A DNA stretch of 64,000 bases. It comes from Antedon mediterranea (Eukaryota > Animalia > Echinodermata). The notes under the pieces were generated by a model. The model was not told the DNA's origin. It ran no database searches and worked only from the letters and a program-made list of their open reading frames with translations. The stretch spans positions 13,826,001-13,890,000 of the forward strand of contig NC_092671.1 in assembly GCF_964355755.1 (NCBI RefSeq), given 5' to 3'. Below, piece after piece: positions 1 to 64,000 of this stretch; the stretch's first letter is position 1; every line of letters begins with the position of its first letter. The position numbers were made by a program, and so were the translations under genes.

Positions 1-842
1 AGTTATTATACAACAAAATTCTCTTTTCCATGTTAAACCGTTCAATAATGAATTATCATAGCAAACTTTCATTTGTTATTATTTTTCATATTTAATTTTT
101 GTAGATTGCATATTTGCTTTAATTTCAAAGTGTTGTGACCAAATGTAGCTCATACAAAGTTAATGTTAACACTAACATTTAATAGTGCAGATTTCTATAG
201 TATTAAGCATAATAAGCTTGAAACAAAATAATATTGAATGGTGAAATTATTTATCAATAAAATTAACATGAACATACTGAAACAACTAAACACATATTTG
301 TACACTCACTGTTGAGCTACTAGTTTTGTATTACAGTGTGTATATTTAGTTTTTTGTGGCTAATTTTCTATTTTTTTAGACTAAATCCGACGATACATTA
401 ACCAATTGAACTAAATTTAATTGTTATTGATTTTAATGTTGCAAAGCAAAAATAGAATTTTCTAGGTATCAACTAACATTGTAATATAAAAATAGCAAAC
501 AAACCTACTGTACAGGTACTAAGTACAGTATTATACAATATCATTCTCTTTTCCATATTTTAAACCTTTCAATAATGTGTTGTACACTTGTACAACTCAT
601 ATAGGTATAGTAGCCTACTCATGTTGGCTTTCTTAATATTCTTAATCAATTATCATAGCAAATTTTCATTTGTTGATTTATTTTTCATAGTATTTTTTTT
701 TTGGTAGATTGCAATATTTGCTTTAATTTTAAATGTTGTGACCAAATGTAGTTCATACAAAATTAATAATGCACATTTCTATAATATTAAACATAATAAG
801 CTTGAAATAAAATAATGTTAAAATACTTCATTTAAAACTTAC

Positions 843-3800
843 CTGTTTCACAGAAGGGTCCAGTGAAACATGATGGACATGTACATGTGTAAGCAGTACA
901 GGAACCAGCAACAGTGTTACAAGCAGCTCCATTCTGACAAACGTTATTATCACAAGCATTTGCTGAATTGAATGAATGAATGTCATTGGGATGTTATTAA
1001 CAACAAACAAAATAAAGTTAACCATTTAAACATGCATTAAATAAGATAACATAATAATATTCTGTGTCTTAATGTAGTTGGATGTTGGATAACTTAAATC
1101 AAAGTACAGTAGTAAGTAATCAAATGCTGTAATTCATAATTGTATAAAGTATAGGTACTAAAATAAAGTAATTAGCTGATAATCAGGTTTATTTCAAGAT
1201 TGGATATCGCAACTACAAAAACGTCTAAAAAATGGATAAACATGCATATTGCCTTTTTCTTCTTTACAGTTTGTATTCAAATAATTGACAGGTTTTCATA
1301 ATTTTGGTTAAAATATTATCACACAATACATTAAAGACATACATTCACATTCATACACAGACATTTTTTAATAGCTCATTAAGTACAAAAGATATACTGT
1401 AAACATTGCAATTATTAACCAAAACTAAGCGTTATGCTTTTTATCACTTTATTAATGGGAACACCCAAGCAAAGTTATGGGTTTTTGGGGTTTTATACTG
1501 AAAATGTATTACTTACTCAAAAGAATATTGGATAGCCTTATAGGGTTTATAAACTTACTGGTTTCACAGAATCTTCCAGTGTAGCATGACGGACATGTGC
1601 AGGTGAAAGTATGACAAAAAGGTCCAGCAACATCGTTACAAACACCTCCATTCTGACAAAGGTCATCACTACAACTAATAATTACTGAAATATCAAATAT
1701 TTGTAAACATTAGTAAAGTATTTTATAATATGATGTTACTGTTGTTTATTATTGCAAAAGAGTTATTTTATTATTAATTAGGCCAAATAAATAACAAGCA
1801 ATGTTTCATCACCTACGAGTGATGCTATCAGTATGCAGACATGGTTCTTAAAATACAATATTCTACATGTCATTTAAATACTATAGTAATAATATGTCCA
1901 GCTGAATGTTGTTTCAGAATTTATTTATTTCATACATAAGCACTGTTTAATCATGGAGCTATAAATTCATGGCTTAACAGTTGCTGTTGCTGAGTGGGCA
2001 GGTCAAATGTGCATGCTACAATCAGTGTGGCCAAAGATTTAAAAAAAACACAAATTACTCCATTTTCATGTATTCTGCCATTTTGTGAAATTTAAAGTGT
2101 GTGCATGATTATCAGAATAAGTTTTGGAATAAGCTTTTAAAATCATTGGCCATGAATTTGACATACCTTTTCATTAAGTAAAAAAGAAATTACAAAATAC
2201 AAATATATTAATATATTTTAATTAATTATGCTATAAATGTTATATATTTTATTACAGTCAGTCAACTATCTGAGTTTCACATGTGGCGACTTAACACTGT
2301 GATCGTACTAATTTCAGGCAATCTGGGATTCGGCAAATCTTTTTAACTTACATGTTTGACAGAATATTTCAGTGTAACATCCGTAACAGGTACATGTGTA
2401 AGCAGTACAAGAACCAGCAACTGGGACACAAACAGCTCCATTTTGACAAGCATGATTGTTACAAGCATTCACAGCTGTAATATTGAATAAGTATGGTCAA
2501 ATTATTTATCAATAAAATAGTTTTTGTACACACTGTTGAGCTAATAGTTTTGTATTGCAATGTATATATTTAGTTGTTTTTTTTGTTTCATTTTAAAATG
2601 ATTAACTTATTTTTTGTGGGTAATTTAATATTTTTTAGATTAAATCTGATGACACATTAACCATTTAATAGTGCATATTTCTATAGTATTAAACTTAATA
2701 AGCTTGAAATAAAATAATGTTACAATACTTCATTTAAAACTTACCTGTTTCACAGAATGATCCAGAGAAACATGATGGACATGTACAAGTGTAAGCAGTA
2801 CAGGAACCAGCAACAGGGTTACAAGCAGCTCCATTCTGACAAAGGTTACCACTGCAAGCAATCACAGCTGTAATATTGAATAAGCATGGTGAAATTATTT
2901 ATCATACAATTAACATGTACATTCTGAAATAACTACACAAGTTTTTGTACACACTGTTGAGCTACTAGTTTTGTAATAAAATGCATATATTTAGTTTTGT
3001 TTGCTTTATTTAAAATGATTAAACTTATTTTTTGTGACTAATTTTCTATTTTTTTAAGATTAAGATTTTAATTGAACTAAATTAAATTGTTATTATTAAA
3101 TGTTGCAAAGCAAAACCCAAGACATGAGAATGCGGTATAAGTACTATAACAGGTTTTTAAATCTGTAACATTATATCAATATTTTACTTTTTAAACCAGT
3201 TTGAATAAGACTGCAATAAATAACTCAAAATATTGTAGAAAAAAAAGAAATCTATTTATGACATTATATTTGTTATCATAATAAATCCATTGTATATTGC
3301 AATCCAAATAGACTGCTGTGACCATATGTTGCTAATACAAAGTTAATGTTAACACTAATATTTAATAGCACACATTTCTATAGTATTAAACATAATAAGC
3401 CTGAAATAAAAAGATGTTACATGAACCAATAACAGTGTTACAAGCACCACCATTTTGACAAATGTTATTACTACAAGCATTCACACCTGTAATATTGAAT
3501 AAGTATGGTGAAATTATATATCAATAAAATTAACATGAACATATTGAAACAATAGTGTATTGTATTGTATTGTGTATATTTAGTTTTTTTTTTGGCTAAT
3601 TTTTTATTTTTTAAATAAATCTGATGATAAATTAACCAATTGAACTAAATTTAATTGGTATTAAATTAAATATTGCAAAGCAAAACTAGGATTTTGATGG
3701 GCATCAACAAACCTTTGTAATATACAAATACTAAACAAACGTATACTAAGTACAGTATTATAGAACATCATTCTCTTTTCCATATTTTGAACCTTTCAAT

Positions 3801-6800
3801 AATGTGTTGTACAACTCATAGAGGTACTCATGTTGGATTTCTTAATAACATTCTTAATCAATTATCATAGCAAACTTTCATTTGTTGGTTTTTTTTGTAG
3901 ATTGCAATATTTGCTTTAATTTTAAAGATGTATTGTCCCTTGAAACACAAAGAATGAAGGTTAAAATATTCGAAATTTAAATTGGCCATATCAAAGTAAT
4001 ATTAAAGTTATTCACTTTGAGTCGAAAATTCAAGCCAAAAACAACAAGTTTACGTAATTAACAGGTAAATTAATTTGATTACATTTCGTCTGGAAAATCG
4101 TCGCGAAAGAAAGTAAACAAAGATTTCAAACCACGAGTATGCATTATGCACATGATGCTAATTAGGATTGTTTACAACTCGTCACGGTTGAGAAGGTGTT
4201 CTCACACAGATCGCAAGGAAGTTTTATGATTATGCATACAGAGTAGCCAAACAAGCATGTTGCATTATGAGATATGTTTTGATCAAGTTTTTTTTTTAAA
4301 CTAAGCTATATGATTTTTGTCACTATATTAATGGGAACACCCAAGCAATATAAATCTATATATTTATGTATTAGGAATTCATTCACATGACAATCTTGTT
4401 CAAGGACAAACATATACACAAGATGCTTCACCAAAATAATCTTGGGAGTGGAACTGTTGATTAAATTATTTATGATAACAAAATAAATAAAACCTATAAA
4501 GCCTAGATAATGCAACCGGGACACAAGAAGCTCTATTTTGACAGGCATGATTGGTACAAGCATTTGCTGAATTAAATAAAATGAATATCATTGGGATGTT
4601 ATAAGCAATCAAATAGTGTGAATGTTATAAACATTATAAAGTGTATTAATCTTTAATCATATTTAAACATACATTAAATAAGAAACATATTACTAAAAAA
4701 ATATATGATAATGATCTATATCTTAATGGAGTTGGACGTTGGATTACATCAAAGTACAGAAGCAATCAAATGTCATAATTCAATATATAATAGTGCGCAT
4801 TTCTATATTAACTATATTATGTTACAATGCTTTATTTAAAACTTACCTGTTTCACAGAATGATCCAGAGAAACATGATGGACATGTACAAGTGTAAGCAG
4901 TACAGGAACCAGCAACAGGGTTACAAGCAGCTCCATTCTGACAAAGGTTACCACTGCAAGCAATCACAGCTGTAATATTGAATAAGTATGGTGAAATTAT
5001 TTATCAATTAAATTAACATGAACATACTGAAACAACAAAAACTGTTGTACACACTGTTGAGCTACTAGTTTTGTAATAAAATGTGTATATTTAGTTTTGT
5101 TTGCTTTATTTAATTATTTATTTTTTGTGAGGAATTTTCTATTTTTTTAAGATTAAGATTTTAATTGAACTAAATTAAATTGTTATTATTAAATGTTACA
5201 AAGCAAAACCCAAGACATGAGAATGCGGTATAAGTACTATAACAGGTTTTTAAATCTGTAACATTAAATCAATATTTTACTTTTTAAACCAGTTTGAATA
5301 AGACTGCAATAAATAACTCAAAATATTGTAGAAAAAAAAAGAAATCTATTTATGACATTATATTTGTTATCATAATAAATCCATTGTATATTGCAATCCA
5401 AATAGACTCCTGTGACCATATGTTGCTAATACAAAGTTAATGTTAACACTAATATTTAATAGCACACATTTCTATAGTATTAAACATAATAAGCCTGAAA
5501 TAAAAAGATGTTACATGAACCAATAACAGTGTTACAAGCACCACCATTTTGACAAATGTTATTACTACAAGCATTCACACCTGTAATATTGAATAAGTAT
5601 GGTGAAATTATTTATCAATAAAATAGTTTGTGTACACACTGTTGAGCTACTAGTTCTATTGCAATGTATATATTTAGTTTTTTTTGCTTCATTTAAAATG
5701 ATTAATTTATTTTTTGTGGGTAATTTTCTATTTTTCAAATTAAATCTGATGACACATTAACCAATTGAACTAAATATAATCGTTATTGAATTAAATGTTG
5801 CAAAGCAAAACTATGATTTTGACAGGTATCAACAAACATTGAAATATAAAAATAGTAAACAAACCTACTGTACAGGTACTAAGTACAGTTATTATACAAC
5901 AAAATTCTCTTTTCCATGTTAAACCGTTCAATAATGAATTATCATAGCAAACTTTCATTTGTTATTATTTTTCATATTTAATTTTTGTAGATTGCATATT
6001 TGCTTTAATTTCAAAGTGTTGTGACCAAATGTAGCTCATACAAAGTTAATGTTAACACTAACATTTAATAGTGCAGATTTCTATAGTATTAAGCATAATA
6101 AGCTTGAAACAAAATAATATTGAATGGTGAAATTATTTATCAATAAAATTAACATGAACATACTGAAACAACTAAACACATATTTGTACACTCACTGTTG
6201 AGCTACTAGTTTTGTATTACAGTGTGTATATTTAGTTTTTTGTGGCTAATTTTCTATTTTTTTAGACTAAATCCGACGATACATTAACCAATTGAACTAA
6301 ATTTAATTGTTATTGATTTTAATGTTGCAAAGCAAAAATAGAATTTTCTAGGTATCAACTAACATTGTAATATAAAAATAGCAAACAAACCTACTGTACA
6401 GGTACTAAGTACAGTATTATACAATATCATTCTCTTTTCCATATTTTAAACCTTTCAATAATGTGTTGTACACTTGTACAACTCATATAGGTATAGTAGC
6501 CTACTCATGTTGGCTTTCTTAATATTCTTAATCAATTATCATAGCAAATTTTCATTTGTTGATTTATTTTTCATAGTATTTTTGTTTTGGTAGATTGCAA
6601 TATTTGCTTTAATTTTAAATGTTGTGACCAAATGTAGTTCATACAAAATTAATAATGCACATTTCTATAATATTAAACATAATAAGCTTGAAATAAAATA
6701 ATGTTACAATACTTCATTTAAAACTTACCTGTTTCACAGAAGGGTCCAGTGAAACATGATGGACATGTACATGTGTAAGCAGTACAGGAACCAGCAACAG

Positions 6801-9800
6801 TGTTACAAGCAGCTCCATTCTGACAAACGTTATTATCACAAGCATTTGCTGAATTGAATGAATGAATGTCATTGGGATGTTATTAACAACAAACAAAATA
6901 AAGTTAACCATTTAAACATGCATTAAATAAGATAACATAATAATATTCTGTGTCTTAATGTAGTTGGATGTTGGATAACTTAAATCAAAGTACAGTAGTA
7001 AGTAATCAAATGCTGTAATTCATAATTGTATAAAGTATAGGTACTAAAATAAAGTAATTAGCTGATAATCAGGTTTATTTCAAGATTGGATATCGCAACT
7101 ACAAAAACGTCTAAAAAATGGATAAACATGCATATTGCCTTTTTCTTCTTTACAGTTTGTATTCAAATAATTGACAGGTTTTCATAATTTTGGTTAAAAT
7201 ATTATCACACAATACATTAAAGACATACATTCACATTCATACACAGACATTTTTTAATAGCTCATTAAGTACAAAAGATATACTGTAAACATTGCAATTA
7301 TTAACCAAAACTAAGCGTTATGCTTTTTATCACTTTATTAATGGGAACACCCAAGCAAAGTTATGGGTTTTTGGGGTTTTATACTGAAAATGTATTACTT
7401 ACTCAAAAGAATATTGGATAGCCTTATAGGGTTTATAAACTTACTGGTTTCACAGAATCTTCCAGTGTAGCATGACGGACATGTGCAGGTGAAAGTATGA
7501 CAAAAAGGTCCAGCAACATCGTTACAAACACCTCCATTCTGACAAAGGTCATCACTACAACTAATAATTACTGAAATATCAAATATTTGTAAACATTAGT
7601 AAAGTATTTTATAATATGATGTTACTGTTGTTTATTATTGCAAAAGAGTTATTTTATTATTAATTAGGCCAAATAAATAACAAGCAATGTTTCATCACCT
7701 ACGAGTGATGCTATCAGTATGCAGACATAGTTCTTAAAATACAATATTCTACATGTCATTTAAATAATACTAATAATATGTCCAGCTGAATGTTGTTCAG
7801 AATTTATTTATTTCATACATTAGCACTGTTTAATCATGGAGCTATAAATTCATGGCTTAACAGTTGCTGTTGCTGAGTGGGCAGGTCAAATGTGCATGCT
7901 ACAATCAGTGTGGCCATGAATTTGACATACCTTTTCATTAAGTAAAAAAGAAATTACAAAATACAAATATATTAATATAATAATTTTAATTAATTATGCT
8001 ATAAATGTTATATATTTTATTACAGTCAGTCAACTATCTGAGTTTCACATGTGGCGACTTAACACTGTGATCGTACTAATTTCAGGCAATCTGGGATTCG
8101 GCAAATCTTTTTAACTTACATGTTTGACAGAATATTTCAGTGTAACATCCGTAACAGGTACATGTGTAAGCAGTACAAGAACCAGCAACTGGGACACAAA
8201 CAGCTCCATTTTGACAAGCATGATTGTTACAAGCATTCACAGCTGTAATATTGAATAAGTATGGTCAAATTATTTATCAATAAAATAGTTTTTGTACACA
8301 CTGTTGAGCTAATAGTTTTGTATTGCAATGTATATATTTAGTTGTTTTTTTTGTTTCATTTTAAAATGATTAACTTATTTTTTGTGGGTAATTTAATATT
8401 TTTTAGATTAAATCTGATGACACATTAACCATTTAATAGTGCATATTTCTATAGTATTAAACTTAATAAGCTTGAAATAAAATAATGTTACAATACTTCA
8501 TTTAAAACTTACCGGTTTCACAGAATGTTCCAGAAAAACATGTTGGACATATACATATGTAAGCAGTACAGGAACCAGTAACAGGGTTACAAGCAGCTCC
8601 ATTCTGACAAAGGTTACCACTACAAGCATTCACAGCTGTAATATTGAATAAGTATGGTGAAATTATTTATCAATAAAATAGTTTTGTATACAATGTTGAG
8701 CAAATAGTTTTGTATTACAGTGTGTACATTTAGTTTTTTTTGTTTCAAAATGATTAAACTTATTTTTTTAGATTAAATCTGATAACGCATTAACCAATTA
8801 ACTAAATTTAATTGTTATTGAATTAAATTTTGCAAAGAAAAATTAGGATTTTGATGGCATCAATAAACATTGTAATACAAAAATAGCAAACAAACCTACT
8901 GTACAGGTACTAAGTACAGTATTATACAATATCATTCTCTTTTCCATATTTTAAACCTTTCAATAATGTGTTGTACACTTATGCAACTCATATAGGTATA
9001 GTAGCCTGCTCATGTTGGTTTTCTTAATAATATTAATTATTAATTATCATAGCAAACTTTCATTTGTTGATCTATTTTTCAAATGTATTTTTTTTTTTTG
9101 TAGATTGCAATATTTGCTTTAATTTAAAATGTTGTGACCAAATGTAGCTCATACAAAGTTAATGTTAACACTAACATTTAATAGCACACTTTTCTATAAT
9201 ATTAAACATAATAAGCTGGAAATAAAATAATGTTATAATTAGCTTCATTTAAAACTTACCTGTTTGACAGAATGATCCAGAAGCACATGATGGACATGTA
9301 CAAGTGTAAGCAGTACAGGAACCAGTAACAGGGTTACAAGCACCTCCATTCTGACACTGGTTATTATCACACGCATTTAATACTAAATTATAAATAAACA
9401 TTCTTTGAACTATTTAAACTGATTTGAAAGAATAAAATGCATTTTTTCGATCTAATTGAAGGTCACAAACTACATTTTATACAAAAATATATACTATGAT
9501 TTAATGATTTTGGGGAGAAAAGATAGAGGGCGGGAGATGAGCAGGCAAAGTTGGAAAGGAGGAGAAGCAGAGAACAGATGTGTAAATAAAAAGGAGAGAC
9601 ATTAGAGAGATAGGAAAACAAAGTGTTCAATAGAAAACTGGTTGAGATACAGTTTAGCCAGTGGTTACACCTACTGGTTGTGATACTGTTTAGCCAGTGG
9701 TTATCGCCTACGGTTTGAGATACAGTTTAGGCAATGGTTACGCCTACTGGTTGTGATACAGTTGTTGGTGGTTACGTTGTGGTGGCGGTTATGCAGTTAT

Positions 9801-12800
9801 TGGTGGATACGCCGTTGTTGGTGGTTACGTTGTTGGTGGTTACGCGGTTATTGGTGGTTACGCGGTTATTGGTGGTTACGCCGTTACTGGTGGTTACGCT
9901 GATATTGGTGGTTACGCTGCACGGCGTAAGATTAACACTAATCCTAATTCATAATTATCAGTTGTTACTTATAATTTGGAATCAAAGAAAGAATAAAGGA
10001 GGCCACTCCAAAAGTTGTAATTGTCATTGATTTATCTCTTTTGTTCGAGTGTATAACAGCAACCGCAGACTTCCCCGCAGGGGACGAAACCCATAGCTCA
10101 ATTTCGTTACATTGGTGGCAGCGGTGGGATTGGTCGTTTTGCGGAAGAAATCAGTCACACAATGGAACAATTGCAAGAGTCATTAGATGTCGTGAGGTGG
10201 TTTCCCGAATGATCGTAAAATCAAAACGGTACTGGGTATGACCAACTAGCGTTATTGTCACCGACTAGTCATCCATTCATAGAAGTACTGATGTAGTAGC
10301 CTACCTGTACGGTGACCATAGAATGTGACCCGAGGCATGACTAACTACGACTTTTAGTTGATAGAAGATTGAAAAACTGGTTAAGAAGAGTTGTACTGTA
10401 TGTGGATGTTTAATGAAATTATGTCAATAATGTTTACACACTAAGCATATAAATAGTAATGTTTGTTAGTAAAAATAATTTTGAGTTAATAAGAATAAGA
10501 TATAAGGAAGAAAAGCAAAGAGACTATGGAGCGGCTATTCCTGAATATACAATACTAAGTATCGTAGATTTAAATTATAAATTTTAGGCGATCTTGTCAA
10601 AGGTCAAGCGCCTATAGCCTGCCACGTTTCGATATTCAATATTGAATAATTAATTAAAAATTTACCTTAAAATGGTTTTGAACTGAACCGGTGGATGTCT
10701 TGTCGTTGTATGGTTTTAGTTTAAAATACTATATGTTCGATATTAGTGCGTGTGCGTAATAGAATGAAAGAGGGGGATAAACCGACTGGAGAACGAGGTA
10801 ACAAACATGGACTCGGCACAGCCGTTAAGTTCCGGTATTGGACATAGCTCCCGGCCACATGGAAGTATCGGACGTACGCCTTTAGAGAGAGATAGTTCGA
10901 AATAGAGGGCGGAGGAAATCGATAGTCTGGAGATATTAGGATCCCCTGTTGGACAGTTGACAGGAAAGAGAAGGTAGCGGCCAACCGAAGTGGACGCCTT
11001 TACTCCGCCCTGGATAATCGGAGCGGAAGCGATGCAGAAGAGGTTTGGAAAGAACCTCCGATGCCAGAAGCCAATCATACACCCCGACAGGTTTGAAGGA
11101 AAGGTGCCTTGGAGAGATTATCTTCAACATTTTCGGGCCTGCGTGGGGGCGAACGGATGGACGGAGGAACAAGTCGGGGCGTTCCTCAAAGTCAGCCTAA
11201 AATGAACAGCCTTGAAGGTACTGGCTGTGGCTCCATCCGAGAGTTATCCTACCTGGCATACCCGGAATTTCCTGAAGCAGGAGTAGAGCGGCTGGCAAAA
11301 GGACACTTTAGTGATGTCGTGAGGAGAGCGGAGATTAGAGAAGGAATTTTGAAAGTGGCTCTGACCACACTGGATGATGCCATCAGAGCAGCGCTATCCA
11401 CGGACAGTTTCCTCAAGCTTGAGGAGCAACGGAACCCATGAGCACCCCCGAAATACCTACGGCCGATCACAAACGAGCCTCGTCAAAGGCAGGACGATTT
11501 TGAAGAAAGAATGGAGAGATGGATAGCACGGGTAGAGGCACGCATGCTGCCCCACTCAACAGAACAGCAGACGACGAGGAGGCGGGATAAACAATGGGAA
11601 ACCAGAGAAGAAAGACAGGAGAGGGTGCGTAGGAGTGTCTGTTATAATTGCCAACAGAAGGGCCATCTCGCCAGACAGCTGTGCCGAAACTGAGCGACAG
11701 ACTGGGGAAAAGAGCAGCCGATTCAAGGGGTTGAGAGGAGGCTGGAAGAGATCGAAGGCCAAGTGAACCAAAGAGAAAGAGGAACTACTCCTCTACACAA
11801 ACAATAAACCACACCTTCATCCAGACAGTAAGCCAACGTGTAAAAACAGAATACTCCAAATACCACCCTAGCAAAGGTCTATACGTAGGATCAGCCACTG
11901 TTAACGGGACGAAAACAACACTATTGGTTGATACTGGAGCGTCAGATACAGTCCTGTCATCCCGATTGTACTACGAAATACCAACGGAACGCCGACCCAA
12001 GCTCAAACGGGATTCTCGAGAATGCCAACAAGCAGACGACAGTCGCTTAAACACTATAGGACGTACCTGGGTAGGGTTACAAGTTGGCCACACTTTTAGG
12101 GTGACGGAAGTAGGGTTTGCAGATTTAAAAATCTCGGGAGTACTTGGGAGGAATTATCTACTAGGCACAGGAGCGGCACTAGACCTTTGTAGGCTACAAA
12201 TGAAGGTGGATGGAGAGGTGATCGAACTGCTAGGATCTGATGAGACCTGGTATCTGCAGACCAGGTCGAAACTCATGCCCTTCATCCGGAGGATCCTGAG
12301 CCCAGACAGCGACCTTTCCCAGAACACCTGGTGGACCTTTTAAGCCGAAGCGTAACCGCTTTAGAGCCGCAATACCACAGGCAGGTGGCGTCTTTACTAG
12401 CTAGGTTCAAAGACGTCTTCTCGGAAGGAGATTTGGACCTGGGAAGGACGGATAAAGTAAAATACCACATTGACGTTGGAACTTCTCGGCCTGTCAAGGA
12501 ACAGCCAAGACACCAGGCGGCAGACGCCAGCAAGGAGATAGAACGTCAGGTCGGGGACTTATTAGAGAGAGGACTTATCGAACATTCCGACAGCCCGTGG
12601 GTGTCAAACGTCGTATTGGTCACTAAGAAAGACGGCACCAAGTGGTTCTGTGTGAACTACCAGCGGCTGAATTCAGTTACGATCAAAGACGCTTACCCAA
12701 TCCCTAGCATCAACGACTTCTTAGATGCGCTTTCGAACAGCCGGGTTAAAATTAAAGCCCAAGAAGTGCACCTTATTTAAATAGTAGGTCTCGTACCTTG

Positions 12801-15800
12801 GACACCGAGTCTCTCATGCCGGGGTGAAGATAGAGTCTGTAAAGGAATGGCCAACACAAAACATCGTCCGGGACGTTCGCAGCGTCTTAGGATTGTCGTC
12901 CTATTATCAGAGGTTCATAAATGGATTCGCGTCCATAGCTGCCCCACTGCACAAATTGACAGACGATTTTCCTAGGACCCGGAGTGTCAGCAGGCCTTTC
13001 AAGAACTAAAGGACCGATTAATACAGGCACCAATTCTCGCTTACCCTCGCCCCCGAGGGACGTTTCGTTCTCAACACCAACGCGAGTGACGTTGGCATCG
13101 GCGTTGTATTATCCCAGGAACAGGACGGAGAAGAACACGTAATACGCAAGTCGGACTCTAAATAAGACTGAGAGGAACTATTGCGCTACACGCCGAGAAT
13201 TGCTGGCCGTAGTGACTTACCTCAAACACATCCGACAGTACCTGTATGGACAATCAATCACAGTACGCACGGACCACGCCCCCTGCGTTGGTTATTGAGT
13301 TTCAAAGAACCCGATGGACAGCTTACCCGGTGGCTCAAAGTGTTAGGAGAACATAATTTTAAGATCGTCCACCGTCCCGGATTAAAACATGGCAATGCAG
13401 ATGGGCTGTCCAGAAAACCGTGTGTGCAGTGCGGAATTGACAAAACGATGGCGAGGAAGAAAGACCTGGCCTGGAAGGCAGTAGAAGTGGAGATGGAAGA
13501 AGCGAGAGGAAGTTCCTCATTACGGTTAGTCCAATTTCAGCTGACGTGGAAGAGCGCAGACATCCGACGGTCCCAGACGACAGATGATGCCATTCGATGG
13601 CATGAGATTCCTAGAGAGAGGAGAACCCTGACCAAAGTTCGAAGAGATCGCCGGGTTGCCAGCTGATTATACGAACAGCAGAACTGGAACATGTTGGAAG
13701 TAAGAGATGATGTGTTATATCGCAGGTGGAATCCGACGATGGTAAAGAAATAACCTGGCGACTGATGCTTCCTGAAGCAATGAGGTTTACGGTTCTCGAA
13801 GAGCTCCATGGAGGAAAGACTGATGGACACTTAGGAGTGGCTAAAACGACAGGAAAATTGGCCCAACATTATTTCTGGCCGAAAATGGGTGCATGGGTCC
13901 GGAGTTGGATACGTAAATGCAACGGTTGCGCTCAGCGGAAGACACAACCAAGAAAGAAGGCCCCCCTCCAATAAGAACCCGTAGGAAACCATACGGAAAG
14001 GGTTGCTATGGACATATAAGGCCCACTGCCTGAGAACAACAGAGGTAACAAATACATTTTAGTCAAAGACGATAACTTTTCTAAATGGATAGAAGCATAC
14101 CCTAATCCCAACGAGAGGGCGGAAACCGTTGCGAGGTGTTTCGTGGACAATTTTGTTTTGCGATTCGGAGTTTCTTGACAGCTCCACACCGATCAGGGGA
14201 GGAACTTTGAGTCTAACCTAATCAAGGAGTTGTGTGAGATATTGGGAATAGACAAGATTCGGACGACGCCACATAACCTCAAATCAGATGGGATGATCGA
14301 GAGGTTCAACCGCACTTTGTTCAACATGGTGGCGATAATGATAGAAGCCCACTGTAACCAGAAAGACTGGGATGTTCATGTGTCGTATCGATCCACTCCG
14401 CATTCCTCGACGGAAGAGACACCAAATATGAGAGGTTTCCGTTCCTGTTGATTTGACAATGCCAATAATGAAGACGGAAAACAGAGAAATGAAGACCGAC
14501 TACGCAGAGCAGATGAGGGCAAGACTACAGGCGAAGCCATATGAGGGTGAGGAGATCACCCCCCCCCCCCATGGGGCATGGTACGAACAATAAGCAGCTA
14601 GCTTCTCTTGCAGTTTATGTTTTACCTAATGTTGCACCGAAAGAGGGCCGCGACACCACCAAGCCGGACCGGCACGGAGACTCGGGTGGTAGTCGTCACC
14701 GAGTACCCAAGCCAGGGCGAGCGACGCGTTGCAGGTGTCGTCGGGATCGGTCTCCTTGTTAGTGCCAAATGTGGCGAGGGAGGAAACCGTCGTGACCAAG
14801 GAGCAGCGACCAACGGGAAAACCCTGGAACCTGTTACAGCTGCTTCGAGGAGGTAGAGACGATGACGGGGAAGGAGAAGAGGAACCACCCGAGATGGTCG
14901 ACCTGGAAAAGCTCTTAATGGGGAAGGTAAAGAAGGTCCGTGAGGAGGTGAAGGTGGTCGAGTATGGGAAAAGTGGAAGGCCGAAAAGGGAGAAGACCAC
15001 AACAAGAACATATGTGTTGAAGTTGGAACATTTTTTAAGTTTAAGACTTGAATTTTGTTTTGTTTTGTTTTTATTGTTGTTTGTTTTGGACTATTATCGG
15101 GGACCGATCATTTTAGGGAGGGAATGATGTAATGATTTTGGGGAGAAAAGATAGAGGGCGGGAGATGAACAGGCAGAGTTGGAAAAGAGGAGAAGCAGAG
15201 AAAAGACGTGTACTAAAAAGGAGAGACATTAGAGAGATAGGAAAACAAAGTGTTCAAGAGAAAACTAGACTTAAGTAATAAAAGAGAGAATTATAAAAAC
15301 AGTAAGTAGTAAGTGCCATTTATTTCGTTGTTTTTTGTTACACAAAAGAAGAAAATAAATACAGTTTAGCCAGTTAAGTGGTTACGCCTACTGGTTGTAA
15401 TACAGTTTAGCCAGGGGTTACGCCTACTGGTAGTGATACTTTTTAGCCATGGATTACGCCTACTGGTAGTGATACTTTTTAGCCAGAGGTTACGCATACT
15501 GGTAGTGATAATTTTTAGCCAGGGGTTACGCATACTGGTAGTGATACTTTTTAGCCAGAGGTTACGCATACTGGTAGTGATACTTTTTAGCCAGGGGTTA
15601 CGCATACTGGTAGTGATACTTTTTAGCCAGAGGTTACGCATACTGGTAGTGATACTTTTTAGCCAGAGGTTACGCATACTGGTAGTGATACTTTTTAGCG
15701 AGAGGTTACGCATACTATTTGAGATACAGTTTAGTCAGTGGTTACGCCTAATGGTTGTGATACTGTTTAGCCAGTGGTTACGCCTATACTGTTTGAGATA

Positions 15801-18800
15801 CAGTTTAGCCAGGGGTTACGCCTACTGGTTGTGATACTGTTTAGCCAATGGTTACGCCTACTGTTTGAGATACAGTTTGAGATACAGTTTAGCCAGTGGT
15901 TACACCTACTGGTTGTGATACTGTTTAGCCAGTGGTTACGCCTACTGTTTGAGATACAGTTTAGCCAGGGGTTACGCCTACTGGTTGTGATACTGTTTAG
16001 CCAGTGGTTACGCCTACTGTTTGAGATACAGTTTAGCCAGTGGTTACACCTACTGGTTGTGATACTGTTTAGCCAGTGGTTACGCCTACTGTTTGAGATA
16101 CAGTTTAGCCAGTGGTTACGCCTACTGGTTGTGATACCATACTATTGTGAGGGCGTGTGGCGCTGTGTGTTGGACGTTCGACTACTGATCGTTAGACCAA
16201 GGTTCGAATCCAACTCTCGCCGCATTGCTTGTATCATCCTTAGGCAAGATACTTTACTTACGTTTGCCTCTCTCCACCCAGGTGTATAATTGGGAACGAG
16301 TGTTGACAAAGTGCGAGGCAGCGAGGCACGCGAGGCATGTCAAATATTTGTGCGAGGCATCATTTTATCATTTCCAAAAGTGCGAGGCATGCGAGGCATA
16401 TAGTTTACAATTTCAAAAAGGTGCGAGGCATATCTTAACGTGCTATTATGCTATATTATAGGCCTAATAATCAATCGATACAAGCGTATCTAAATAGATT
16501 CGTGTATACACTCATCATGTTGTTTATTTTTATGTAACGATTGTTTTTTCATTCAAGTCATATCGTGTCAAATTTTACTTTTACAAAAGTGCCCAAACTA
16601 CGGTTCAAAAATCTGAACGACAGTCTTCAACTTTCGATAAACAATAATTGTTATAGCGACACACTCATCAAATGACTGCAATGTTTGTTGGCATTTCGAG
16701 CGTGTTCACTCACATGTCTCTCGAACATAGCAGAGTGAAAATAATATTTTGTCACACCCCTGCGCCTAGATCCAGTAGACCCGAGAGATGGAAAATCCCT
16801 CTTTACTATTTAGCAGGTAGCGGAATGATTCAGCCCTCAGCTCAGAGGATTGTGGTGCATTCCCCTCCTATAGCACGTGGTTTCAGCAGCAACGCACAGA
16901 CTTCTCTCTGAGCGGCGTGCCAAAGACATTTTTGACATTCCATTCTCTAGGAACAACACGTGTACCTCTCTCGCAAATAAGGTGAACAGCGATTGCCAGG
17001 ACAAGTTCAATAACTGGCGGTGAATAAAAGGTAACTGATATGCCGATCCAATAACATGCCGCAAAGAAAAAAATTGCGACAGAATTCTGGAGCGCGTGTG
17101 AAAAAAGACTTACGTCCGACAATTGTAATACTAGGCCTATTAAACTTTAGCTAATATGCTTAGCCCTAACCTAGATAAGAGGCCTATGTAGAAAATAATT
17201 TAATCAATTTTGATATCTATATATAAATTATGGTTAATTCTGACATAGGCGAGCACAATGCAAAAACTTCTCTACAAATCTCCGCCTTGGATACCTACCT
17301 TATCTATCCGAGATGTACCGCGAAACGTAGATTTGATAACATTAGTGTGCACGCCGACGCTATTGTTCCATATTTATATCTTAGGAAGATATTATAAAGA
17401 GTTTTTTAACAACATTTATGATTTCAACATTGGATTTTCCTCTCAATTTCAATTCTTCCCGGTCAAAGTAATTTCCGGGTTTAAGATAATTTCACCTTAG
17501 TTTCAAATATTTTCTCTCTTTTATACACAAGGGAGCAGTTAAAATAATAGATTTGACCCTAAAGGTGACTGGAAACAGGCACTTCGCATCAATCAATACA
17601 GTGTCCCTTTGGAAGACGAAAAAAAAATTGGCCATTAATCATAGCCATTTCAGTTTTTTGTTTATTTTAAAACATACCACACGTGTGTGAAGGTACAGTA
17701 GTTAAATAACAGGAATTATACTGCAAATTAATAAAGATCAAATTAAATATACGCCATAAAGAATCAGAATATATTGTGGGGAATAGTATTATAAAATTAC
17801 ATAGGGAGATTTGATAAGACATTTTTCGAGTGAAATCCCGATAGCTGAGTTTTATTGAGTAAGCTTGCAGGAATAACTGTAGGCTATCTTCCTGTGTCCC
17901 GTTAGGACCGAGATGTCTGCCCATGTTGCAAGCCGTAATGTCTTCTTTCTTGGGCCCACTCTGTCACGGCAGTTAGTTTCAAAAGATGATTAAATTAAAT
18001 AATGTATTAATAATTATTAGGATGGTATTCATTTGAATAAACGCCTCTCCAATAAAACATCACTTTGAATAATAACCCCCCCCCCCCCCCCCCACAACCC
18101 AACTATCTAATAAACGTCCATCCACATATTTATAATAACACAATTAAATACTATTTGTAGTAGAATTCACCGCACTGTTATCTGCAATTTACCAAGCATT
18201 TGTTATTCTTTTTTACCACTTTTCATATCTATGAGAGGATTTCATTTGATTATAAATGTTACCATATTATTAGAACTAAAAAATTTAACATATATCCCTA
18301 GAATAAGCACCTCCCTCAAATGACCTCCGCCTCCCCAAAGGGCCCTACCAAACAATAAAAACTATACTTTAAAATGTTATTAATCATCTAAAACACTGTG
18401 AAACAAAGTAGTTAAGTTTTACGAATGTCAAGCATTTTCAATAATGGTAACCGACAGAAAATGTGTATAAGGAGAACATTATCATTCCGAGAACCATCGT
18501 CTACACTTCCTAGAGGGGGAGCGAGCGAAGCGAGCTCACCCTCTAGTAATAATAATTGGTGTAATATTTAATAATGATACACTATTCCTGTTTTAGTAAG
18601 CTAGGTATATTACGAACGATTTTTATTTATTGTTGTCCATGTACGTACTAATAAACCTGGCGCTAGTTTCCTTCGCTTGTATTTTTACTCCAAATTTGAT
18701 AACTAACTTTATCGTGTGAATACCACACCTTAGAAGTATACCTCATGAGTACTTTAATGAAAGAATCACATAAAAAGTAACAAATAAATCCTTAAATTAA

Positions 18801-21800
18801 TGATTTTACAGGCGTGTTTCTCGCACACTGTTCGCGAATTTCACTTATTCAATGTTCAATATTTTTGTTTCTATGGAGCGCCAAAAGAGCAACGATAATA
18901 GAGGACTAAAACTCAGTGGAATGCGTCAATTTCTCATGCATTTATTGGTGAAAAACACGTTTTATTTCAATATATTTGTTGAATTTGTCAATAAAAATGC
19001 TGTAATATGTTACTGCTGATACTGTTCTGTTTTCAAAGAATAATAATCGATCCTAAATCAACATCACTACCTAGTCTAGACCTAGGACATCCTACTAAGG
19101 ATATTATGATGAATTTTTCTATTTTATTCTTTAAAAGGTTACCGAAACCGTGTACATTATCAACAGTACACCGGTGAACAGGGGTGTGTAGAAAGCGACG
19201 ACCTCGAATTGGACGACCCCAACGACCCGGGCGACCTCGAATTGAACGACCTCGAATTGAACGACCCATAACACGAAATCGACGACCCCTATAGCCTAGC
19301 CTAGCCTAGGCCTAAGTGTGGTATAACATCCCGAAGCCGAACATAGCCAAAGATCTTTAAACTATACCTGGATCAACTGCCGTTTTGGCTCCGGAGTTTT
19401 TTTTAGGGTTATTCCATTATTAAAGTGGGGTGTGTGGTTTTGAATATTGTGTGCAGGTACGTCAATAGAAATGACATTGAGACCCCTCTTCTGTCAGCAG
19501 TTGACTGGTTCCCGGTCTACCGCCTTGTAATTGACTTAATCATGATCGAATTCCAACAACTTAAGAATATACAAAATGTTTACATAATTATATAACAATG
19601 TAGATCTATCTAATAATGTTTTTATTTTTTCGCAGATAAAGGAGGATCATCAATAAAATAATTCCAGGCATTTAATATACGGTTTACTGATAAAATATAA
19701 TGTACCAATGAAATAAACCTGGTGTTCTGAAACATAACTTTTGCCGGCCTAGCGCCTTCGTGTATCTAAATCTATCTAAATAATTAAGTTAGTACAGTAT
19801 TAACAAATAAAGGGTTAGGGTTATGTATAATAAAATGATAGAAATGAGGTATTATCTAATAATGTTTTTATTGATTTTTTTTCCAGATTTTTATAGTTTT
19901 AAAATTCAAGTACCGTTTTTATAGCGTTATGTATCCTGTAAATGCTAACCTAAAAACGTTATCTGAATGTTTCTTTTTACGTTATAGAAATGTAATAAAA
20001 TAACGGTTATTAGTGAACCTAAACATTAACCAAACACTAACATTAGAAAACCACTATGTGTTTGCTGGACTGCCACAATGGAACAATAGACCTAGGTATG
20101 TTAAACAAAGAAATCACATCAAAGCAGGGTGGAGACGGAATTTTAAGACAAAGGCGTTCTATACAAATGCAAATCATTCATGTATACTTGTTACAAATTT
20201 TGTTTAGTTTCTTTATTAAAAGATTTTGATATGCTGTTATATATAAATATTCTAATACATAGAATAGCAAAATTATCATAATACATAGGATAGCAAAAAA
20301 TAAACCAAACATAACAACAACAAAATTAAATTGACAATGTATTTTTATTTAGAAATTCATTTCAATAATATAAATATTTTTTATTAAATTACATCATTAT
20401 TTACTTACAATTAATTAATTAATTAACTTACATTACAGTAACTGAATAAATGGTACATAAAATTACTAAATAATTGCACATAAAATGCAGGTTATAATAA
20501 AGACATAAGTATACATATAATGGTACAGGTTATAAATATTTAAATTACGCTTTTTAAATGTAATTATAATAATTAATGATGAGAACACTTACGGTTACGA
20601 GTAGACATGTACATTGGTACATTACAGTACGAGCAATCCTTGGCAGTTGGATAAAAACCCCTTCGTTGGAAAAAGTCCAGATAGTCATCAAATCCATTAA
20701 ACAAATGTGGTCCTATCTTCGGCAGCATGGTCCTTGGTTTAAATCGCAGTAAAATCAAATCGAGAACGCAGTAAAATATCGGAGTTGTATAATATAGTTG
20801 AACATTTTTCGAAAAATGAGTGATTTGAAGACAACTGATCTTGGTTTATATACATGTGCCATATTTTAGTTTGTATACATAGCTCCATGTCGGCATGAGT
20901 GATATTGTTATAATATGCTTTATTATGTAATATTGTAAGCTTCAATGAGACACCTTTGTGCAGCGATAAAAAAAAAGTAAAACTATGCTACAGCGGTTTT
21001 TGTTTCTTCACCTGATTACATATATTTTATTAATATTTATTCTTCCCAACCATTTTTTTTTAAACTCAAAATTTGAAACACTACCGTTTAGCTTTTTCAT
21101 TCAAATTGAAGATTGAATTTAATGAAATTTTATGTACTGTACTGTTTAACAAATCAACATAACGGTACAATAGGTTATGATTATTTCAAACCAAAATAGC
21201 TAGGTTTTTAAGGACTGATTTATCTTTAAAAAAACGCCTAGAAATAAAAGAGAGAGAGAGAATAGCAATTACGTGTTGGAATAATACAGTAGTAACGGTA
21301 CAATATATAATCATTTTGGTAAAGAAAATCGAATACTAGGTTTTTTAAGGTCTGATTAAACCCAAGTGTGACGTCGTCTGGAAGCAGGAATTTAATATTC
21401 ATAATTAGGTGATCATTTAGAATAAAAATGATCACCTATTGTTATTGTATCAAATCTTTATTGGTTATCCGCAACGAAGTTGCTGATAACCTCTTGTGAT
21501 TGTACGAAATCATCATCAACATCAACTTTTTATTTCTCTTCTTTCTTTCTGTATGATTTTTGTGCAACGCTTTTCTCTGAAACTTGCAAACATAACATTT
21601 TGTGAACTATGTTAACATTTTTACATTTATGTAACGTCGTCAAGCGAAGCTTATATTAATTCATATAAAAATTAAGCCTATCGGATGTTGTGACGTTACC
21701 GTATGGCCAGTTGAAGTTAAAAAGTATTTTTTTCATCGCTTTCGTAAAAGTTATACAATTTTTAAATAGCGCGCACCGCCCTTCTACGTGCCAAATTTTC

Positions 21801-24800
21801 TTCCAATTGTTATATTTTATTACTCAATTCATTATCTTTCGATATTGTTATCTTCAAGTTTATTTTGACAACGTCATCATACCAAAAAATTTGAACATGA
21901 TGTGGGTCCCGTAATTTCACCTATGCTACACTGTATATAGATATACACAGTACAGTATATACTGTACATATTGTATATGGCATATAATAGGCACAACTCA
22001 GCACTATAAGCGTATAATAGGATGGCATACATCAACATTTTCCGATTGTATGTTAACGTAGGTGCATGTTTAAAAAATATGAATGTCAATAAAATGATAA
22101 AAATGATCACCTATAATTCGTCAAAGTGACGAATTAAATTCTAGTTACAAGTTGTACTTGGATATCAAACTGTCTATTTGGTCGTCTTGAGCCTCAAGAG
22201 AATAGCAACTATGTATGAGCTGTAATAAACAGTAAGTACAGTATAGAAATCATATATCGACTAGCATTAAAATTACAAGTGGGAGTCTGTAGTACAGTGA
22301 ACAATTTCATTTCAAAATTTTAGCAAAATTGCTAATCAAACTGATTTAGTCGAGAAACATAGTTTTGTATTGTATTTTTGCTACACAATTTTCGAAATGT
22401 GTAGCAATAAGGTTGTTTTGTATAGCTTTTTGCTATGCCACACTGGCGAAATTATTCCTTGTAGTAGATAAAAGAGACGTTCAAAACAGGTTAAAAAAGA
22501 AAATCATAGTACGGTTATTATTGTACAGTATATTAATTAAACAAGCTGAACATTTTATATAGTGATTTAATACGCAAATAATGTTTCTACATTTTTTTTA
22601 CTGCAGAGTTTACGTGAATTTCTGTCAGCATTGATCATGTTGTATTCCACCACCAGATTTGCATTTGTATAGAACGCCTTTGTCTTAAAATTCCGTCTCC
22701 ACCCTGCTTTGACGTGATTTCTTTGTTTAACATACCTAGGTCTATTGTTCTATTGTGGCAGTCCAGCAATCACATAGTGGTTTTCTAACGTTAGTGTTTG
22801 GTTAATGTTTAGGTTCACTAATAACCGTTATTTTATTACATTTCTATAACGTAAAAAGAAACATTCAGATAACGTATTTAGGTTAGCATTTACAGGATAC
22901 ATAACGCTATAAAAACGGTACTTGAATTTTAAAACTATAAAAATCTGAAAAAAAAATAAATAAAAACATTATTAGATAATGCCTCATTTCTATCATTTTA
23001 TTATACATAACCCTAACCCTTTATTTGTTAATACTGTACTAACTTAATTATTTAGATAGATTTAGATACACAAAGGCGCTAGGCCGGCAAAAGTTATTAA
23101 AATATGTTTCAGAACACCAGGTTTATTTCATTGGTACATTATATTTTATCAGTAAACCGTATATTAAATGCCTGGAATTTTTATCATTTTATTTTATTGA
23201 TGATCCTCCTTTATCTGCAAAAAAGTAAAAACATTATTAGATAGGTCTACATTGTTATATAATTATGTAAACATTTTGTATATTCTTAAGTTATTGGAAT
23301 TCGATCATGATTAAGTCAATTACAAGGCGGTAGACCGGGAACCAGTCAACTGACAGAAGAGGGCTCTCAATGTCATTTCTATTGACGTACCTGCACACAA
23401 TATTCATAACCACACACCCCCACTTTAATAATGGAATAACCCTAAAAAAAACTCCGGAGCCAAAACGGCAGTTGATCCACGAAAAGATATGGAACGCCAA
23501 GAGTGCATCATTAAAACTGCATTCGACATATTAAAAATAAATTAAAAAGAAATAAATATTATACAATACATGGTTAAACCATGGACGTATAATTACATCT
23601 CGTCTTCTTATAACGAACACTATAGGCCTACCAAGCAGCGTAACATGTGCATTGGGGGATATGACCGGTTGGGCCGCCGACAAGTTGAGCCGCCGGTAAT
23701 TTCTATGAAATGGCCAGTGCGTCTTTTACGACATTTCGCGTAGTGATAGAGTGGTGTCCTAGTAGGCCCTACATAAGTTCATGGTCTTTAGGTTTATTGT
23801 GTCATGAAAATAAATAATAATTACATACTACAATTTTGTTGGTTTGAAACAGCAAAGGAAAGTAGTCATATTTAATAATTTAATTGTTTTTAATCTTTCA
23901 AGGTAAAAATGCAGTGCACTCCATAATATTTTCTCGCGTGTATGCCTACACGTAAAATCACGTTGTCTCTCAGGACTAATAGAGTATTGATATTCTTCGA
24001 ATGAGGTTAAATAATAATTATTTTTTATTTACTATCTTTTATTATCATATTTTATTGAATTTTACAATGTTAATACACAAAATATTTTACAAAAAAACGG
24101 TGATTTTATGCAATTATTTTACTTCAACTGCCGCCTGAGGGGGCAACATGTTTACGTCATTTTTGGCTAAAAACGATCATTTTGTTTTAGGCCTTATATT
24201 TTGGAATATACAAGTCAGATATTCATAATTATTTCTCTTTAATTATATTATTTAATAATATATACTAAAAACCGTGATATATAAACTTTGGAATATACAT
24301 CGTTATATCTAATAATTAATATAAATAGAACTTCTATTAAATAGAAACGAGCACCGGCGAAAGTAAGCATTTGGCGTTTCATAGAAAATAACGTTTTTCT
24401 GGCGGCGCCTCAACTTGTCGGCGGCTCAACTTGGCCTAATCCTGCATGGGGAGGGCCATAAGAAAGCTTTACATTTCACACATGCATTGTATACGGTCAA
24501 ACCATGGAGGTATAAAAATATTTTTACCAAACCATGGAGCTGGTCAAACCATGGAGGTAAAATATACCTCCATGGTCAAACCTTACCTGCCGCTGAAAAA
24601 GGGGCCTGGTTTGCCATGTTTATGATATTTCGTGTGCTAATCGAGTCGAATGCAGTTTTAATGATGCACTCTTGGCGTTCCATATCTGTTCGTTTGTTCG
24701 TGTCGACACATTCAGTATCAAATGGCGATATTTCTGTATTTTTTCAATCAATTGCTTGCTTGAATTGCGAGTATTATATAAGGTATGGTTTAAAGATCTT

Positions 24801-27800
24801 TGGTTATGTTCGGCTTCGGGATGTTATACCATACTTAGGCCTAGGCTAGGCTAGGCTATTATAGGGGTCGTCGGTTTCGTGTAATGGGTCGTCCAATTCT
24901 AGGTCGTCCAATTCGAGGTCGCCCGGGTCGTTGGGGTCGTCCAATTCGAGGTCGTCGCTTTCTACACACCCCGGTGAACAGTAACATTTTTCTTTACTGA
25001 CAGTGACAAAATCTATTGAAATTGTACTTGATTTTCACCAAATAATGCGTTAAATATAAATGGATTCCACAGAGTTTTTAGCCCTCTAATTAATTTTGCT
25101 CTTTTGGCGTTCCATAGAAACCAAAATATTGAACATTGAGTGTGCGAAATGCGAGAAAAACAACGTCTGTAAAATCACCAATTTAATGGATTTATTGTTA
25201 CTTTTATGTGATTTTTCTTCATTAAAGTAGGCCTACTAATTCTAAGCTGTGGTATTCAGGATAAAGTTGGTTAAAATACAAGGCAGGTGCAAAAGGAAAC
25301 TAGCCTAGCGGGCCTAGGCCTAGGCTACTTCAATTTCGGTGATTTCCTGCCTTGCAATTTTGAGAAATGATAAAATGATGCCTCGCATTTTTTGATGATG
25401 GTAAAACGATGCCTCGCATAAATTTCTGACTTGCCTCGCATGCCTTCCCTGCCTCGCGTGCCTCGCTGCCTCGCACTTTGTTACTACCCATTGGGAACCC
25501 TGTTAGATCAAGACAAAACTTTGCGCTGATTACTAGCTGCATATATGGGAGTATGTTTCTATAAGTGTTTGATCAGGAAATGACTGGGGTAATAATGTTC
25601 AGCGCATTGAGAGCTTGCTTATATGCGCTATATAAGAATGAACTATTATTATTATTATTATACTGTTTAGCCAGTGGTTACACCTACTGTTTGAGATACA
25701 GTTTAGCCAATGGTTACGCCTACTGGTTGTGATACAGTTGTTGGTGGTTACGTTGTTGTTGGTGGTTACGCGGTTATTGGTGGATACGGCGTTGTTGGTG
25801 GTTACGTTGTTGGTGGTTACGCTGATATTGGTGGTTACGCTGCACGGGTAAGTCCACGGCGTAAGATTAACACTAATCCTAATTCATAATTATTGGTTGT
25901 TACTTATAATTTGGAATCAAAGAAAGAATAAAGGAGGCCACTCAAAAAGTTGTAATTGTCATTGATTTATCTCTTTTGTTCGAGTGTATAACATTAACAG
26001 TAACCGCAGTCTTCCCCGCAGGGGACGAAACCCAGAGCGCAATTTCGTTACAATATTCTGCCAAAAAAGACAAACAATTATTTCAGACAATGCCAGGCTA
26101 GACCTATTAGCTAGCGTACAATATTCGTACAATACCACTGTTTACCAGATAGGAAGACAGTATACATTCAATGTACTACTACTTAGGTTGTTTTTCTCTT
26201 TTTATCATAATTTACCATAACTAGATGGTACGCTCGCTTCGCTCGCGTACCATCTAGATCGTGCCCACAGATGGTTCTCGAATACACAGTAATTTCAGCG
26301 TAACAAAACTGGCGATTTCCAATGTACGTACCGCAGGACTATAATACATTGTCGAAAAAAAAACCCGAATAAATAGACACGATGATTTATGTAGTCAACT
26401 AAAATTAGCACCCTGGGAATTACTTCCGAAGGAGAAACTTATCACAAAATGAGTCCAAATTTTTGATTTGGACTCATGTAAAGAAACCCAATTTGTGTTT
26501 TGTATGTAACATTAGGGTTGAGGGATGGGAAAGCGGATAGGTACAAAGAGGAACAATTTTTAAATATATTCTTTATCCACTCAGTAACGAAATATTTTTT
26601 TCATGTTTTATAGGCCTATAAATAATATACCTCTAAATACAGTAAAACATTTGCAATTTAATACTTTGTTAAAACTGTCACTGTCATAATCGATTGAAAT
26701 ATTAAAGTACATGTCACGATACACCACTACGACGTTTATATTTTTGGTAATTATTAATTAATACAAACGTTGAGAAGGAACTGCCAGTATAAAGTTTATT
26801 TGTATATAATAATGTGTTTATATATCTAACAGTAGAGCCTATCCACAATCTCAGTAATAAAGTTTATTTGTATATATTTTTATATTACATCTAACAGTAC
26901 GAACATTCACAGTAAGAAATTTTCGATTCAAATGAGGACCAAAAATAGTTTATTTTATTTTATTTTATAGGTATTTACAGTATTGTCAAAGTATTGCAAG
27001 TTTATTCTCAAAGGGCCCATATATTTACCTACCGTATGTGTTAAACCAAGGTCTCATAAATTTACCTACTTGTGTTCAGCCGCGTAACAAGGGGGTCTTG
27101 TCAGGGGGGGGGGGGGCAAAGAGGGGCTGATCCCTTGCAGACACCAAGTATTTGAGCCACAGCCCCCCCCCCCCCCCCCATTGTGGGGGCTGTGGCGAAG
27201 CGAATTTTGGTAAATGACACCCCTAGATCGTCGGAAATGGTACTCTTGCACATAAAATTCATGATAAATGGCGCCTCGCCAACTAGTAGTAGTTGGCCTG
27301 GAAATAACACTCTCATTTATTGCACAGCAATCAGCAAAATGATCGTACATTTTCCACCGTTAAAAACACAGGTGACATAACATTTGAACATGTGAAAACC
27401 CAATCTAACATTGGATCCGCACCTGGCAAAGGTAGTAATTTTTCCGGTTAGAAGACTGAAACAGGGCCGTAACCAGGTTTGACGGCGGGGTGGATCGTTA
27501 AGTTGTTTAGTGGAACCATACCCTCGAATTTTTTTTTTCTCTATAGGCCTATGTATGGCCGCAAATCGCATTTCCGGCTAATCTCTTTTGTTTATGAACT
27601 ATATAATTTGGTGTAATTTCCAGCCCACGAATTTCAATTGCCGACCTTATTGCCGACCTTAAATTGTCAGAGGACGGCATTCTCTTGCCGACCGAAACTA
27701 GGCTAGATCCCTGCTCCCTTTAAGCCTCCTAGCAACAACATGGTACATTAAGGGATCGTATCATTGAGACTTTAACAGGCATATTCACCATCATGTGGTG

Positions 27801-30800
27801 TTTAGGTAACAAACCATGGAATTAAGATGATCCCTGAATTCACTCAACCATTGCATCTTGCACTTGCGTGAGCTGCATCCTTTCTCTCTAGCAGCGCAGC
27901 TGACTGGGCACGTCACACGCACGCAGATACCTGTGTTAGGGGAATACCCTTTTATGTCAAGCAAACAACTATGCTCTGTGTACGGCTAGCTCCAGAACCA
28001 CGATGTTCAGCAGTTATCAAATAGAATTTATCTTGTAAATTTAGTGTTAGGTTTTTATATTTTAGTTAAAATATACTTTATATTCTTATGTCGATTTATA
28101 TTAATTAAATTTATTAAGGCTTGACTAGGCCTGTAGTAAACAATCGTAGTGTTGTGTTAGTATGCCCAGCAAAAAAAAAGTGGGAGGACAAGCGGAACTC
28201 GCTGTTCAGCGGGGGTACGATCCCCCCGATCCCCCCTGGTTACGGGCCTGTGAAAGATTGAGTATTGGAGCGACAGCCAGCCACGAAAGTACGTTCGTTT
28301 TGCTGATCGCTAGAGCGTTACATACGATTAGTAGGAGTGTATTTTTTTAAGGTGGCCTCACACGCACAGCACAGCGTCACAATTGTGTATGAGATGCCCG
28401 CGATGGCGGCTTAAAAGACGCCAAAAACCACAGTCAACTGACCGCATGTTAATGTACTGATAAGCAGTGCGTCTTCCCACGAGTTGTCAGTCAGGATTTT
28501 GTGTATTTCATATCATCTTACTTGAATATCATACTGTACACTACTGTGACTCATTTGAAGCCATATCATATATCGTATATTTTATTCTTATGTTATATTT
28601 TCTTTCTTTTTCATTCTTTGTATTTTATTTTATTTTTTTGACTTGTTACCCAGCCCGATCGAACGCTTCTCAACCCGGTAAAATCCGCCAGGGGAGTATT
28701 TCGCCCCCCCTGCCTCACCCCCCCCCCCCCCCGCCTGTTACGCCACTGCTTGTGTTAAACCAAACTCTGGCAGACTGAGATATTGGGATGTTCCACTCAT
28801 CGCAAATCAATACATTTGTATAATCGTATATTAAATCTATCAACATAGTATTTTTTAAAGAAAATCGGCCTGTCTTCAACATTATGATGGTGTACTCTAG
28901 CTGTTCAACCGGTTTTCAGCTATTAAAAACAATTATCGTAGGAGGAGATAGGAAAATGCGAAGCCTCCTCGCATTTTTGTGGCGGGTATTTTTCAAGATG
29001 GACATCCATTAGACAGTGTATACCACGATCGGAAAACACCCCTATTTGGGACAAATCGTTGAACCTAAATTCGTTTTAATCGTCAATAACTAATTATCTA
29101 ACTTAATTTAATTAGTAAACAGGGTTACATCAGGTGGTTAAAATCAGTACCGAAAGTACGAACCAACTTTATATACCATCGAGTAAAAATTCTAGAAGTA
29201 AGGCGCGATTTACCGAATTTTGCCCTTACGTAAATTTATATATAGAAACATACATTTAATACAAGGAATGACCTGGTTTAAAGCTTTCTGAAGTAGTATA
29301 ATGCATTTTTACAAAATTGCAGGTAAAGTGTCTTTAACTTACATGTTTCACAGAACTGTCCAGTGTAGCAATTTGGACAGCTACACGTGTAAGCAGTACA
29401 GGAACCAGAAACCTGGACACAACCAGCTCCATTTTGACAAATGTTATTATTACAAGCATTTAATACTGAAATATCAACCGGTAAATATGTTTTACTTTCT
29501 CTTGATACATTTATTTATATTGTATTTTTGTTGGGATATATATGAATATACAGCTTTTATTGGTGCATTGTTATAGTTTCATATTATACAAAAAAATTAC
29601 AGTTGCTAACAATAATTTTCAAATCAATTTTAACAAGAGCAGGTTCCAGAGAGAATTTCAGTATGAACCGGCGTTAAGCAGAATCAAGTTTTGTAGTTTA
29701 AATTATAGAGGAAATAAGTAAATTTATTTCTGTTTAGATTAATTTAAGTTGTACAGGACACAAATGTGATTACTACAAGCATTTATAATACCAATAATCT
29801 TAAGTAAAACTTGCTAGATGATATAATAATTATATTCTTCTAGGACAGCTAAAAAAATAATCTTTCTTGTAAACACATGTAGGTGTTTACACAGTTTACA
29901 GTATAATAAAAGCTAAGATATAGACTAATCTTCCTTAACACTACTTACAATTTTTAATATAAATAAAAAAATAGCCACCATTAATCATAACAATTTATGA
30001 TAATAAAATGGAAACAGAGGTGGTCTCAATATGTAAAGATTTCCAATATTTAGCGCCCAAAAATGAAAAAAAGAAATTATGAATTTACCCTAAATACTAT
30101 AACTGGGTATAATAGTCAAATTATATTCTTTAGAAGTAGAGTGATTTAATTTCTTTCACCAGCCACCTGAAAAACCTCCTTATCTTAATTACAATACATG
30201 ATGTTCTAAATATACAGAAAAAATTGCAGATTTATGGGTTAATTGGGACCTTTTTAGTAATTAAACATTGTTTTGTGAAACAGAAAAAAACCCAGAAAAA
30301 TATTAACATTCTGTTAAAAACATTGTAATAGTAGATACTTCAGATTTTGTAGGGAAGAAACAAGATATGACATACTTCATATACATTTTAAAGTGTTTCT
30401 TTTTAAACTAAACAAACCTGTTTCGCAGTTATTTCCTTCAAAGCAACTCTGACAGCTACAACTATATGAAGAACCAGAGGCAGCACAAATTCCATTATTA
30501 AGGCATGGGCTTGGCGAGCAGCGATTTACTGAAATATTAAAAGAAACACAATGCTTGTTAACAAATGTTAGCGTAAAAAAATGTACAAAACATTTGTTAT
30601 CACTATAGAAATTGTATTGTCAGGTTGTTTTACTTGCTTGTCCGAGAGAGAAACGACATGAGAACCGTCCCTGGAACTAATCGACCAAGAACTTTTGCAT
30701 GCATAGTACACAATGACCCCTTTAATGTACAATAGGACAAAAACGCACAGAAAATTATTATCAATGAATTAAATGGAACATCATTGTGATTAGCAGAACC

Positions 30801-33800
30801 TCCACAAATTTATATCACATCTACGGGAGTAAGTATAAAAAGATCATCAGCCCGACCAAGGTTGCCTTGGCTCATAGTTGCCATTTCTGGCATTATTATG
30901 CTTTTTGGCATTATTTGGAGGCCCACGGCATCTGGCATAATGCCGCGGCATTATTTAGCCGTTTTTAGCATAATCTGGCATAATTTTGTGTTTTTTAAAC
31001 AACCAACAAAATAATATACCACAGAACAAGAATAATATTTTGTTTAATCTTGCAATTGCGTGCATATCACCTTGCACAATATCATATCGTACAAAACAGG
31101 TCTGTCAAGTTTTTTCCGTACAATAGTTCCTCCATCCTTTCGTTTCGGACTCAATCGACTCTTCTGATAGGCTGGCAGGCTTCTGCTCAGAAACTACCGT
31201 GTGTGCGATAGGCAGCACAACGAAACCGAGACTAGCCGCGATTGATCAATTATGTTTCTCTATTTCAGAGATCATGCAGGTTATTGGATCCCCACAGATG
31301 ATGTAGAGACAATTGAACTAAAACATTATGAAAGGGGTTTTGTTTGTTCAGTTCATAAGTATAAAAAGCGGCCCTTAAAAGGGCAATTTCCGGTAACTTA
31401 GCAGCTCCAATTTTAAACATTTTTTCTCCTCAAGAATTTTTTTCCATATTTCAAATTAAGTTCCAATTCCGGGCATCGTAGTTCTTACCTCAGCCCCAGT
31501 GACCATAATGGGCCGAGGTCCTAGAGACTCTTACACATTTTTATTTGAAATTAAGTGCCATTTCCGGCCATCGAGCAGCTCTATTTCCCCCATTTTTTTT
31601 CCTGGAGACACTAATTTATACTTTTGTTTCCTATTTTAAATTATGAGTGCCATTTTTGGACCATAGTTTGCTAAGTCCCTGGAGGCACGAATGAATATAT
31701 TTGTATTTAAGTGCCATTTCCGGCCATCGAGCAGCTCTATTTTTCAAAATTTTCTTACCTCCGCCCCAACCATGGTGGAGCTGAGGGTCTAGAAGTCATT
31801 AATGGATTTGTATGCTATTTCCGGGGGTGGAGGGGGGGGGGGGTTACAGGGTAGGGGCTGACATTTGCATTGCAGTTACCATTTTCGCACCCCAGATATT
31901 GGAAATTATATTATATTCATCCATACACACAAAACGACAGGGGATACAATTTTAGGCCCTATTTTGTGTCAGTTGGGGTTTTACAGACGTTTTTTAGACA
32001 TGCAACCGTTGGTGGCGCTAATTAGGGCCACATTTTGAGGATTTGGCATTATTTTTCCCAATCTGGCATTATTTGAGACAGGCTACGGCATAATTTAAAT
32101 TTTATCGCTGGCAACGCTGCCTTGGCTTCACTAAAAAGATGGGTTGACATAATTAATAATACACATAGTAATGTGCTGTTATCGTCCCAGCATTTGAACA
32201 TTACAGCAATGGGCTTAATGTAAACTAAACACTTCTACATCATGGTGAAATTAATATTTAATATTTACAGTACCTTCGCAAGCAGCTTGACATGAAGCCA
32301 AGTCAGCAAAGTTGTTCACATTTCCATTACAATAATAAGCAAATGCTTCACAATTTGAAGATGTGCTGTTGTAGTAATATCTTAATTCAGCAATGGCACC
32401 TACACATGTAATCTGGTCTCCACTGGCCATTGGTAAGGAACAGATTTCTGAAAGAAACATTTTTTAAAAGCAAAATTATTAGTTAGGAATAGATTAAAGT
32501 GACACTTGTGTGTATTAATTTGGATCTACATTAATTATATTAATATTGCTGATGGAATATTACTATTCTAGGCTCTCTACTCCTAGTAGATAAGTTTATA
32601 AGTTATAATAGGCCTATAACAACTCTTCTCCTAGATAGCCCTAGGCCTACTTGCTACTACTAGTACTAGCCTAGGCCAAAGAATATATACTGTATCACCT
32701 TATTATACTAGAGCAAGAGTATTATTTGCTTTCACAAATCACACACTCGAATTTGTTGACGCCCTCTAAGAAAAAAAACTTTTTGCAATCATCATCCCCA
32801 AATATTTTTCTTTTTAAATATTGTTTTCTATATCTAAATCATTCTTATAAATGTTTGTATTCACTAGTCAAACATGCAAATTTGAAAAAATAACAAATAT
32901 ATAAAATCAATAAGCCTGCTCAATACTATGAATTTCGAACAAATATTAAATACTAATAAGCCTGTTTTATCGTTATTATTACAAAAAAAAATTGTTTTCA
33001 TTGGTGAAACGTTGGCGGCAAAGGTTTCAATTCATTGAGTCCAGATTATCAATTAGTGTTAATTGTTGTATATTTGCTTTTTTGCTTTTTCCCGGTGTAT
33101 TAAGGGGAAAATTTGGAGTTTTCGTGGTGTCCCTTGAATAGGAAAACCTCTATTCAGGGGATACTATTTATTTTATTATTATTTATTTATTCAAGGACGC
33201 CTATTAAGGGGACAATTTGTCGAAGGTGTCCCCTTAATAGGAGTTTTACTGTATTTAAACAATTTTTGTCAGGATTCTTAGCAGCATCTAGCACGGAGCA
33301 GTAGCCTACAATTAACAGCCACTTAAACATTTTCTCAAGCAGGCCTATCATAGAAACTTACGAGTTTCACATCTGGTTCCAGTATAGGTACTTGTACATG
33401 TGCATGTGTAAGATGTACCAAAATCATTACAAGCACCACCATTGAGACATGGAGAACTGGCACACGGACTGCTGGCTAGGAAATAAGAATGTATACTTAT
33501 TAGTATATATTGAGTACCCTTCAACTAAATGGACATCAACAAAAGATTTCTACAGTGTTAAAAACAAACAGTCCACAGTTTGTTTAACCAACTGATTATT
33601 AATCTGTTAAATCTCTCTCTTATTTCTCTCATATAAACGAACATATAGGCGCATCCCCTTGTCATGAATTGAGATCATGAGTTGTGTTACGGTAAGGCCA
33701 ATGTTATACTTATTTGTGTAGCCGAAACGACATTTCATTGTATAGTACATAAACCTACATTGTGAAGACGTAACATTTACAAGAAGAGAAAAAATGATGC

Positions 33801-33819
33801 AACACACTATGCGCTTCAT
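843..33819 (-). CDS. Secreted multi-EGF/Kunitz protein (3' end outside window): signal peptide, EGF, Kunitz, >=12 tandem EGF domains with extra cysteines
   Basis: Exons with AG/GT boundaries, all joined in phase 1: 33819-33759 (MKRIVCCIIFSLLVNVTSSQ, signal peptide), 33475-33362 (EGF, CASSPCLNGGACNDFGTSYTCTCTSTYTGTRCE), 32447-32274 (Kunitz), then EGF exons 30528-30418, 29465-29343, 9382-9260, 8635-8513, 8242-8120, 7570-7445, 6848-6729, 4969-4847, 2867-2745, 2474-2352, 1684-1559, 962-843 (e.g. NACDNNVCQNGAACNTVAGSCTAYTCTCPSCFTGPFCET). The spliced frame is open throughout. Confidence 0.9.
3421..3486 (-). pseudogene. Truncated (half) EGF exon
   Basis: Acceptor intact; encodes VNACSNNICQNGGACNTVIGS then runs straight into intron-type sequence; second half of the EGF missing. 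Confidence 0.75.
3925..4300. mobile_element. Probable non-autonomous DNA transposon fragment
   Basis: Interrupts the otherwise repeated intron unit at a TTAA (ttaaagatgtattgtccc...); more GC-rich; second end not found. Confidence 0.35.
4511..4566 (-). pseudogene. Degenerate EGF exon remnant
   Basis: NACTNHACQNRASCVPVA after a CAG acceptor; no second half and no donor. Confidence 0.65.
5515..5580 (-). pseudogene. Truncated (half) EGF exon, duplicate of 3421-3486
   Basis: Identical sequence to 3421-3486. Confidence 0.75.
9760..9920. repeat. 18-bp minisatellite in the LTR (also ~25737-25842)
   Basis: Unit GGTGGTTACGCGGTTATT and variants. Confidence 0.85.
10113..10131 (+). promoter_or_regulatory. 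Primer-binding site complementary to a tRNA-Leu 3' end
   Basis: TGGTGGCAGCGGTGGGATT just after the LTR end is the complement of ...AATCCCACCGCTGCCA-CCA, the metazoan tRNA-Leu(AAG/UAG) 3' end as I recall it. Confidence 0.8.
10990..14560 (+). pseudogene. Disrupted gag-pol of the Gypsy element
   Basis: ORF fragments: PDRFEGKVPWRDYLQHF (gag), VDTGASDTVLS (PR), SPWVSNVVLVTKKDG...DAYPIP (RT N-part), HRPGLKHGNADGLSR (RNase H end), LHGGKTDGHLG...CNGC and TTPHNLKSDGMIERFNRTL (IN). Confidence 0.88.
15361..16137. repeat. 36-bp minisatellite inside the 3' LTR (~21 units)
   Basis: Unit GATACTTTTTAGCCAGAGGTTACGCATACTGGTAGT and variants; about 4 units in the 5' LTR (~9640-9760); resumes at 25661. Confidence 0.92.
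17216..18546 (+). mobile_element. Non-autonomous Helitron
   Basis: A|TCTATATATAAATT 5' end; 3' hairpin GAGCGAGCGAAGCGAGCTC then CTAG|T; no TSD. Confidence 0.75.
21455..22144 (+). mobile_element. Helitron/Helentron-type non-autonomous element
   Basis: 5' hairpin GGTTATCCGCAACGAAGTTGCTGATAACC; 3' hairpin AATTCGTCAAAGTGACGAATT followed by CTAG|T. Confidence 0.5.
23480..24692. mobile_element. Foldback/MITE within the right arm of the Merlin-like element
   Basis: 48-bp inverted repeat 23480-23527 / 24645-24692 plus inner inverted motifs (~23668-23720 / ~24367-24430); absent from the left arm. Confidence 0.65.
27077..28748. mobile_element. hAT-type non-autonomous element nested in the Helitron
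   Basis: TIRs CAGCCGCGTAACA / CAGTGGCGTAACA; 8-bp TSD CTTGTGTT; the empty site is present once in the sister Helitron (~45303-45310). Confidence 0.85.
27462..28250. mobile_element. MITE nested in the hAT element
   Basis: TIRs CAGGGCCGTAACCAGG / CAGGCCCGTAACCAGG; 5-bp flanking repeat TGAAA. Confidence 0.7.
30873..32119. mobile_element. hAT-type non-autonomous element
   Basis: 8-bp TSD CCTTGGCT; TIRs CATAGTTGCCA / CAGCGTTGCCA; subterminal GGCATAA/GGCATTA repeats. Confidence 0.78.
32274..32447 (-). CDS. Kunitz/BPTI-like domain exon of the EGF-repeat gene
   Basis: ICSLPMASGDQITCVGAIAELRYYYNSTSSNCEAFAYYCNGNVNNFADLASCQAACE: six Cys plus RYYYN, NNF and CxxxC Kunitz hallmarks; 174-nt phase 1-1 exon. 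Confidence 0.88.
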
Positions 33820-36367
33820 TTGTTTCCTGTAAATCTGTAATCTGAAAAATAAAACTTTCGTAAGTAAGTTTAGGCCTAGTATTAAATATATTATATGTTA
33901 AATGTTTTTTTATACATCAAATGATGATATTGTTTGTCAGAATAGTCCAACGATAACATTCGGTAACTTTAAGTATGTCATTGGTATCATACTGTATGTG
34001 GTTTGAAAATATTTTGCTGGACTAGATCACAATTCATAATGTTTTAGACCTTAGAAATAGTATAATATTTTCTTCAGGTATAGTATTAGTTATACTAATA
34101 ATTCCACGATAATTCCAACTATAACCAAAGACCTTTGCAGGTGGTCGAACCTAAATATGAAATAACCTCCAAATGACATTACACATTTGGAGAGCTACAG
34201 TTAATTTATAAAACAGTATATAGATTTTATTTCAAGCAATGTTTACAATTGAGTGGTTGCTGATTATGATTATTGACAGATGCTGCAGTCCCAGAAACCC
34301 CATCAGCCTTCATTAGAAATGTTCACATTCATTTTTATTTGTCTTTAATGTCTTTTATGTGTAAACTGACTTTGGGGTTGGGTCAACCGGCTCAGCTACA
34401 GTGATTAAGTTCACTTAGGCTGACCCTCGTCTCCCCAGTTTGTTTTTGTTATGTATAGCCTATGTATACTGAAATAGATCGAAAAAATAATGAAATAAAA
34501 TTTAGAGTAATGTGCCATAAGTTTTTAAAATCTAATATTAAATAGCATACTAAAATTCCCCCCTTTTGGCACTAAATTTTACTTTAAGAATTGACAAGGT
34601 ACAATGAATGCATTGGTTCAATGTGTGGGGGGTGGGGGCGGCATTCTTTTCCGTAAGCATCAATTAATAAGGAATTTAGTAAATTCATCACGACCTGGTT
34701 GATTTGATATTCATAAAAGGGTGAAACGACCGAAACTATCGTGTGTGTATGTAAGGCAATGTTGTATAAATGTATTGTAATTTAATAATTGGGACTTCTA
34801 AACTCACGAACCAATAAGTGCAAATTCTTCTTTATAAGTTACTGAACCGCAGAATAAACAAAACAAGATGAAAGGAAACGCATTGTGATTGTATAAAGAA
34901 ACCCGAACTAAATAAATCAAGTGCAGGTCTCTTTAGAAATTTCATATTGAATTTACTTCAAATACGATACAAATACCTTCTTTGCTATACAAAGTAAAAA
35001 TTACGTTTGAGAGATACGTTTCCTTATAAGTCTCTAAAATGTTATAAATGACAAGTTTATATAGAGGGGCGTGCAGAAGACCACCCTCCTCATATAATAA
35101 CAGGTATTCTAAGGCCGTAGCAAGAGGTTAAAAGCAGATGAGGCAAAGATGCTTTAAATATAATTATATATATTAAATATGACGATCTGTGCTGGAGAGT
35201 TGGGGTGGGTGGTGAAAATTTAACATTTCAGGCGAGGCGAGCGTCTCGTCTGCCTCATTCTGGCTGCGGCCCTATCTTCTGTAAACTGATTCATCATTCA
35301 CCAATAACTGACAGCATTCATGTCCGCATCTAAGCCCCCACCACCTATTTTACCTGAAGGGGGTAATTAACTATATAGGCCTACTAAACTAGTACCAGTT
35401 TCCAATGATTCAATATTTAAAGATCAATACTAATAATTCTGAGGTTTTTTTCACTACGGGAAATTGATAGCTAACCAATACAGTCTGATAATGCTATGAA
35501 ATGTTTAAACAAAATGCTTACCTTTACCTTAGAAAAGAAACAAGAATACTAAGTGTGTTCTGCTGTTGTAATATGGTCACTGAAACTAACTGTTATATAT
35601 ACTGCCTTTTCACTGATTAAACATTAGTATAAAGAACCATTCGGTTGACAGACAGATCGACAGATCCCAATTGTCATTTAAAATGCCTTTATGTTCACAC
35701 GAAATAAGTGCTTTAAGCTCTATTAAACACCGATGGGATTCCTTAACTCATGAGCTGGTTTCAATTGGTATAACCAATGAAATGTACGATATTTACTTTA
35801 TGATGGTTCCTGATTATTGACTATATCACATTTTGTTGTGAATCTTAAGCGTATAAAATAGGTAGACAAGTTATATTCTAGATACGCACGATTATATGTA
35901 TAAATGTTTTTATAATGGGTTTTGTTTGTTTGTTTGTTTTATTAGTTTCTCCACACATTTTAAAATAAAAGATAAAAATTACAAATTGCAAATAAGAAAA
36001 TTACAATAAACAAAAAAAACATCAAAAATGTGCGGATGGAGGTCAAAATAAGTTGCGGACAACTTTAAGTCGTGACCACCAGTTAAAAAAGGTTAAAAAT
36101 AAAAAATAAAAAAATAATGAAGGTATACAATAGCAGTCCGGCTTACAATAAAAATACAGAAGCTTAAATTGCTAAGACAATAGTACAATTACAAGATGAA
36201 CAATATGATAAGGTATTCAATTCAATTAAGCGAAGAAGAAAGGAAACAAGAAGAACACGAACAGCAGATTTAGCTGCAAATGGGTCTACATATTTTCTCT
36301 CAAATTTGTGTACGATACGAAGCAAGAGGTGATGGTGGTAATAAATGTCATCCCATTGCTTATATAA

Positions 36368-36614
36368 AGCTCTGTCTACACTATCAAACTTTATGTGACA
36401 AAAAATTTGATGTGCCTATATAATATGGACATGATGATATCATATCATTGCCAGGAATTTGTATGATTTATTTCTTTTTTATTTTTAAATGCGCCTTGAG
36501 CACTCTGGAGTGGTATGTGCGCTATAAAAATCATATTATTATTATTATTATTATTACCATATTTGAACACATCACAATTTTTGTCACATAAAGTTTGATA
36601 GTGTAGACAGAGCT
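36368..36614. mobile_element. PIF/Harbinger-type MITE carrying a short L2/SINE tail insertion
   Basis: TAA TSD; TIR AGCTCTGTCTACACTATCAAACTTTATGTGACAAAAA; inner GCGCCTTGAG...GCGCTATAAAAA(TTA)n. Confidence 0.8.
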
Positions 36615-37236
36615 TAAGGTAATGCTTAATGCTTAATGAAGACAACACAAACGAAACATTAAATTATAATTAGGCCTATATTATAATTATATAATTAAAA
36701 TCAATGCAATCACTATTAATAGGATAAGAAAACAAAATTAATTATGTACAGTTTCGTGGTTGGTGGGATTCTTTTCCCCATGCCTACGGGTTTTAAACAT
36801 TGTAATACAGAATAATGTAATAAGGGAAGAGTAGCCTACAATCTCGTCACTGGCAACTTTTAAAATATGATCGAAGACCATGTTTATCCATTGCAAACGA
36901 GGAACAAATTTATAAATAAAGTCTACTTTATCGTCTGAAATGTTCAACCAAAAGAAATTAGAATATTCTCCTGATGATTGAACAAGTTGATGCTCGGAAA
37001 ATAGTACAGTTGATATACGTTTAAATGCAGGATGCAAGAGAAGACAGTTTTAGCAATGTTTTAATATAATATATTTCTCTTTTGGCTTATAACGGAATTT
37101 GTATTTCCGTGTGATCCTGCGACTCAAGTACAAGCACCATGTAATGTTCCGAGCATTTTTAAAAAAGAAATGCGAGAAATGATCAACTATTCTCGTCTTC
37201 CGATTCTTCAGACGATACAGAGACTTTCATGTATTG

Positions 37237-40200
37237 TCATAAAGTCTCTCCGTGTTTGTCGATGAGGTAACGTTTGTGGCGCTGTTTTACTTCACTTCGA
37301 CAAAATAGTACGGCCAGAACCAGCAACATAAGGAACACAGCTCCAGACACAAATGCTATAACGTCTAAAAGGACACACAATAAAATGGGCATCAATATCA
37401 TAAATCCATAACATATGGAGATCACTACTATATATTCTTTCTATTGTAAAGTACGAGACCATAGTAAGCTGTTAATATTTATTAGAAACCTTAATTTTAT
37501 TATTGAAGTATATTATTCTAAGTGGATTGGTGAACGTTACATTAGTCTAGTAGCATTTTTTTTCTACAGTTCACAAGAAAATGAAAGCACTCAGAAACTG
37601 AGTGAAGTATTTGGCAAAATATTGCCACAGAGGGCTATGTTGATATATTTTTTTTTTATTTATAAAGTTATTAATGAACAAATTTTCTTGAATTTGAATA
37701 CTCATGTTCTGCAAGTATACCTATTTATTTAATTTTACTTGGCAAAATAGAATTATTCCAAGTAAAAAAACAACATTGTTGAAATACACTTAGGCCTACT
37801 TATGCATTTCTTGAATAAAAGATAATAATGTGCAATATTAATTGTAGTACACTGAATGCTTACATTCGTTCATATAGAAAGGTAGTCTACATGCGGCATC
37901 CAGATCTCCGGGTAGAACATCAGCAATCAGGCTTTTGAATCTTGCGTATGGGCATAATGTATGGTTACATCCTGGTATTTCAAGTACATACGGATCTGCA
38001 TTCGTGTCATTCTTGTACCATAGATTCACATAATACGTTCTAATGATAAATTAATAATAAGTTAATTTGGTTATACGATATATTGTAGGCCTACTACTAC
38101 TGTATCAATAAGAAAAATACGCAATAATAGGCCTAAATAACCATCTATTTACTAATTAACTAACCAAGTGTCAAATCAATGAAATAATAATATATTATTT
38201 AAGATAATAATAATAAAAAGTCAATAATTAGTATTTTATGTTTATGAAATGACATTTTAATCATCAATTATACAAGTTATGGTAGTTTCTCTTACTCGTT
38301 TCTGCTCTCTTTCCATAGTTCTACTCCCACACATGCGCCGTAGGAAGGCGCCACACCATTGTATAGACCTAACGCTGACATAAGGGCCACAATCGTAGTA
38401 TCGTGCTGCAATAAAACAATGCAACATCTCCTATTGAGGAATTTTATTGTTTTAACTTATTTGCTTTTGCTAAAGTGTTAATACAATATTGTTATGTTCT
38501 TCATCATCATGTTTTAGTATTTACCATTGAATACATGTCCATACGTCTCTGTTTCTCAAGTGGCAAGGTAGATATAATTTTATGATCCATATTCGATACA
38601 AGTTTTTCGAGTAGAGAACCTTTAAAACAATTGTAATATTTATTTTTTGTTACTGGTTAGGAAAGGAAAGGTTAAAACACGTTACGTTAACAGTTAGTCA
38701 AAGATCGACATAATAATTTATGTTAATACAGTTTTTTTAACCGTTCATTACATGATATTATTATTATAATACATACCCCCGATGAGTCGCTGTATGCCAT
38801 GCTGTTTGTAGATGTACGTTAGAAACGCGTCACATAACGTCACAAGTTTACTATAAACGTCATCTGTGATCCAACCTGGTTGTGTATGATTGTGAAATCT
38901 CTATAATAAAGATAAGACAAAATAACAAAGTTTCTACATATAAATGTATTTCAACTGATGGTGTACCATACTCTTTAATGAACAATAGATAAAATACATA
39001 AATAAACAAGATCTGGATAAAGGGAAACTCTTAATGTTATATTTAAAACAATTTGGCTACCTCAACTTTGATTGGATCAACTAGGCTGTAAACATCAGAC
39101 ATATTTAGTGAGTGTCCATATCCTGCATTTCTTGAAATATTTTTCAAAAATTCCTGTACAAAACAGAATTCAATATTTAGTGCCTAGGTCTATAATACTT
39201 TATAAACTATAATTGCAGTTTCGGGAACAGAAAAGCACCTCGGGAATATACCCTCCTTTTTTAATGATGCTAAGGATTTGTTAAACGATATCAATTCTTG
39301 TTTTTTAATTAAGAAGTATACTTCTAGATGGCACCCATGATAATGTTCATGTCATCTTTAGTCTCTACACTAATGCTTAAGAATGCTAGTTAATGAATTA
39401 ACTAAGAAATTTACTAATTTAAGTTCCGGGGGGGGGGGGGGTACCTTTTTTATTTTATATATATTATATACAAACTTTTTTTTTTCTTTTTGTTTATGGG
39501 CCTTGCGTGACAAGAAATCTCTTCTTGCAAGATCCTCTATTAATGGTATTTTTGTATTGTCTCATTATAAATTACCTCTTTGTTATTGTATTGCTTTACC
39601 ATTGATAGAAACTAATAAATGTGGAATTATGTCTATTGATTACAATGATGTACATATCTTACCGCATTTTCGATGTCCATTTTCTTGAGCCAATCACCTT
39701 TCAAGATGTTCTTGTATAACAGATGATAATACGGGCAAACTGTGACGTTTGGGACCTAATAAACATTATTAATTGATTAATACACAATTAGACAATTATC
39801 AATCTAAGTGGTGCTAAATTACATTAATTAGAATACTAAAACATGCCACTGAATATAGAGTTAAGTTATATCTGGATGAAGGAGATGTTGGGCTTTTGTA
39901 CATGGTCTAGAGTTTATCCTTATAATTTTTATAAATTATAGTATTTCGCACATTTCTTTCATTTGGGCTACTGTGCTGGAATACAGATGTTACGTTGGTA
40001 GTACTTATTAGTTAATAACTAATTCTTAGTAAGCCTACTTTTATATCAATATTTAACTTTTGAATTATTACTGGTACAGTATTACTGGTGAGTACATACG
40101 AGTGGCGGTACGAGTCATTGCTATTTGTTTTCACTACTGATTTCTCCTTGAAACAAGTGATAATGATCAATCTCTTTTAATGGTTACTCACTCCTTTCGT

Positions 40201-41089
40201 TGAAAATTAGTTGAATACCTACGTAATGGCTATATATAGAACCCGTATGCACTGGAATTGGTTGCCATAGTATGGAATTGTTCCATGTCTGCCGGTGGTC
40301 TGGAGGGTAGAGACCAGCTAAAGTGCATTCTGCTGACATTAGGGTCCTATCCACATCTGTACTGACCACTTTCAATTGGTATCTTGAATAATCTTTACTG
40401 AGGAATCCATTGTATTTTTGTCTTAGAAACTGGCCTAGTTTATACTGCTGACGCATCCCAGTCTAAATGCAATGTAATAATAAAATGCTATAGGCTTAAT
40501 AGTTATAATAAGTAACATACATTAATGATAAGTACCGACGATGAATATATAGATCTTCTATAAAGAAGAATACGAATAATGAGGCAAAGAACGGAACTTT
40601 AGTACGTCAGTAAATGTAAAGCATATACATACCTGAGTCAATTGTCCAAATCCTTGTTCCCAAAAGTCCTCCTTATATCTGGAGTTTGGGTACGTATGCA
40701 TTGGAGATCTATCTCCATGGCGATATATCTAAATTAGTAAAATAATAATCCAGTTTCCATTACCAACATACAAATAAAAAAACAATTATAAACAATACTA
40801 TCTAACATAGTAAGCCTAAATGTATAATAACAAACTTTAGAAAAAACAATTGAAGTACTAACTGTACATTATCATCTTTAAAATATCTGTTACTGTCCTA
40901 TTCTATAATAAAGGCCAGTTATGCTTTAAGAATACAATCAAATACAGAAAATGCTTTATCTAACTATTAAAAATAAGATAAAGACAAACATAACAAAAAA
41001 AAAACACTTACCAAATTTACAAATTGCAATTCGTCGGCGTTAACTAAAATTAGCAAAATACCCGAAAAAAATAATTGCGGTAAAAACAT
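37237..41089 (-). CDS. Histidine acid phosphatase, lysosomal/prostatic (ACP2/ACP3-like), type I membrane, ~410 aa
   Basis: 10 phase-consistent exons: 41089-41012, 40728-40633, 40462-40223, 39755-39663, 39153-39061, 38900-38777, 38619-38525, 38405-38296, 38039-37864, 37364-37237. Signal peptide, [31 protein letters not shown]-terminal TM. Confidence 0.93.
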
Positions 41090-42621
41090 ACTGACGAGTA
41101 AATAGGTTGCAGATACTCTGTAAATAGAATAAAACTTTTCAGTGTTTCTAACAGGCTACCTGGACTTTTAAAATCTCAATTGGCCACTTAAAAATGAATA
41201 TAATTATAACGGTAGGAAAATACTCTGTTTATACGTATAAGTGGAAGTCTACGTAAGCCAAAAAAAAGTGTATATAGGTAATGACGAAGGTCCACTCTGG
41301 AAAATTCCTCAACACGTTAGTATTAATCACACATCAGCATTACTGGATAGCAAAAGAAGTAGTAGCGTGTACAAAGTTTCAATGATTGTTACAACAATTT
41401 TAAGCCGATGTTTATGTTCTCAAGATTCGCAAGTCAGAGCCTATGTATCTGATCTACAGTCTGACTTTAATTTGGACAAACCGTCAGAGTTGTCAAGAAA
41501 AATTGAACACAGTTTGTTAGTGTAGAACAGTTTGGCAAACTTTGACAAACTGCATGAAAAAGTCAACACTTTAGTTTGCAAACTCGAGCATACTATACAC
41601 ACATTGAAAACACAAATGTGTTTAAAATTGGGCTGAATGTTGAATTATCTATCTTTTTTATGATATAAATAATGAAGAACTATTTCATTTTTTTGTAATG
41701 TTTTATTCATTCAAACCAAACATGTGATTGAAAGTAGAATTTCATATACATAACTTTTTTTCTACAGAACACCTTTCTCCAATATTGCAGCCGATTTTCT
41801 CTTTCTTTATAAACAACTTTTACGTTCTTTCTTACACCTCATTACATTATTGCATAGCTTTAAAGAATATTATACATTTATTTGTTTGTCATGTTTTTCT
41901 GCTATATTGTTAGTTAATTATTATTTAAAACAAAAAAACAAATATCCTTATACATTGATATTTATCTGCTTAAGGTAAAATAGAAACTTAATAATTTCAG
42001 TAGACAAAAAATAAAAATATATATACATTATCCTTTCGAATGACGTAACGTGAATATGCATGTGACGTAGCTACTAGAATGACGTACGGTAATATGCAAA
42101 TTCATGTCGGTCTTTCACGTCACGTCATTCTCTGAGAGATGGAATCTAGTGACGACCAATTGGGTTTAAAATGTTATATTTTCTCCTAACTGGCTGAGCT
42201 TACTAATTTCCTTCCATCGAAATTTGTTATTACAATCAAACATTTACATTAAAAAACCCATAATTATATGAAACACTACCGGTAATTATTATATAGCAAA
42301 ACAATAGCATAACAAAGATTGACAAATATGCACTAGATAGTTCACGTATAAAGTATACTTATCTGAATAAATAGATCAGTTAAAACACCTATCCGTAATA
42401 GACTGCCATAAATGTTATAATAATCATCCTAAAAAGTTTCATTCATACGAGTATACTACAATTACACGGATACCATTTCCCTGGTTAGGTCCTATCCCCT
42501 CTATCATGTCTGTGTACGAATTAAAATGAAGTCAGGCATTTTTACCTAATTTGCATATTGACCCAACAGGGAATAGGTTTGTTGAGGATTACTTGTTTTA
42601 ATCCTGTTAATATTGTAGTTT

Positions 42622-45600
42622 CTACAGTTTTGTTTCCGCTCTTGTAGGCATTTGGATCGTCACGGCGTCTGCAGATTCGTCAACTTCCTCATCGACTTCT
42701 TTAATACCAGAAGCATGTCTATAAAAACAAATGAAATCAAGTTATAAATAATAACGAAATATGCGGAGCAACGTAAATGGATTATTTGGACAGTCGCTTG
42801 TCATTGGCCAAATCGCTTGCGTTGCGTCTACGTCCTTGCGTTGCGTCTCTAGTGGAAGCACCCGGCCCTCTCGGTTTGTCCTGATCAGGTAATTTAACTT
42901 GCCGTTAGAGAAACGACGTAAACTGAACTGGGTTGACGTCGTTTCTTTACCCGTAAATGGTAATTTACGTGGAATAAATCATTCAATGAAACTGTTTTCA
43001 CTGCAGTTAGTTGGATAGTTAATTTCATTTTATTATGCTACATAATGATAAAGGGTTTACCTCATTCTGAGTGCATTGGTGCCTGTGATCGTCTTTCCAT
43101 CTTCAGTGTTAAACATTATCTTGTCCGCTGGAACAGTAAGCGTCTGACCACCTTCCAGAACTACACTGATCGTACCTCCACGTGTGCGAATTTCCTTTAA
43201 ATATAAATAGTGTATTTAAAACACAATGTAACACACAATTTGGTTTTATAGGTACTGTATCATGGTCACAAATTTTCGGCTTTACAATATTGTCAAACGC
43301 TGGCTTGAAATGAAATGGTATATAAATAGGACTGGAACTAATTAATTACCTCTTCTTTCAACTCTTCTTCAAATCTGATTTCGTCTTCTCGGACCTTCTT
43401 AGTACTTTCGGGTATAATATCATCTAAATAGCTTAATTCATATTCAGTGAAGAAATACTCCATCACCTTTCGGATTACTACGAGTGCTAAGACCTACAAA
43501 CAAGACACTACTAAAATTAATATTTCACAATAAGAATTAAGAAAGCTGGTCTCTCAGTGGTTGATCAACATGGGGAGGGTGGGTGGGAATGGATTTGTCT
43601 GATGTTCATTTTGGAAAAAAATGCAGTTCATATTAGGGATGTGATAGCGCTGTTACAATCCGTTATGTTTGATTAATATTAATGAATGACGTAATGCATA
43701 ATGGTCATAAATAGAGATCACGGGTTGAAGAAGGTGTAGACCTACTGTACAGTATGACTTCATCTAACAAGGCAGATATGTTTTGTATTGACCGGAATAA
43801 CAGGAGGAAGCTGTGCATAATTCATCGTTCCAAGATGCGTCTTATTGGTTGATATAAAGGCAAAATCAGACTGCGTCGTACGACTGAGTCGTCTGATTCG
43901 TGTCATCGGAAGAAAATTAAACATGTTTAATGTTCTAACGCCCGACGCTATGATAAGACGACTCGTCTCGTCGGGATTCAACTCAGACAGCACCCGACGA
44001 GTCAAGACGTTTCGTCAGACCTTTTCGTACGGCGCAATCTGAGTTGGCCTTAAGAATTACAATTTAACGTCCTCAGTACTAGCTACATAATAATTCTACA
44101 TTTTAAAAATAACAGATTCAAACTTACCATGAGAGGGAAAATGATACCGGCCTTAGACTTTTTGATTACCCACAACATAGCCAGACAGATAGCTTGAATA
44201 AGGGTGAATATATGAACACGCCATAACTTAACATGTCGAAGGAAGGTATAATCTGGCTGATATTTTGCTGGTGTGATCACCAGAAATATACGTTCTACAA
44301 ACTGTAAAAAAACAGTCCGATTAGTCTACAGTCATCGGAATATAGGCCTATATTGTAAAAGCATTCTCTATGACTAGACGACGGTAATATATTTACACTA
44401 TTACGCTGCCTATATTCATCGGCACTATTTTAACTATAAAATGCCACTACTTATAGTTTAGACTGGGATTCAACTTAATATTATTAGTAGTATGGCGTTT
44501 CATAATACTTAATAATATTATTATGCTCGGATCGGATGTCGTTTTCAGACAAAAATTTAAATGCCGACTGGTGGATTAACATTAAAATACAATAACTACA
44601 AAGGGGAAGTCACGTCTAACTACTACTGGGTAATATTGAAAATAGTGAAGGGGTAATTACCTGAACACCTCTGAGAGATGAAATTCCCATATACAAGAAC
44701 ACTCCATATAAAACAGGCATAGGAATAAACTGAAAATAACAAATAAGAACTACGTATAGATAGTTTATATGAGAGCTGAAACAGTATAGTATATTGGTAT
44801 TTGCTTTAGATTATCTATATATAAATTTACGTAAGGGCAAAATTCGGTAAATCGCGCCTTACTTCTAGAATTTTCACTCGATGGTATGTAAAGTTGGTTC
44901 GTACTTTCGGTACTTATTTTAACCGCCTGATGTAACCCTGTTTACTAATTAAATTGAGTTAGATAATTAGTTATTGACGATTAAAACGAATTTAGGTTCA
45001 AAGATTTGCCCCAAATAGGGGTGTTTTCCGATCGTGGTATACACTGTCTAATGGATGTCCATCTTGAAAAATACCCGCCAAAAAAATGCGAGGAGGCTTC
45101 GCATTTTTCTATCTCCTCCTACGATAATTGTTTTTAATAGCTGAAAACCGGTTGAACAGCTAGAGTACACCATCATAATGTTGAAGACAGGCCGATTTTC
45201 TTTAAAAAATACTATTTTGATAGATTTAATATACGATTATACAAATGTATTGATTTGCGATGAATGGAACATCCCAATCTCTCAGTCTGCCAGAGTTGGT
45301 TTAACACAAGTACTGTAGGTAAATTTATGAGCCCTTGGTTTAACACATACGGTAGGTAAATATATGGGCCCTTTGAGAATAAACTTGCAATACTTTGACA
45401 ATACTGTAAATACCTATTAACTATTTTTCATTTGAATCGAACATTTCTTACTGTGAATGTTCGTACTGTTAGATGTAATATAAAAATATATACAAATAAA
45501 CTTTATTACTGAGACTGTGGATAGGCTCTACTGTTAGATATACAAATAAACTTTATACTGACAGTTCCTTCTCAACGTTTGTATTAATTAATAATTACCA

Positions 45601-48600
45601 AAAATATAAACGTCGTAGTGGTGTATCGTGACATGTACTTTAATATTTCAATCGATTATGACAGTGACAATTTTAACAAAGTATTAAATCGCAAATGTTT
45701 TAGGCCTACTGTATTTAGAGGTATATTATTTATAGGCCTATAAAACATGAACAAAATATTTCGTTACTCAGTGGATAAAGAATATATTTAAAAATTGTTC
45801 CTCTTTGTACCTATCCGCTTTCCCATCCCTCAACCCTAATGTTACATAGCGAGGAGGCTTCGCATTTTCCTATCTCCTCCTACGATAATTGTTTTTAATA
45901 GCTGAAAACCGGTTGAACAGCTAGAGTACACCATCATAATGTTGAAGACAGGCCGATTTTCTTTAAAAAAAATACTATTTTGATAGATTGCTAGAGTACA
46001 CCATCATAATGTTGAAGACAGGCCGATTTTCTTTAAAAAATACTATTTTGATAGATTTAATATACGATTATACAAATGTATTGATTTGCGATGAATGGAA
46101 CATCCAGTAGTTTGGTTTAACACAAGTACTGTAGGTAAATTTATGAGCCCTTGGTTTAACACATACGGTAGGTAAATATATGGGCCCTTTGAGAATAAAC
46201 TTGCAATAGGTTCGGAAAATGTTAAAAACCAATTTCTATTATTTGAATCGGTAAACAGTTTCCATTTATTATACATTGATAATGAAACATGAAATATTCC
46301 TATTTATGTCCCTCGAGGTTCATTACAATTTATATTTAGTAGTCCCACGGACTTCATCTTAGCCACTCCCCCGAGTGCTAAGGCCAAATTTATGATACCC
46401 TACTTTCTATGTAGTTACAGTTAGTTCTTGACGATAATAATAATACAACGAATTTAGGTTACACCCTTCGGCCGCGAAAACGTTTCTGTACAAATATGAT
46501 ACCGATTGGCTTTATTTCATTCAACAGCGACCATAATCTCGGCAATTACAGGATAGATTAACTATTTTATTATTGATGTGCTTATAAATTAAGACTCATG
46601 TAAACAGCTTGATTACATCATTTTACAGACAAACGAAACTTTTTTAAACCTACTGTTTCAATAACTGAGTATAATACTGTATACGTTTTCATAAGTAAGT
46701 GCATATACATTTTCGTGTTTTCATTGACGAGATTGTAATAGTAACTTCAGTAACTATTACAGTACTTATTTATTATACGACACAAGACAATTGTATCTGA
46801 CAGGTACGTACATTATTCTAAAAAATAAGTCTAGATAGATCCCTTAGGCGTCATAAATCACAGGCCAACAAATCAGTACTCATGACAGAAATTCGACCCA
46901 GTTTGGTTCACACAAATGTTTACAGGAAGTTCAACACCACAACCGATGATTTGCCCTAAATATTTAGGTAGACTACAGTTTAATTTTTCACTGAATAGGA
47001 GCTTGAATTTCCGATTTCCATTTCGCAGAATGTCTAGGTCTATTTATTTAGTTTGGTTCTTATAATATATAAATACAATCAACTTTATTACTGCGGTTCC
47101 ATCACCACCACCACGTGCTGCCGCCCAATTCCCGTACATACATTTCCATTTCTCCCTAATTTCTTTAATCCACATAAATTAATTGTCCTTTATGGAATCC
47201 AGTATTGGTTTTGTTGTCTCTATTTCTGAATACCCCAATTAGGGGGACACTTCCGTTTTTGTTTAGTGTCCCAAAAAAGTCCCCGTCCGTGGATTCTACT
47301 GTATTCGAGAACCATCTGTGAGAACCCCTAGATGGTACGCGAGCGAAGCGAGCGTGCCATCTAGTTGTTGAAATTCATGTTAAAATATGTACACCTTTAG
47401 GCATAATTAATGTGCCATTAATATTGGATGCTGTAGATATGTTATCAGTAACCAACAAAACACATTCGAATTAGTATTAACTTACAGATAAAAAGTCTGT
47501 CATCAAAGATGAAAGTCCTATCATGATAAAAACTAATAAACCGGTTACACGCTGTTCCCTGTAAACAAATTTTGAATAAAGTAAGATTGTTATAGTTTTA
47601 AACATTAAACACTATTTTAAACTGTGTACATGATATTTCGGGAATGTTGGTCTTTGTTTCTTGAGGGAGTCATGCTCTCTTTATATTATTAAGTTTATAT
47701 TTATATTTTTATTGCGATTCTAAAATAATAAATATATATTATTTTTGATTGAATGACATGGATGATATAATAATAAATCTTGTATAATGGATTGTAAGCT
47801 TGAACCAAGTCATGGTGCTTGATGCAAAGCAGAGCAGAATATAAATATTCAAAGACACTAGTTATATTGATTTATATATGTACTCCAAACCAAAGTATTA
47901 CATAATCCTAACTATATATGATTACTTATATAAGTATAGAAGGAAAAAAATCTTTACCTGCATCCCTGCACTTTAGGAGGTTCTCCTGGTATTTTTGTTT
48001 CTGACATGACCCTTAAACTATCCACGTGATTGATAGACAATACGGTTGCAGCAACAAACCATGGTAGACCCAAAAATGACATGATCAAAAGACCAATACC
48101 GACAATCAACAAATCCAAATGATAGCCATAGCCTTTCTATAACAAAATGACATTAAAACATCAACAAAAGTCCATTCCTAATAATATTCATGAGGTGTGC
48201 TTTTGACACATTAATAATTGCTATAAACCTACAACGCCTATTATTTACCTTCAGTTTGTTTTCTTTTCGGTTAACAATGACTGCTGTAATCTGCTGGTCC
48301 ATAAAGATGAGAATAGAGCAGAGAAGAGCTGGAAGGATTGCCACGATACATAACCACCAAGGATTGCCCTCTGGGAATGGATTCACAAACCAACCTGTTC
48401 GTTCAGGATTTGTAGGCTAGGAAAAAACACAGAACAATTAAAACGATCGTATAATGACCTGTTTTATCTCCTCCCTTTACACTATTCCGTTTATTCATTC
48501 CCAGACTCCTCTTCCAGACCTGGATTTACACTCACCTGGAAGTTAGATGGGACGGTCAATTTTGGCGTTGGTAGATCCATAGCCCAGTCAATAAGCGCCA

Positions 48601-51600
48601 TTGCAATGAATGAGATGAAGACACCAAAATCAGAAATCAGAAAGCGAACCTAAAAACAATGTATTTAATAATTAAATCACAATGATTTTGAATTATATTT
48701 TGAATTCGTTTTAGTTTTCGTTTATTCCTATACTCATAATTGCATACGTTACATCACATCAATTTGTTTTTTAATGACGTCTTACCCATGATGGGAAGAA
48801 TCTAGAAAACCTGAACATCTTTGTTGACATAGCAAGAACAAACGTCACAAGGAAGAGGATTACAGAGAAGAAAAATACATCTGGCACTGGCATATCCTCA
48901 CAGTAATCTCCTTCGAGCTCTCCACCAGTGTCCTGACATTCCCCTGGAGAGACCATTGCAAAACTGCTGTTGACGTCAGTGTTGTTGTCTAAACACATAC
49001 AGTCATACACTGGATATGGATCGTATAATTCCAGATTTCTGTGATTCGATTAAAAAGAATGAATTAGAAAAGATGTTTTAATTTTCAATATATTACCTAA
49101 ATGATAACATTAATGTCGCCATTATGTTTTGGGATTGTTGTTGTTGGTAGTATTGATATTATCAATATCATTATTGTGAACAATACCATGTGATTACCAT
49201 CATCATATTCAAATTTTACAGTTGAGACACTTATTATAAATGGGTCATACCTATTAAAGGAACACTTTCTGTAAAACAAACGAGAGGCAATGTATATGTA
49301 TTAACATTACAACCAAAGGAACCTCTATCAAGGAGACACTTTGTTAGGTCCTGAAGCCTGATATTTCTACTGTATCTATTAAAATACTCAACTCACCTAG
49401 CAACAGGATATTCATGCAACACGTCAATCATATTATGGAACGCCTCAGCTATAAAAATGAACGAAATCAAAGCCGAGAAAGATTCTTCCGTAAAACGAGT
49501 AAAGTATCGAACCAATGCACTGGCATCTGTCGCAACAAGCACTATACATAGAAAGCACGTCCATATACCAATCCATAGACGAAATGATAAATAGTACCAC
49601 CCTAAGCTCCTATAAAAAATTACATTTACAACCATGTTGTTATTACTTTTAGTATTAGTTCGTAGTAAGTTAAATGTATCGACATATGATATTACAATAT
49701 ATAAATAAAAAAACATTGGATCCATATACAGTATTGGTAATAACGACTAATTATAACTATTTTTAGGTATTAGGTACACGCTAGTTACGAAATTCATATT
49801 ACTAAAAAGCTGTACTTACTCGCAAAGCTTAAACATAATTTCCTCAAAAATTAGGATGGGTCCTGTACTTCCAATAATGGTGAGAGGTTGTCCCGAAAAT
49901 AAATGATACATAATACCACAGATAGCAGCGCCTAATAAACTTTCAAATGCTGCCTGAAAAAGCAAAAAGACATTTTTGACACAACTAATAAACGTTTAAT
50001 TAAGGATACAGGATGTTTTTTAAAATATCTGATTATTACTTATAGACAAATTAAACTTACTATATTATCATTTGTGGCAGCACCCAGAAGACCTCCAAAT
50101 GTAATGATAGGTGTAATACAGGCGATGTACATAAAGATGAATGACGCAAAACATTGGATATTCAACGCGTCCGTGAAATCACTGAGGTAGAAAGGAGCTT
50201 TGGTTTTTATGTCTTCCAGCAAACCACCAAATATCCTATAGACATAAATTCAGAGTTAGATTTCATGATAATATATTTAGAAAACTACTTTTAAACATTT
50301 AAAAGTAACCAATCTATAATATACCACAACGAATAGATACACATAACGGTACCGTACATAACCATACTAGTGTCACTGAAAAAAAAAGATAAGGAATTTT
50401 ATTGTAAAGGGAAAAAAAAGTGTCAAAAAAATGAATTACTTTCCCGTTCTTTGAAGCGTAAAACCGTGCCCTTCTTCCTCCTTCTCATTATCTTCACCTT
50501 CTCCATCAAGTCTTCTTCGTTTATCTTGTGATATGGTCTGCTTTGGCGGTTCGATTCTAATTGAAGGATCCCAGCTGCCTATTTAATAGCGAATTAAAAC
50601 CATAGTTTAAAGCGCATTGTTTGCTGTAGGAAAATACATTCTTGACACAAATGTATGTACGTTACACCAGCATTTACTATCGGTATTTTTTTATGTGATA
50701 GATTCTCTCTTTTAACTCCTTCTTAAAATACATACCTGGAGGAAGGACAGTTACTTGATCCATGAACTCATCGATACCAGCCAGCAAATCTTCTCTGCTT
50801 CTTGCTTTGTATGCAACCTCTTGGAAAACCTGTAATGTTATAACCAGAACATTAGCATTAAACGTTGCCTTGTCAAGTACATAACACATAGACATACTTT
50901 CTTCTGCTAATGGACACACTTTTCGATTTTCAAATCATCACTTCTACTAAAGATATAAGATACAAACCGTTGCTTACTTCGTCAGACATAAGTGTGGCGA
51001 TACACCTTCCAATTTCGTGGTAACGTCTGTTGTTTTTTGTTGGTGGTCCAAGTAGAAGGAAGACAAATCTTGTTGGGATTGGAACTTCAGTAAGATCATG
51101 CAAGATAGAGCCCTCCTGAAGACGCACAAATGCTGTCATTGGTGTTTTCAAAAACTCCACTTCTCCAACAAGAACATTGGCTGCTTCAGATCCCGCTGGT
51201 ACTTTCTTCATAAATTTTGCCTAAACGAAATTTAAAAAATCAACATTATTTCGATTTTGAAAGAATTAGTTTTTATTCCATTTTCTACGATAAAAATTGG
51301 CTTAAATACGTAAATGAAATCATATCTTACGGTGGCTGATCGTTTTTCTTTGTCTTCAAACTCTAACGTGCCAAACGACCCACGACTGGTGGCACTGCTC
51401 GCCAGATTGTCTGATGATCTATTATACTTGCCAAAGTTAGGCAATGATGCATTTTTCCTGATTCCGCCACTTTCTGCGTCTTTTGCTAATGCAACTGAAA
51501 ATAGATATGAAACTTGTAGATTTCTAAAAGATGTATAGGCCTGTATTGATACCCACTGTTTTTAAGTCAAAAAGTATTCAAATCCCTGGAAAATATATTA

Positions 51601-53728
51601 TTATAATTTATTGTATCAAAGACAAAACATCCTTCACACAAAATGGCCCTACTGTATACGTTATGACACCTACCTTGCTCCATACTTGCTGAGCCAGACC
51701 CACTAGCAGTTCGTCCAATCTCAGATAGTGTTCTGTCGATTCCAGGGTACAAACTGCTTCTTCGCCGGCCCATGTACTTATCAGTCTGCTTTTCTGATTT
51801 TGTCTTCTTCTGCTTGTGATGTCTATGACGCTGGAGAATAGCATCACGAACACTAGCTCGATCATTCTCCTCCAACATACCACGGTTAATTATGTTGTCC
51901 AATGTAAGATCTACGATAGTACAAATACATACAATAAATACAAATGTTCGATTCTTGATTAGTACTAGTTTCTTCTATTTAATATTTCAAATTATTAATT
52001 TCATATATCACTATGTGTTAAAGTTCCATTTTTTGCTGCGTAGTAGCTATTTATATTCTGGACAGCAAATCGACCTCCCGTCACACTTCATTGCTTGTCA
52101 GATCCGAAAGTTCATTGTTTGTCTACAAAATATGGCCCAAGACGACCTAGCCTAAGTTTACGGCTTTCGCTTTCTGCGGGTGAAATCAGTTATTTGATTG
52201 TAGGCCTACACTTAGTTCATAGGAGGTATTTTTTTTATCCAATGAGAAGCGTTCTAATATAGAAATTTGATTTAGGAGGGTCCTGCGTCATCACTAGGCC
52301 ATAGTCATCCGCACAACACTCATTTCCACTTTCTAGTTACTAATCTCTTACGTAAAAGTAAACTGTTAACCTACTAGTGATTTCTATTAAATTCTCAGCA
52401 TCCATGTCCAACATTACCGATCCATTCTTGATACACCTTCTTAGCTCAAATAGACTGTGCATAGATAGTGCAGCGACGTGGGGCTTACTCCATCGACCAG
52501 CCCCATGATCTACATTCTCTTCGTACTTAATCCACCTGAAAGAAACCAAGAAGAAATCGTAGGTTGTTCAAAATCACATTATTTATGGTTTTCCTCACGA
52601 TATTACGCCTCGTTCCTAAGGTAATATATTACATGTTTCGAATTGTTTCTTAAAAATCAGCAATTTCACGTCAAGATATTATGAGCAAAATCCAATCAAA
52701 AAGTTGAATAACAGTCATCACCACCTCCTCATATTAATACCCCAACCAAACTTAATTATCAGCAATACCAAATGCAACTCTGCAATATACCTGGCTGTTT
52801 CTTTCCATTCAAGTACCTGGCCATTCTCATCATAAAACAACTCCTCCATTTCAGAAAAGATTGGGTGCCTTGGACCTTCTTTTTCCTCGTCGTCACCATA
52901 ATGTTCTCCCTCACCAAGTAAAAAATGGACTCGTTCCGAATACTCCTCTGTAAAAAATACCATTGTCATTTTTATTTTGATCGATTTTCTGATTTAAACT
53001 TTAAAAAATTTGACCTATACATATATACCTGGTACTTACAGTGTATTGAAGGATTGGCTGAAAATCGAAAATGAGTCGTTAATACCTCACATATGCCATC
53101 AACAAAAGACTCGTTGGTTGGTTGTCTATCCCATCTTACATGCAATATGTGCATACTGTAGTGGCAGTGACACGCCACTTATAAATCTTTCCACTCCGTC
53201 TAATTCATAGTTATATTGTACTTACTTCCTCCACTCAAAAAATCTCCACCGTTTGGTAACTCCTTTGTAACGTTGCCATTACCGGTACTTTTTTTGGGTT
53301 CTCTGTGTCTGTCTCTTTCATCTTTTTTGTTACGTGAATGTCTTATTGGTAGATGTATTCCAACACACATATCTCTATGGTTACCTACAAGAAACCATAT
53401 TAAGTTCATGAAAAAACTGATATCTAAAATATTAGCCTACATCCAGTTTTCTAATTTCTTTTTTTTCACTGTGTTCCCTAACGTCACTCGTCACAAATAT
53501 GTCTTATTAACTAATATACTTCCAGCCGATTCTCGTACGATCAAAAGACATGAAACTGCAGGCGCTGTTTTATGTATCTAGATATAATACCGTACGAAAA
53601 TCGTTAAATGCCGTTCACTATCACTTACTAATAGCATTTTGAATTTCACGGTTATCACGTCCAAGCGAAGCACACCGTGTGTCTACTATCACCTCGTTAT
53701 TATCGTCTCCAGTCGGTATCGACATCAT
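42622..53728 (-). CDS. SLC4 Na+-coupled bicarbonate transporter (SLC4A7/8/10-like), ~1126 aa
   Basis: 22 phase-consistent coding exons: 53728-53629, 53384-53226, 52947-52791, 52535-52375, 51910-51674, 51494-51331, 51220-50978, 50829-50736, 50578-50440, 50235-50061, 49953-49820, 49609-49397, 49038-48786, 48649-48536, 48416-48249, 48136-47958, 47558-47486, 44729-44661, 44301-44128, 43493-43350, 43194-43061, 42718-42622. Motifs [44 protein letters not shown] (Na-coupled rather than AE type), four-Cys EL3, PDZ-ligand end ETKL*. Confidence 0.95.
43858..44050. mobile_element. PIF/Harbinger-type MITE
   Basis: TAA TSD; TIRs AGGCAAAATCAGACTGCGTCGTACGA / AGGCCAACTCAGATTGCGCCGTACGA. Confidence 0.72.
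44814..47364 (+). mobile_element. Non-autonomous Helitron in an SLC4 intron
   Basis: A|TC...hairpin...CTAG|T; the first ~1 kb is the reverse complement of the 26.5-29.2 kb copy; internal duplication of ~45088-45390 at ~45849-46205. Confidence 0.85.
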
Positions 53729-54504
53729 CTCGAAGTAAGGTATACACTACGCTTCAGAATAGTGCCTATATCTGAAATATATAAGAATGTTAATATGCCT
53801 TGAGAAAAAATCGGTTGTTTTTACATACTGTCCCTGATTTGTTTTAAATGATGATCAATAACAGGTTTTAAAAATGTGCATGTGATTCCCATTCTCGTTT
53901 TGTAATGCAAAACACTCAGAAATAAAGCTCTATAATCGAATAAAAAAGTAAAACCTTATTATTGATTATAATCTGTCTTTTTTTTTTTTTTTTTTTATTG
54001 TACCGGTTCAATATCCAAATGATGTTTCCCTATTCTACACTATTCATACGTTGGGTAACCCGGATGTTTCTATTATCCGTATGACATTAACGTACAATAA
54101 CAACCATTCAATAATTGAGGTATACTGTACACATGGGTTAAATAACAAATCTCCAACTCTAATTACTAAATATTACATGTTAAATTCAGACGTTGATGAT
54201 GAATTCTCGTACCAACTTCTAGCTACCACCGTAATAATTATTATTGATCCAACACACGAATGTATGACAATTTTAACAATGACAAATAGATTGATAAATT
54301 ATTCAAAAAAATAACTAACCAGAGCCAGTATATCACACCGGATATCAAAATCATGCTCAAGTGAAAGTTTGACAGTAAAATCCAGAAAATGTTGTTTGCC
54401 TTTCATAAACAAGGAATTAAAAAACACCAAAACATGCATATTCATATATATTCATGAGACGTTTTTTTTCAATTAATAACGGATCGGAGTTTCTGAACTT
54501 AAAA

Positions 54505-54660
54505 TTTGGTTACGCCTAGGAACGCAACGCAGGGACGTAGACGCAAATTAAGCGATTTGATCAATAGACAGTTCGAATAAACCATCGTTGTGATTGGTCA
54601 AATTACTTGCGTTGCGCTTACGTACGTTTTTGCGTTGAGTCCAAATAGGAACCAAACTTA
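54505..54660. mobile_element. Small palindromic MITE family (also ~42795-42860 partial, ~61746-61895)
   Basis: Shared GCAACGCA..GACGTAGACGCA motif with inverted termini. Confidence 0.55.
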
Positions 54661-56707
54661 AGGATTAGAAATAAACAGAACATTATGATAACGTGGATGA
54701 AGTGTGAAACACAAAAAGGAAGCTGCGGTTAGAAGTAATATCACAAATGACGAATACTCTTAGATGACCAGCTAAATAGTCTGAAACGTGTGGAGGTTGC
54801 CAAATTGATATTTTACATACAAAGGTCAAGAAAGGGTATTTTGTAAAATTAAGTCTTAATTATCTATTTCCCCCCAGACATCTAAGAGTTTTATATTTTC
54901 GTTAAGCCTACACAAGGCAACCTGATGGGCCTGCTATATAATATATTTTCAAATAACATAACAATATAACTTACGGAAATATTAGAAAAAAATATAATAA
55001 GGAAATCTTATATTTCGTCGGTTTCCATCACAAATTAGATGCTCATGGCGCATTGACACAGCAATGCAATTAATGAAATCATGTAGTAAAGTCAAAGTCC
55101 GAGCTGATGATAAATGTCTTAAGCAAACAATCTCGATGCTATCTTTGATGTGGGCATGACTTTAAAGGCCATGTTAGTCAAATTTCTAATTCATCATCTT
55201 TTCATTTGAGAAAAATTTGTGCAGGATAACATAATTTAGAAAAGAAAAGATCACACAATTTTTGTTTTTCAATATGGTCCTGAAATGAAACAACTTAAAA
55301 AAAATAAAAAAATATAACAATTAGTAAATATAGAACGTTAATAATAATACGTGGGAAATACAATTATTTTTTAAAGAAATGCTTTGTATAATTAATTTTA
55401 AAACTATTTACAGACAAACTTTCTTGAATTTTTACAAGGATCTTATTCTAAGCTTTTGCTTCTGAAATCTTTAGCGATCCGTTCATTAATAAGCACTTTG
55501 GCATAGGTGGTTTAACATATAAGACAAAAAACATTAGAATATACTGCTACAGTTTAACATATATCATAGTTATCGAAAATAATTATGAGATGAGTCATAA
55601 ACAGTGTGAACATTTATTATTATGAGCGACAGCTAAATTCATAATGAAGTTTAATCCGTTATTTTGTATACAAAGTGTCAATGTGACGGGAAATTATTAC
55701 AAATTGTATCGGGATGATGTCACAAAATAAACCAAATGTGACAAATATTACGGTACCAAGGAAGAGTGACATTATAATTATTGAAGTCATTTCACTCCCT
55801 GATACTACTCAATGTTCGACAAGATTTAACGTTTGGTTCCCGGTACAATAATTCACGTATGTAACAAAAAACTTAATAAATTCAACCGTCACATTAGCAC
55901 TTACAGCAAGGGCGTGGGCGCAAATGAGTTTACCAGAGTAATCACAAGCGATAGTTCTGTGGATGATGGTCCATCGTGTCGTAAATGCTCAAATTACTTG
56001 TGCGTTTACGTACGCTTCTGCGCTGTGCGCTTCCAAGTGAAAACCAATCTTAAATAGTGAAAACTTTGTTACGAAAAAATGTAGCAGCACCTGTAATACC
56101 GTTGATCAATGGGACAAATTTGCTATCAAATGCGAATTACAAAGTGCGAAGTTACGTAAGACATGGTTTATAGAGGTTTTAACAAAATCATTACAAAATA
56201 TACAATGGTATTGCAATTTTTACAATGTTTAGCCGATAATTTATTAAATGGTGACATATTGGATACATAGTTGACACGGAATCATTTCTGAATAGGATAT
56301 ATAGATAAGAATGCTTTGTTGTCTTTTACAGGTCTATTTTGAGTTTTGTTTTGATAGGAGCATATCCTATAAAACATACATTGCTAAAGATTAAACAGTA
56401 TTTACTAACAAAATAATGCAAACCGTTTGTAGAGATAAACATTAACCGATGCAAATACAGACCTCTTGAAATCCTATGTAGGGTAAGGGTTCGTACAAAC
56501 AAAATAAACACCTTAGAGGCAATTATTCTAAGGATGTTTGTGTTTTATCATAAAATGTGTAAACGGGTTGTAAATATAAATAGTAGAATAACAGAATTCA
56601 AGTCAACACCTCAACATCCTATTTAAACAAAGTTGATACGTTACTACGCACGTTAAATTAAAACATCTTTTTGTAGGTCTAAACTTATTCCGGAACATAC
56701 ACTATTA

Positions 56708-57107
56708 AGGCCCGTTCACACTAGGACGATAACGATCGACGATAATAGACAATAATTTGCATTTTTCATACATAAAATAAAAGAAATATAAAACCTTTTC
56801 ATTCTAGAACTATAGAATAACCATCTATGCTTCCTTTGATGAAAATTATATTTTCAGACGTCCAATCAAATGACGTCATGATTAGTAAGAGCAATAATAT
56901 CGTGACAATACAACGATTTTATTATTTTTATGTATCATGACGTAATTTGATTGGAATTTTAAAAATATTTTTATTATCAAAGACAGCATAAATGATTATC
57001 CTATAGTCCTAGAACGAAACCCTTTCTAATTTCTTTTGTTTTATGTTAAAAAAATGCATGCTTATATATTTATCGTCGATCGTTATCGTCCTAGTGTGAA
57101 TGGGCCT
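56708..57107. mobile_element. PIF/Harbinger-type MITE, near-full palindrome
   Basis: TTA TSD; TIR AGGCCCGTTCACACTAGGACGATAACGATCGACGATAA. Confidence 0.85.
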
Positions 57108-57339
57108 TTAAGAGCATATTGTTATTCTATAAAGTAACGACAAAAATGTGATTCCTTATTATAGTAGGTACTAATAATTGTTCCATTTTAAAATAACTTA
57201 AACGAATTTGTGTCGAATACATCAGATGATACACACCACTAATTTAATATTGTTTGCTACACAGACACATTCCAATAAGTATTGAAAACATTCCTACAAA
57301 TGCTTGTAAATTTAGGTTATCTATATAATTGCTACTTAC

Positions 57340-57515
57340 CAATAAATTATACGATATATAAAGTTTCCCCTGCCAGCAGGAGCAATGCTCATCCAAGAAC
57401 GTAAAATTCAAAAAATCACTCCCTAGCCTGAGTCATTTGAGTAGAGGAACAAGTTTAGCAAAGTTTTTGCTTATAAATGCGGAAAGGACGCGGCCACGGT
57501 TACTGAGTCATACTA
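57340..57515 (-). promoter_or_regulatory. Candidate SLC4 promoter and non-coding first exon
   Basis: Consensus donor GTAAGT at 57339; TTTATAA at ~57472-57478; two TGACTCA (AP-1) sites at ~57429 and ~57504. The ATG exon (acceptor 53771) has stops in all frames upstream of the ATG, so a 5'UTR exon is required. Confidence 0.35.
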
Positions 57516-58502
57516 CGGATGGTTAGATTAAGCCAAATTTGGAAAAGAGGAAAACATTATTATAACAAGCCAAGGTGCTGAATTTGTAACTCAGTTGTAC
57601 AAGACAAAACTGAGCACCCTTCGGACATAAATGTGATTTTCGCATCATATGGAAAGATGTTAGGAATTAGAATCACACTTTGTGCAAACAAAAATACTCA
57701 AGAATATGCTCCTCAAATCTAACTAAAATTGCACGCGAGTATCTTGCGTGTTATTGTATACAACACTAAGCAGTTACCTATAGGTTCTAGTTGTACAGTT
57801 CCATCACTTCATTGTGGTCTCATTTTGTTCTCTCACTCTTGAACGATAGGTTTAATCGTGTACTTTGATTTCCATGAGAATTCGATAATGAAAATTGCAA
57901 TGTTTATATAATTATAGCAAGTTGCCTACATATTTGTTTACTATGATTGTTACATAAGAAAAAAAATATAATCGAACGATTCCTTCTTTTAAATTTACGT
58001 TTATAACAAATAAAAAAGCAAATTCCTCTGGCGCACATTTTATATGTTAGAGAATGATACTAAAACCACTACTGGTACGTTGCACAGAAAAACAATAAAA
58101 ATGGAAAAGCAAGAAAGAACTGTTGAAATTTGCATTAGTTTTATGGTTCACACGATTTTTCATCAAAACTGCAATAATTTTCTAGAGTTCAGAAGGATAG
58201 GCTAAAAAAACCAATGGACGGTAAAATAAATATTAACCCTAATCATAACAGCCAATACTGCAACTAAAAGAGTTTTTAAATAAGATAAAGATGGGGGAAA
58301 AGGAACATAGCTCCAGTACACCATCTCTTGAATCCTCACGTCACCAAATGTCTTGTTTTAGACATTCACTCTTATTTAGTTTATCCAGGGAGTCGTTAAT
58401 CGGAGCTACTGTACCAACTGTATATATGCGTATGACGAGGGAAGAGTAACTCTTCCGATCCTTGGCATGACTAATTTTCAGAAAGACAAACAAAATGAAT
58501 TA

Positions 58503-58925
58503 CCGTAAATCTTCTAATAGTAACCCACACTCTAATAGTAACCCACTTTATAAGTCAATCTATAATAATAACCCACTACTCAAATAGTAACCCATAGTGG
58601 TTACTATTAGAGTCACAAAATCTATTGATCGTTTATGATGCAGCCGTACTTTGAAAATAAGGAATTAATGCATATTTATCTCGGGAGTGGGGGAAGGATT
58701 AAGTGTTTTTTAGTTCAACCAAATTTGTTTATTCGTACTGTTTTATAATTTTGCTATGAGTTGCTGACCGGAAAAGTTGGGGGTGGGTAACTATTTTCAG
58801 GTGCTTAAATTAAGATTAGTAATAGTAACCCACTACTCTAATAGTAACCCCCCTTCTAATAGTAACCCACCCTAAAAAAACAATCAAAGAATAATAACCC
58901 AGGGTTACAATTAGAAGATTTACGG
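58503..58925. mobile_element. Tc1/mariner-pogo-type MITE
   Basis: TA TSD; TIR CCGTAAATCTTCTAAT(A/T)GTAACCC; repeated TAATAGTAACCCAC motif. Confidence 0.8.
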
Positions 58926-61900
58926 TATTAACAGTGAACAAATATTCTATAGTATTAAATATTACAAAAATAATACCTTTGTCCAAACGGGAATACCACT
59001 GTTGTGGTCATCAAAATAATGAAATCTTTCAAAATACGCAAGATGACTAGCTGTATATCAAAATGATACTATGATTGTTCAGTTGTGTCATTTCAATTGG
59101 TTATCAAGGTCCAAATAATGTGTTATCTGTGGTTTAAATAGATGAACCAACCAACAAGTGTTATGGCGGTTTACATTTTGGGTAGGAAATCGTATCACCT
59201 TCAACCGGGGACAGAGTCCAATACACATAATCACTGTGGGCCATCAGTTGAAAGTTAATGTACATTAAAAGAATAACTGTTAGATCTATTAATAGCCTGA
59301 GTACGTTTTGTATGAATACTGTATGCAGTGTAGTACAACAGTAGGCGTACCACGCCGTGCAGTTGCGTAGACCTGAATACTGAATTGATCAAAATACAAC
59401 TTTGGCGTGCCATATACACCATTTTTTAACAAATGACCTAATTATACTAGAATGATGTTTTTTTTTCAGCAGGTTATTAAAGTGTACAGTAGTCATGCTA
59501 ATATCTGTATAACAAATAGTACAAAACAATAATGCAATTAAAATGTGTTTATAGGATTAACAATTTGACCAATTTATTATTCACTAAAAATTATGAAAAC
59601 AAATTTGCGGTTAGGTAAGAAAAAATAAGTGACACATTTTAAATTCATCAGCACTTAAAATATCAACTAATCACGGAATGAAACCAATAAATATAGGATA
59701 CTAAAAATGTAAAAGATATTTCAGGGTATAACCACATAAAATAAATAGGAAGTATCATATATTTATCGGCGATAACTTAAGATATTTACACCACAAAAAT
59801 ATCAAGGTTGCTTAATCTTTCAACGGCGGTTCGCGCGCCCAGTCTTTTCTAACGGAAATAATCACATCACTTAAATATCATCATAATATAATAATATAAC
59901 ATCAAGAACCTTTTAGGAACTGTATGTACTATTGGAATGCATTACTTTATTACTTGTAAAATGCTTAACTAGCACGTGAATAACAGTGGCAGATCCAGTA
60001 AGCGCAACATTTTTAAGAAACGAAAACTTGTTTAATAGTTGACGTGTACACTTCCCAATGACCCAAACATGTCATCAAACCAACCAATCAAAACAACGTC
60101 TCCCCCTCCCCCTCCAAATAAGCAATATCTTTCTCATCGTGGATCTGTCACTGAATATCACCTAAAAATGTAATAACCCATTATCTATTTGTTCTATACT
60201 GAATAACAAACACATTTTACATTGGTTTAAATGTTGTAAGGAAGCACTTTCATTTCTCCACAAAACGGTGTCGTTTTATACATAATCTAATGACACACTA
60301 CAGATGGAGGATACGTGGTCCAACTCAATTTTGAATACATTGACTGTATACAACATTCCACTATTTAGCAAAGCACCACATCTTATATCTAATCCGGCAT
60401 GTAATACAATAGTGTTAAATCAATTGGGAGTACTGAGCAGAGAAATATTACATGTTTAACTGAAGTAATTGTCATCTATAATAATATTATGTCGAGTCCT
60501 ATTGAATTGTCATTCAGAGAGTTTTGTCAAAATATTCTCAGTTTTTGTCTATCAAGCTTAAAATGTATATTCTTATATTTGCATATTCATGTTCTTAATT
60601 AACCCAGAATTATTCGGATCTACAAGATGATGCCATTGTTTACCTCGGTTACGTTTAGGATTCCCATATTCCCTGAGTACACTAATATTATCACATCCAT
60701 CGAAATATCCGGGATTCGGAATTGTAATATATCATTGTATGAAATCTAGTTTCTTATTTTACTTTACCAAGCTTAGACGTACCGGTAGGCAATACGAGGA
60801 CCTGCCATACCCAGTAAAGAGCTTAATACAAACACCTCTAATACTTGCCAACATTTATACTTAAATTAAACCTACATATTACTACTTCAGCTTCTATTAA
60901 TTTTTAGAGTACCGTTAATATCGCAATTTACTCATAACCTAAAATGCAAGTTTATTTAAAGCACTACTACAATTAACACTTTATTTCATGTGGTATACGA
61001 TTGGGTAGACGTCACTATTTATTTGAATTATGTAATTTTTCATAGTTTTAATGAATTCGTCTTACGAGTACGGTACTATACAACATGAAAGGAAATACAC
61101 TAAATATTTGAGTATAACGCATATATTTACGTTTACCAGTTGCATTTAAAACTAAAGTATATCGGAAAGAAAATGGTGAATGAACAAAAGTGGTGGATAC
61201 ATCGTAGGAAAGAATCTATCAAGTACTAAATGTTACAATATTCAATCACATATTGATGCATGTAATTTCCCCACTGACCTTTTATACATATGATAAAATG
61301 CCACTTAATTTTACTCCGATAATAGTAGGCCTACTTTTTGTTTCTGTTTTCATTTATTCCACATTATTTGACGTCATTGACTGCATAAGAACAGTGTCTT
61401 ATATTAATCCACTATTTAGACTCAGCCTCATAAGCCCATAATCCATAAAGATCTAACCTACATACATTAAATATAATATATGTTTAATTGGTACAATAAG
61501 TATAATCCTATATCATATTATATACTCCACTGAATGAAACAGACTTCACCCGAATAAAAAAATACTTTCTGCAGAAATGTACAGGTTCTATTATATTTCA
61601 TTTCAACAAGGTGGTGGGTAAAATGGAAGGACCGGTGGGTTTGAAGGGAGGGGGGTTGGATGTTTACTATTAACTGTACATGTCTCCCTTCAAACTAAAG
61701 CTGAAAGAGCTCAATAAATGGAAATAGAACAACGATGTGCATAATGCTTGGTCCCCATTAGAGACGCAACACAAAGACATAACGCAATGTAGCCAATCAC
61801 AAGCTATGGATTATTCGAACTGTTGCTTGTTATTGGTCAACTCGCTTACGTTGCGTTTACGTCCTTGCGTTACGTCCTAGTGGGGACCAAGCTTAACAGT

Positions 61901-63517
61901 TTGAAATGTGTAGTGCGACGACAAATGGGTATTTTAATTCAACATGATCTTTTATCAGAGAAAAAATATATTAGTATAAATATGCACACAAATCTGATTC
62001 AAATACAAGATCTATGAACATACCCTTATCTTGATTTTTAACTTACACTATGTAAAGAAAACGTAAAATCTGTTGGTCCCAATGTGAGCTTGGATTAGAC
62101 CTACTATAGTAGAATATAGTGATCACTGGCTTCACTTAACTTTTTGAATAAAAAAAAAACATTATTTAATTACGGAGGATCATAACAGTATTGCCAAATT
62201 ATGGTGGTAACTATTTTTTCTCTTAAAACATTTTATCTATTTAAAAAATACCTATTTTAAGACAAAATCATGCATGTTTTATCAATAGTAAGTGTATTAA
62301 ACGTGTACAACCTCAAATCTATAATGATTACACAGTAGTAAAAATGTGGGACACCTTCATTAAGAAGACACTTTTCTGTGAAATGAAAGAGGGGAAATAT
62401 ATTTTTCACCACTACGGCAACCCTTAATAAGGTGACATTTGTTGAGGCCTGAGGGTGTCATCTTAATCAGAATTCTACTGTAATTCAATCAAACAAACTT
62501 ACAAAACAAATTAATGCGATTAAACAGAATACCTTTTTCTAAAATCATAAATAATAAAAAATTCATTATTTAACTTTTGCAAGTGCAATATACATTTTTT
62601 CCATAGATAAGATACAATTAATCTAACTAATGAATTTTAAATAAAAGGCTGGTTTCCACAAGATTGCTACAAAGTTCCATGCAGCAATACTGTGGAAAGA
62701 GTCATATTAATCTTTACTGTACAATTAACTAAAGCACTTAATAAATTAAATTGCGAAAAAAACAAATTGCTTTACTATAAAAAAAAAAGAAAAGAAAGAA
62801 AAAGTACAGTATGATAATAAAACAAAAAAAGGTATTGAAAAAATGAAAGTTATTTTAATGAAAATAACAATTTTTGTAAATTGGTGATCAATAAAATGTA
62901 ATGAACAATTAACAAATGATGATTTTACAATTGCAGATTAATCAAAATGATCGTGTAAATGATAATTAAAATCATATATATGATCAAATATTGTGACTAA
63001 TCAAGATTTCAATGATTATGATGTGTCATGTCCAATGTTAGTCGTCTTTTCTATATTTATAGCGTTAGCGTGAAAATTAATAATTGCTCATTTGTAAATT
63101 TACAATGTATTGTTTGATTATAGTTTTGCAAACTAGTGATGTTTCAGTGATTTTCAACGTCGTTTGAAATCGCATTCTTTACCGACGCGAGTCAGAGTGT
63201 GCATACTTTTGATACTCCATCGAATTTCATGAAATCATACAAGATTTCAATGATTATGTCATTGATGATATTCATTCATCTAAGTTCCCACCACCATGCA
63301 TGTTACATATCAATCAGAACTAAAATTATTATATATATATATCTATAAACTTTTGTATTACCAGGCTTAACTATAGTCTTGCTATAAATAGAATGAATTT
63401 TTTTTTGCCATTCATGTGAAATATATTGCTGATAAAATTTCAGGTTTTCTTGAAACTTTGAATGAGATAGAAGTTCAATGATTGATAATAATAACAATAA
63501 CCTTCGCTTCATTATTT

Positions 63518-63680
63518 CTATATAGTAGTTTCAGCTGATTGTGTTTTTATTTCTGGAACTTCAATTATTATATCGCCATCTTGATTACCTGGGGCCAATA
63601 AAGGCGCCCTCTCCGGGCTCGGACTACCTGGTATTGTTGAGAGTTCTTTTCCACAATTGTTCATTGCTTTTTCTTTGGCT
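63518..63680 (-). CDS. Terminal coding exon of an upstream gene, probably a tandem SLC4 paralog
   Basis: Strong acceptor (tttttttgtacag), phase 2, AKEKAMNN...IIIEVPEIKTQSAETTI*. Same phase and a similar end to the SLC4 last exon ([13 protein letters not shown]). Confidence 0.55.
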
Positions 63681-63850
63681 CTGTACAAAAAAAAGACAAT
63701 TATTAAAAAATTATAATGTAATATATCCACTTAAAATTAAGGCTATGTTTTGTGAGACCATGTTTGAAGTCTATTGCAATATATATAAATGAATACATTC
63801 CGCCGTACCACAACGAGAGTCGCTATCCAATCGAGTTTGAACAATACCAT

Positions 63851-64000
63851 GAAAGCCCAAGTGGTCTAATAGTTAGGACATCTGCATATAAAGCAGAAGG
63901 TTTCGGGATCGAATCTCGGTTCCGGGATCGAATCTCGGTTCCGGGATCGAATCTCGGTTCCGGGATCGAATCTCGGTTGGCACGGTTTTTTCTCATTCTC
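63851..64000 (+). mobile_element. tRNA-derived SINE head with a 4x tandem 19-bp B-box repeat
   Basis: A-box-like TGGTCTAATAG; CGGGATCGAATCTCGGTTC at 63904, 63923, 63942 and 63961. Confidence 0.6.

What the first reader, a model, noticed from the sequence alone, without database searches (positions are those of the whole stretch)
843..30528. EGF array with a cysteine pattern suggesting disulfide staples between neighbouring domains
Seen: all 11 EGFs from 29465 to 843 have 8 Cys, the canonical six plus one in the major hairpin (always C-x4-C4, even in the variant with a 1-aa insertion) and one at C5-x-x-C, usually beside an aromatic. The first EGF of the array (30528-30418, CSPSPCLNNGICAASGSSYSCSCQSCFEGNNC) has only the C5+3 Cys (7 Cys), and the isolated EGF before the Kunitz has neither. 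Established: in Notch/fibrillin EGF pairs the C5-C6 aromatic of domain N packs on the major hairpin turn of domain N+1. Inference: the extra cysteines pair across that interface and lock the chain into a covalently stapled rod. The repeats lack the D-x-D/N-E calcium-binding prefix, so staples could replace calcium stiffening. The spacing differs from laminin-LE and integrin I-EGF 8-Cys modules.
Basis: partly seen in the sequence, partly recalled or inferred. Interest (0 to 1): 0.88.

Follow-up and report, generated by a model that had tools for sequence, protein, structure and literature searches.

The report
Disulfide-stapled EGF rod of echinoderms
A likely feather-star gene carries a chain of EGF modules with two extra cysteines, and in related echinoderm and acorn-worm proteins these cysteines come and go in pairs across module borders, so they likely bond each module to the next and would stiffen the chain without calcium.

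Summary
Observation confirmed. The minus strand holds a 15-exon, stop-free chain: signal peptide, plain EGF, Kunitz, one 7-Cys EGF, then 11 8-Cys EGFs (7 distinct), running off the window. The nearest relatives are crinoid proteins (85-95% identical).

The staple idea passed its main sequence test. Among 468 fetched EGF proteins (3910 linked module pairs), the hairpin Cys (C4-5) occurs in 112 pairs, always after a module with the C5+3 Cys, and in 0 of 3795 other pairs. Typical arrays start with a C5+3-only module and end with a hairpin-only one. The pairs are not independent: they come from 36 proteins, the named ones from 13 species.

The cassette spans five echinoderm classes and hemichordates, in hyalin-like, adhesion-GPCR, Kunitz and DEG/ENaC proteins. 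The two cysteines map to the known Notch N-to-N+1 packing interface, the calcium motif is absent (0 of 128), and an AlphaFold model resembles Notch rods.

The bond itself was not seen: no coordinates, no experiment. Ten literature searches of an open-access library found no description. Verdict: new variant of the EGF module, interdomain disulfide about 85% likely.

The parts
33759..33819 (-). Coding part of first exon, signal-peptide-like (starts at ATG, hydrophobic), phase-1 GT donor
   Evidence: signal peptide judged by eye
33362..33475 (-). Plain 6-Cys EGF exon, neither extra Cys
   Evidence: (PF00008 E 6.7e-7)
32274..32447 (-). Kunitz-domain exon
   Evidence: (PF00014 E 1.5e-13)
30418..30528 (-). 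7-Cys EGF exon with only the C5+3 Cys; predicted first module of the stapled rod
29343..29465 (-). 8-Cys EGF exon 1
   Evidence: 95% identical to a repeat of crinoid P0001
9260..9382 (-). 8-Cys EGF exon 2 (Ala instead of the aromatic after C5+3)
8513..8635 (-). 8-Cys EGF exon 3
8120..8242 (-). 8-Cys EGF exon 4 (same protein sequence as exon 9)
7445..7570 (-). 8-Cys EGF exon 5, 1-residue hairpin insertion (same as exon 10)
6729..6848 (-). 8-Cys EGF exon 6, 5-residue linker (same as exon 11)
4847..4969 (-). 8-Cys EGF exon 7 (same as exon 8)
2745..2867 (-). 8-Cys EGF exon 8
2352..2474 (-). 8-Cys EGF exon 9
1559..1684 (-). 8-Cys EGF exon 10
843..962 (-). 8-Cys EGF exon 11; keeps C5+3 and has a GT donor, so the gene likely continues beyond the window
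9383..29342 (.). Inferred 20-kb intron with retroelement remains (aspartyl protease at 11.7-12.3 kb), 36-nt tandem repeats and nested inverted repeats; no further EGF exon found in it
3410..5578 (-). Three truncated half-EGF copies (5578-5504, 4564-4511, 3484-3410) that stop at or before the hairpin Cys; a fourth short relic lies at 29786-29760

Best explanation
The gene encodes a likely secreted or surface protein of a probable crinoid whose EGF array is a variant module shared by echinoderms and hemichordates, in which the C5+3 cysteine of module N likely forms a disulfide with the hairpin cysteine (C4-5) of module N+1 and would lock the chain into a calcium-independent rod. Shown: the cysteine pattern, its polarity (C5+3-only module first, hairpin-only module last), its spread, and the absence of the calcium motif. 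From the literature: the residue at C5+4 packs on the major hairpin turn of the next module in Notch and fibrillin rods. Inferred: the extra cysteines replace the Gly before that aromatic and the hydrophobic residue it packs on, which makes the contact covalent; the hairpin is three residues longer, probably to reach the partner. The cassette likely acts as a stiff spacer that has been moved between host proteins and changed in length by exon duplication, since each module is one phase-1 exon.
For:: of 3910 linked pairs in 468 proteins, a C4-5 Cys follows a C5+3 module in 112 of 115 pairs (any hairpin Cys in 114 of 115) and follows other modules in 0 of 3795. None of 32 C5+3-only modules is preceded by a linked C5+3 module. 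Shuffle test: 138 of 142 boundaries concordant, mean 85.3, maximum 105; modules that group with 8-Cys modules but stand first lack the hairpin Cys (Amphiura P0164, P0166, P0214, where Thr, Tyr or Leu replaces it; an SH-aLRT 96 group holds three of them with two 8-Cys modules). A module that stands last in a shortened array lacks C5+3 (P0019, Phe), as does a crinoid module followed by a Thr-rich linker (P0074, Ser). Arrays of 2 to 8 modules keep the polarity in different host proteins; in 2093 canonical pairs C4-5 is V, I, L or P in 1386; C5+3 is Gly in 3859 of 4912 modules without the Cys; the aromatic four residues after C5 packs on a hydrophobic residue and Gly of the next module's hairpin; calcium prefix in 0 of 128 against 945 of 2544 plain modules; model pLDDT 91.9 with the hairpin Cys in the turn between the strands; it fits straight Notch EGF11-13 (rmsd 3.6, TM 0.69) far better than bent EGF4-7 (rmsd 16-17, TM 0.32-0.33); a contig of an RNA-like run joins one 8-Cys exon to another in frame.
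Against: No sulfur-sulfur distance and no experimental disulfide map. The model's pTM is only 0.48, and AlphaFold may draw rods by likeness to Notch. The 112 pairs come from 36 related proteins with internal duplicates, so the effective sample is much smaller. Exceptions: the last 8-Cys module of P0001 (a partial gene model) is followed by a plain EGF; P0006 ends on an 8-Cys module (a spare Cys lies seven residues further on); P0168 starts with an 8-Cys module after a HYR domain; two hairpin-only modules (P0005, P0129) follow no parsed C5+3 module. The mapping to the Notch contact residue is by counting from C4 in a hairpin that is three residues longer. dN is not far below dS among the window's copies.
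Confidence: 0.85

Rival explanations
1. The same two cysteines pair between chains (module N of one molecule with module N+1 of another), giving staggered dimers or a cross-linked mesh.
For: It predicts the same first/last polarity, so cannot exclude it. Hyalin-like hosts are matrix proteins, and inter-chain EGF disulfides are known from teneurins (recalled).
Against: The partner site in the same chain lies at the known intrachain interface. The cassette sits in single-pass, seven-pass and channel proteins with arrays of different length, which would all need matched partners.
Confidence: 0.07
2. The two extra cysteines form a fourth bond inside one module, as in laminin LE or integrin I-EGF modules, and the 7-Cys modules are decayed copies.
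For: Most modules with an extra Cys have both (104 8-Cys modules). A few isolated 8-Cys modules occur in gene models (P0030, P0052).
Against: It does not explain why C5+3-only modules stand first and hairpin-only modules last. In the EGF fold the hairpin tip and the C5-C6 loop lie at opposite ends of the module (established knowledge, not measured here).
Confidence: 0.03
3. The staple is real but fixes a bent or twisted shape, or guards against proteases and unfolding, and is not a stand-in for calcium stiffening of a straight rod.
For: The hairpin is three residues longer and O-glycosylation motifs are depleted (O-fucose 30 of 161 against 2722 of 4770; O-glucose 15 of 161 against 2129 of 4770), so the interface has been rebuilt. 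Model pTM is 0.48. Linkers range from 5 to 10 residues. This rival overlaps with the best explanation on the bond and differs on what it does.
Against: The model superposes on straight Notch arrays over three to five modules.
Confidence: 0.25
4. In this window the exons do not form one transcript: the array below 9.4 kb is a separate gene or partly dead duplicated DNA.
For: A 20-kb gap full of repeats, near-identical block duplications and four truncated copies.
Against: All 11 exons keep frame, phase and splice sites. No other first module lies in the gap. Crinoid gene model P0005 has the same order: Kunitz, 7-Cys, 8-Cys, 8-Cys. This rival concerns this locus only, not the module.
Confidence: 0.15

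Closest known systems
Notch/fibrillin-type tandem EGF and calcium-binding EGF rods (Pfam PF00008, PF07645; PDB 2vj3, 9b3n)
   Same: Six canonical cysteines, 5-6 residue linker, aromatic at C5+4, predicted fold and straight arrangement.
   Different: Two extra cysteines at the packing interface, a hairpin three residues longer, no calcium prefix, and few O-fucose or O-glucose motifs.
Integrin I-EGF and laminin LE four-disulfide modules (Wouters et al. 2005 discuss these; recalled, only its citation was seen and the paper is not held)
   Same: Eight cysteines per repeat, and a fourth bond that stiffens the junction region, which that paper, as recalled, calls inter-domain.
   Different: Different spacing; neither family was matched. 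As recalled, their fourth bond uses a cysteine at the module boundary or closes an added loop, whereas here the donor lies inside the C5-C6 loop of the previous module.
Arthropod Crumbs late EGF pair (seen; no paper found or specifically sought)
   Same: An extra Cys in the C5-C6 loop is followed by an extra hairpin Cys in the next module in 5 of 5 cases.
   Different: Other register (C5+5 with C3+4), a single junction and not an array, probably a separate origin.
Echinoderm hyalin-like HYR/EGF proteins and crinoid 'fibropellin-1-like' and 'ADGRG7-like' gene models
   Same: They carry this very cassette.
   Different: Their automatic names say nothing of the extra cysteines. The window's own C-terminus is unknown.

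Membership tests
EGF-like domain (PF00008) | Six cysteines with C4-x-C5 and C5-x8-C6 spacing | tested here: met
EGF-like domain (PF00008) | Pfam gathering score of 21.5 bits | tested here: inconclusive
   the 6-Cys and 7-Cys modules pass (29.9, 27.7). Of 7 distinct 8-Cys modules none passes; five score 14.5-17.8 and two have no PF00008 hit at E 0.1
EGF-like domain (PF00008) | EGF fold with major hairpin and minor sheet | tested here: met
   on a sea-urchin homologue (P0137 stretch), predicted model
EGF-like domain (PF00008) | Disulfides C1-C3, C2-C4, C5-C6 | not testable with these tools
   no coordinates returned
Calcium-binding EGF (PF07645) | [DN]-x-[DN]-[EQ] prefix before C1 | tested here: not met
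   0 of 13 in the window; 0 of 128 hairpin-Cys modules against 945 of 2544 plain modules
Laminin LE / integrin I-EGF four-disulfide modules | Family profile match and cysteine spacing | tested here: not met
   no laminin or integrin EGF family at E up to 0.1 for any of the window's modules; the spacing comparison is recalled
Kunitz/BPTI domain | Profile match with six cysteines | tested here: met
   51.2 bits against a cut-off of 21; inhibitor activity not tested
Adhesion GPCR (as crinoid P0001, P0011) | GPS/GAIN and seven-pass domain downstream of the array | not testable with these tools
   the gene runs off the window and no genome is held; the closest repeats are in such receptors

The most novel reading that the evidence does not exclude
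An undescribed, exon-sized, covalently stapled EGF rod arose in the ancestor of echinoderms and hemichordates and was reused as a stiff force-carrying tether on sensors: crinoid adhesion GPCRs, and hemichordate DEG/ENaC channels that gained an extra membrane pass so that the rod stands outside the cell (P0034, P0145). Staples at this interface also arose separately in arthropod Crumbs and in an annelid EGF-SEA junction, so it would be a recurring way to stiffen EGF chains.
Probability: 0.25. Interest if true: 0.82.

Novelty: new variant of a known kind. Interest (0 to 1): 0.64.

Why it matters
EGF arrays are among the commonest extracellular scaffolds, and their stiffness is usually explained by bound calcium plus a hydrophobic contact. 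A natural array that makes this contact covalent at every junction would be a third solution. It would give a template for fixing the angle between EGF modules in Notch, fibrillin or adhesion-GPCR experiments on force transmission. Odd cysteines in EGF repeats are usually read as harmful (CADASIL and Marfan variants; recalled); here odd-cysteine end modules are the rule and mark where the rod starts and stops. The cassette's presence on adhesion GPCRs, hyalin-like proteins and DEG/ENaC channels gives testable candidates for tethered mechanosensing in echinoderms and hemichordates.

Tried and rejected
Direct geometry: the structure tool returns no coordinates, so the SG-SG distance was not measured.

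No genome is held, so the gene's 3' end is unknown.

Expression: no run on record as RNA was listed. Run X1 behaves like RNA, with contigs over separate exons of the neighbouring phosphatase and transporter genes, but its listed pieces do not cover the signal-peptide, Kunitz or 7-Cys exons. This says nothing for or against their splicing. Summed depth over the 8-Cys exon is some 400 times that of its flank in three DNA-like runs of one sample; the tool states this is no copy number, so it is only a hint of many genomic copies.

A first loose regular expression called many false hairpin cysteines in Crumbs and SNED1 and was replaced. The strict parser misses modules with insertions (gaps shown). 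A relaxed parser gave the same result (121 of 122 C5+3 modules followed by a hairpin Cys) with three false parses. Fifteen isoform records (P0247-P0261) were left out of all counts. The module tree (35 columns, 237 rows) is mostly unresolved and cannot count origins. dN/dS among the window's copies is uninformative.

The profile searches were crowded by long canonical arrays and list only the best 120, so absence outside echinoderms and hemichordates is weak evidence. The ESM Atlas gave only generic EGF clusters. None of the PDB chains listed by sequence search (33 each) is from an echinoderm or hemichordate, and the three alignments printed lack both extra cysteines.

Literature: of ten full-text searches, nine looked for the module and showed no description in their listings; one was for the Notch interface. 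Passages were read in four papers; the two with 'interdomain disulfide' wording concern other proteins. Subscription papers, including the original hyalin work and Wouters 2005, could not be read, and no supplements were read. Earlier scan notes held nothing on this module.
Full report
1. What is in the window. The minus strand carries 13 EGF modules, each on its own phase-1 exon with AG and GT ends. In order: a signal-peptide-like exon (33819-33759), a plain EGF, a Kunitz domain (PF00014), a 7-Cys EGF, and 11 8-Cys EGFs down to 843. Read in that order the chain is open: 604 residues, no stop, 109 cysteines, linkers of 5-6 residues. I call the extra cysteine three residues after C5 'M' and the one five residues before C4 'H'; B has both and o neither. 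The window reads o, Kunitz, M, then B eleven times. The last visible exon keeps M and has a donor site, so the gene likely continues. The 11 B exons are 7 distinct sequences, produced by recent exon-plus-intron duplication (1-2033 equals 5887-7916 at 99.6%), with four truncated relics. A 20-kb stretch with retroelement remains separates the first B exon from the rest and holds no other EGF exon.

2. Whose gene it is. The closest proteins are from the crinoids Anneissia japonica and Antedon mediterranea, 85-95% identical per repeat, so the window is probably crinoid. Crinoid model P0005 has the same order Kunitz, M, B, B. P0001 and P0011 carry the repeats on adhesion GPCRs. Which kind this gene is cannot be told from the window.

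3. The test of the staple. If M of module N bonds with H of module N+1, arrays must begin with M, end with H, and never show H at C4-5 without an M before it. I parsed all 468 proteins returned by four searches (15 isoform records left out): 5591 modules and 3910 linked pairs. H at C4-5 follows an M module in 112 of 115 pairs; two more have a hairpin cysteine one or two places off and one has none. It follows a module without M in 0 of 3795 pairs. None of the 32 M-only modules is preceded by a linked M-bearing module. In 39 linked runs 138 of 142 boundaries are concordant; shuffling module order within runs gives a mean of 85 and a maximum of 105 in 20,000 trials. The commonest run is M-B-B-B-B-H followed by plain EGFs, and arrays range from M-H (P0191) to M-B6-H (P0034, P0145, P0147). 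Modules with insertions keep M six residues before C6, next to the aromatic.

These pairs are not independent. They come from 36 proteins, with orthologues and internal copies. The stronger argument is change at the ends. Brittle-star modules that group with B modules but stand first have Thr, Tyr or Leu at the H site (P0164, P0166, P0214). A holothurian module that stands last in a shortened array has Phe at the M site (P0019), and a crinoid module followed by a Thr-rich linker has Ser there (P0074). The tree is poorly resolved, so I do not count origins.

Exceptions: P0001, a partial model, ends B-o. P0006 ends on B, with a spare cysteine seven residues on. P0168 starts on B after a HYR domain. 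P0005 and P0129 each have an H module after a truncated EGF and a basic cleavage-like motif.

4. Range. Thirty of the 36 proteins are named, from 13 species: two crinoids, three sea urchins, two sea cucumbers, one brittle star, two sea stars and three hemichordates. Six are unnamed. Hosts include hyalin-like HYR proteins, adhesion GPCRs, Kunitz proteins, a VWA-MAM-LDLa protein, single-pass proteins and DEG/ENaC channels. No M-to-H array appeared in the named chordate, arthropod, mollusc, annelid or cnidarian proteins fetched, but those lists were cut at 120-150 hits.

5. Geometry. In Notch rods the aromatic four residues after C5 packs on the major hairpin turn of the next module (PMC4826273, passages), against a hydrophobic residue and a glycine (PMC3415683, passages). 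M is the residue just before that aromatic and is Gly in 3859 of 4912 modules lacking it. The C4-5 site is V, I, L or P in 1386 of 2093 canonical pairs. So both new cysteines fall on the known N-to-N+1 contact, by sequence register; the stapled hairpin is three residues longer (11 against 8). AlphaFold2 on a six-module sea-urchin array with 21 sequences gives pLDDT 91.9 and pTM 0.48, with H in the hairpin turn. The model fits straight Notch1 EGF11-13 (rmsd 3.6, TM 0.69) and EGF20-24 (rmsd 5.5, TM 0.60) and fits the bent EGF4-7 poorly (rmsd 16-17). This may only reflect what AlphaFold has learned, and without coordinates the bond distance is untested.

6. Calcium and sugars. The calcium prefix is missing from all 13 window modules and from 128 of 128 H-bearing modules, against 945 of 2544 plain ones. 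O-fucose and O-glucose motifs are depleted too. That the staple does the stiffening in their place is inference.

7. Expression. A contig of run X1, which behaves like RNA, joins the end of an 8-Cys exon to the start of another in frame; the linker reads ETLLNA, as in P0001. It shows that B-to-B splicing occurs in this repeat family, not that this locus is the source.

8. What is known. The nearest kinds are Notch/fibrillin EGF rods and the four-disulfide laminin and integrin modules; the window's modules match neither of the latter two nor the calcium-binding family. Nine searches for the module in an open-access library showed no description, and the solved relatives listed are ordinary EGF proteins. 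Subscription papers could not be read. Wouters et al. 2005, recalled only, treats a fourth disulfide in laminin and integrin EGFs as inter-domain, so the general idea has a precedent, though not this register or a fully stapled array.

9. Verdict. Real, well supported by comparative sequence evidence, and apparently undescribed: a new variant of the EGF module. Interdomain disulfide 0.85; straight, calcium-independent rod as its purpose about 0.6; tethered force sensing 0.25.

Noticed in passing
P0034 (Glandiceps talaboti) and P0145 (Ptychodera flava): The stapled cassette is fused to a DEG/ENaC channel: EGF rod, an extra hydrophobic segment, a cytoplasmic-like linker, the HG motif and first membrane pass, then the channel domain; P0034 also has a signal-like N-terminus and LDLa repeats. 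Seen in two species' gene models; a candidate channel with its own tether.
   Followed up: partly
P0273, P0287, P0332, P0345, P0359: Crumbs or Crumbs-like proteins (three named, all insects) have an extra Cys at C5+5 followed by a hairpin Cys at C3+4 in the next EGF, in 5 of 5 cases: a second candidate staple in another register.
   Followed up: partly
P0320 residues 997 and 1372 (annelid Lamellibrachia): Two EGFs with a lone C5+3 Cys are each followed by a non-EGF, SEA-like region and not by another EGF; the partner cysteine was not identified.
   Followed up: no
SNED1 proteins (e.g. P0003, P0004) and Notch proteins P0028, P0290, P0343: Lone hairpin cysteines: in the first EGF of SNED1, and at C3+3 in one Notch EGF with no C5+3 Cys before it.
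   Followed up: no
P0005 about 180-246 and P0129 about 85-150: A truncated EGF, a run of basic residues like a furin site, then an EGF with a lone hairpin Cys: possibly a disulfide that bridges a cleavage site.
   Followed up: no
window 5578-5504 and 3484-3410 (minus): Half-EGF copies keep the acceptor AG and end at a GT in phase 1 at the hairpin-Cys codon, so they could be spliced in as broken modules or be skipped.
   Followed up: no
window 9600-26100: Retroelement remains: aspartyl protease at 11735-12340, ORFs that look like reverse transcriptase and RNase H by eye but had no Pfam hit, similar ends near 9.7 and 25.7 kb, 36-nt tandem repeats at 15.3-16.2 kb, and nested inverted repeats between 18.8 and 25.2 kb.
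   Followed up: partly
window about 37250-40730 (minus): Multi-exon histidine acid phosphatase gene (PF00328), covered by contigs of run X1.
   Followed up: partly
window about 43000-52000 (minus): Multi-exon SLC4 bicarbonate transporter gene (PF00955).
   Followed up: partly
window 32274-32447 (minus): The Kunitz domain has an insertion before C2, Val after C2, and lacks the usual Gly-Gly before C4, so it may not be a trypsin inhibitor (usual pattern recalled).
   Followed up: no
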